Shown here: in pieces, positions 1-41,750 of the stretch
Numbering within the stretch: position 1 is the first letter of the stretch
How the letters are laid out: each line of letters starts with the position of its first letter
DNA from: a virus
Lineage: Duplodnaviria; Caudoviricetes
DNA length: 41,750 bases
Reading direction: 5' to 3' (one strand)
IMG/VR virus record: IMGVR_UViG_3300043493_000077
Coordinates: 1 to 41,750 of that record
Notes under the pieces: generated by a model
The model's input: the letters and a program-made list of their open reading frames with translations, nothing else
Database searches by the model: none
Told to the model about the DNA's origin: nothing
Program-made: the position numbers and the translations under genes

Positions 1-2130
1 CCACAGCGAGCCGCTAGCCCAGGCTTCCTTGAAGGCAGCAGCAATCGCTTTGGGGGCGCTGTTCTCATCCATGCCGATAGCCCTGGCCGCATCCTTCACA
101 TCAACATTAGGATAGTCCTTGCCACCCGACACTTCATCGTTGAGCCGGCGCAGGTATTCGTCGGCCTTCTCCTTGTAATAGCCGCCTTCCGCTGCGGCCA
201 TATCCTCGGCTGTCACATCGCTGGGCGCAAAAAGGCCAGGAATGTCATGGAGAGCGCTCTCAAACTCCTTCGCCATCGCATTGGCCGCCCGCTCCATATC
301 GGCCTGGTTCTTTTTGGCTGCGGCCTCCCAGGCACTGGCCGCCTTTTTGTCTGCCGCCTCACGGTCGGCAATACCCTTCTTGGTCGCCTGTTCGTTCTCG
401 TGCGTCCATTTGGTCTGCCAGTCGGTCATGATGTCGGCGGTCGATCCGCCGCCTGGCGTCAGGAAGCCGCCGCCGCTGGTGATGCTCAGTTGTTTTAGGT
501 AATCTTCGCCCGGCAATTGCGGCCCTTGCACAGCCGTAAAGCCTTTGCCCGGCACATTGAGATAGGATTGCCCGCCGGCGATGACGCTCATCCAGTGAGC
601 CGTCTCTTGCATGGTAAGGTTGGCCTGGCTCTGGATGGCGTTGTAGGCATCCGTGGCTGCGCCCAGCGATCCGTAGCCGGCTGCCAGTGCGTCTGCCTTT
701 GTGATCACGCCACCGATGACCTCGGCATACTGGCGGGTATCCTCTTCAACCTGCTGCGTGCCGCTGGAGAGCTCGGTGTAGCGCTGGGTGATCATGTCCA
801 GGGTCATCTGCCACTGGTCGCCAATGCTGCCGGTGCGCCCCATGTCATCGGCGAGGTCGGCGAGCGCCTGCGCGTACTGCCTGCCGCCCTCCACTCCCTC
901 TTTCGTCAACTTGGTCTGCATCTCGACAGCGGCGGAATATTGGTCGAGCCTGGCCGTTTGCTTCTCCAGCTCGGCAGAGTCAAAGCCCAGGTCGTTGCCT
1001 TTCAACTCCTGGCGCTGAGACGAGATGTTGTAAGCATATTTGGTGTCCTGGCGTGTCTGTTCCTTGCTGACGTAGTTGACCATATCGGCGATGTTGCCGG
1101 CTGACTGGTTGAACCACTCCGATTGACCGGCTGCCAGTTTGAAGTCAGTCCAGGCCTTGCCCAATCGTTCAACACCGGTGGCCGCGGCCGCCGAGGAGTC
1201 GCTGATCTTGCCGAATTTTTCTTCCCAAATGTCCAGGATCGCCTCCTGATAAAGAGCCGACTCGCTGGCGCCTTCGTTGGCCGCCTTCAACTCATCCATC
1301 TTGTCCTTGAACTCACCAACGCCGATGCCGATCTGGTCAAGGCGATTGGTAGTGGTGTTAGAGATCGCCAGTTGCGCTTGGCCGACGATGTAATCGGCAT
1401 TGCTGCCCATCGCCAGCGATGCCCCGCGTGCGCCGCGCACAAAGCGTTCCAACTCCTTAGAGCTGTCGGCAAAGCCCAGCGTCTGCAACTTGGTGACCTG
1501 TGCGAGCTCGGTCGCCTGATCGACGGCGCCGCCTGTGGCTTCATCGTAGGCGCGCATCAATGCGTTGAGCTGTGCCTGTGAACCCGCCAGCGAAAGGGCG
1601 GCCACCTGTTGGCGGTTGTAGGCCGTGGCGATTTGGTTGGCCTCGGTCATAAACTGTACGCCCTGCTGGACAGCATAGCCGACACCGATACCCGCAATAC
1701 TGGTATTGAGGAGGGATTGCACCCCGCCGAAGCCAGGGATAACCTCTCCACCGAGGCGCGCCCCAAGGGCTCCCGTGGCCTGTGAAGCTCGACGCGCTTC
1801 GGCAGCTCGCCTGGTCACTTCGCTCTTGACCTCTTCGGTCGTGCGCCGCTCAACAGCGACCACGGCCTGGCTGGCCTCGTTGGCCTCACTGATTTTAGCG
1901 GCTGTCTCTGCTTGGGCGGCGGCCACGCGCTCTGAGGCGCCGGCTTTGGCCGCGGCGCTCATCTGGCTCTGCTGGGCTTGCATAGCCGCGACGACGCCTT
2001 GCCCGCTGTCGGTCGGCATCTTGATCTGCGCCAGCGCTTGCTGGTAGATCTGCTGCAACTTCTTCGCCGCTGCCTCAGCGCTGGCAACGTCGATGTCGAC
2101 GATATAAGAAAATTTTTGGCTACTGTTCAT
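1..2130 (-). CDS. Tail tape measure protein, N-terminal ~710 aa (runs off the window start)
   Basis: ATG at 2130 overlaps the HNH stop (ATGA). Frame reads MNSSQKFSYIVDIDVASAEAAAKKLQQ...AFKEAWASGSLW, with no stop in the segments I translated. Ala/Gln-rich helical composition, downstream of tail tube and chaperones. Absent from the ORF track, consistent with no in-window stop. Confidence 0.85.
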   Translation of the reverse strand, partial: MNSSQKFSYIVDIDVASAEAAAKKLQQIYQQALAQIKMPTDSGQGVVAAMQAQQSQMSAAAKAGASERVAAAQAETAAKISEANEASQAVVAVERRTTEEVKSEVTRRAAEARRASQATGALGARLGGEVIPGFGGVQSLLNTSIAGIGVGYAVQQGVQFMTEANQIATAYNRQQVAALSLAGSQAQLNALMRAYDEATGGAVDQATELAQVTKLQTLGFADSSKELERFVRGARGASLAMGSNADYIVGQAQLAISNTTTNRLDQIGIGVGEFKDKMDELKAANEGASESALYQEAILDIWEEKFGKISDSSAAAATGVERLGKAWTDFKLAAGQSEWFNQSAGNIADMVNYVSKEQTRQDTKYAYNISSQRQELKGNDLGFDSAELEKQTARLDQYSAAVEMQTKLTKEGVEGGRQYAQALADLADDMGRTGSIGDQWQMTLDMITQRYTELSSGTQQVEEDTRQYAEVIGGVITKADALAAGYGSLGAATDAYNAIQSQANLTMQETAHWMSVIAGGQSYLNVPGKGFTAVQGPQLPGEDYLKQLSITSGGGFLTPGGGSTADIMTDWQTKWTHENEQATKKGIADREAADKKAASAWEAAAKKNQADMERAANAMAKEFESALHDIPGLFAPSDVTAEDMAAAEGGYYKEKADEYLRRLNDEVSGGKDYPNVDVKDAARAIGMDENSAPKAIAAAFKEAWASGSLW

Positions 2131-2699
2131 TGGCGTGTTTTACCAGTTACAATCAACCATATATTGCCTCTGCTGACTCCGAATTGTTGAGCAATTTTTG
2201 GACAAGACAGGCCATCCTTTGATAACCGGCGAATTTCGGCCACCTCGCTATCGCTGAGTTTGAAATAGCCATTCTTTTCGCCACGGCGATGTAGCAGCTT
2301 TGCGCCTTTCTCAACTGACATCGTATGGCCCAATACAACTTTGGCATGTCGCAAATTTTCGGATGCTGTAACGTATTCAAGATTGACTAGGCGATTGTCA
2401 TCCTTTTGACCGTTCTTGTGATTTACCTCAAGATCGCTATGGCCCACAAATGCCAATTGAACGAGTCGATGAACATAGCGCCGAATAATCTTACCCTCAT
2501 CACAAAGGCAAACAGCCAAATAGCCATGTCCAGCCAAAATTGGCTTGAGCACTCTTTCGGTCTTGCCAAGAAACGATCTGACGCGGCCATGACTGGATAT
2601 GGCATAGCGTCCTTCAAAGGTTGCAATTGGCAACCAAATCTCTTCATCGGCAAATAAGGATAATTGTTGGACGTGTGGGGAACAGGTAGAATCAAACAT
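2127..2699 (-). CDS. NUMOD4-HNH homing endonuclease with C-terminal HTH
   Basis: EIWLPI..FEGRYAISSHGRVRS (NUMOD4-like); VHRLV...VNHKNGQKDDNRLVNLEYVTASENLRH (HNH); C-terminal IAQQFGVSRGNI. Confidence 0.9.
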   Translation of the reverse strand: MFDSTCSPHVQQLSLFADEEIWLPIATFEGRYAISSHGRVRSFLGKTERVLKPILAGHGYLAVCLCDEGKIIRRYVHRLVQLAFVGHSDLEVNHKNGQKDDNRLVNLEYVTASENLRHAKVVLGHTMSVEKGAKLLHRRGEKNGYFKLSDSEVAEIRRLSKDGLSCPKIAQQFGVSRGNIWLIVTGKTRQ

Positions 2700-2767
2700 G
2701 GTACGTGCGCCTCAATCGCATGTACTGAATGGGTAGCGTGGCGCTCTAACGCCGCGCTACTTTTTAT
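2664..2767 (+). ncRNA. Putative antisense sRNA covering the HNH ribosome-binding site (sar-like)
   Basis: TTGTTG(2664)-17 nt-TAGAAT(2687) inside the first HNH codons; intrinsic terminator GTAGCGTGGCG/CGCCGCGCTAC followed by T5 (2733-2765). Confidence 0.55.
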
Positions 2768-2835
2768 AATGCCGCCCGCCGTTAGCATACGTGCGACGCA
2801 GGCGGCGGAAACGTGGTTTACTCCTGTATTATACC

Positions 2836-3318
2836 TCATTTCTGGTTCATTATCCCTTTCAGCCCCTGCTCGATGACGCGGCTGATACGCTCCTCGCCGG
2901 CGACGGTGACATGGCTGACCGGACGCGCCGGCGTCCTTCCATCGCCCAGCTCATGCTTGGCTGTAAAGGCATGCTCTGAGCCCTCCTCGACCGACCAATG
3001 GCTTGACGACTGGCGTAGTTCGTGGACGTGCTGTGGGTGAGTCGGTTCTACCCAGCTACGCTTGTAGTCGCCAGAGCGCACCAGGATCGGGCCGGCGCCA
3101 TAGCCTTGAGCCAGGCGGATGCGAATGGTGACATCGGAGAGGCGCGGCCAGCTCAGCCCGGCATCGGACTCGCTGGTAAAGTTGCGCTCAAACTCTTCGC
3201 AGATGGCCTGCTGAATGGCCGAGACCAGCGGCGCCGGTGGGATGGCAAGCTGTTGGATATGTTCGATAGTTTGGTTGAAGTGCTGCTGGCTCTGTGGGTT
3301 GGGGCGTAGGGTCATCAT
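2836..3318 (-). CDS. Virion morphogenesis / tail completion protein (Mu gpG / P2 gpS-like)
   Basis: NF..E...G..WPRLSD.TIR.R...G.G..PILVRSG and HELGDGRTPARP motifs. Confidence 0.75.
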   Translation of the reverse strand: MMTLRPNPQSQQHFNQTIEHIQQLAIPPAPLVSAIQQAICEEFERNFTSESDAGLSWPRLSDVTIRIRLAQGYGAGPILVRSGDYKRSWVEPTHPQHVHELRQSSSHWSVEEGSEHAFTAKHELGDGRTPARPVSHVTVAGEERISRVIEQGLKGIMNQK

Positions 3319-3653
3319 GGCTTCACCTTTTTCTCCAGACTTTCTTGGCGCCGGCGCTCACGTCTGATCTCTTCGAGAATGTAGGCAAAGTCCTGCCGCA
3401 TGGCCGCCGGCATCTCTGCGGCTTGCATCGGCGAGATGCCTTGTTGTGCGCCGCCGAAGCTCCACCAGGTCATAAAGATTTCGAGGTTGGCTTCATCCAG
3501 AAGCCCTTTACGTTCAGCCTCGGCTAGCTCCTTTGGTGTAATTGGTGGTAGCGGTAGCGGTCCGTCCTTCGCCTCTTGCTTGGCGCGCAGCTCGCCTGCC
3601 ACCAGCGCTTTGGCGAGCCCTTTTACCAGTTTGCGCTGACTCCGCCGTTTTTT
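3315..3653 (-). CDS. Tail assembly chaperone, -1 frameshift extension (gpT-like)
   Basis: Open in the -1 frame directly after the A_AAA_AAC heptamer (KKRRSQRKLVKGLAKALVAGEL...), continuous with ORF 3315..3602. Confidence 0.75.
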   Translation of the reverse strand, partial: KKRRSQRKLVKGLAKALVAGELRAKQEAKDGPLPLPPITPKELAEAERKGLLDEANLEIFMTWWSFGGAQQGISPMQAAEMPAAMRQDFAYILEEIRRERRRQESLEKKVKP

Positions 3654-4141
3654 TTGGCGTCATCATTGTCTTGCGTGCGCCACATGCCAGGGTTGACGGC
3701 GTTGGCGGTTTCGGTCAGCGAGCCGATCATGGCAAAAGGCGCATTGGCCTCAAAACCCTCTTTGGTCTGCCACTCAGCCGGAATCTCGGCAGGCGTCCAC
3801 GCCGGCGCACTCGGGTGCCCATTGGGCGTGGTGATCTCCGGAGAGCGCATGCGCCGTTCGACTCCTTGCAGGCTCGCCATGATGCAGGCATGGTTGTGCG
3901 CTCGCAGCCACAGCACCACTGCTTGCGAGGAGACTTCGGCATCGCTGCCAGTGCGGGCAGCGTCATAGCTCTGGCCGTGCTCCTTTTCGTACCAGGCATC
4001 AAAGGCGCGCATGGCGCTCCAGTAGCGCCCCATGTCCAGGGTGGTACAGGAGCGTAGCGTGAAGCGGTAGTCCTCCACTTCGCCATCGCCATTTTGTGGA
4101 GGAGTAGTCCAAATCACCGTGCGTTTGGCGCTCAGGTTCAT
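3623..4141 (-). CDS. Tail assembly chaperone (gpG-like)
   Basis: ATG at 4141 (MNLSAKRTVIW) just after the tail tube stop; ends DAKKNGGVSANW with a slippery site. Confidence 0.75.
   Translation of the reverse strand: MNLSAKRTVIWTTPPQNGDGEVEDYRFTLRSCTTLDMGRYWSAMRAFDAWYEKEHGQSYDAARTGSDAEVSSQAVVLWLRAHNHACIMASLQGVERRMRSPEITTPNGHPSAPAWTPAEIPAEWQTKEGFEANAPFAMIGSLTETANAVNPGMWRTQDNDDAKKNGGVSANW
3647..3655 (-). promoter_or_regulatory. Programmed -1 ribosomal frameshift site (A AAA AAC)
   Basis: GCC AAA AAA AAC gives an X XXY YYZ heptamer in the correct phase at the chaperone 3' end; the -1 frame is open. Confidence 0.8.
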
Positions 4142-4151
4142 GGTCGTAGCC

Positions 4152-5201
4152 CTAGCCGGCGTAGCTGGGGAGCTTGTTGACGAGCGTGATCTTGATCGGC
4201 GTGGCATTGTCATCCACCATGCGGTAGGGGAATGTCCATTCGACCGTATTCGTGCCCTCGGCCTGGAAATCGTTGAGGGTGATTTCGGCATGGGCTATCT
4301 CAAAACGGATACTGTAAGGGATGGCGGTCGCCAGAATGTTCTCGGCGCTGTTAAAGGTCACATCGATCTTGGCAAGGGCGCAATCATCGGAGATGGTGTC
4401 AACGCCAACAGCGCCGCCCTTGATGCGCTCATAATTGACGTAATCGACATTGAGCCCTTCGACTGTGCCTGTAATGTCCTGCCCCGTTTGTGGTAGATCG
4501 CCACGTCCAAAGCTAAATAGTTTCTGCTGGTCTTGGTCGAAGGGGTTGTTGATGACGAGCGTGAAGCCCTCCTCCTCATTGGCCAACATCGTTACAGGCG
4601 TGCCATCCGGGTCATAATTGAGCACCATCGAACCGCGCGTGGTCAGGACTTCAAGCACCTCTTCATTGGTGGTCGTGATGCCGGATACAGGAACTTCATC
4701 CTCTTTGAGCGCTTGAAACGTGCCATTGTAGGTAAATCCTTGAGCGTTGGCGGTAAAGGTCAGCTGATTGACACGCGCATCAACGGCCATGCGATTTTTG
4801 CTGCCAATCTGGCTATGCACGCTAAGCCAGGGATGGGCGGTGCGATTGGCCAGGGTAAAGACGTGGCTGTAGGTGCCGGCAGCAGCAGCTACCCCGGCTG
4901 TCGTGACGACGACAAAACCAGCGCCAAGCAAGAGGTAACCGATCAGGTCGGGATACATATAGCCACGAAAGGAACCGTTGACGATGAAGGAGCTATAGCG
5001 TTGTTCGCTTTTGTGGACAGTGGCTCGATCCGGCCCGGTATTGCAACCGTGTTCACCACCTTTGTCGATGGGGTCTTTGGTTGAGTTGAGACCACTCATG
5101 GTCATGGTGCCGCAGACGACTTTTGTGGCGGGCGTTCCCTTTGCCGTCTGCTGGCCTACTTTGAACCTAGCAGTTGTGCTAGGGACTTTTTCACCTGCCA
5201 T
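4152..5201 (-). CDS. Major tail (tube) protein
   Basis: 349 aa, beta-rich; GQQTAKGTPA, IGYLLLGAG..., YSHVFT motifs; lies before the chaperones; GGAGG RBS. Confidence 0.8.
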   Translation of the reverse strand: MAGEKVPSTTARFKVGQQTAKGTPATKVVCGTMTMSGLNSTKDPIDKGGEHGCNTGPDRATVHKSEQRYSSFIVNGSFRGYMYPDLIGYLLLGAGFVVVTTAGVAAAAGTYSHVFTLANRTAHPWLSVHSQIGSKNRMAVDARVNQLTFTANAQGFTYNGTFQALKEDEVPVSGITTTNEEVLEVLTTRGSMVLNYDPDGTPVTMLANEEEGFTLVINNPFDQDQQKLFSFGRGDLPQTGQDITGTVEGLNVDYVNYERIKGGAVGVDTISDDCALAKIDVTFNSAENILATAIPYSIRFEIAHAEITLNDFQAEGTNTVEWTFPYRMVDDNATPIKITLVNKLPSYAG

Positions 5202-5257
5202 ACAGCCTCCTTAAATGATGCCCGCCGCCAGCACGCTTGCGCAGCGGCGGCAGATAG

Positions 5258-5788
5258 TCAGACCGTAGTCGTAAATTCGAGGTCAAGCGAAGCGACACCA
5301 AACCAGGGATCGGCCTGTGCTTCAGTCGCACGCGGATAGCGGGCGATGGCGCTGTCGCCCACCGTGATCGTGGACAGGCGTTCGCCGCTGTCATCGGCGA
5401 TCAGCGGGAAAGCAGATCCGGCCCCCCAGCCGCCGGCGACCAGCTGGCGAGCCAACGTCTCCAGGCGCTTCTCCAGCACTTTGGCATCGCGCTCTGAGGT
5501 GAAGCTGTCTCCCTCCACTACGGCAAACCAGCGGTAAGGAATGTGTTTGCGGTAATGGGCAATGCCATCGCCGAACATCGTTTCCGTGGCTGGACGGCGC
5601 ATGGTCGAGCTGGAGACAATGATGGCCGGAAATGTCCAGACAGCAGGGTTGTCCCATTCGGCATAGTTGCGGACAAGGGTGGCAACTACCATCTTGACCG
5701 TCAGCGTCGGAAACTGCCCCTCGTCCATTAACGGGCTCAGGATCTGTGATTGCCAAGCATCAAGGTCAGGCCACAATGCTTCTCCCAT
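5258..5788 (-). CDS. Putative tail terminator / head-tail joining protein
   Basis: Position before the tail tube; FPAIIV motif; TGATG coupling at 5788. Confidence 0.55.
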   Translation of the reverse strand: MGEALWPDLDAWQSQILSPLMDEGQFPTLTVKMVVATLVRNYAEWDNPAVWTFPAIIVSSSTMRRPATETMFGDGIAHYRKHIPYRWFAVVEGDSFTSERDAKVLEKRLETLARQLVAGGWGAGSAFPLIADDSGERLSTITVGDSAIARYPRATEAQADPWFGVASLDLEFTTTV

Positions 5789-6201
5789 CACCACACCTCA
5801 AAAATGGGCCTGCGGCGCGCGCGTAGCATATCAAACAAAAGGGTTTGGCCCGTCATGGTGGCAAAGAGCAATTCTTGCGCCGCCGCCTTCTCCTCCCAAT
5901 ATTCAATGCGGCTTTCATCCCAGCTTGTGCCGACATTCATCGGTACACCGCTGTCGCTGCTGTTGTTGGGTGTGGCGCCAATCTGCATCGCCTTCGCCCT
6001 GAAGGCCTTTCCATAGCAGTAGGCGGTTGCGGCCGCATTTTGCTGGTCAGACGGGACGTTGACGATCAAGAGGTCGGCCTGGTCGAGCCACTCTTCCAAG
6101 GCATCTTCAGCGGTCGCACCCGCCGCCCGGTCAGGGAACATCTTGGGCTGCAATTCACCGCGCGGGTAGAGTAGGTCAGATGGCGTCAGGCTGTGCGGCA
6201 T
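5788..6201 (-). CDS. Putative head-tail adaptor protein
   Basis: 137 aa helical protein downstream of the capsid cluster; called on synteny. Confidence 0.5.
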   Translation of the reverse strand: MPHSLTPSDLLYPRGELQPKMFPDRAAGATAEDALEEWLDQADLLIVNVPSDQQNAAATAYCYGKAFRAKAMQIGATPNNSSDSGVPMNVGTSWDESRIEYWEEKAAAQELLFATMTGQTLLFDMLRARRRPIFEVW

Positions 6202-6577
6202 GGGGCGGCATCCTTTTTTCGGCTTCTGTCATGGCGGCCACTATCTTATCGGCGGTTGCCTCCCCAATGCCAGGTAAGGCGTCCAGCTCTTCCTTGTCCA
6301 GTTCGGCCACTTGCCCATAGCTGGTATAGCCGGCCATGTACAGGTATTCGCGACCTGGAAAGTCGGCGGCCAGTTCATCGCTCGGTTTGATCGGCGTTGT
6401 ATCAGGCGTGGTGGGCGCGCTGGCCGACCATTCTCTGATGATGCCCCACTCCTTGAGCGATTCAGCTAGTGGCAAGGGAATGTGCGCCCTCCCTGGCCCG
6501 TAGGACAGTTCAGGCGCATCCTCACTTAGCCGGTAGGAAACGATGCGTGGCAATTCCACATAAACTTGTTCAGTCAT
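6176..6577 (-). CDS. Helix-hairpin-helix domain protein
   Basis: ELDALPGIGEATADKIV HhH motif. Confidence 0.7.
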   Translation of the reverse strand: MTEQVYVELPRIVSYRLSEDAPELSYGPGRAHIPLPLAESLKEWGIIREWSASAPTTPDTTPIKPSDELAADFPGREYLYMAGYTSYGQVAELDKEELDALPGIGEATADKIVAAMTEAEKRMPPHAAQPDAI

Positions 6578-6589
6578 GTTCCACGCCCC

Positions 6590-6967
6590 TTAGCTGTTCC
6601 TCTTCGGCACAGCGGGCTTGCCGGCCTGGCTATCATCAGCCTGCCCCGCGGCTGGCGTAGACAGCGAGGGGACGACAGGCGGCGATACCGTTTCGGTTGT
6701 GGCGGAAACGGCGCCGGCGGGTAGCTGGCCGCGGGTGGCAGCGTCGTCACCTTGTAGGCGCCCTTGGATGTTGCCACCCACAGGCTCCAGCTTGTCCTCA
6801 AAGCCGGCGGCTTCGGCTTCTGTCAGCTCTACCGTGTCGCCGGCTTGCAACTCTGGATTGGTGCCCCAGGTCTGCCCCTCTTTGACACGGTAGGTTTTCG
6901 TTTCTTCTTCCTTTGGCTCCGTGCTACGCGCCACGTGGCGCGGACGCCGCTGTTCTGATTGTTCCAT
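6590..6967 (-). CDS. Small capsid-adjacent hypothetical protein
   Basis: TYRVKEG...GDTVELTEAEA, a type often seen after capsid genes; low-complexity tail. Confidence 0.6.
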   Translation of the reverse strand: MEQSEQRRPRHVARSTEPKEEETKTYRVKEGQTWGTNPELQAGDTVELTEAEAAGFEDKLEPVGGNIQGRLQGDDAATRGQLPAGAVSATTETVSPPVVPSLSTPAAGQADDSQAGKPAVPKRNS

Positions 6968-7016
6968 CGTTCCCCCTTTTTTTCGGGAATAGGTGCGCGA
7001 AAAGAAAGTAACTTAG

Positions 7017-8048
7017 TCAGGCGCCGGTCGCGTGCACTACCCCGCTTCTGGCGCCGGCGCTCCCTTTGACGATTGGCGTGGTCACGGCCAACACCTTGAA
7101 GCTGTTGAGCATCCGGTCGCCGCTGACCCACTCACGCGTGGTCGATGGGAAGTAGCCGTCCACGAAGGCGATCTGCACAACGTCCGAGGTGAGCTGCACA
7201 AGCAGGATTGTGCCGTCGGCCAGTTGCGGAATCTGTTCGTAAGCGACAACACCTTGCATACGCAGGATGCGGTCACGCGGCGTATCGCCGCTACCATCGG
7301 TGTCATAGATAAAGGCCGCCTCATTGAACTGCGTAGCCGAGGCAAAGACGCCATATGGCCCGTAGTAGCCATCAGCCTGAGCGGCGCCGATCATGCCGGC
7401 AATCGTCTTGACGGCGTTGCCGGCGGTCGCCCAGTCGCCGCCGCCGAAGCTGGTAGCGGTGCCGGTGTTGCGGTTGGGATGGGTCGTGAGCCCGTAGATG
7501 GTTTGGCCGAGGATGTTGATCGAGGTATCGCCTACGATTAGCATATCCTCAATCTTTTCGGCGACGACGCGGGCGGCCGCGGCGGCGTTGGCGACATCGA
7601 GGCCGTCACCCAACATGCGGCTGGATTGCAAGAGGCGCTCATCCAGCTCAAACTCTTTGGCCACGACCGGCACCGGCACGCCGGCAATCGTGAAGTCGGC
7701 CAGGTCTTTTTCGACCGAGGCATGGCCGCGGATGGTGGCGCTGGCGGCTGTCATCTCTCCGATTTGGTTGTACTGGGCGATGATGGTGCCGATACTGCCA
7801 AGACGACGCGTCAGCCCGCGGCTGACGAGCAGACTGGTCATGCGCAGCGGTGGCAAGGCGGCGGCGACAATCTGGCTGTCAAGCTCGGCCCATTCCGTGC
7901 TGCGTAAGGCCGAGTTGACGCGCAGGCCGCGGGCGGATGTGATCGTGACCTCGCCTGTGCGCTTGTTGACGGTGGGTCGCCCGCCGAGGATGGCCTGTTG
8001 TCCTGCACTCGAATTAAGGTCGAGCACCTGAAGATTTGAATTTGGCAT
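7017..8048 (-). CDS. Major capsid protein (HK97 fold, Linocin_M18/encapsulin-like type)
   Basis: 343 aa; LRSTEWAELDSQIV, VPVPVVAKEFELDER, IYGLTTHPNR, GYYGPY motifs; follows scaffold and decoration genes. Confidence 0.85.
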   Translation of the reverse strand: MPNSNLQVLDLNSSAGQQAILGGRPTVNKRTGEVTITSARGLRVNSALRSTEWAELDSQIVAAALPPLRMTSLLVSRGLTRRLGSIGTIIAQYNQIGEMTAASATIRGHASVEKDLADFTIAGVPVPVVAKEFELDERLLQSSRMLGDGLDVANAAAAARVVAEKIEDMLIVGDTSINILGQTIYGLTTHPNRNTGTATSFGGGDWATAGNAVKTIAGMIGAAQADGYYGPYGVFASATQFNEAAFIYDTDGSGDTPRDRILRMQGVVAYEQIPQLADGTILLVQLTSDVVQIAFVDGYFPSTTREWVSGDRMLNSFKVLAVTTPIVKGSAGARSGVVHATGA

Positions 8049-8056
8049 GATTTCTC

Positions 8057-8530
8057 CTATGCCATCCTGACGCGGATGCGGGCGTCCGAACCTGATGCGT
8101 TGTTGACGGCTTCCTCGGCATAGCCGACCAGGCTGTCAATGGCGGTGCCGGCTGCCGCTTGCAAGGCGCCGGTGCCTGCCGATTCGAGCGCCGCCCCCTT
8201 GGCGACATTGCTGCCGGTCTTGATCAGCATGTAGAGCACATCGCCCGGAACAGCGTGGACATAGGCTGCGGTCTGCCCGGCGGTATAGCTGGCATCGATG
8301 GCGGCGACGGTCGTGTCGGTGGCCCACAGATTATCCAAGGCCACTTTGTTGCCGTTGCGGTTGCCGCCGGCGGTGGCGTGAGGCTTGACGGTGTTGGTGG
8401 TGCCAAAGTCGAGCAACATGCCCGGCTTGACGGTAGCGGCCGCTTGTACCGGCGCCTCCATCGGGCGCTGCATACCGTTGTCACGGTTGTTGCTGCGCAG
8501 CACAATCGTGTGGGGTGTGGTGCTCGCCAT
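8057..8530 (-). CDS. Head decoration / capsid cement protein
   Basis: 157 aa; VKPGMLL, LESAGTGAL, VGYAEEAV...RIRVR; lies between scaffold and capsid. Confidence 0.7.
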   Translation of the reverse strand: MASTTPHTIVLRSNNRDNGMQRPMEAPVQAAATVKPGMLLDFGTTNTVKPHATAGGNRNGNKVALDNLWATDTTVAAIDASYTAGQTAAYVHAVPGDVLYMLIKTGSNVAKGAALESAGTGALQAAAGTAIDSLVGYAEEAVNNASGSDARIRVRMA

Positions 8531-8532
8531 GA

Positions 8533-9822
8533 TTAGGCCTCCTTCTTAAAAAACTCAGCCGGCCACTTCATGAGTAGCTCTTCCTCTTCGGGCGTGTTGA
8601 CGCGTAAGAATCCGGCATTGGCGCTGTAATCACGCGGCTGGTAGCTGCCATAGATGGCGCGTAGCCTGTTTATGTCGTAGCCGGCCAAATCAGCCGCTTG
8701 GTAGGCGCCGCGGCAGTTGGCGACGATGCCGGCAACGAGCTGGACGCGTTCCTCATTGGTGGACGCATTGACATTGGCGGTCAGCCCCTTGATCGCATCT
8801 TCCAGCGCGGCAAGACGCGCATCCAGGCCGCCGTCTTGTGCTACTGGCACAGGTGCTGTGGACGCCTCTGCTTGCGCGCCCAATGGCGGTGCCGGTGCCC
8901 GTCCCGGCGCGCCTTCCTCTAAACTCTCCTGGAGCACGTGCAGATCGCCCTCATCCCAGGTCGCCAACTTCTCTTGGCTAAATTTGCATTTGGCGTTGGC
9001 CACCAATGCGCCAATCAGTTCGGTCTTGTTCACAGATAAATCCTCCTCTTGAACATTTGCTTCGATTGCGATTTGCCCCTCCGGCGGCTCACAAGAGCTG
9101 ATCGGAGCGGTAACTGTGCCCTCCACATTCGTGGCTGGGCTTTGTATTTGAAGCTGGTCATTATTCATGCCACTCATGCTTGAGTGGCGTTCGATATTGA
9201 ACCAGCTCAGAAAACGTTGGAACAGTCCTAATTCGTCCATGCTTTCCTCCTGGCTGTTTACCCGTGGCGTACCGCAACCATCGGCCCAACTGCACGCGCC
9301 GATCTCATCCGGTAAAATTGCCAGATGGTCGGGGCGAATGTTGCGCGCAATGCCGCCGTACGCGTAACCGTTAAAGGTTCCCGGCGTTGCTTCCATCTCG
9401 CAGAAGTAGCCGGTTGACACTTCCAACGGCTGATTGGCGCGCAGCTTGCTGACAATCTGCACCGCCCGCGCCCCCTGGGCTCCCGCCATCATCTGCGCCT
9501 TGTCCAAGTCAATCCAGATTTCGCCCTTGAGCGCTCCGCCATCGACGGCCACATTCCAGAGATGGCCCAGCACATCATTGGCCCAGATGTCGGGCGTGTT
9601 GGCGGAGATGGGCAAGCCGTCGGCTTTGGGGTGTGCAATCGGGACGGGGCGGCCCTGCCATGAAGAGGCAAACTTGCCGAATTCCTGTGCTGAGACGAAC
9701 GTGTCGTTTAAAATGCCTTCGCGCAGGGCGACGACCGGCGAGACGAGATAGCGTCTGCCGGCGTGGGTGATCTCTTTTACCTGGCCGGTCGTGGCATTGC
9801 CGGAAAATTGCAAGGTGAGCAT
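8533..9822 (-). CDS. Prohead protease/scaffold (DUF2213-like)
   Basis: GRPVPIAHP, EVSTGY, NIRPDHLAILPDEIGACSWADGCG; ATG at 9822 with GGGAG RBS. Confidence 0.85.
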   Translation of the reverse strand: MLTLQFSGNATTGQVKEITHAGRRYLVSPVVALREGILNDTFVSAQEFGKFASSWQGRPVPIAHPKADGLPISANTPDIWANDVLGHLWNVAVDGGALKGEIWIDLDKAQMMAGAQGARAVQIVSKLRANQPLEVSTGYFCEMEATPGTFNGYAYGGIARNIRPDHLAILPDEIGACSWADGCGTPRVNSQEESMDELGLFQRFLSWFNIERHSSMSGMNNDQLQIQSPATNVEGTVTAPISSCEPPEGQIAIEANVQEEDLSVNKTELIGALVANAKCKFSQEKLATWDEGDLHVLQESLEEGAPGRAPAPPLGAQAEASTAPVPVAQDGGLDARLAALEDAIKGLTANVNASTNEERVQLVAGIVANCRGAYQAADLAGYDINRLRAIYGSYQPRDYSANAGFLRVNTPEEEELLMKWPAEFFKKEA

Positions 9823-9835
9823 AAAAACTCCCAAT

Positions 9836-9874
9836 AAAAAACGCCCTACCGCCATTGCTGGCTGATAGGGCGTC
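9836..9874 (-). terminator. Intrinsic terminator / attenuator directly before the capsid-module RBS
   Basis: GACGCCCTATCAGCCA-GCAA-TGGCGGTAGGGCGT followed by a T-run on the minus strand. Confidence 0.6.
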
Positions 9875-9967
9875 TTGCGCCTCTGTTGTATTCAATTTAC
9901 CCGCGCCCCAAGTGGCTCCCCCGATAAAGCGCATTTCTGCGCACCACTTGGGGCGGTTGGATCTATC

Positions 9968-10168
9968 TTACTCTGATTTTTTGGCAGTGTCTAGAGAGCG
10001 CAGGATTGCGGCCAAATCAAAGCGTGCCACCTGTTTCCGATCGCTGCGGCGAATCTCCAGCACCAACCCCCGCGCGTCAAGGCGAGCGCACAATTTGCCC
10101 TGCTCGTCCCTTAAATCTGTCCAGGTGGTTGAACTGTTCGTTTGCAGCTTTGCTACGCGCTCTGTCAT
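9968..10168 (-). CDS. Small Com-like putative regulator
   Basis: ATGA-coupled start at 10168; DLRDEQGKLCARLD...LEIRRSDRK resembles the Mu Com layout without the CxxC pairs. Confidence 0.45.
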   Translation of the reverse strand: MTERVAKLQTNSSTTWTDLRDEQGKLCARLDARGLVLEIRRSDRKQVARFDLAAILRSLDTAKKSE

Positions 10169-10881
10169 TTTTTTGTGCCGATCCACTCGGCCACTGTGGT
10201 CGCATCGACTTCCATGCGGACCAGACGGCACTTGCAATTGCCCCGGCATACACTATCCACACCAGGCGGAGGAAGTACCCCAAGCGGCTGCCAGCCCTGC
10301 CCATAGAAGGAGACGCAATCCTTGCAAGTTTTGCCGCCGGCCCCCAACATGCGCCGCTCAATCAGCATCATGTTGCTGGCGCTGGGCTTGACGGTCTCCC
10401 GCTCGGCGACATAGAAGTGGCTGCGGCCATGCCCGGCATACTCGTTGGCCCTGGCTTGCGCTTGCGCCATCGTGATCTTACCGCCATCGTTTCCGCCGCC
10501 GCCGACGCCAGGAGGCTTGGCGGCGAGCGCATGTGATATATCCCGCGCCGTGCCGCTAATTTGGGCATAGAGTTGGCGCAGATCTGCGCCGGCGCGCCCA
10601 TAGCCGGCTTGCGAGATGCGGTCCCAGCCGCCGCTGCCCAAGGCCGTCTGTTGCAACACCTGGCGCTTGACTTCCGTGCGGACTTGCTCTTGCCAAACAG
10701 CGACCGTGATCAGTCCCTCCATCACCGCCGTCGTCAGGTCAGTCATTTGCACTTCGGTGGCGTTCACTTGGGCGTCAAGCAGGCCGACGATGACGGCGCG
10801 GGCGACGTATAGACCCGTCACATTTGAACGATAGCGGCCCGAAGAAAATGTGTAGCCCGGTAAGGGACTAGCGTGCGTCAA
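10165..10881 (-). CDS. Head morphogenesis / minor capsid protein (SPP1 gp7-like C-terminus)
   Basis: C-terminal TCKDC...LPPPGVDSVCRGNCKCRL; start uncertain (TTG at 10881, or up to 10941). Confidence 0.7.
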   Translation of the reverse strand: MTHASPLPGYTFSSGRYRSNVTGLYVARAVIVGLLDAQVNATEVQMTDLTTAVMEGLITVAVWQEQVRTEVKRQVLQQTALGSGGWDRISQAGYGRAGADLRQLYAQISGTARDISHALAAKPPGVGGGGNDGGKITMAQAQARANEYAGHGRSHFYVAERETVKPSASNMMLIERRMLGAGGKTCKDCVSFYGQGWQPLGVLPPPGVDSVCRGNCKCRLVRMEVDATTVAEWIGTKK

Positions 10882-11131
10882 GAAGGCGTTTGTATTTGTT
10901 GGGAACCGCGTTGGCAGCGTACCAATCCGCTCGCGCATCATCGACCGCCTTTTGGTCTAATGGTTCGTTCAACGTTTCAGCCGGAAAAATATAAGTGCGT
11001 GGATCTGCGCCCGGCGGCAGATGCTCAAGTACCCAATTGACGCTGCGCTCGGCTTCGATGGCGTCGATGCCGATCTTAATCAGTTCCTGGATTTGGCCCT
11101 CGGCCCACTTGGCTAGCTGTTCTGGCGTCAT
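10868..11131 (-). CDS. Hypothetical protein
   Basis: 87 aa, ATGA-coupled to the portal stop. Confidence 0.65.
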   Translation of the reverse strand: MTPEQLAKWAEGQIQELIKIGIDAIEAERSVNWVLEHLPPGADPRTYIFPAETLNEPLDQKAVDDARADWYAANAVPNKYKRLLDAR

Positions 11132-12642
11132 GCGCCATTCCTCGCAATGAGGCGCGCCGCTGCATTGACCAGGGCCAACGCTTCCGGGCCACTGTAGCCG
11201 GCGTTGCCCACCAAATCACCCACTTGCTTAAGCACATCATCGCCGGGCAAGTTCGCCGGCACTGTTGGCGGCGGCGCCGGCTCCACCGCCGTCAGCGGCA
11301 ATTCGCCGGGGAAGGGCGTGAAGTCGCCGCGCCATTCCTCCATCGTCACCGGCGGCTCTCCGTAGACGGCAGCCAACTTCTGGATGGCATCGGCCCAGGT
11401 GGCGCCAATCAGGGCGCGCTCCTGGTCGTTGAGTTCAAAGAGCGCATCCCAGACGACGGTATAATTCTTGGCGTTGGGCTTGGGCAATGCGCCCCAGCTC
11501 ATCAGGCGGTCAATCAGTGGGCGCAGGATGGCCGGTTCGGCAAAGTTGAGTTGGCGACTGGCAATATGGCCCGCCCAATTGGCGCCGTCTTGCGAAGATG
11601 CCAGCTCGCCGCGCTCGCTGCCAAGCAGGATGCGCTGCGGAATGCCGGTGGCGGCAGAAATCAGCGAGATGATGACGCCAAACGGCCCGGTCGGGTCAAC
11701 GACTTCGCTGCCCAGGTCGCTGACCGTGACGCCGCGCGTTTTCATAAAGCGGCGCAGGCCATGCTCATATTCGTCAAACTCTTCTTCGATGCTGGCCTTG
11801 GCTTCGTCGGATAGTTCTGCCTCCGGGTCGATGTTGAGCACAAAGCCCTTACGCATGAGCAGCCACGAGGCCTCGGCAGATCCACCGACCAATTTCAGAA
11901 TGTCATCCAGCAGGTTGTAGACCCGTTGCAGCCGCGGCATCCCATAGACTTCATTTTCCAGCAGCCCCTCGGCCACATGGATCACGCGGCTGGCATGTAC
12001 GCGTATCTTTTGGCTGGGCAGGCTGGCGCCGCCGCTAATCGTGCTATTGGGGTCGCCCACGCTCAGATTGTAAATGCGCGGCAAGCCAAAGCGCGCTAAT
12101 GATGGATCGGTTTCAAATTCGGCCACATCGACCGATGGTTCACCATACGGCCGCAAGTAGAGGATACTGTCTAAGGAGGGTACGCGCGTGACTTCGACCT
12201 CTAGATTGCTGTCGCCGGCGACGCCAATCAGCAGCACGCCAAAGCGTCCGATGCCGCACAGGGTATCGACGCGCTTGCAGTAGTGATAGACACGCATTCG
12301 TTCGGCAAAGTCGGCCCACGCTTTAGCAAAGGCCGTGTCGTCGAGGGCATCCTTATCACGCCCATCCTTGACCGTCGGCGTATCCCGCCACGTCTCTGCC
12401 GGCGGAAATTCGACGATGCGCCCGCCCAACGGATCACGCTCGAACTTGCTCCAATAGGCGTCGATGCTCAGTTGCTTGGGGTAGCCCAGGACGTCGAAGT
12501 AGTCACGCGCGCCGGCGAACGATGTGCCATAGCCGCCCAGGGCCAGGCGGTCGCTGAGGACGGAGCGAGCGTTTACGCTGGGCCGTGGGATGGCTCCCAC
12601 AGGTTGGCCTTCTTTGTTGGCGATCAGGATGATGTCAGACAT
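11128..12642 (-). CDS. Portal protein (DUF1073-like)
   Basis: ~504 aa directly after the terminase; RFGLPRIY, RVHASRVIH, ISAATGIPQRILLGSERGELASSQD; GGAGG RBS. Confidence 0.88.
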   Translation of the reverse strand: MSDIILIANKEGQPVGAIPRPSVNARSVLSDRLALGGYGTSFAGARDYFDVLGYPKQLSIDAYWSKFERDPLGGRIVEFPPAETWRDTPTVKDGRDKDALDDTAFAKAWADFAERMRVYHYCKRVDTLCGIGRFGVLLIGVAGDSNLEVEVTRVPSLDSILYLRPYGEPSVDVAEFETDPSLARFGLPRIYNLSVGDPNSTISGGASLPSQKIRVHASRVIHVAEGLLENEVYGMPRLQRVYNLLDDILKLVGGSAEASWLLMRKGFVLNIDPEAELSDEAKASIEEEFDEYEHGLRRFMKTRGVTVSDLGSEVVDPTGPFGVIISLISAATGIPQRILLGSERGELASSQDGANWAGHIASRQLNFAEPAILRPLIDRLMSWGALPKPNAKNYTVVWDALFELNDQERALIGATWADAIQKLAAVYGEPPVTMEEWRGDFTPFPGELPLTAVEPAPPPTVPANLPGDDVLKQVGDLVGNAGYSGPEALALVNAAARLIARNGA

Positions 12643-12656
12643 TGTTCCTCCAATAC

Positions 12657-14041
12657 CTACCATGTTCCGGCTCTTGGCCCCGGCAAAGCCAACTTGTTAA
12701 ACCCCAAACTACTGCCATCCACCTGGTCATCATGCGCCCCATAGGGAAAGGTACACAGTTCGTCTAAGTATGCCCCGTTCCAGGCGCCCTTGACCAGCTT
12801 AACATTGCGCGCCTCGCATTGAGCGGCAAACGGCCCAGCGCGCGTGGCCTTGTCGCCGGTACTGCGCTCGGCCTTGACGCTGTAGCCGGCTAGAGCGCGG
12901 ATGGTGATCTGCACTACCGCCTTGCCGCTTGAGCCCGGCTCTTGTTCCAGCCAGGTCGTCACGTTGCCATAACGGGTGGCGTCGGTGGCGGCTGTTTGGG
13001 CGATGATCTTCTCCGCCGCCAAGTCGCTGTACTGGCCGCGCACGACATCCTCGATATAGAACACGTTGTCGGCATCCTTGGCCATTAGCAGCCCGACGGT
13101 ATAATCGCCGTCCCTTTCGGTGGCGGCCCTGTCCCAAGCCCGCACGCGGGTCGCCTGCGCCGGCGCAACATTCACGATGTCAAACCAATCACGCTGGAAC
13201 ATGCCGCCGCCGGGTGGCGTTGGGTGGCCCTGATAGAGCGCGTTAAAGGCGTAGCTGCCCAGCACCATGCGCCGCTCCGCTAACGCCGCCTCATCATAGC
13301 GGGCTGGGCAGAGAGCTTGCCCCAGCTCTCTGCCCAGTGGGTCGCCTGCTTCCGCAATAGCGGGTAGATTAACAACTGTCCAGCGTGGCCCCTCTTCAGA
13401 TGCCAGGATGCGCCCGGCCAAGTCTGATTCGTGCCAGCGAGTCATGATCAAAATTATGGCCGCGTTTGGCCCTTGCCGAGTAAATAAGTCCTGACTATAC
13501 CACTCGTAGCAGCGATCACGATAGCTCTGGCTTTCGGCCTCTTCGCGGCTCTTGACGCGATCAGGATGAGATCACCACCTTGGCCGGTAATGCCGGCACC
13601 GACGCCCACCGCGCGGAAGATGCCGCCGGCTGCGGTCTGCCATTCTTCAACGGCGCGCCGTTCACGGTCTAAGGTGATGCGCCCCTCGGCAATCTTGCGC
13701 GCCTGGCGGCTGAAGCGGTTGGCAAGCGTTTGGTTATAGCAACCCACAATCACGCGCAAGGACGGATCACGTTCCAGCCGCCAAACGGGATAGCGGATCG
13801 TCGTCTGCTGGCTCTTGCCATGCTGGGGTGGGCAGAAGATCATCAGCCGGTTGATGGCGCCGGTTGTCACCTGGTCAAGCGCCGTGCGGATATGTTTCAA
13901 ATGCGCCCACTCCCACGAATAGCTTGGCGTTACCTGGCCCAACCAGCGGTCAAAAGATAGGCCGCGCTTGTTGCGCGGCTGTGTGCCAAATGTGAATGGC
14001 CCGCTATTAAGTTTGGGTAGGGTCAGCGTCAGACCGTTCAT
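12657..14041 (-). pseudogene. terL: Terminase large subunit, frameshifted at Walker B (~13557)
   Basis: Walker A PPQHGKS, then GITGQGGDLILI, then a frame change to VKSREEAESQSYRDRCYEWY...IMTRWHESDL; C-terminal nuclease motifs WDRA and HDDQVD. The expected DDP codons are replaced by 2 nt. Confidence 0.85.
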
Positions 14042-14430
14042 GATTCGTCTGTACCGCCCCCATGGCGGTCACTGTTCAGCGCCTGTAGCATACGGAACAC
14101 TTTGTCATTGCCCACGCCCATTAGCATCGCCACGGCGCTTGCATCCTGGATAAAGAGCCATTTCTTATCGCCCGAATGTTGGGCCATCGATATTTGGCTC
14201 TGAAGCTGGGCAATCAGCAAGTCAAGCACCAACTCATTGATTTCATCCTGCTTTTTTTCTGCCGCGGCTGCCGCGGCACCCTCAACAATCGGCTGCGCTT
14301 TGCGCGTTTGCCAGGTGGCGACGGTGCCGCGTGGGATGCCAAACTCTTTGGCGACGCTCGATGCGCTTTGGCCCGAAAGCAGCGCCGCCATCACAGCCGC
14401 CTTGACTTCCGGCGTATAGTCTCTGGTCAT
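14038..14430 (-). CDS. terS: Terminase small subunit (N-terminal HTH)
   Basis: YTPEVKAAVMA...SVAKEFGIPRGTVATW; ATGA-coupled to terL. Confidence 0.7.
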   Translation of the reverse strand: MTRDYTPEVKAAVMAALLSGQSASSVAKEFGIPRGTVATWQTRKAQPIVEGAAAAAAEKKQDEINELVLDLLIAQLQSQISMAQHSGDKKWLFIQDASAVAMLMGVGNDKVFRMLQALNSDRHGGGTDES

Positions 14431-14442
14431 CTTCCCACTATA

Positions 14443-14550
14443 CTAGCGGCGATGCCGCCTCGACTCCCGTACCAATAGCCACAGACCGCCCACGAACAAA
14501 CCTGACAGCAACAGGCCACAGATCATCCCTATCCTGTCATCGGCTGTCAT
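14443..14550 (-). CDS. 35-aa single-pass membrane peptide
   Basis: MTADDRIGMICGLLLSGLFVGGLWLLVRESRRHRR*, translated by hand (below the ORF-track cutoff). Confidence 0.45.
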   Translation of the reverse strand: MTADDRIGMICGLLLSGLFVGGLWLLVRESRRHRR

Positions 14551-14677
14551 TTGCTATCAAATACGAAGCGCGTACCTGTCAAAATTGTATCCTCGTCATC
14601 TTTACGCGAACGAACATCCATGCTATACAGTATACACAGAGGCGGGAACCCTCATCTCCTGCCTGGAAAGGACAACC

Positions 14678-15034
14678 ATGGAACACCGAGAACATCACCG
14701 CATCGACCTGACCGCCGCCGAACGGCAACGGCTCCAGGAGCTGGCCATCCAGACCCGTTCGCGCCCCACCAGAGGAACCGCCGCCTACGTTGCCGACTGG
14801 AAATGGCTCATACGCCGCATCGGACGAGGTGAGATCGAGCTTGTGGAGCGCATCCCGTACACGCTCCCTGCCGGCCTCGACGATGCCATTGCCGCCAACG
14901 AAGAACGGCAGCGGGAGCAGGAACAGCGTGAAGAGCAGCAAAGACGTGTACAGGCGCATACAGCGCAGAAACAGGCGGTACAGAAAATGCCGCTGAAACT
15001 GGAACAGCTACAGATGGAACTTGAACCCGCTTAG
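14678..15034 (+). CDS. Putative DNA-binding regulator (ribbon-helix-helix-like) with coiled-coil tail
   Basis: GAAAGGA RBS and ATG at 14678; HRIDLTAAERQRLQELA...WLIRRIGRGEIEL; lone plus-strand gene in the late region. Confidence 0.55.
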   Translation: MEHREHHRIDLTAAERQRLQELAIQTRSRPTRGTAAYVADWKWLIRRIGRGEIELVERIPYTLPAGLDDAIAANEERQREQEQREEQQRRVQAHTAQKQAVQKMPLKLEQLQMELEPA

Positions 15035-15054
15035 GCACGCTTAGGCGGGTTTTC
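15024..15054. terminator. Hairpin terminator between convergent genes
   Basis: AACCCGCTTAG...TTAGGCGGGTT followed by TT where the convergent stops overlap. Confidence 0.55.
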
Positions 15055-15351
15055 TGTTTCATAGGCCACAAAGTGGTGGCCGAACACGCGGATCCCGCCC
15101 GTCTCAAACGCCAGGCAGGCGATGATCGACACCAGCATACTGGCGCTGCGGGCCGTCTTGCCCTTGACCGGGAAGAGCAGCTCGTCCAGCTCGCCGGCGT
15201 CCAGGCGGTTCATCCAGTAAGCAGAAGCAGCGGCCAATCGGGAACCCTCTGGGTGCGGCTTGGGGCCGCCCACCTCTTCCAGTCGCATGATTTCCAGCGG
15301 CACGAAGATGCCGATAAATTCCGGCAACAGCTCAATTGCGGTCGCCATCAT
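15031..15351 (-). CDS. Hypothetical protein (contains HPEGSR micro-repeat)
   Basis: MMATAIELL start preceded by GAGGA. Confidence 0.6.
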   Translation of the reverse strand: MMATAIELLPEFIGIFVPLEIMRLEEVGGPKPHPEGSRLAAASAYWMNRLDAGELDELLFPVKGKTARSASMLVSIIACLAFETGGIRVFGHHFVAYETENPPKRA

Positions 15352-15643
15352 ATTCCTCGCTTGGCGGCAGCCACTGGATATGCTCGGGCATCCAGCGCAC
15401 ATCTGCCTTGACCTCCTCACGCTGCTTGGCCAGATTGTCCCCCAGCCGCTGCACCTCCGCCTCCAGCCACAGCCGTTCCCTGCTCAGCGTGCGGATGTAG
15501 GAGCGCAAGGATGCCACCTGCTCACGGTGTGCCCCCTTCAGCGCGGCGATGTGGGCACGGCGGGCGCCGTCGAGCAGGAGCAGGCAACAGATGTAGACGC
15601 CCAGGAACATGATGAGGACGAACCAATTGTCTGTTGACATCAC
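15332..15643 (-). CDS. Membrane-anchored coiled-coil protein of the lysis region
   Basis: N-terminal TM segment plus coiled coil; GGAGG RBS. Confidence 0.6.
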   Translation of the reverse strand: MMSTDNWFVLIMFLGVYICCLLLLDGARRAHIAALKGAHREQVASLRSYIRTLSRERLWLEAEVQRLGDNLAKQREEVKADVRWMPEHIQWLPPSEEYDGDRN

Positions 15644-15649
15644 GCCTCC

Positions 15650-15811
15650 TCACGCTCCGCTGTAGAGCCAAATGGTCATGGCCACGACCGTAATGTACAC
15701 AAGCGCCAGGCAAACCCATCTCAGCGATGCCGTCTGCCGTACCTGCATCTCTGCCAGCAGGATCGCGAGCGAGCAGACAAATAGGAACAGCACAAGATCG
15801 CCGCGTGGCAT
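15650..15811 (-). CDS. 53-aa two-TM protein (holin-like)
   Basis: MPRGDLVLFLFVCSLAILLAEMQVRQTASLRWVCLALVYITVVAMTIWLYSGA*, translated by hand. Confidence 0.55.
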   Translation of the reverse strand: MPRGDLVLFLFVCSLAILLAEMQVRQTASLRWVCLALVYITVVAMTIWLYSGA

Positions 15812-15813
15812 AA

Positions 15814-16116
15814 CTACATCCCGGTTATGCTGCCGATGCCGATGACGATGACGGCGGCGGCCAGAATCAGCAGGACGGAACTCGCCAGGATGCCGGCAAG
15901 CTGGAAGATCAGCGCCAGGACGGCCAGGATGACGCCAAGTAAGGTGATGTAGCGGGTCATAGGTTTCCTCTCCGATCTGTTTCGTTGGATAGGATGTTCA
16001 GCATCCCAATCGTGCCACTGGCCATCGGCGCCCAAATAAATGCCGCCTTCAAGCGTTCGCACAGTCTCAGCGACAAAAACGCTGGCATGAAAATCAATCT
16101 CAGCGGGCGCCATCAT
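15814..16116 (-). CDS. Holin-like two-TM protein; possible internal start at 15960 (MTRYITLL)
   Basis: Two hydrophobic helices; RBS-like sequences before both 16116 and 15960; directly downstream of the endolysin. Confidence 0.55.
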   Translation of the reverse strand: MMAPAEIDFHASVFVAETVRTLEGGIYLGADGQWHDWDAEHPIQRNRSERKPMTRYITLLGVILAVLALIFQLAGILASSVLLILAAAVIVIGIGSITGM

Positions 16117-16160
16117 CTCTCCGCCCCAGGCGTCCCATATCCGCCGCTTCGCTGCGCTTG

Positions 16161-18104
16161 TTAGCTTGCAGCGGGCGCGATAGGCGAACCCGTCAGCGCG
16201 TACGCATCGGTCGGGTTGTAGCGCCCGCTCGTATACCCAAACGTGACCATCTGGTAGTAGGCGTCACGGTTGCCGGCTCTCAGCTCAAAGTGCAAATGCG
16301 GCCCGGTACTGTTGCCGGTGTTGCCGCTTTTGCCCAGCCGCTCGCCCTGCTCAACAACTTGGCCCACCTCCACATCGACTTGCACCAGATGCGCGTAAAA
16401 CGAGTGGCTGTGGATGGACGGGTGGTAGACGCGCACATACAGGCCATATGAAGCGTCATAGCCGGTATACATCACCTCGCCGGCGCAGATTGCCTCCACC
16501 CGGGTCCCTTCCGGCACGGCGATGTCGATGCCATTGTGGCCGCGCTGCCCAAACTGGGCGTCCCCCTCGCCAAAGTGCTGGGTGATGGGCCCCACCACTG
16601 GCCACAGCAGCCCCCTGACTGTGACCGGTGGCGTTGGTGTGGGAGGAATGGGCACTGTAATGCCCTCGGATGATAGCTGCCACTCAAAAAAATAGGCGGT
16701 ATGAATCTTGTAATCCGGCTGTTCAATGCTGCCCAGGCCGCAGCCGTTGATGATGTCGCCCCGGTACTCGCCCTCAATGCGGATGCCATACGACGGCGCA
16801 ACCTCGTACATGGCGAAGTCCAAACTGTATTCACGTCCTAAGCCCTTGCTCTCCAGCCACGGATCACTCTTGCGTTCGGTCAGCTTGGTTTCGCTGCCGC
16901 TTGACCAGAACCACGTCACAGGCACGCCGGTCTTGAGCCGGCCCTGCTCATCCAGCAGCCGTACGTAGACGCTGACGCGGCCCTGGGCCTGGTCACGGTC
17001 AAACCATTTGGCGACGGTGACGAGCGGGGCAATGTCGGTCGGCATGAGGGCGTGTTGCAGAGTACAGCCGCGCACGGTCAGGCGTGGATCCCAGTCGATA
17101 GGATCCGGCTCAGGCGCCGGCGTGGGCCGTGGCGGCTCTGGGTCGGGTGGCTCAGGCGTGGGCAATGTGGGCGTGAGAGGCGCCTGATAGCCCAGGGCGA
17201 GCGCAACCCGAAAGTCGTCAATCACGCCGTTTTTACGGCAGAAGCCCCATTGGTCATAGTTCTGCCAGCGGTACAGGGCAAGGCAGTGGATGCCCTGGTG
17301 GCCCGTAGCGCCATTCCAGTCGTTGATCTCGGCATACGCCCCTTGCACCCAGCCGCTGTTGCGGTCTGCCCACGGTCCAAGCTGATCGGTCTCAGTGATG
17401 TAAACCGGCAGCGCCCGCATGATGGCCGGCACAAGCGCCAGGAAATCTTGATACGCTCTGAAGCCGTTGTGGTATGCCTGGTAGGGCGCATCCATTTTAT
17501 CTTCAGATGTGATCGATGACGGATTAGGGCCGCGGCTATAGGTATGCAATGCCAACCCGTCGGCGCCGCCGTCCGTGCTCATGCCACTCATGCTTGAGTG
17601 GCTTTTATCCATGACGATGGCCGATAGCATCTCACGCCAGTAGTCCAGACACCAGCCGGTGTCGGCGTTGTAAGGCGCAATGGCAGCGGGGATGACGTTA
17701 TGCTGTACGGAGCGGTGCTTAATCTGGAGCCGGCACTTGTTAAAACATTCGGCATAGGAAGCGGGTGTTATGGGCACGTCGGCGCAGCGTTCGGCTCGGA
17801 GATTGGGTTCGTTCCCGATCACAAAGTGCCGGCAACCGTTGGAGGCGTTAACAAAGTTGGCGGCACGCTGGGCGAACGCGTTGAAGCGGTTCGGCAGTGG
17901 GATGGTTCCTTCGCCGTGGTGGGAGTAGTTCAAGCGCACAATCGGCGTCACACCGTAGGCGGCCAGCCAACGGTAATCGACGCTGGATTGGTTGGTGGGG
18001 TCGTCGCCGATGGACTCGGAGATCACTGCCCAGCCGGTCATGCCGAAATCACGGATGAGGCCGCCCCAGTCTTGGTTGCTGTCGTGGATTCCGTAGAGGT
18101 TCAT
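16161..18104 (-). CDS. Modular endolysin: glycoside-hydrolase-like barrel, Pro-rich linker, unknown domain, M23 peptidase
   Basis: IGNEPN and YITET (clan-A GH-like); HNGIDIA and GNTGNSTGPHLHFE (M23); ATGA-coupled start at 18104 (MNLYGIHD). Confidence 0.85.
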   Translation of the reverse strand: MNLYGIHDSNQDWGGLIRDFGMTGWAVISESIGDDPTNQSSVDYRWLAAYGVTPIVRLNYSHHGEGTIPLPNRFNAFAQRAANFVNASNGCRHFVIGNEPNLRAERCADVPITPASYAECFNKCRLQIKHRSVQHNVIPAAIAPYNADTGWCLDYWREMLSAIVMDKSHSSMSGMSTDGGADGLALHTYSRGPNPSSITSEDKMDAPYQAYHNGFRAYQDFLALVPAIMRALPVYITETDQLGPWADRNSGWVQGAYAEINDWNGATGHQGIHCLALYRWQNYDQWGFCRKNGVIDDFRVALALGYQAPLTPTLPTPEPPDPEPPRPTPAPEPDPIDWDPRLTVRGCTLQHALMPTDIAPLVTVAKWFDRDQAQGRVSVYVRLLDEQGRLKTGVPVTWFWSSGSETKLTERKSDPWLESKGLGREYSLDFAMYEVAPSYGIRIEGEYRGDIINGCGLGSIEQPDYKIHTAYFFEWQLSSEGITVPIPPTPTPPVTVRGLLWPVVGPITQHFGEGDAQFGQRGHNGIDIAVPEGTRVEAICAGEVMYTGYDASYGLYVRVYHPSIHSHSFYAHLVQVDVEVGQVVEQGERLGKSGNTGNSTGPHLHFELRAGNRDAYYQMVTFGYTSGRYNPTDAYALTGSPIAPAAS

Positions 18105-18310
18105 CGGGAACCCTCTGGGTGCCGCCCGAACCGCTGCTCGGCGTGGCATTTGGGACAATTGGGTGTGGCGCAGGTGTGGAAGCGGTGCCGGTGGCGGCTG
18201 TTTAATGCATAAGGCGCGCCGCACGGCGTTTTGCCTGAGCAGGTAAGCTCGTTGTAGCGCATGTGGGGGCGTGTCTGTTTTTGGGGTGGTTCTGGCTTGG
18301 TCTGGTTCAT
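18101..18310 (-). CDS. Small Cys-rich (zinc-finger-like) protein
   Basis: C-x4-C...C-x4-CPKC; ends with the HPEGSR micro-repeat. Confidence 0.55.
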   Translation of the reverse strand: MNQTKPEPPQKQTRPHMRYNELTCSGKTPCGAPYALNSRHRHRFHTCATPNCPKCHAEQRFGRHPEGSR

Positions 18311-18490
18311 GGTGGCTTGGGCGCTGAAAACGGTCGACCGTGGCTAAGATAACCGGGCAACCGTTCAGCGCAGCCATATGTGGGCTTTGATGTGAGCGGC
18401 GATGGGACAACAGAAGTCGGGCCGCCGCCTGAAACGGTTGCCCGACTTCTGCCGCTGACCGTATCACAGCTTGACGTAAATGTAAACGTC
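18311..18490 (-). promoter_or_regulatory. Putative late promoter and structured leader
   Basis: TTTACA(18486)-17 nt-TACGGT(18463) with extended -10 TG; 12-bp perfect hairpin at 18411-18451; alternative pairings at 18313-18376. Confidence 0.5.
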
Positions 18491-18507
18491 CGAATGGATG
18501 ATGCTGC

Positions 18508-18828
18508 TCATGCCGCCCAAGCCCACGTCATTTGCCCGGCCCGCTCACGGCGCCAGCGTTCATTGCGCCGGCGATGGGCCATGCCGAACGGGGCATCCAT
18601 GCGAAGATGGCAAACGGCGCAAAGGCAAGCCACGTAGATCTCCGGGCTGGCATAGTCCTGATCGACATGAGCGACGGTCAGCACCGGCTTGCTGCGGTCG
18701 CTGGGATCTTGCCGGCATTCGACGCCGCACGAGGCGCAGATGTAATGGTTGGCGGCTTTTATTTCAGCGGCAAGTTCGGGCCAATTTTCCGGGTAATTGA
18801 TCAGCAGTTCACGCTTAATCGGTGACAT
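18508..18828 (-). CDS. HNH-like zinc-binding nuclease
   Basis: YPENW...CASCG...LTVAHVDQD...CAVCHLRMD. Confidence 0.75.
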   Translation of the reverse strand: MSPIKRELLINYPENWPELAAEIKAANHYICASCGVECRQDPSDRSKPVLTVAHVDQDYASPEIYVACLCAVCHLRMDAPFGMAHRRRNERWRRERAGQMTWAWAA

Positions 18829-19027
18829 ATTCCTCCTTCAAATGCCGCCCTCGCACACGCACGCGTACGCGCGTACAATCGCGTAGCCAAAGTGAGCATA
18901 AGCCCAGACCGCCCGGCCGCCGCTCCGGGTCTGCCGCCCGGGAGCCCACTGGGCGCGAAACGGGACGGGATGGGGCCGCACCGGGAGCGGTGACAGGCTG
19001 CGGATGGTTATGCGATGCAAGGCGGTA

Positions 19028-19294
19028 TCAATTATGGCCGCCCTCAGAATACGTAAGCGGCGCATCTTCTAACCCTCTCGCATCCTCAAGCCGGCGTGCT
19101 TCCGCCTCACGGCGCGCTTGCATCAGGGACGGACTCTCTTCCTGCTGCTGCCTATGGAAATGGTCTGCAATCGCTTCGAGTTCACGCACCTCTCGTAAGG
19201 TCAGCGGGACAATGCGCCGCTTGAGATTCAGATGAAGTTCACGCGCTATCATCTCTTTTTCGGCATCTGAAAGCGGGCTCATGCTCTCACTCAT
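19028..19294 (-). CDS. Hypothetical protein
   Basis: MSESMSPL start preceded by GAGG, overlapping the upstream stop. Confidence 0.6.
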   Translation of the reverse strand: MSESMSPLSDAEKEMIARELHLNLKRRIVPLTLREVRELEAIADHFHRQQQEESPSLMQARREAEARRLEDARGLEDAPLTYSEGGHN

Positions 19295-19535
19295 ACCTCG
19301 CCGGCGGGTCAATCAGCGCCATCTGCTCTGCGCCGGCGCTCCCTACGGGACAGGCTAAGTGCGCCTTGAGCTCGTCTTTGAACTCGGTGACAATCGAGAG
19401 CAGCATATCCATTTCGATCAGCTTGGCGTTGAGCTTGATGGGGTCGCTACGGAACACATACTCCCTCATCTTGCGCTCGCTCCTGATGATGCGAACGGCC
19501 TGGACGTACTTGGCGCGCAGTTCGTTCTCGGTCAT
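19287..19535 (-). CDS. Hypothetical protein (contains ACPVGS micro-repeat)
   Basis: 82 aa, ATGA-coupled. Confidence 0.65.
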   Translation of the reverse strand: MTENELRAKYVQAVRIIRSERKMREYVFRSDPIKLNAKLIEMDMLLSIVTEFKDELKAHLACPVGSAGAEQMALIDPPARYE

Positions 19536-19729
19536 GGTTCGACCTCAACCTCCGCCACGGCCAGGCGCAGCGCCTCCATGAGTGTGGCGGCCTCATACTT
19601 CTCCAAGCCTGCCTCGTCTGATACGACGCAAACATAGCCGTCGCAGTTTATCTCCACCGCTCCCCACGCTTCCGTTAGGGTCGCTATCCACAGATTGATT
19701 TCATCGTAAGGCGTCATGGTTTCGCTCAT
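19532..19729 (-). CDS. Hypothetical protein
   Basis: 65 aa, ATGA-coupled at both ends. Confidence 0.65.
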   Translation of the reverse strand: MSETMTPYDEINLWIATLTEAWGAVEINCDGYVCVVSDEAGLEKYEAATLMEALRLAVAEVEVEP

Positions 19730-20562
19730 TTCCTCAGTTCCTGTTCTATTTTGTGAATCAGCCGGCTAATCGACGGCAGCATGTCGGTGACACTGTTTAC
19801 GGTCACCGGTGCAAGCTCACGCGCACGCTTGGCGGCTTCTTTGGCCAGCTCCAGCACCATCAGACATTCGCTCAGGCTGAGTTCGCCGGCGATTTCTTGT
19901 GGCGAGCGCTGGCTTGGTTGCGAAGCCTGTCCCGTAGGGAGCGCTATCTCATGCTCGACAGGCCCGGTCAGTTGCGGCACCGGTGGCGCGCCCAATGGCG
20001 GTGCCGGGGACCGTCCCGGCGCGAGCTGCTTGGGCCTGGGCGGCTTGTGGGCATCGATGATGGCCTTGATTTGGGCGCGTGTGGGCCGAAAGTCGAGCAT
20101 CTCCATGCGCTCAAATACCTCCCACCGCACCGTGACCGGCGTCGATGGCGCCGCCAAAAGGTAGAGCGCGCCGTCGCTCAAATGCGCGACGCGTCGCGCA
20201 TTTGCCGGGTCGCCATAGACAGTAGCGGCGTTCATCATGCCCTGAATCACACGCGGGCTTAGGTCAAATTCCTGCTGCCACCACTCGGCGAACTTGCCAT
20301 GTGGCAGAATCGCCTTGACCTCCAGCAGCAACGCGCCCAGCCGAATCGTATCCTCTGCCATGCGCCGCTGCCATTTGTGAATCTCCAGCGCTGCGTCCAT
20401 GACGGCCTGGCGCTGCTCGCCATCGATGGCACTGTAGTCGTAGCGGAGCGCGGCGTACTTCTGCAACTGATAGTAGTTCGTCTTTGGCTGCTCCTTGGCC
20501 TGGCGCTTGCGCTCCATGCGCTCGGCGGCCGTCGGCTGCGGCTTGAGTTGGTGGCGGCTCAT
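19726..20562 (-). CDS. DUF3102-like DNA-binding protein
   Basis: LGALLLEVKAILPHGKFAEW...FDLSPR..Q.MM; ALYLLAAPSTP; ATG at 20562. Confidence 0.8.
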   Translation of the reverse strand: MSRHQLKPQPTAAERMERKRQAKEQPKTNYYQLQKYAALRYDYSAIDGEQRQAVMDAALEIHKWQRRMAEDTIRLGALLLEVKAILPHGKFAEWWQQEFDLSPRVIQGMMNAATVYGDPANARRVAHLSDGALYLLAAPSTPVTVRWEVFERMEMLDFRPTRAQIKAIIDAHKPPRPKQLAPGRSPAPPLGAPPVPQLTGPVEHEIALPTGQASQPSQRSPQEIAGELSLSECLMVLELAKEAAKRARELAPVTVNSVTDMLPSISRLIHKIEQELRK

Positions 20563-21407
20563 AGCCCCTCCAAGAAGCCTGTCCCGTAGGGAAGGCTGGG
20601 CCGTGTTAGCGCGCCCGGACTGATCCAAAGCACCTCGGTTCGTTCGCGTGCGCCGTCGGCTCGGCTTGCCATAGTAACCCGCTGCCAATCCGGGTAGAGT
20701 TCGGCGTCATACAGGTCGCAGGCGTAGCCGCTGATGATGACGTGCCCATTTAGCTCATGCACGGTGGCCGCCAACTCACGGTGAGCGCCGTCGGTCATCT
20801 CATGGCTGTAAACCTTGCCGGCGCAGCGCTCGCCGCGGGTCGAATTTACATAGGGCGGGTCAACGTAGTGCAGAGCCTTTGCATCATCGTACTGGCGTAG
20901 CACATCCAACGCCGGCCGGTTCTCGATGACCACGCCACGCAAGCGCTCTACAACCGGTTCAAGCACGCGATCCATACTGGCCCAATCCATCACCGGTGTT
21001 GAGCCGCTGCGGGTCACATTGGCTCGAAAGCCGGTCTTGTAATCCTTTTGGGCACCCGTGGCAAAGGCCGCGCAGTAGCGAAAGGCGGTGCGCCGGGCTT
21101 GCTCGATAGGATCGCCGGCGAGCAAGTACGACTCCTCAAATTCTTGGCGGGCATAGGGCGTCAACGCAATCAGGCGCATCAATTCGCGCGCCTGGCTGGG
21201 ATTCCGTAGCACGCGGAACAGATTCACGATCTCGCCGTCTAAGTCGTTGATGACCTCGGCATAGCTGCGCGGTTTCCGCAACAGAACAGAAGCGCCGCCG
21301 GCGTAGACCTCGGTGTAAATCCGGTGCTCTGGGAAGTGAGAAATGATCCATGGCGCCAGGCGGAATTTTCCGCCATGGTAGCGCAGGGCTGGACGCGTAA
21401 TTGTCAT
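20559..21407 (-). CDS. DNA adenine methyltransferase (Dam / D12 class)
   Basis: LRYHGGKFRLA, EVYAGGASV, EVINDLD, YVDPPY; ATG at 21407. Confidence 0.92.
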   Translation of the reverse strand: MTITRPALRYHGGKFRLAPWIISHFPEHRIYTEVYAGGASVLLRKPRSYAEVINDLDGEIVNLFRVLRNPSQARELMRLIALTPYARQEFEESYLLAGDPIEQARRTAFRYCAAFATGAQKDYKTGFRANVTRSGSTPVMDWASMDRVLEPVVERLRGVVIENRPALDVLRQYDDAKALHYVDPPYVNSTRGERCAGKVYSHEMTDGAHRELAATVHELNGHVIISGYACDLYDAELYPDWQRVTMASRADGARERTEVLWISPGALTRPSLPYGTGFLEGL

Positions 21408-21793
21408 AGCCCCCCCAGTCCTGTCTCGTAGAGAACATTGCCCAGCCCAATCGTGCCACACGCCCACAGCCAGCCGGCCAGCTGTTCCGCCGTCGTCACG
21501 CGCAGGATGCTGAGCCTGAGTAGGCTCAGCTCGTCAGCCGGATAGACCAGGCACGGCGCGTTGATCCAGTAGTCGCAGTATTCGACAATTTGTCGCACCT
21601 CATCCGCCGTCGGCTCACGTTCATACAGCGGGTCCCGGATGTAGCAGGCATAGACGACGATGGCGTGGCGTGTGCGGCCGCCCCCTCGTGCCTTCGCACC
21701 GCGGGGCAGGCTATCGTACGACCAGACGGTCTGCGGCGTGCCGGCGGCCGTGTAGGGCTGGTAGAGGTCCCCTGCGGGACAGGCGTGGATCAT
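21404..21793 (-). CDS. Hypothetical protein (micro-repeats near both ends)
   Basis: 129 aa, ATGA-coupled. Confidence 0.6.
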   Translation of the reverse strand: MIHACPAGDLYQPYTAAGTPQTVWSYDSLPRGAKARGGGRTRHAIVVYACYIRDPLYEREPTADEVRQIVEYCDYWINAPCLVYPADELSLLRLSILRVTTAEQLAGWLWACGTIGLGNVLYETGLGGL

Positions 21794-22347
21794 GGTTGGG
21801 CCTCTGCCGCGATTTCTCTCAGCCGTTTGTCGATATGCTTAATTCGATGGTCGCACCAGGTGCGCTTGGCGTTCGGATGGGTGATTAGCAGCTCTAAGGC
21901 CCACATCAGATCGTCGGTCGTCGCCATTTGCAAGGCCTCATCAAACGTTGGGCGCAACGTGTTTGGCTCTAGCACACCCTTCATGCGGATTCTGCCCTTG
22001 AGCAAGCCCCCACGCACGCCAGTCTCAGCCTGTCTCTCGCCGCCTTTGGGCGCGGACACCATCGCTTCCAGTTCAGTGATGCGCGCCTCAGCATGGGCAA
22101 AGCCGTCATTGAATCCTCGGTAATAGCGGTCTGCATTGCTGGTGCTGGTCAATTCACTTGAAACAGAGATAAGCTGCGCCTCCAGTTCGGCGATGCGCGC
22201 CAGGTGGGCAGCGCGGTCGGCTTCGTATTCGTCGCGCATGGCTGTTGCTACGATGGTGGCGCCGTCGATGTAGGCGGGATCATGGACATACTTCAACATC
22301 TCATCTTCGATGCGCTCTGCGCTCCATAGCGGTTCAGGTGTGGTCAT
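21790..22347 (-). CDS. Hypothetical coiled-coil protein
   Basis: MTTPEP start at 22347; ARIAELEA/ARITELEA repeats; YYRGFNDGF. Confidence 0.65.
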   Translation of the reverse strand: MTTPEPLWSAERIEDEMLKYVHDPAYIDGATIVATAMRDEYEADRAAHLARIAELEAQLISVSSELTSTSNADRYYRGFNDGFAHAEARITELEAMVSAPKGGERQAETGVRGGLLKGRIRMKGVLEPNTLRPTFDEALQMATTDDLMWALELLITHPNAKRTWCDHRIKHIDKRLREIAAEAQP

Positions 22348-22643
22348 GGCTGGGCCTGCTCCGCTTCCCGCTCCCGCGCCCATTGCAGCATTTTCTCCTT
22401 TATGCTGTCGAGTGCGACCCCGGGATCATCCTCATAGGCATCGAGCATCCAATGCCTGTCATCCGCTCTGTAGATGCGGACAAAGCAGCCCCAGGCGTAT
22501 TCGTGGTTCATGGTGCGCCTAAGCGTGAGCTTGCCATGGTAGTTGATGCCGGCAATGTCAAGCTCTTCAAATTTCAGGTCTAATCTGCTCAAGCCGCGCG
22601 TTGCGAGCTTGGCGCCGTTAATCAGGCCGGTGATCGTGGTCAT
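22344..22643 (-). CDS. Hypothetical protein
   Basis: 99 aa, ATGA-coupled to the initiator gene. Confidence 0.65.
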   Translation of the reverse strand: MTTITGLINGAKLATRGLSRLDLKFEELDIAGINYHGKLTLRRTMNHEYAWGCFVRIYRADDRHWMLDAYEDDPGVALDSIKEKMLQWAREREAEQAQP

Positions 22644-23542
22644 ACGCTGTACTTCTTTCTCGGTTCCCTGGCTGCACCGTCATCGATGTTGTACTGCTTG
22701 CGCTCCGGGTCGGCGATCATCTCATCCGGCAACCGGTGGCGGTGGAAGAGCTCGCTTTCACGGAAGCCGGCGGATAGGCTGACCATGCGCGCATTGGATG
22801 GCTTGAGCGCTTCCAGGCGATGCTTCAGAACACCAGCCGTCACCTTGCCCACCTGGGCATCCGGCAGCCACTTGTCAACCGTCCGGTAAATGTCCTGAGG
22901 CGGCAACTTGCGCGCAAGTTCATCGGCGACGCGGTGAATCACGCCCACCTCGCTGTCGACCAGAAGTTCAAAGGCGATCTGCTGCGTCGGTTCCAGTTTT
23001 GGTGTTTGGGAGGTAGGTGGGTAGGTAGGTTTCTTTCTTTTACCTGTAGTAGTTAAAGACCTACCTAACCTACCTATTTCTTTACCTTTCTTTAGGACAG
23101 GTGTATTTCGGTCTACTTCGTTGACTAGTTCTAGTCTACTTCGTGGACTAGTTGACGCATCAACTAGTCCACTTTGTTGACTAGTTGGGTAGTCCACTTC
23201 GTTGACTAGTTGGGTGGTTGACTGGTCTACTTCGTTGACTAGTTCATAGACGAAGCCGCCACGCCGCCCTTCTGTGCGTTTGATCACGCCGCGCTCCATG
23301 CCGGCAGTGATGCCATTGATCACACCTTGACGGCTGAGGCTACTCGCTTTCTGAAAGGCCGACAGGCTACATTCCACGCTGGGCCTGTGATAGCCACAGG
23401 TCAGACGCGTCAAGCACAAAATAACCTTTAGTTCGGCCTCAGCCATCTTACCCATCGAATCAAAAATAAAATTCGGAACCTGCGTGTATGTTCCTTTATC
23501 GGAGTTCAAGGCTACCTGCGCCTTTCTTGCTATTGCATCCAT
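22640..23542 (-). CDS. Replication initiator (lambda O-like N-terminal wHTH)
   Basis: YTQVPNFIFD...AELKVILCLTRLTCGY...SLSRQGV; internal iterons encode LVNEVD repeats. Confidence 0.85.
   Translation of the reverse strand: MDAIARKAQVALNSDKGTYTQVPNFIFDSMGKMAEAELKVILCLTRLTCGYHRPSVECSLSAFQKASSLSRQGVINGITAGMERGVIKRTEGRRGGFVYELVNEVDQSTTQLVNEVDYPTSQQSGLVDASTSPRSRLELVNEVDRNTPVLKKGKEIGRLGRSLTTTGKRKKPTYPPTSQTPKLEPTQQIAFELLVDSEVGVIHRVADELARKLPPQDIYRTVDKWLPDAQVGKVTAGVLKHRLEALKPSNARMVSLSAGFRESELFHRHRLPDEMIADPERKQYNIDDGAAREPRKKYSV
23111..23244. repeat. Replication origin: five 20-bp iterons GTCYACTTYGTKGACTAGTT
   Basis: Copies start at 23111, 23134, 23167, 23192 and 23225; adjacent AT-richer, strand-skewed tract at ~23010-23100. 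Confidence 0.9.
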
Positions 23543-23547
23543 CTACA

Positions 23548-23931
23548 TCACAGTTCCGAATACTTGCTCTTCTCTTTGACTTCCGGCTTGCTCTCAGCAA
23601 TCGCCCCGGTCAAAGTCCGTTCCTGCTCGGCCAACCCGCCTGCAATGCGCGCAGCCTCCAGATTTATCCTGGCGATCAGTGACAAGAGGGTGACATCCTG
23701 GCTGGCCTCGGCAATGGCCTGCAACTCCTCAACGTAATCCAAGAACCGCTGTATGCGCTTCTGAGCATCCAAGTTCCTCTCCATAGCGTCTCCTAGCGCC
23801 CATTTGACCTTGGTTGCCACACGCGCCTTATACACACGCTTGCGTGGCTTCTTAACCTCTGCCGCTGTCCCTACGATGGCCCTTACATCTGGCCCCAATA
23901 CGGGAGCGACATTCTGTGTCGCCATTGACAT
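23548..23931 (-). CDS. Hypothetical protein, first gene of the leftward replication operon
   Basis: AAGGAG RBS; basic N-terminus and helical body. Confidence 0.65.
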   Translation of the reverse strand: MSMATQNVAPVLGPDVRAIVGTAAEVKKPRKRVYKARVATKVKWALGDAMERNLDAQKRIQRFLDYVEELQAIAEASQDVTLLSLIARINLEAARIAGGLAEQERTLTGAIAESKPEVKEKSKYSEL

Positions 23932-23992
23932 CTTGATTTACTCCTTCTATCTTGGTTGTGAATGAATTGATCATCGCTGCATTGCTGCGTCG

Positions 23993-24028
23993 CTTCCCGC
24001 CCGTGCGCTCAGGCACGCCCGCGGGAAG
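23993..24028. promoter_or_regulatory. GC-rich hairpin in the divergent replication/integrase intergenic region
   Basis: CTTCCCGC..CGTGC-GCTCAG-GCACG..GCGGGAAG. Confidence 0.4.
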
Positions 24029-24116
24029 TTGCGCGTTACTGAACTAATTGCTGTACGTCTGTGCAGATAACCCCCTTGCTGGGGGATTTATTCGTCTGTC
24101 ACAGAAAGGTAAAAAA

Positions 24117-25118
24117 ATGTCGCAGACCGGCACCATTCACCGCGAACCCAGCATCCCCACCCTCTACGCCGCCGATCTCAACTGGCTAATCGCACAATAT
24201 CTAAGCTGGCAGCGTACGCAGCTCGACCAGCAATCAACGGTCGATTGCTACGCATGTAAGCTCAGATGGTTTACCGAGTGGTGGGAAGAAAAGGGGCCAA
24301 CAAAAGAATGGCTCTTGCAGCAGAGTGACCTGGAGATTTTCGAGCGTTACTTGCGCGGGGCGCGTTCGGAGTTGACCAAGCGACCGCTCTCCTGGCACAC
24401 GCGCAACGATGTACTGAGGCGCTTACGGGAAATGTTCCATTGGGCTTGTGCCAAAACCTATACCGAAAAAGATTATGCCGAGTGGATTCCTAAAGCCGAC
24501 GGCGGACCGCCCAAACGCCACGCCGCTTCGTTTGCCGCCCTCATGAAGTTGCTGGCGGAGGCCGGCAACTCAACCAACGCTCACCGTGACCGCGCCATCA
24601 TTGCGATGATGATGGGCATGGGCCTGCGCCGCATCGAGATCGTCAACCTGGATGTCACCGATGTTGTGATCGAGGCGGATCACAGCGGCTATGCCAACGT
24701 GCGCGGCAAGAAAACGCCCGCCAATGCCAGCGGCCAACGCCAGGCCGTCTTTGACGCCGCCACCGGACGCATTGTCGCCGCCCACCTGGACGCCGCGGGC
24801 TATTACAAGGGGCCGCTCTTTCGCACCTCCAAGGACACACGCATGAACACACAAGCTGTCCACCGCGCCACCAAGAAGCTGATCGAGGCCGCCGGCCTGG
24901 AAGATGAAATCCAGGCCTGTCACGACCTACGCCGCGCCTTTGCCACCTTCTCCGCCCGCTATAGCAAAGGCACAGATGCCGCTGACCGCCGCCGGCGCCA
25001 GTTGGGTCATGCCAAATTCAGCCAAACCGCCGACTATGAATTGTTGGATGTTGAGGATCTACGCGTGGATTTCATCTCGCCATTGGGGATGATGCCGCAC
25101 AGCATTTTAGGCGAGTAA
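24117..25118 (+). CDS. int: Tyrosine recombinase (integrase)
   Basis: Catalytic residues in GLRRIE, RGKK, HDLRR, LGH and TADY; GAAAGG RBS; adjacent to a tRNA-derived att site. Confidence 0.93.
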   Translation: MSQTGTIHREPSIPTLYAADLNWLIAQYLSWQRTQLDQQSTVDCYACKLRWFTEWWEEKGPTKEWLLQQSDLEIFERYLRGARSELTKRPLSWHTRNDVLRRLREMFHWACAKTYTEKDYAEWIPKADGGPPKRHAASFAALMKLLAEAGNSTNAHRDRAIIAMMMGMGLRRIEIVNLDVTDVVIEADHSGYANVRGKKTPANASGQRQAVFDAATGRIVAAHLDAAGYYKGPLFRTSKDTRMNTQAVHRATKKLIEAAGLEDEIQACHDLRRAFATFSARYSKGTDAADRRRRQLGHAKFSQTADYELLDVEDLRVDFISPLGMMPHSILGE

Positions 25119-25158
25119 GGCGATGTAATTGCCTGCATTGGGCAATTACATCGTGTCA

Positions 25159-25205
25159 TTGCTCTCTCACGGCAAAGACAGGGGTTCGAATCCCCTATGC
25201 GCTAC
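25159..25205 (+). other. attP core: 3' part of tRNA-Glu(CTC)
   Basis: Anticodon arm TTGCT-CTCTCAC-GGCAA, T arm AGGGG-TTCGAAT-CCCCT and acceptor 3' strand ATGCGCTA; no D arm or 5' acceptor strand; 40 bp after the int stop. Confidence 0.85.
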
Positions 25206-25286
25206 TAAGCATATTTAACATCACCATGTTAATGTGCTGGCATCAGCCGTAAGGCGGCAAACCAACAGGCTAGATGCATACGGATC

Positions 25287-25323
25287 AAACGCTTCGGCTC
25301 TCACGGGTCGGGGCGTTTTTCTT
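25287..25323 (+). terminator. Intrinsic terminator downstream of attP (would terminate the reconstituted tRNA; possibly bidirectional)
   Basis: AAACGCTTCGGCTC-TCAC-GGGTCGGGGCG followed by TTTTT. Confidence 0.7.
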
Positions 25324-25350
25324 ACCCCTCGCCGGTGGCCGTATCTTCTT

Positions 25351-25551
25351 CTAAGCCATTGATCCTTCGAGGGTCAACGTTTTTGCAGCTTCGTCGTCCA
25401 AAAACTTATCCAGTATTTCCCGACGAAAACGCCAATGTCTGCCGACCTTTGCCGCCGGCAACTCGCCGCGCTGCGCCATGCGCGAAACCGTCTGCGGGTT
25501 CAGTTGCAGATATTTGGCCACTTCTTCTACTGTCATCAACTGCTGTGTCAT
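25351..25551 (-). CDS. Excisionase-family HTH_17 (MerR-like wHTH) protein
   Basis: LMTVEEVAKYLQLNPQTVSRMAQRGELPAAKVGRHWRF; GGAG RBS; ATG at 25551. Confidence 0.9.
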   Translation of the reverse strand: MTQQLMTVEEVAKYLQLNPQTVSRMAQRGELPAAKVGRHWRFRREILDKFLDDEAAKTLTLEGSMA

Positions 25552-25596
25552 GCGCCTATCTCCGTTCTTGTTTGATTTCCTACTTCCAACAAATCC

Positions 25597-25664
25597 AGAA
25601 TACAACAGAATAGAATGAATTGTCAATATTGACAATTGACATATACAATCAAATACATTATACT
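25597..25664. promoter_or_regulatory. Back-to-back sigma70-type promoters with a 20-bp perfect palindrome
   Basis: Rightward TTGACA(25636)-17-TATACT(25659); leftward TTGACA(25626)-18-TATTCT(25602); palindrome AATTGTCAATATTGACAATT at 25618-25637. Confidence 0.8.
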
Positions 25665-25699
25665 ACATTCAACGGCGAGCGCACAGGGCGCAAGCCAAT

Positions 25700-25810
25700 A
25701 GAAAAGAGGCGCAGCCGCTCGTAACGGCCCGCCTCACGGTCTCAATCCTGTCTCTGTCACAAGAAAGGTTTCAACATGACAAGTTTAGCAGTTTCAGCGC
25801 CCGCGGTCAA
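25700..25810 (-). ncRNA. Putative antisense sRNA covering the RBS of the 25776 gene (sar-like)
   Basis: TTGACC(25810)-17-TAAACT(25787) with extended -10 TG; terminator hairpin at 25706-25735 followed by TTTTCT on the minus strand. Confidence 0.6.
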
Positions 25811-26000
25811 AAAGTGGTATGTTAGCACCGCCTCCGTACCGTTCACCTTTGGCGCACAGGACGCCGAAAACGGCCTCTCCTGCGTGCCGGAAGATTTCTT
25901 CACCCACCTTGATGACATCAAGGATTATTGCTCAGGTTATCAATCGGTGGTCGGCGAAACACTCACGACACGTTACTTCCTGAGCGGGGGCAAGCGCTAA
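25776..26000 (+). CDS. Hypothetical protein, first early rightward gene
   Basis: GAAAGG RBS; downstream of a near-consensus promoter. Confidence 0.7.
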   Translation: MTSLAVSAPAVKKWYVSTASVPFTFGAQDAENGLSCVPEDFFTHLDDIKDYCSGYQSVVGETLTTRYFLSGGKR

Positions 26001-26002
26001 CC

Positions 26003-26506
26003 ATGAAAGAGATTCGCCTGACACAGGGCGTTGTCGCCGTCGTTGATAATAACGATTACGAATGGCTTTCGCAATGGAAGTGGCACGCGCGGAAAGCCCC
26101 TTGTGGTTGGTACGCAAAGCGCACCGGAACACTGGAGGATGGCAAGCCGGCCACTATCCAGATGCATGTCGCAATTATGCAGCCTCCTGCCGGCCTAGAT
26201 GTTGACCATATAGACGGTAATGGCCTGAACAACACTCGCGCCAATTTGCGCTTGGCAACCAGGGCAGAAAATACGCATAACCGCAACAGGGCCGGCAACA
26301 ATACCAGCGGCTATAAAGGTGTGCATCTTCAAAAGGGCAATGGCAAACGCAAAGATGTCTGGCGAGCCAGGATCACTGTCAACGGCAGACGCCATTGGAT
26401 AGGTGACTTCAATTCCCCCCAGGATGCGGCACATGCTTACGACGCCGCGGCTCGTAAGGCGTTTGGCGAATTTGCTAAAACCAACTTTCCGTTGGAGGTC
26501 AACTAA
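26003..26506 (+). CDS. HNH-AP2 homing endonuclease
   Basis: MKEIRLTQG; VDHIDGNGLNNTRANLR (HNH); SGYKGV...WRARI...AAHAYDAAA..FGEFA..NF (AP2). Confidence 0.92.
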   Translation: MKEIRLTQGVVAVVDNNDYEWLSQWKWHARKAPCGWYAKRTGTLEDGKPATIQMHVAIMQPPAGLDVDHIDGNGLNNTRANLRLATRAENTHNRNRAGNNTSGYKGVHLQKGNGKRKDVWRARITVNGRRHWIGDFNSPQDAAHAYDAAARKAFGEFAKTNFPLEVN

Positions 26507-26871
26507 TGGCGACCACACACCTTTACGCCGTTGGTCGCATCCCGGGCGGGGCCGTAGATCTCCTACTGGCCCCCCGCCGCCAGCAATCCGTTTGCAGCGA
26601 CACCTATGGCTGCCACTGCTATGCTTATAGCCATGGCTATGACGACGCCAAGGACGGCTATCTGCCTGAGCCGCTGCACCACGTCAGCGCATTGTGCTGC
26701 ATCGAGCGCTACATGGCCGGTCACCGGGATGGGCTGCTGGCTGCCGAGGCCAAACGTAAGACGCCGGCGCCCGACGGTTCGCTGCAAGGCGTGATCGACT
26801 ACGGGGCGGAGCTGGTCGAGCTTGAGGATGATATGGCGGATCGGGCCTATCACGCATCCGGTAACTGGTAG
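26506..26871 (+). CDS. Hypothetical protein
   Basis: TAATG coupling with GGAGG RBS. Confidence 0.65.
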   Translation: MATTHLYAVGRIPGGAVDLLLAPRRQQSVCSDTYGCHCYAYSHGYDDAKDGYLPEPLHHVSALCCIERYMAGHRDGLLAAEAKRKTPAPDGSLQGVIDYGAELVELEDDMADRAYHASGNW

Positions 26872-26915
26872 AACTTATCGGGGGCGCGCATCGTCACACG
26901 CGCAGGATTACACCA

Positions 26916-27638
26916 ATGAAGATTTCAGAAGTTTTTCCCTCAAAGTACCTAACCGCAAGTGACCTCAACGGCAAGCCGTACACGCTCACGATCAAGACGG
27001 TGACGCTCGAGGAAATGATCACGCACGACGCCAAGAAAGTGAACAAGCCGGTCGCCTGGTTCGTCGGCGCCCAAAAGGGCTTCGTCATGAACAGCACCAA
27101 TGCCTATATCATTGCGGCGCTGTACGGCGACGACACCTCTGGCTGGCTCGGCCAGCGCATCACAATTTATCCGACCAAGGTCAAGGCGTTCGGCACCATG
27201 CAAGACTGCATCCGGGTCAAGGAAGAAATCCCCGCCCAGCCCAAGCCGGTGGCACAAGCGGCCCAGGCCGTGGCGCAATCCGACCTCGACGATGATGAGG
27301 ACGTGGCCGACTTCGAGGATATGAACGCTACCATCGACCCGGAAACTGGTGAGATCATCAGCGGCGACGTCTTGTTCGCGCCCACCGCCCGGCCCAGCAC
27401 CAAGCAGCCCGACGACGCGTCACCCGCCCAGCTCCTGCGGCTGACCAAGCTCATGGCGCAGATGTACGGCGCCGACTGGGGCCAACTTGAGCCGAAGCTG
27501 GCGCAGGACGCCTCCACGGGCAGCGTCAGCCAGTTTAGCGACTTGAAGGTTAAAGAAGCTCAGGTACTGATAGGGAAACTTGAGGCAGGGATCAAACAGG
27601 CCGCGCCCAATGGGCACCCGGGCAAAGTTCACGCATAG
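26916..27638 (+). CDS. Putative single-stranded DNA-binding / recombination protein
   Basis: FPSKYL.ASDL.G...LTIK.V...N.TNA..I...YG.DT..W.G..IT pattern common in phage early regions; acidic linker. Confidence 0.6.
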   Translation: MKISEVFPSKYLTASDLNGKPYTLTIKTVTLEEMITHDAKKVNKPVAWFVGAQKGFVMNSTNAYIIAALYGDDTSGWLGQRITIYPTKVKAFGTMQDCIRVKEEIPAQPKPVAQAAQAVAQSDLDDDEDVADFEDMNATIDPETGEIISGDVLFAPTARPSTKQPDDASPAQLLRLTKLMAQMYGADWGQLEPKLAQDASTGSVSQFSDLKVKEAQVLIGKLEAGIKQAAPNGHPGKVHA

Positions 27639-27676
27639 CAGCCACCTCCAGAAAGCGCGTAAAAGTTAACAAAGTC

Positions 27677-27709
27677 GCCGCCGGTTGCCTTGCGCGGGCA
27701 GCCGGCGGC
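27677..27709. terminator. GC-rich hairpin after the SSB-like gene
   Basis: GCCGCCGGTTGCCT...GGGCAGCCGGCGGC; no clear U-tract on the plus strand. Confidence 0.4.
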
Positions 27710-27735
27710 TAAGCACATAGATAGGACTGTACCTA

Positions 27736-28140
27736 GTGCCTGAACAGAAGAATAACATACGCTACGTCGCCCCCGACCCTGCCCCGCCCCGGGTCACCGT
27801 ATTGCCGCCCATGGAACTTCCGCCGGCGCCCATTTCTGAGCCGATGCCACATTCATCACACCTTGATAGGGCTAGAGCCTTTTCACTTGCCACAGCGCCC
27901 CTGGCGGCTACCACCGGCCTGGTCGTGCTGTTGATCGGCATCCTGGCTTTTGGCATTCCTTTCCTGAGCGTAGCAGCGTTATTGCTCGCGCTCGGTGGCT
28001 TTGCCCTGATATGGGGAGTAAGTTTTGTCGTGTTCACTTTCGTTAGTCCCGATGGTTCACTCCTCGCGCATACCCTCCTTATGTGGGCGTATTTGAAACG
28101 CGAGCAGAAAGAGAGATTTAAGAGATATGGAATCAAATAG
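27736..28140 (+). CDS. Membrane protein (Pro-rich N-terminus, 2-3 TM)
   Basis: GTG start with AGGA; long hydrophobic segments. Confidence 0.7.
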   Translation: MPEQKNNIRYVAPDPAPPRVTVLPPMELPPAPISEPMPHSSHLDRARAFSLATAPLAATTGLVVLLIGILAFGIPFLSVAALLLALGGFALIWGVSFVVFTFVSPDGSLLAHTLLMWAYLKREQKERFKRYGIK

Positions 28141-28924
28141 TGTTGAACTTAGAAACGCCTTTGAGAAGCAAGTGAAGATCGGCCCTGTCGATCAGTGCTG
28201 GGATGCCCGCACAGGACGCAGAGATGGCTATGGAATGATCCGCTTTGCCGGCAAACAGCTTACTGCACACCGAGTCGCTTACGAACTCTATATCGGCCCA
28301 ATCCCAGAGGATATACTGATTTGCCATCGCTGCGACAACCGGCGCTGTGCCAATCCAAATCATCTCTTTGCCGGTACGCACCAAGAGAACATGGATGACA
28401 TGGTGAGGAAGGGGCGGTCATGGAACGGCCCCAACCGAACGATTCAAGATAAGATTGTGCAGGTGATTTCTCGAAAAGAAACAATAGCGAAGTCCGCACC
28501 GGAGCGTCACGTATCATTGCGTGAGGTAGCGGAAGCATTGAGCCTTCGCAACGTTGATGGCTCCGTCGTTGAGCTATTTATGGAAGCGCTCTCTCGCCTG
28601 ACCGAATTATGCTATGAAGAAGATGAGGCGGGGTTATGCAACATCGATTCCGTCACCAATCGGATTTTGATACCGCTCCCTTTTGGTCGGGCAGGGTTTG
28701 CTAAGTGGGGTTTTCGCCGTCAGGAATCAGTCGTTTTGCGCGACATTATGGCACGACGACAGACCCAGCCCGGCCTGTTCCTTTATGATAAGTCGCGGCG
28801 CTGTTGGCACCTCAATCGTTATGATCACGATAGCTATGATGTGGCTAGGAGCTACTTAGCCAGGTATCCAGTGACTATTGCCGAATATAGAGCCTCCCGT
28901 ACCCGGTTTCTAGACAGGAACTAG
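28127..28924 (+). CDS. HNH endonuclease fused to an uncharacterised C-terminal domain
   Basis: GYG.I......AHRVAY...GPIP....ICHRCDNRRCANPNHL..GT...NM.DM. Confidence 0.8.
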   Translation: MESNSVELRNAFEKQVKIGPVDQCWDARTGRRDGYGMIRFAGKQLTAHRVAYELYIGPIPEDILICHRCDNRRCANPNHLFAGTHQENMDDMVRKGRSWNGPNRTIQDKIVQVISRKETIAKSAPERHVSLREVAEALSLRNVDGSVVELFMEALSRLTELCYEEDEAGLCNIDSVTNRILIPLPFGRAGFAKWGFRRQESVVLRDIMARRQTQPGLFLYDKSRRCWHLNRYDHDSYDVARSYLARYPVTIAEYRASRTRFLDRN

Positions 28925-29020
28925 TGACCAATGTAGGCTCCGATAGGCCGGCTAGGTGTAGCCATTGAAACTAGCCGGCTCCCGGGTGGGCGTGGGTGGG
29001 CCGCGTCGGCGCAATGAAAT

Positions 29021-29190
29021 TTGATAGGCAAGTTGGGATCGGATATAGTTAGATAGAGAAGCCGCTGGCGTGTTTGCGCACGTCCAGCGGCGAATGTTAG
29101 CCGCTGTTACAGGCAGCGACGAACGTGGATAATTGTAGCACCTCCCCACGATCACCGCACCCTGTGGCTAGCTGCCGCGGGGTGTTTTTT
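29021..29190 (+). promoter_or_regulatory. Promoter, structured leader and terminator upstream of the MTase-nuclease gene
   Basis: TTGATA(29021)-17-TATAGT(29044); hairpin at 29060-29091; terminator at 29158-29184 followed by T6. Confidence 0.6.
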
Positions 29191-29240
29191 GTGCCGAAAG
29201 CATTCACCTGACCAACCAGGAATCAAACAAAGAGCTTGCC

Positions 29241-30908
29241 ATGCCTCCCAAGAGAAATGTTCTCTATTACGGCGATAATCTGCCGATCCTGCGGCAGCAC
29301 ATTCCAGCCAACTTTGTTGATTTGGTCTACCTCGATCCACCCTTCAACAGCAACCGTAATTACAACGTGCTTTTCAAGGACGAAGGGGGCGTTGATTCCG
29401 AGGCCCAGGTACAGGCTTTTGTGGACACCTGGCACTGGAATGAAGCAGCGGCGGAGCAATACAACCAGCTTGTGACCGGCTCCCATGTCGAGGCGGGCAA
29501 GCTGATCGTCGCCCTGCGTGACTTCCTTGGTGAAAGTCAGATGATGGCCTACTTGGTGATGATGGCGTCGCGGCTGATTGAATTGCGTAGAGTACTAAAG
29601 CCTACAGGTAGCCTCTATCTGCATTGCGATCCCACCGCCAGCCACTACTTGAAGGTGGTGCTGGACACCATTTTTGGGCCAGAGAATTTCCGCAATGAGA
29701 TTACATGGCGGCGCACGAACACACACAATGATGCCGTGAAGAAATTCCCTGATGTGGCTGACATCATTCTATTCTATGTGAAGTCGAGTAGGGCGGGATT
29801 CAACCCCATCTACACAAATCACGACGAGGCATACGTCACCAAATTTTACAGGTTTGACGACGACGACGGGCGTGGGCCATACACATTAGACAATATGGCA
29901 AGCCCTAATCCGCGCCCCAACATGATGTACGAGTGGAAGGGCTTCCCTTATCCTCAACTCGGCTGGCGCTATCAACGGGCGACAATGGAAAAGCTGGACG
30001 ATGAAGGGCGCGTCTATTACCCAAAAGACAAAACGGGAAATTTTGACTACACCAAGCGGCCACGCCTGAAGAGGTACTTGAATGAGCAAAAGGGCGTCGT
30101 GGTCGGCAGTGTATGGGACGACATTCTTCCCCTGTCTGCGCACGCCGCCGAACGCTTGGGCTACCCCACCCAGAAGCCTCTTGCTCTCTTGGAGCGCATC
30201 CTTGCGGCGTCTAGTAATCCGGGCGAAGTTGTGCTTGACCCATTCTGTGGGTGCGGAACGACCATCGCTGCCGCGCAACGGCTAGGTCGCCAGTGGATCG
30301 GGATTGACGTGACCAATCTGTCGATTGCCCTGCAAAAGTACAGGCTGGCCGACGCCTTCGGGCTGGTGGCTGGAACCGACTACGATGTGGTCGGGGAACC
30401 TGCCGATCTGGACTCTGCCCAACAACTGGCGGAGGAAAATCCCTATCAATTCCAGTGGTGGGCGCTGTCGCTGATTCAGGCGCGCCCGTTGGGGGCAGAC
30501 GCCGGCAGTAAGATGGGCAAAAAGGGTGCCGACAGGGGAATCGACGGCGTTATTAGTTTCGTAGACGACGCAAGCGGTAGACCCAAGCGCGCGTTGGTGC
30601 AGGTCAAGGGTGGCAAGGTGAGCAGCCGTGACATTCGCGACCTTGTGGGGACGATCAACAGGGAGAAGGCAGCAATGGGCATCTTTATCACGATGGAGCT
30701 ACCGTCGTGCCCAATGGTCACAGAAGCGGGAAGCGCCGGCAACTACCAATCCCCTGGTTGGAATCAGCGTTACCCAACGATCCAGATATTGACGATTGAA
30801 GAACTGCTGGACGGCAAAAAGGTCAACATGCCGCCGACCTCGATCACCTTTGCCAAAGCGGAGAGTGACCGCACCCCAAGCGAAGGTCAGCTCAAATTGA
30901 ACATCTAA
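29241..30908 (+). CDS. Beta-class N6/N4 DNA methyltransferase fused to an Mrr-like PD-(D/E)xK domain
   Basis: [23 protein letters not shown]; C-terminal ADRGIDG...VQVKGG. Confidence 0.88.
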
Positions 30909-30938
30909 GCTAATTCCATCAACCCAACAGGAGCCCCC

Positions 30939-31430
30939 ATGCGCAGATTGCTCGTTGCCATCATCATCACCCTCACCCTTCTCAGCGCGGCCATAAATCA
31001 GCAGACGCGCCTGCCGCAGATCATCGCGCCGCCAGTGAGCCTAGACACGCCGATACCAACTGAGACGCCGACGGCCACATCGACCGCAACGGCCACAGGT
31101 GAAGCCACGGCAACATCGACCGACACGCCGACGGCAACCGAGGAGCAGGCAACCAACACGCCCACCAACACGCCCACGGCCACAACGCAAGCAGACGCTA
31201 CCGACACGCCGACGGTGACGCCCACAGCCACCGCGACTACTCAGCCGCAAGGCCCATGCCCCTGCTCAAGCGACAGCCTGAATTGCTCCGACTTCGCCAC
31301 CCACAGCCAAGCCCAGGCCTGTTATGACTTCTGCGTCAGCCAAGGCGCCGGCGACATCCACAAGCTGGACCAGGACGGGGACGGCGATGCCTGTGAGAGT
31401 TTGCCGGGTGTATTTAAGTTGATACGGTAG
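30939..31430 (+). CDS. Secreted Thr/Pro-rich protein with excalibur-type Ca-binding domain
   Basis: Signal peptide, PT/AT repeats, NCSDF.THSQAQ...LDQDGDGDACESLP. Confidence 0.85.
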   Translation: MRRLLVAIIITLTLLSAAINQQTRLPQIIAPPVSLDTPIPTETPTATSTATATGEATATSTDTPTATEEQATNTPTNTPTATTQADATDTPTVTPTATATTQPQGPCPCSSDSLNCSDFATHSQAQACYDFCVSQGAGDIHKLDQDGDGDACESLPGVFKLIR

Positions 31431-31611
31431 GGGTCAGCATAAGAAGTTGCGGCAATGGCCAACGCGCGGATCTACGCGCCCACACTGGATCGCACCCGGC
31501 GGCCGCCGGCGCTGCAGCGTTGCCCAGGCAGCTGCGATCGCTGAATGGCGTCAGCAAAAGTTGCGAATATGGCCATCCGAATTACAGGTAGCAGTTACAG
31601 GAGTAGGAACT

Positions 31612-31980
31612 ATGGACGCCCAACCCGAAAACAAGCTAAATCGCATAATGATTCCCACTGTGATAATCACCGTGGTTCTGATTGTCATCCTTGGCGTCAT
31701 CAAGAACGCAATGGATGCGCCATCCCAAAGTGCTGATGCTGCATCCATTGGCAATTCTCTAAAAATGGTAGCAAAGCCCTGGAACAATGGTTACGTTCAT
31801 CTCTGGGCTGAGTTGACTGAAGGCCCAAACGAACAATTCAAAGACATCGCTGAAGGAACAGTCTGCACCAAGCTCGATGATGAATCGCATGTGCTTGGTA
31901 GCGGCGACACCGCTATTTATTACTTCAAGGTCAATTGCAACGGCGCCGTCGGCTTTGTCGAAGTTGACCAAGCGCGCTGA
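31612..31980 (+). CDS. Single-pass membrane protein with SH3-like extracellular domain
   Basis: AGGA RBS and ATG at 31612; TM segment, then VHLW...GTVC..L...YFKVNCNGAVGFV. Confidence 0.6.
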   Translation: MDAQPENKLNRIMIPTVIITVVLIVILGVIKNAMDAPSQSADAASIGNSLKMVAKPWNNGYVHLWAELTEGPNEQFKDIAEGTVCTKLDDESHVLGSGDTAIYYFKVNCNGAVGFVEVDQAR

Positions 31981-32108
31981 CTCCCCGCCAACCTCTGCAT
32001 CGCAGGTGCTCACCAATTTTCCGCCGCCGTTTTTCCGCCGCCGCGGCGCAGCGTTGCTGGCGGCGGGCGAGATATAGCGCCGTGGCACCCAGAGGGTTCC
32101 CGGAACGC

Positions 32109-32339
32109 TTAAACGTCGGTGCGATACTTGCTGATCGTCGCCCTGCGTGCTGGCGTCAACCAGTCTTGCAACTCATTGTTAAAGGTGACGATGTTTAGCG
32201 CATCATCCCCATAAACCGGCTGCCCGCCGCGCTCGTCAAAACTGCTTGACCAGTTCGCTAGTTTCTCCATGTTGAGCGTCAGGCCCGTTAATGAGCCGCG
32301 CCCGTTTTGCAAAAAAGCATCAACTTCTTCAGGTGTCAT
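32109..32339 (-). CDS. Hypothetical protein at the end of the tail operon
   Basis: AAGGAG RBS; 76 aa. Confidence 0.65.
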   Translation of the reverse strand: MTPEEVDAFLQNGRGSLTGLTLNMEKLANWSSSFDERGGQPVYGDDALNIVTFNNELQDWLTPARRATISKYRTDV

Positions 32340-32370
32340 TTCGGTTCTCCTTATCTATTCAATGTCTCTG

Positions 32371-33033
32371 TTAAATGTCATAGACGGCCATGCCGCGGAT
32401 GAACTTGCCCGACATATCCGAATTTTTCACGCTCACATTCGTGTTGGCATTGCTAAAGAGCAACACGGCGGTGGTTGCAACAAGAACTGTTACGGGAAAA
32501 AGTAAGCTGGTCGAGTACAAAAAGCCGCCGCCCCCTGTCGAGCCGGTAATCGCCAAGGGCGTGAATGGTAAGCCGCCAATCACCATGCCAGCCGTATCGG
32601 CGGTTGACGGAAAGCCGATGGCGAAGGGGGCGAAGAGCATCCGTCCGATGCGCGTATAGCGCCCGATGGCTGTGGTCAGGGTCAGGCCCGCGCCGCTGGC
32701 ATCGGTAGGCGTCCATGTGTTTTGCACGTACTGGTTGAGAGTCGTCCCGCCAAAGTTGACGCCGGCTGCAAACGTAGCCAGCGCGGCAAAGTTATTCGCC
32801 ACGCTCAGGCGCGCAATGTCACTGATCGCAAAGCCGCCATCCTGCACCGTGTTGGCATCGGCCCAACTGGCGATGCGCCCCGCCACTGGTGCCCCACTCT
32901 TGAAGGGCGAATTGAGATTGGTACGGCTGATGCGCTTGTCGCGGTTGGTCACGTCTGACGTGTCGCTGATTAGAAAGTAGTCGTCAGCGGCAATCGTGGT
33001 CAGTTCGGTCAGGTCACGGATTGTGCTAGGCAC
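32371..33033 (-). CDS. Short tail fibre / receptor-binding protein
   Basis: TIRDLTELT..AADDYF.ISD; Y..NTWTP...GRYTRIGRM...IGGLPF C-terminal domain. Confidence 0.75.
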   Translation of the reverse strand: MPSTIRDLTELTTIAADDYFLISDTSDVTNRDKRISRTNLNSPFKSGAPVAGRIASWADANTVQDGGFAISDIARLSVANNFAALATFAAGVNFGGTTLNQYVQNTWTPTDASGAGLTLTTAIGRYTRIGRMLFAPFAIGFPSTADTAGMVIGGLPFTPLAITGSTGGGGFLYSTSLLFPVTVLVATTAVLLFSNANTNVSVKNSDMSGKFIRGMAVYDI

Positions 33034-33320
33034 TAGATCGCCTCAATTCTGCCATTCTCAGGAGTTCCCACCGCTTGAATTTGTTCGGCCAAGTTTTGAG
33101 AGGGAGGAACGCCCATAGGCGGTGCCCCTTGTGGTTCAAAAACTTGTATTGGCTCAAAGGCCAGGTTGTCGGCATTAAACTGGTACAGCTGCAAGTTGAC
33201 GCCCAGCTCCTTAGCGAAGTAACCAACAAAGGCTTCGGCAATCTGCCGCGCCGTACTCAGTTGCATAATCAGCCCCGCCATCTGTTCATGCTGACTCGTG
33301 CTTAGTTGAATGGTCTCCAT
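33033..33320 (-). CDS. Hypothetical (possible fibre chaperone)
   Basis: AAGGAG RBS before ATG at 33320 (METIQ). Confidence 0.6.
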   Translation of the reverse strand: METIQLSTSQHEQMAGLIMQLSTARQIAEAFVGYFAKELGVNLQLYQFNADNLAFEPIQVFEPQGAPPMGVPPSQNLAEQIQAVGTPENGRIEAI

Positions 33321-33342
33321 GATCTTTCTCCTTAATCTTGAC

Positions 33343-36300
33343 TTACCAAGTCGTTGTCGGGAATTGGATGCGATACCAGTTGTTATCTGCATAACACAAA
33401 TAGAGCCATACCCTGCCAATGCCATCGATGCCCCAACACATCTCGCCCTTGAAGCCGAGCGAACCTGGCATTGATTGAGCGGATGCGACCACGCGCGGTG
33501 TCACCAATTGCAGCGTGTCGCCCGTTTGGATGAACTTGTTGGCTGTCACCAGCGGCGCAGTAAAGTTCGCGTTTGTCCCACCCGAACTGGTAAAGGCAAG
33601 CGCACCTACCGAGTTCAGGGTCAACAAGCCTGACGAAGATCCTGGCCCGCGTATACTGAAAATTTGGCCTGATGCCGTATTGGCAATCTGCAATGCTTGG
33701 CTTCCTGTAATCGCCATAGTTGCGCCATCCCAACTAAACTCAGATTTGGCGATGTCGCCCACCTTGAACTTGTAGGCGGCGAGCGGGAACGCTGTGTCAT
33801 AGCCGAGGAAGAAGCCAGGCTCGGAAGCATTCGTGCCATAGGCTGTTTTGGTGCCTGAATAGATCTTGCCTGTCGTATTCATCGCCAGGCTGCCGTTGAC
33901 CGTCAATGGCCCTGTGTTGAGGGAACTGAATGTTCCCTTCATGGCCGACAGGTCATTGATGTTCATCTTGTCGCTGCTAATCTGTTGGGCAATGATATGG
34001 CCGGCATTGATCGAGTTGGCTTTAATGCGATTACCGACGATGCTGTCGGTAATAATCTGGTCACCGCCAATCCAGGTTGTGCCGCCAAGAATCGTCAGCG
34101 TTCCCATGCCACCACCGGTCGGAGAAGCGACCGCGCCAGGGTCAAAGACCGCAATCAATACAGCGTTCGGCCCCAACGTCGTTGGGTCGGTCGCAGAGGT
34201 CAGAGCAGGTGTAGTAGCAGTAACATCGATCCAGAAATAACGGCGCACAAAGGTAGTGCTGGAGAAACTACCTAGTCCTACGTTGCGCGTGCCATCGCCA
34301 AGGCGCACAGAAAAGTTAGACCAGTTGAAGGCATTGCGCCCTGTCACCGTCCAGGTTCCGCTGACACCGATCAGATGGCGGGCATTGCTATAATCAGTGG
34401 CTGCGGTCTGAGCAGTGCCACCCGCAGAAGATGCCGCAGCGTTGATCTGGGTGGTCAGCGCGGTCTCATAACTTGGAGCCAGTTGCACCGCCGTAATCGT
34501 GTCGGCGACAATGCGATCCGCGTTGATACTACCCGCCACAATGTCATCGCCGGAGATGACCACGCCACCACCGACCACAACCGCTGAAGCCGCCTCCACG
34601 CCTGGCTCACACACGGCCACCATAATCGCATTGGGTGGAATCAGGTTGATGTCCGTCTGCGCCTTCATCGTCGTTGAGGTAGGATCGCCGTCATTGATGT
34701 AGAGGTAGGTACGCGCTGTCATCGTACCTGTGTTGCCATTCGTGATGGTCTGCAATGCCCCACCATCGCCTCGAACCAGTGTAACCCCTGTCCAACTCAC
34801 CAGCGCCGCATTGGTCAGCGAGGGCGTAAATGTGCCATTGACCGCCAGCACCTTTTTGCTATTGGCCGTTGTGTATACGTCAGCCGCAATCTGAGCCGAC
34901 GTGATGCTGTTGGCCTTGATGTTGCTGGCGATGATGCTGCCGGCGGCAATGCTGTCACCAGAAATGAGGACGCCGCCATTAACCATGACAATTGAGGCGT
35001 TTTCGGTGCCATTGACACCCGTAGTACCTGGCGTAACCACGGCAATCATAATGGCATTGGCAGGAAGAGAATCGATGTTGCTGACCGCCCTCATGCCCAC
35101 GGTTCCGGCATCGGTTTCGAGGATGTAGAGGTAGAGCCTCGTCGTCAGTGGCGCCAGCGGGGCACCGCTAGCGGCATTGAGTACGCCATCTGTGATTGTG
35201 ATAAGGGTGCTGTCGCCCTTGACCACCTGGACATTGGTTGGCGTCCCCCAACTGATCGACTGGTAGCCTGTCGAGACAAAAGTGCCTGTCACCGCTATGG
35301 TTCGCTGCCCGCTGGCTTTGGCGGTTGCCGCATCGGTCGTCGTCGTCAGCACATCCGCGGCCAGATGCGAGGCATGGACTTCTCCCGCCACAATCTGGTT
35401 GGCGTAGATGGCATTGGCGGCGATCTGGTTGGTGGTAATTGAGCTAGTGGCAATGTTGGAGCCGGATATGTAGGTTGTCCCCGCCACGACTGTTACCGAG
35501 GCTTTGGGCGATCCTGGGTCAGCCACGGCGATTAGCACATGGTCAGGGGAGTTGATCAGCGCAGGGTTGGTCGTCGTCAACATCGTGATCGTACCCGTCC
35601 CCGCCACACTGACATAGAGATAGGTGCGGGCGCCGATGGTCAGCGGTGATCCCGTCGAGGAGATGCTACGAGATGTGCCATTGGCAAAGGCTGCGCTGAG
35701 CGCAGTCCAACTAATCTGGTTCGGGCCTGGGCTTGTCCATGTCCCTGTCACACCGACCAATCGCCGCGCTGTGCCATAGACCTGGGCATTATTTTGCGCC
35801 GTTGTGCCATAGGTCTGAGCATAACCATCATATTGCACGTCTTTGGCATCGACATAGGCTTGATCGACCGTGCCGCCGCCACCCGCCACCAGGAGCTGTC
35901 CTTGCACGAACAGCACGCCCGCTGCCTGTGACCATTGCAGATAGTTGCCCGTCGCCACATTGCCGATGATCACATCGCCGGCATTCGCCCCTGGCGCATC
36001 GGTCGTATAGACACGGAAACCTGTGGTGGCATCGGCTCCGACGTTCTTGCCAATGCGGATGTTGCCATCGGCTGTCCACAGGCCTGTGTCGGCGATGCCG
36101 TTGTTGAGCCGAATGTCGGTTTTGTAGAGTGCCAGCTGCAAGTTGGAAGCAATCAGATAGCCAGTATTGGCATCTGACAAATCCTTGCCGGCGATCATAC
36201 CGTACTGCTCCACGCCGCTGATACCCGGCAAGCCGATGCCATCCAGCCGCCCCATTCGCATACGCGGCACAACCGAACCCGCCGCGCCTGTCCACACATT

Positions 36301-38199
36301 CGGCCCTACCGTGAACACGTCGATGTAGGGGGCGTAGTTCAAATCGGAGGTCATGAGGATGCGGCCATCGCCCTGCTTGCCATAGGAGACAACAGCGCTG
36401 CCTTTGGGAAGTGTGCCATCGGTGCCGCTGCGCTTATACACGCTGTAGGTGGCATAGCCGCTGTTCTGCGTGGCACTGATGACCTCAAACCAAAAATCGG
36501 TGACGCCTGTCGGCACTTCTGTTTTGGAACGGATCACATCGCCCGGCTGGAAGTAAAAGCCAGGCCCCGATGGCGGGTCGTTGATGGTGATGAAATTACC
36601 GATCCATGCCACGTGCAGTTCGTTACCCGTAAATGTGCCGCTGGTCGTCACCACTTGGAGGGGTACGCCCATGCCAGCCGGGGTACTGTAAACGACAAGC
36701 ACATCATCATCGACCGCGGATGAGCTAATCACGGCGTCGTCATGCAGCGTCCCCGCTGTCGCCACGAAGAATGACCCGCCAGAGGCATGGATCTCGTCCT
36801 TCACGAATACCGTGGCATGTAACTCGCCTCTGGCCCAAATGTTGTTAAATTCGGCATTGCCGACCGGGGTGATCTGCCAGCCCGTGAGCCCCGACACAAA
36901 GCCCGGATGACCGCTCTGCAAATTGCCCACACTGTCAAGAACAATCAGCTCGGAGCCACTCAAATCCTCAATGCGCCACATGCGTCCCGTTTGCCCACTC
37001 TTCTGCTTGATGCGCTGCGTGTGGTCGGCATTGGAGAAGGCAATCAGATCGAATGTCGCCCCACTTGGCACGCGATTGATGCCAACCCAATTGTTGGCCC
37101 CATCCACGTAGAGCAGATTGGTGTCTAACTGGATGCCGCCATTTATGTCGGTTTTGAGAATGGCTTCGGCTGCGCCAGGCGCAGCGGAGGGTGTCAACAG
37201 CCCTAGCACATTCGTCCCTGTTGCTCCCACCAGTTGAAACCTAACGCCTGTGATGCTGTGAACAGCACCTGTAGCATCTCCCGTTATGATGTTGTGAACG
37301 CGCGTGTGATGCTGGTCGGGCAAAACATTGTTCAGGTCATCATGGTTCAACTGCATAAACTGTGCTGCGGTCGGCGAACTGGCGCGCAGCACATAGCCAG
37401 GAAGAGCGCCGCTGATTGTATGGTCAGCGCCAAGCGCTACATCGGTCGCAAGCACATGCTGTTGTGGGTGATGCTGGTCAGGCAGTACAGTGTCGAGGTC
37501 GGTATGGTGCAACTTCATGAATTGGGCGGTGGTTGCACTAAGCGCACGCAACACTTGCCCCGCCGCGGCCCCACTGATGGTGTGGTCCGGCCCTATCCCC
37601 GTTCCTGTTGCCAGGACGTGTTGCTTGGGGTGATGGTCATCTGGCCCGATGCCCTGTAAATCGCTATGCAGACGCGTGGCAAGGTCATGCAGAGTAGAGC
37701 CGGAGAAGTTGATCAACGGCCAGTTGAGTAGCCCATTGTGATGGGCGCTGGAAAGGCCATGTGGAGAAGGCGCAAAGGAGAATGGCATATTGAGCCATTG
37801 GCCGCTGGCGCCGTTGTATTGCAAGACCTGTCCGTTGGCTGGCCCTGTTATCGTGACATCGGTTAAGGCGTCGAGGTTGGTAGCACCGCCGCCACCACCG
37901 CCGCCGCTGCCGCCACCACCGCTACCCCCACCCGATCCGGAGAGAGCAATCACGCTGCTACGATTGGGAGGCGCATAGCGAGCTACAGCGGGTGTACCGA
38001 CGTTGATCACTTGCAGCGAGCCACCCTGCCCATCGACGCCTTCTGCCGGGTAGAGTTTGCCGCCAATTTGTACTTGGTTATGGCCTGCGCTCACGCCCTG
38101 AAAGACAACCGGTGACCGCTCATAGCGCTTATCGAGTTTGGACGCCAGCTTGTTGGCCTGGCGGGTCACATGAGCGGAAATTCGTGCATTATTGGGCAT
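33343..38199 (-). CDS. Large tail fibre / host-specificity protein (1618 aa) with internal repeats
   Basis: LDALTDVTIT...NGQVLQYN...W motif; GFVSGLTGWQI...GNAEFNNI.ARG; His-rich repeats; four ~140-aa repeats with I.A.SI.A spacers. Confidence 0.85.
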   Translation of the reverse strand: MPNNARISAHVTRQANKLASKLDKRYERSPVVFQGVSAGHNQVQIGGKLYPAEGVDGQGGSLQVINVGTPAVARYAPPNRSSVIALSGSGGGSGGGGSGGGGGGGATNLDALTDVTITGPANGQVLQYNGASGQWLNMPFSFAPSPHGLSSAHHNGLLNWPLINFSGSTLHDLATRLHSDLQGIGPDDHHPKQHVLATGTGIGPDHTISGAAAGQVLRALSATTAQFMKLHHTDLDTVLPDQHHPQQHVLATDVALGADHTISGALPGYVLRASSPTAAQFMQLNHDDLNNVLPDQHHTRVHNIITGDATGAVHSITGVRFQLVGATGTNVLGLLTPSAAPGAAEAILKTDINGGIQLDTNLLYVDGANNWVGINRVPSGATFDLIAFSNADHTQRIKQKSGQTGRMWRIEDLSGSELIVLDSVGNLQSGHPGFVSGLTGWQITPVGNAEFNNIWARGELHATVFVKDEIHASGGSFFVATAGTLHDDAVISSSAVDDDVLVVYSTPAGMGVPLQVVTTSGTFTGNELHVAWIGNFITINDPPSGPGFYFQPGDVIRSKTEVPTGVTDFWFEVISATQNSGYATYSVYKRSGTDGTLPKGSAVVSYGKQGDGRILMTSDLNYAPYIDVFTVGPNVWTGAAGSVVPRMRMGRLDGIGLPGISGVEQYGMIAGKDLSDANTGYLIASNLQLALYKTDIRLNNGIADTGLWTADGNIRIGKNVGADATTGFRVYTTDAPGANAGDVIIGNVATGNYLQWSQAAGVLFVQGQLLVAGGGGTVDQAYVDAKDVQYDGYAQTYGTTAQNNAQVYGTARRLVGVTGTWTSPGPNQISWTALSAAFANGTSRSISSTGSPLTIGARTYLYVSVAGTGTITMLTTTNPALINSPDHVLIAVADPGSPKASVTVVAGTTYISGSNIATSSITTNQIAANAIYANQIVAGEVHASHLAADVLTTTTDAATAKASGQRTIAVTGTFVSTGYQSISWGTPTNVQVVKGDSTLITITDGVLNAASGAPLAPLTTRLYLYILETDAGTVGMRAVSNIDSLPANAIMIAVVTPGTTGVNGTENASIVMVNGGVLISGDSIAAGSIIASNIKANSITSAQIAADVYTTANSKKVLAVNGTFTPSLTNAALVSWTGVTLVRGDGGALQTITNGNTGTMTARTYLYINDGDPTSTTMKAQTDINLIPPNAIMVAVCEPGVEAASAVVVGGGVVISGDDIVAGSINADRIVADTITAVQLAPSYETALTTQINAAASSAGGTAQTAATDYSNARHLIGVSGTWTVTGRNAFNWSNFSVRLGDGTRNVGLGSFSSTTFVRRYFWIDVTATTPALTSATDPTTLGPNAVLIAVFDPGAVASPTGGGMGTLTILGGTTWIGGDQIITDSIVGNRIKANSINAGHIIAQQISSDKMNINDLSAMKGTFSSLNTGPLTVNGSLAMNTTGKIYSGTKTAYGTNASEPGFFLGYDTAFPLAAYKFKVGDIAKSEFSWDGATMAITGSQALQIANTASGQIFSIRGPGSSSGLLTLNSVGALAFTSSGGTNANFTAPLVTANKFIQTGDTLQLVTPRVVASAQSMPGSLGFKGEMCWGIDGIGRVWLYLCYADNNWYRIQFPTTTW

Positions 38200-40908
38200 C
38201 TAGACCTCCCATTCCTGGTCGATGATGATGCCATGCAGCACCGTGTCCATCAGCTGATTGCTGATAGAATGTTGCACCTGGCGCACCAGGATCAATCTGT
38301 CGAGTTGCGTGCCGTCCTCGGCCATCAGCCATTGTACGCGGTGGATCTGGTGAGGCTCGACCGCTAGATCGCCCTGCGCCAGCGAGACGACCAGCTCATA
38401 GGGATAGCGGGCTAGATAATAGCGTTTGCGGGCGGCAAGGTCGGCGTCTGCGCTGCTGGCAAAGTAGAGCGGCCCGATCTCCTGCTCAGCGCCCAGCGAA
38501 GCTGGTGTAGATGGAAACTTGGCAACACCGCTGTCACTGCCATCTGGCAACTTCCAGTGCAATTTGACCTGCGAGACAGCCCCTCCGGCATTGCGCGAAA
38601 ATTGCACGTTGGCGGCGGAGCTTCGCGTCCAGGTTCGGAACGGTGCATAGCTGCCGACCGGCACGCGCCAGAGGTTGTCGGGCTGCAAGATCACCTTGCT
38701 ATCACGGTCGATCTTGATCATGCTGTTGCCCAGCTCGGCGGCGCTGGCAATCACGTTCCAGGCCATATCGATGGCTGTGGTGAAGCCGCTCGGCGCCACA
38801 CCGTTGCTGACGATCTGGATAGCGCTGGAGCTGATCCCGGCATTGAGCAGGATGCGCTGCATGAGCTGTTCGATGCTGCTGCCCTCGTCCAGCCACAGCG
38901 AGCTGTCAAAATAGCTCTCATCCACCAACGCCTTGACGCGGTTGATGCGCGGGCGTGAAGGGTCGGCGCTCATGCGTTTGAACTCGATCAAGATGGTTTT
39001 GACGCGTGCCTGGGCTAACGTCAACTGCATACTGCTCGTGGCATAGTCGGTAATAGGCTGGTAGAACTCATAGTCATCTTCATGTTGCTCGGCATCTGGC
39101 GTTCGTGCTTCTAGCGCCGAATAGCGCCAATTGAAGTCACGCGGGTAGTTAGTGCTGCCAGCGGGACGCTCCCAGATCAATGCTCGAATCGGCATGGCAT
39201 CCGTGACGCTAAGCCTGCCGTTTTGTGTGTGAAAGACAAAGACGGCATCGCTGGCTTTGTGGGCGACCGCCGCTGTGCCATAGGCGCCGCGCTCGCTGAC
39301 CTGGACGTTGGTCGATGTTTTGTTGATGTAGCGGATCACCTCATCACCGACCACGATATCACCTGTGCTGGCGAGCCCATCCGTCGATGGCCCGTTCTGC
39401 CCATCGATGGTGAGGAAGCTGCCGGCAGCGGGGTTCACGGCATCGATGTCATCGTGCAGGATCAGCCCCATGCCAGGCAAGGTCACGGCCAGCCAGGCCT
39501 GCTCGCCACGCGTGTTGTTGTGGATGCGGTAGCCTGGCGACTGGCGCATGCTGACTTCCCAATCATCTTTTGTATTGGTGTGGCCGTTGTCGAGCGCCTT
39601 CCAACGCATGGTTTCGTCGAACTTGGGCGCCGGCATCGCTGGCCCGACCCAGCCACCGGCAAAGCCGGCATCATCGGTGGTAGTCGATCCCCAAAAAGCG
39701 CCGCCACTGTAGCTGCCGAAGAAGTTGAAGGCCATGCCGCCACCTGCCGGCCACAGGTGATTAAAGAAGCCCGGGTTGTCTGAGCCGGATACGTCAAAAA
39801 TGTGGATAGCCTCCTGCGTCGGGTTCTCTTTGAGAAAGATGACTTCGTTCTCGGCCACGATCACGCGCTCCCCGGCATGAACTTCGAGGCTGGGCAGATC
39901 CAGGTGGACTTGATTGCCGTTTACGCTGTCCCAGGCGATGATCTCGGTGCTGTCCGTATTCTTCCAGATAAACTCAAACCACTTCGAGCCGCTGTTGATC
40001 GAGGCTGGCGGGTTGATGTAGATCTGGCTGATGCCGCTGTAATCAGCGGGATCTTCCGATGTGCCAATCAGACGGTCGCCAATCCAGATACCATCGTCCT
40101 CCTCTTGCAAAACGATGCTGGCGTCAAAGTTGGGTTTAGCGGGTGTGAAGTCACCCGTCCAGCGTTCCTTGTGCGCGGCAGCCAGCGGCACCGTCGAAGT
40201 GGCCTGGCCGGCGACCGCCAGATCAAAGTTGCCAACGCGCACGCCTTCTACCTGTGTGCGGCGCAACATCATACCCACGCTGGCAAACTTGGCCGACCAC
40301 CCGCGCGTGCTACGGGCATCATCCTGAATCGAAGCGCTGTCCAAAAAGCCGACCAGGAAATTGCTCAGTGTTCCTGTGACCGCCTGGCGGTACTGGATGA
40401 CGGCGACGTGCAGCGGCTGAAAGGCCGCTTGCGGTGCTTTGATGCCGCTGATGTCAAACTGCCAGTCGGAAGCAACCGAAAGGTCATCCAGCGAAAAGTT
40501 GATGTTGAGGTTGCCATCTGTCTCTGCCAGCAGCCACCATAAGCGAGCCGCAGCGCCAGCATTATGGATGCCGTTATGGTCGCGCGCCGGGACGGTCCCC
40601 GGCACCGCCGTGGGTTCACGCGTTAGACCTGTCAGCGTGTTCGTTGGCACTTTGTTCGTATATTCGCAATACTCCCAACTCTGCCCGCTCCCATTTGGCC
40701 CAATCCATAAACCGCCTTTGCTGGCAAAGGAGCCTGTATTGGCGAGGACAACCGAAGTCGCTCCGGAGACAAGCGTCGTGGCGACGGTGGATGCTATGTT
40801 GAGGTTGCTGGCCTCATCCTTGTCATAGCTCGGCCAATCAAAATAGTAAGGGCTGGCCGCATCATGCCAGGGCGGGCCAATGTAAATCGCCCACTGAAAA
40901 GGAGCCAC
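38200..40908 (-). CDS. Tail tip / baseplate hub-like protein (902 aa)
   Basis: Lies after the distal tail gene; GDEVIRY...ERGAYGT..AH motif; C-terminal hub-like strands; GTG start. Confidence 0.7.
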   Translation of the reverse strand: MAPFQWAIYIGPPWHDAASPYYFDWPSYDKDEASNLNIASTVATTLVSGATSVVLANTGSFASKGGLWIGPNGSGQSWEYCEYTNKVPTNTLTGLTREPTAVPGTVPARDHNGIHNAGAAARLWWLLAETDGNLNINFSLDDLSVASDWQFDISGIKAPQAAFQPLHVAVIQYRQAVTGTLSNFLVGFLDSASIQDDARSTRGWSAKFASVGMMLRRTQVEGVRVGNFDLAVAGQATSTVPLAAAHKERWTGDFTPAKPNFDASIVLQEEDDGIWIGDRLIGTSEDPADYSGISQIYINPPASINSGSKWFEFIWKNTDSTEIIAWDSVNGNQVHLDLPSLEVHAGERVIVAENEVIFLKENPTQEAIHIFDVSGSDNPGFFNHLWPAGGGMAFNFFGSYSGGAFWGSTTTDDAGFAGGWVGPAMPAPKFDETMRWKALDNGHTNTKDDWEVSMRQSPGYRIHNNTRGEQAWLAVTLPGMGLILHDDIDAVNPAAGSFLTIDGQNGPSTDGLASTGDIVVGDEVIRYINKTSTNVQVSERGAYGTAAVAHKASDAVFVFHTQNGRLSVTDAMPIRALIWERPAGSTNYPRDFNWRYSALEARTPDAEQHEDDYEFYQPITDYATSSMQLTLAQARVKTILIEFKRMSADPSRPRINRVKALVDESYFDSSLWLDEGSSIEQLMQRILLNAGISSSAIQIVSNGVAPSGFTTAIDMAWNVIASAAELGNSMIKIDRDSKVILQPDNLWRVPVGSYAPFRTWTRSSAANVQFSRNAGGAVSQVKLHWKLPDGSDSGVAKFPSTPASLGAEQEIGPLYFASSADADLAARKRYYLARYPYELVVSLAQGDLAVEPHQIHRVQWLMAEDGTQLDRLILVRQVQHSISNQLMDTVLHGIIIDQEWEV

Positions 40909-40912
40909 AGGC

Positions 40913-41263
40913 TTAGACTTTCATGGTGTCGATTTTAACGACAACGTTCTGATAGAGACCATTCTGGCGACCGCTGTAGGTGGGGCGACGTACGATGACT
41001 TGCGAGTAGCTAATCTCGGTGTCGAGGTCGTTGGGAAGTACAGCATCAGCCTTGAGGTAGAATGCACCGGCTAAAAGTGTTGTTGCCCACCAGGCAAAAT
41101 CTACCGGGTAAAGGATCGGAAACGTCCAGGTGACAGAAGGTAGCCCAGCTGTCACCGTCTCGCCCAGCCCGTTCTGCCGCTCTTCGCTGAAGGCAACCCA
41201 AACATAACTGCCAATGTCCCGAATGCTCACAGGGATGGCGCTACCGTTAATGCTTATGGTCAT
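40913..41263 (-). CDS. Distal tail (Dit-like) protein
   Basis: 116 aa, beta-rich, ATGA-coupled to the tape measure stop. Confidence 0.55.
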   Translation of the reverse strand: MTISINGSAIPVSIRDIGSYVWVAFSEERQNGLGETVTAGLPSVTWTFPILYPVDFAWWATTLLAGAFYLKADAVLPNDLDTEISYSQVIVRRPTYSGRQNGLYQNVVVKIDTMKV

Positions 41264-41750
41264 GGCGTTGTGTTCTCCAAAGCCGCGTTGATCTGTTCGA
41301 GCGCCGCGGCCACGATTACGCCGACAAAATCAGTTCCCGCGATGCCCGTTTCGATGGCGGTCGTCATCATCTGGCCGACGCTCTCGCCCAATGTGTCCCA
41401 CTGCTTCTGCGCCTGTTCGCCGGTCATCGCGTTGCTGATGGTGGTTACGGCGTCGAGGCCAAATTGCTGCAAGCCGGAGTCTGCGCCCTTGCCCAGCCCG
41501 GCCTGCATCTGTGCGCTTGCCTGCGACCAATCGCCCTGGCCGGCGCCACCGCCAGAGGTCGTGTTCATCATCCAGTCGGCAGGCACCTCTCCGCCCAACC
41601 TTCCGGGAAGTACGCCCTGGAATCCCGCCGCGGCGACAATGCGTGGATCAAGGCCAAGCCAGTTGAGCAGGTTGTTCTGCCCTTGCTGCCCGCGCTGCCG
41701 CTCTTCGAGGTCGCGCACCACAGCATCCTTGTTGACGAACTTTTCGATGT
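41260..41750 (-). CDS. Tail tape measure protein, C-terminal part (enters from the window end)
   Basis: Open from the window end (IEKFVNKDAVVRDLEE...) to the stop at 41260; precedes Dit, hub and fibre genes. Confidence 0.75.
   Translation of the reverse strand, partial: IEKFVNKDAVVRDLEERQRGQQGQNNLLNWLGLDPRIVAAAGFQGVLPGRLGGEVPADWMMNTTSGGGAGQGDWSQASAQMQAGLGKGADSGLQQFGLDAVTTISNAMTGEQAQKQWDTLGESVGQMMTTAIETGIAGTDFVGVIVAAALEQINAALENTTP

Follow-up and report, generated by a model that had tools for sequence, protein, structure and literature searches.

Among described systems, the closest kind to the elements reported here, likened by description alone, is the small dispersed repeats (SDR1-8) of Nostoc and related cyanobacteria. 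SDRs of about 21-27 nt were reportedly described by Elhai et al. in 2008 as stem-loops with compensatory changes, mobile as judged from empty sites, inserted in-frame and sometimes nested. No mover is known for the SDRs, and the movement of such very small bacterial repeats (SDRs, REPs) has long called for an explanation. The temperate soil phage analysed here (41.75 kb, taken whole and called the window) carries about two dozen copies of hairpin elements of 18-54 nt, in families A to E. They have in common with SDRs the hairpin with compensatory pairs, the empty sites, the in-frame copies in genes and the nesting. A (21 nt), B (24 nt) and C (24 nt) fall within the SDR size range, D (18 nt) and E (48-54 nt) outside it. 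SDR5 inserts into HIP1 between bases 3 and 4, according to PMC4390886 and PMC5861425, whereas D occupies 26 unrelated hexamers, with no fixed target.

PMC8266576, PMC3116915, PMC3733652 and PMC6006769 describe REP/REPIN sequences as short palindromes whose stem is irregular and which carry a 5' tail; they are present in many copies, some in-frame in genes. The substrate of TnpA-REP is a single-stranded, imperfect hairpin that carries a short 5' motif (PMC8266576). Our elements resemble the REP/RAYT systems in the palindrome with a REP-like 5' tail, the stem irregularity, the many copies and the partly genic location; they differ by having no GTAG, no doublets in the phage and a fixed 6-bp target loss. 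REPs are mostly extragenic and often form inverted doublets, in contrast to the phage copies, which are coding in 18 of 24 cases and single. The REPtron arrangement (tnpA-REP flanked by repeats) was not matched at the 30 Y1 loci that were read. D does not behave like a REP family itself but like an element that parasitises several of them.

Rickettsia palindromic elements are about 100-150 nt long (about 150 nt for RPE-1) and have one preferred frame, in contrast to the 18-54 nt, both orientations and all frames found here. PMC3733652 describes them as palindromic DNA in-frame in unrelated proteins. IS200/IS605 elements insert with no target loss, next to a tetra- or pentanucleotide that is fixed, and prefer the template of the lagging strand (in part after PMC6006769). 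The likeness to these would lie in hairpin recognition on single-stranded DNA and in the absence of target duplication; D differs in that six target bases are lost and the target is not a fixed one, and the copies counted in G057 gave no clear strand bias.

Inventory of the inserts in the window

The self-comparison of the window on both strands gave 24 insert sites, 18 of them in genes (Table 1), which agrees with the original prediction of more than 20 copies of five families, mostly genic. The D family has eight free copies, two with C nested inside and one decayed. A is present as four short copies and two longer A-type hairpins, the latter overlooked in the prediction; B is present twice, free C once and E four times, three of the E copies being intergenic. 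The five families are real, except that the long form of C (27-38 nt) proved to be C nested in D. The genes and peptides that had been named (ACPVGS/LPTGQA/PYGTG; AVPGTVPAR; HPEGSR/APNGHP/GAQGAR) were found as claimed, the last three peptides belonging to one family, D. For the endolysin, the claim holds for B, which lies inside the gene, and not for D at 18105, which lies just before its likely start.

Coding copies are single and occur in both orientations and all three phases. Several sit at termini or in linkers, as had been proposed, but about seven lie inside apparently folded domains. Their absence from the capsid, portal, terminase, integrase and MTase-Mrr genes is true but weak as an argument (about 0.02 by length, with the genes chosen post hoc).

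The repeat counts were compared with 400 synonymous-codon shuffles that kept all proteins. Eight D were seen against a mean of 0.12 (maximum 2), four A against 0.04, two B against 0, three C against 0 and three E against 0.03; dispersed 17-mer pairs numbered 12 against 0.29 (maximum 3) in 100 shuffles, all patterns being drawn from the window itself, so that these are not unbiased p-values. Codon-preserving shuffles did not give similar repeat counts. Contigs from runs X1 and X2, either of which may be the window's own source, match the window over 8000-27900 with zero differences at any insert; no within-population polymorphism of the inserts was seen in these contigs over that interval.

The hairpins are supported by covariation. 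Positions 6 and 16 of the D stem pair as A-T or G-C in 246 of 257 sites, the A stem has a compensatory pair (T-A or C-G), and E has one across seven copies, which is weak. The ends differ between families: D starts with CGGG and C with CGGT, and A and B have the tails GCCTG and TCAT. Nesting is seen for C in D (8876 and 19988) and for D in D in the relatives L001 and L237. As predicted, the phage has no recognisable transposase or reverse transcriptase (Pfam on 45 window ORFs; PHROGs) and no HUH gene. The tRNA remnant was the sole match of an Rfam search.

Table 1. Inserts and related features of the window, with the comparison on which each rests
Feature	Coordinates	Strand	Comparison
D, 18 nt, tape measure gene	1758..1775	-	6 bp replaced, net +12; L001 empty, flanks 19/24 and 21/24, spacer 6
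E hairpin, intergenic	2773..2811	+	repeat comparison
D, tail chaperone gene	3812..3829	+	6 bp replaced; L001 and G152 empty, spacer 6
E hairpin, intergenic	5220..5254	+	repeat comparison
Long A-type hairpin, 33 nt, gene 6590-6967	6639..6671	+	apparently clean insertion, net +33; L001 and L169 empty, spacer 0
C nested in D, 36 nt, protease-scaffold linker	8876..8911	-	36/38 identical to the 19988 copy; relatives too divergent to read the junction
B hairpin, 24 nt, protease-scaffold linker	9165..9188	+	identical to the 17579 copy; within a longer stretch missing from L001 and L002
D, inside protease domain	9468..9485	-	net +12; 4-residue gap in L001 and L002, flanks under the strict cut-off of the junction analysis
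Decayed D, intergenic	9903..9926	-	L001 comparison
E, 54 nt, head morphogenesis gene	10483..10536	-	6 bp replaced, net +48; L001 empty, flanks 24/24 and 24/24, spacer 6
D, small gene 15031-15420	15239..15256	+	6 bp replaced; G152 empty, flanks 20/24 and 21/24
B, endolysin	17579..17602	+	net +33 against 69% identical L194; exact ends ambiguous
D, end of small upstream frame, just before likely endolysin ATG	18105..18122	+	net +12; G152 empty (about 70% identity)
D, no clear gene	18939..18956	+	run X3 relative has 6 other letters here
Short A, gene 19287-19535	19340..19360	-	6 bp replaced, net +15
Short A, DUF3102 linker	19920..19940	+	repeat comparison; no alignable empty allele
C nested in D, 36 nt, DUF3102 linker	19988..20023	-	net about +30; absent from G152 (low flank identity)
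Short A, C-terminus of Dam-like MTase	20572..20592	+	repeat comparison; relatives without the gene
Long A-type hairpin, 30 nt, gene 21404-21793	21682..21711	-	apparently clean insertion, net +30; G152 empty, flanks 21/24 and 24/24; 30 gaps in X3 also
Short A variant, start of gene 21404-21793	21769..21789	-	net +15; absent from G152 gene start (by eye)
Probable attP, 3' part of tRNA-Glu(CTC)	25135..25205	+	Rfam tRNA match
Doubtful partial E, gene 26506-26871	26570..26600	+	outside the count of 24
D, C-terminus of SSB-like gene	27603..27620	-	repeat comparison; no alignable empty allele
E hairpin, intergenic, adjoining D	32030..32078	-	repeat comparison
D, intergenic	32085..32102	-	repeat comparison
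C, 24 nt, tail hub gene	40584..40607	-	6 bp replaced, net +18; G152 (89% identical protein) empty, flanks 21/24 and 20/24, spacer 6

Junctions against empty alleles

Relatives carry empty alleles at 14 of the 24 window sites, and L001 and G152 have copies of their own at other places, which bears out the view of these elements as non-autonomous micro-insertions. The net gain is +12 for D (18 nt, six sites), +18 for C (24 nt, one site), +15 for short A (21 nt, two sites) and +48 for the coding E (54 nt, one site); gaps of 3n at empty sites, which the prediction had proposed to look for, are found at these copies. In the six best-aligned comparisons the flanks match at 19-24 of 24 positions and 1-4 of the 6 target letters are matchable to the element ends, so that the six letters are replaced and not kept. 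For D, C, short A and coding E alike, 6 bp of unrelated target have given way to the element. We hold this as nearly certain, a grade that covers the copies and their empty alleles, the replacement of 6 bp, the near-free choice of hexamer, the D hairpin, the nesting and the spread of D over several phyla. Such an exact, sequence-independent junction (18-, 21-, 24- or 54-for-6) is a strong mechanistic constraint: it rules out duplication-forming transposition and simple slippage. Since the elements are 3n long and six bases are removed, the frame is kept by design and not by selection alone. A filter for frame preservation at each insertion, as first supposed, is therefore not the whole account: the rule is mainly built in and applies also in non-coding host repeats.

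Single sites give further detail. For the intergenic E hairpins at 2773 and 5220 no relative offers an empty allele. The 10483 site is empty also in L169, in G152 and in a low-depth relative in run X1, and the 18-nt gap at 40584 recurs in L174. The short A at 19340 consists of 5 variable and 16 fixed nt; in the run X3 contig 15 letters are absent there, with one other difference across 19287-19460. At 9903, L001 has a second D nested at the end of the decayed D, and E adjoining.

The 26 distinct D target hexamers are unrelated, their only common trait being a final C in 17-18 of them. In host genomes, 225 distinct flank pairs of D gave an empty form with a 6-letter spacer for 36, and at most 7 for any other length (about 13 unrelated repeat families, the pairs not being independent). 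In the Rhs array of genome G106, D occurs at five different sites, and each of the 29 distinct empty places in paralogous cassettes holds 6 letters, with a 16/16 match on both flanks in one case. For 29 D sites of G106 no empty alleles were found in the stretches compared.

The six-base rule is not universal. The two long A-type inserts appear clean, the G152 allele at 18939 (75% identical) has 12 letters instead of 6, and the intergenic E copies of L001 give a net +44 and other non-3n lengths.

D in bacterial genomes and the nature of its mover

D was counted 12-263 times in 21 of 151 Caldilineales genomes (reversed control 0-5) and 4-121 times in Terracidiphilus (2 genomes), Thermomicrobiales, Herpetosiphonaceae and Planctomycetaceae; it is thus present in Acidobacteriota and Planctomycetota as well, three phyla in all. 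Host D is often extragenic as it sits within other repeats: about 22 of 30 copies read in G132 lie in multi-copy repeats, and 29 of 30 loci in G057 within one repeat family. In four orthologues of phosphomannomutase, 77-86% identical, an identical D occupies one and the same base; the locus is empty in a 94% relative and in 29 of 29 other loci of the genus that were read. A ten-copy D cluster in G106 turned out to be an Rhs cassette array, and an inverted D pair 657 bases apart consists of inserts in a decayed ISAs1 and does not mark the two ends of an autonomous element. Some low-copy host matches belong to native coding sequence, as with an aminotransferase motif (L138-L150), and of the 76 viral D matches many may be chance.

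We favour, with a probability of about 0.6, protein-free mobile hairpins placed in trans by a host enzyme that would act on single-stranded DNA and would most likely belong to the HUH class. That a host enzyme acts in trans and cuts with a fixed spacing of 6 nt is probable; its assignment to the HUH (Y1, RAYT-like) type is tentative. The enzyme would recognise a folded hairpin bearing a short unpaired 5' tail, make two cuts in the target strand, separated by six bases, and join the hairpin in, and replication would fix it. With the spacing set by the enzyme, elements of 18, 21, 24 and 54 nt would all remove six bases, and any length that is a multiple of three would remain one after this loss, hence survival in genes. 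Copy number in hosts would be raised further via REP-type repeats, IS elements and Rhs cassettes. We put forward with more reserve that the enzyme may swap a folded hairpin of any stem length for a six-base single-stranded target, a mode of mobility undescribed so far and present in several bacterial phyla and their phages. If true, this would be a natural programmable-length "replace six" editor, with 4-16 residues gained and a stop codon erasable in the same step. The exact junction offers a selectable assay, as the element can remove a stop codon in-frame, and the enzyme, if found, a possible scar-defined insertion tool.

Y1 genes are present in 16 of 21 D-rich genomes vs 58 of 130 others (Fisher p 0.009, kinship and genome size uncorrected). 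But no mover was identified in the genomes searched: none of the 30 Y1 loci read, of 248 matches, is flanked by free D copies, D near them being single or nested within other repeats, and five D-rich genomes, which may be incomplete, have no Y1 match (G024, G091, G118, G134, G136). The predicted RAYT gene flanked by the elements, and the link to a reverse transcriptase, were not found in the loci and genomes examined. No strand bias appeared by replichore in G057 (25 of 43, p 0.36; origin set at dnaA, GC skew too weak to confirm it) or, on visual inspection, among the first 100 of the 146 D copies of G106; the G057 copies ride on another repeat, which bears on this count. D also lacks the GTAG motif, the end sequences differ among families, which is hard for one sequence-specific enzyme, C and E are absent from every sampled host genome, and the accessible parts of the Y1/REP literature describe no 6-bp target loss. 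D or a six-base replacement was not described in the mainly open-access literature searched.

A staggered cut gives a fixed target loss, and end-joining junctions are usually ragged. A nuclease break with a 6-base offset and lost overhangs, in which repair or target-primed synthesis captures a hairpin oligonucleotide (a processed DNA flap or the cDNA of a small RNA), would thus account for the fixed loss and would serve unrelated hairpin families alike. The empty phage targets also fold slightly better than background (-11.3 vs -8.8 kcal/mol, 8 sites with one of nine not locatable, p ~0.03 with no GC correction), a hairpin preference that we grade as weak. This explanation seems unlikely, as the junctions observed are exact and neither candidate protein tracks D: RVT_1 has no match in three of five D-rich genomes, including G132, the closest host proxy, and GIY-YIG gives a single match in each of six genomes (G132, G106, G129, G136, G057, G114), UvrC-sized or a contig-end piece where the frame is listed, with no tracking of D by stand-alone small genes. 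Clustering of the frames within 700 bases of about 250 D loci gave no mover, and no master copy or template locus.

It is less likely still that no dedicated mover exists and that the first insertions were template-switch accidents, in which replication jumps to a hairpin donor and returns six bases further along, most copies then spreading by recombination with the repeats, IS elements, Rhs cassettes and phage modules in which they lie. The absence of an identified mover, the location of most host D in multi-copy repeats and the filled and empty Rhs cassettes side by side in G106 (15 D copies in about 23 kb) fit this. However, template switching needs homology and yields variable lengths, whereas 26 unrelated targets lose exactly six bases, and the flanks of the four phosphomannomutase copies differ right up to the element, so that no flank was co-converted.

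Very improbable is a mover encoded in the phage lineage, such as an HNH nuclease or the SSB-like protein, with hosts receiving D from phages. With 8 copies in 41.75 kb (about 190 per Mb), D is five times denser in the phage than in the densest host genome (about 39 per Mb), and in the viral and sampled host searches E turned up solely in the window and L001 and C in the window alone; but the actual host species may just be missing from the sample, and the host Rhs array is as densely hit. An MTase piece is all that the A-bearing phages G154 and G155 have in common with the gene content of the window, and this speaks against a phage-encoded mover. Chance, peptide-level convergence or assembly artefact, for which speak native coding sequence among low-copy host matches and possible chance among viral ones, is refuted for the window copies by the shuffles, the use of both orientations and all frames, the contigs of two runs, the empty alleles, the compensatory changes and an NCBI protein in which the D peptide makes it four residues longer than its cluster.

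Host range of the families

In IMG/VR, B and exact C gave 0 matches; a loose C pattern gave about 550 loci, and all of the 121 that were read differ from the C core by more than two letters. A was found in 2 of the 151 Caldilineales genomes (the long A pattern at control level only), C at background level and E in 0 of 151. The expectation that the elements fingerprint the host is therefore borne out for D, abundant in Caldilineales, and not for A, C and E; insertion during lysogeny, and peptides that are useful rather than tolerated, found no support. The inserts are nevertheless a steady source of short peptides in phage structural proteins and housekeeping enzymes. Judged from these counts, D can be taken to fingerprint the host lineage and gives a marker tying an uncultured phage to a host order. 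The putative attP agrees in 46 of 47 letters with the tRNA-Glu of G132, in one of the 151 Caldilineales genomes, and a Caldilineales host is probable.

Hairpin inserts and their empty alleles

When the window is compared with itself on both strands, 24 insert sites emerge, of which 18 are intragenic, in agreement with the original prediction of more than 20 repeat copies lying mostly inside genes. The inserts form five hairpin families. D (18 nt) has the consensus CGGGWRCCCnnnGGGYGC; C is a 24-nt hairpin with ends similar to those of D; B is also a hairpin of 24 nt; E has a GC-rich stem and covers 35-54 nt; short A (21 nt) consists of five variable bases followed by the fixed GCCTGYCCCGYAGGGR. 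The copies occur in both orientations and in all three phases, thus conservation is at the DNA level, as had been proposed. Synonymous-codon shuffles in which every protein stays the same yield almost no A-E copies. The inserts are unchanged over positions 8000-27900 in contigs of two sequencing runs, either of which may be the source of the window.

The related phage DNA compared comprised L001, L169/G153, G152 (complete, 54 kb), L174, L194 and a contig of run X3; L001 is 80-90% identical to the window across the structural genes. The anticipated empty alleles, i.e. related sequences without the insert at the same place, could be aligned at 14 of the 24 sites. At the other ten no such allele is available, as the relatives lack the region or have diverged too far there. 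Where the window is empty, L001 bears three E copies and one D copy; in G152, a gene that carries A at one place in the window carries it at two other places. The empty alleles and the relatives' own copies show that the elements moved independently in the window, L001 and G152 lineages. Opposite 18957-18961, the X3 contig bears its own longer A-type hairpin (~26 nt, net +24), adjoining the place of the window's D.

Replacement of six bases in phage and bacteria

Net gains relative to the empty alleles are 12 letters for D (length 18), 18 for C (24), 15 for short A (span 21) and 48 for coding E (span 54). In strict junction comparisons the flanks match at 19-24 of 24 letters, and the element ends account for just 1-4 of the six missing letters. 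At the A site 19340, X3 has six unrelated letters against 21, with one other difference in 174 letters. The 36-nt "long C", a composite present twice, is a D copy with C in place of six of its bases (18 - 6 + 24). The exceptions are the 33- and 30-nt long A-type inserts, which resemble clean insertions; B, for which the comparison (net +33, 69% identity) does not fix the ends; the intergenic E copies of L001, with other net lengths; and D at 18939, for which the distant G152 allele has 12 letters and the X3 allele six.

The exact 18-mer of D occurs in 116 GTDB stretches. The 80 listed belong mostly to Caldilineales and other Chloroflexota, then to Acidobacteriaceae, with two Planctomycetaceae. 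A degenerate pattern matches in 85 of 151 Caldilineales genomes, some single matches being native coding sequence; 21 of the 151 hold 12-263 copies (63 in G132), against 0-5 for the reversed control, and five genomes of other groups hold 4-121. Stem positions 6 and 16 hold an A-T pair at 130 of 257 sites and a G-C pair at 116, the other 11 being discordant or wobble; loop sequences are variants of TCT. The expectation that the motifs fingerprint the host thus holds for D. In the genomes sampled it is not borne out for A, with one exact copy in each of two of the 151 genomes and six near copies in G106, nor for C and E, which were not found there. In IMG/VR, A lies in 14 stretches, including phages with no genes in common with the window beyond an MTase piece, E in the record of L001 only, and B and exact C have no match. 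Either the sampled genomes do not include the true host, or these families are mainly phage-borne.

In bacteria, D is mostly found within unrelated repeats of the REP type, either in the loop or in the 3' arm. Of 225 flank pairs, 36 have an empty copy with a spacer of six letters, and any other length is reached by at most 7. The clearest case comes from an Rhs cassette array in the bacterial genome G106, where D occupies five different sites: six letters stand in all 29 distinct empty paralogous places. Since non-coding host repeats obey the six-base rule as well, the unit itself preserves the reading frame, which is then not solely the outcome of the filtering invoked by the original prediction. 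Among 26 distinct D targets 17-18 end in C, with nothing else in common; the four short-A targets, by eye, all end in G.

In an Acidobacteriaceae phosphomannomutase gene, four orthologues 77-86% identical carry an identical D at one base. This site is empty in a 94%-identical relative and in 29 of 29 other genus loci (30 of 83 matches covered). Either D was inserted at this site more than once, or it was transferred without its flanks. A similar case is the phosphoglycerate mutase gene in two genomes of the Terracidiphilus-like kind. D variants also share a position in diverged ISAs1-like transposase copies of several Caldilineales genomes (L122, L129, L131), and likewise in another transposase-like frame (L123, L124, L126, L128); a decayed ISAs1 (L135) holds at least two D copies. 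L080 and G087:C1219 have three tandem D with a 27-base period within a heptamer-type repeat, a filled unit amplified later.

The search for a mover and known systems

The elements are real and of a kind that is known but unexplained. As expected from the absence of transposase and reverse transcriptase genes, Pfam finds no gene for a mover, an enzyme that would mobilise them, among 45 frames of the window phage or 38 of G152. D-rich genomes carry a Y1/HUH gene more often than the others (16/21 versus 58/130), but five D-rich genomes have no match. No HUH/RAYT gene flanked by the motifs came up: free D copies flank Y1 genes at none of 30 loci examined. Reverse transcriptase has no match in three of five D-rich genomes. 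Stand-alone GIY-YIG genes do not track D, no gene family recurs beside D, and D shows no strand bias in G057 (25 of 43 copies, p 0.36, origin taken at dnaA).

The fixed loss of six bases depends on neither the length of the element nor the sequence of the target, which suggests an enzyme that would cut the target strand twice, always with the same spacing. From the same anatomy, the hairpin with its short tail and conserved mismatch at the foot would be a candidate HUH substrate, of the kind that HUH enzymes recognise (PMC8266576). The main rival is a staggered break with oligonucleotide capture.

By the features compared, the elements belong to neither REP/RAYT nor IS200/IS605. They work like the cyanobacterial SDRs but are kept apart from them by description: the one SDR junction documented in the literature covered, an exact insertion into HIP1, differs from the replacement of six target bases seen here. 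The literature searched gave no account of D or of six-base replacement.

The phage and its likely host

The window spans an entire virus record (41,750 bases) and is a temperate tailed phage. It encodes portal, capsid, terminase, tail, endolysin, O-like replication protein, tyrosine integrase, two methyltransferases and four HNH proteins. The tRNA-Glu(CTC) match in G132 and a prophage of another Caldilineales genome, with a portal 51% identical to that of the window, make a Caldilineales host likely.

Coordinates of features in the window and in D-bearing bacterial loci
Feature	Position	Description
tRNA remnant	25135-25200	46/47 letters as tRNA-Glu(CTC) of G132, 1/151 Caldilineales genomes
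Iteron-like repeats	23110-23245	four to five, 22-25 nt, with internal inverted pair, in O-like replication gene; probable replication origin
Perfect inverted repeats	13304-13337, 20179-20204, 25121-25153, 25618-25637	10-14-bp stems; two within terminase and DUF3102 coding sequence
Exact repeat without hairpin	29501-29520, 32130-32149	20 nt; in MTase-Mrr gene / opposite strand of small gene
Rhs orphan-cassette array (L706-L707)	G106:C1:5632001-5670000	15 D copies in ~23 kb; filled and empty cassettes adjacent
Phosphoglycerate mutase	L020:1679-3382; L104	D at same place, diverged flanks

The large terminase lies in two frames at 13557-13558. In run X1 a 41.8-kb contig carries seven extra letters and one different letter there, and the X2 contigs break, which makes an assembly error in the window the probable cause of the split. 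Perfect inverted repeats number five in the window, versus 0-4 (mostly 0-1) in 20 triplet shuffles; no alignment to a relative spans the two that lie in coding sequence. The relative G152 (L166-L168) has two terminase modules, two endolysin modules and a protease gene cut short.
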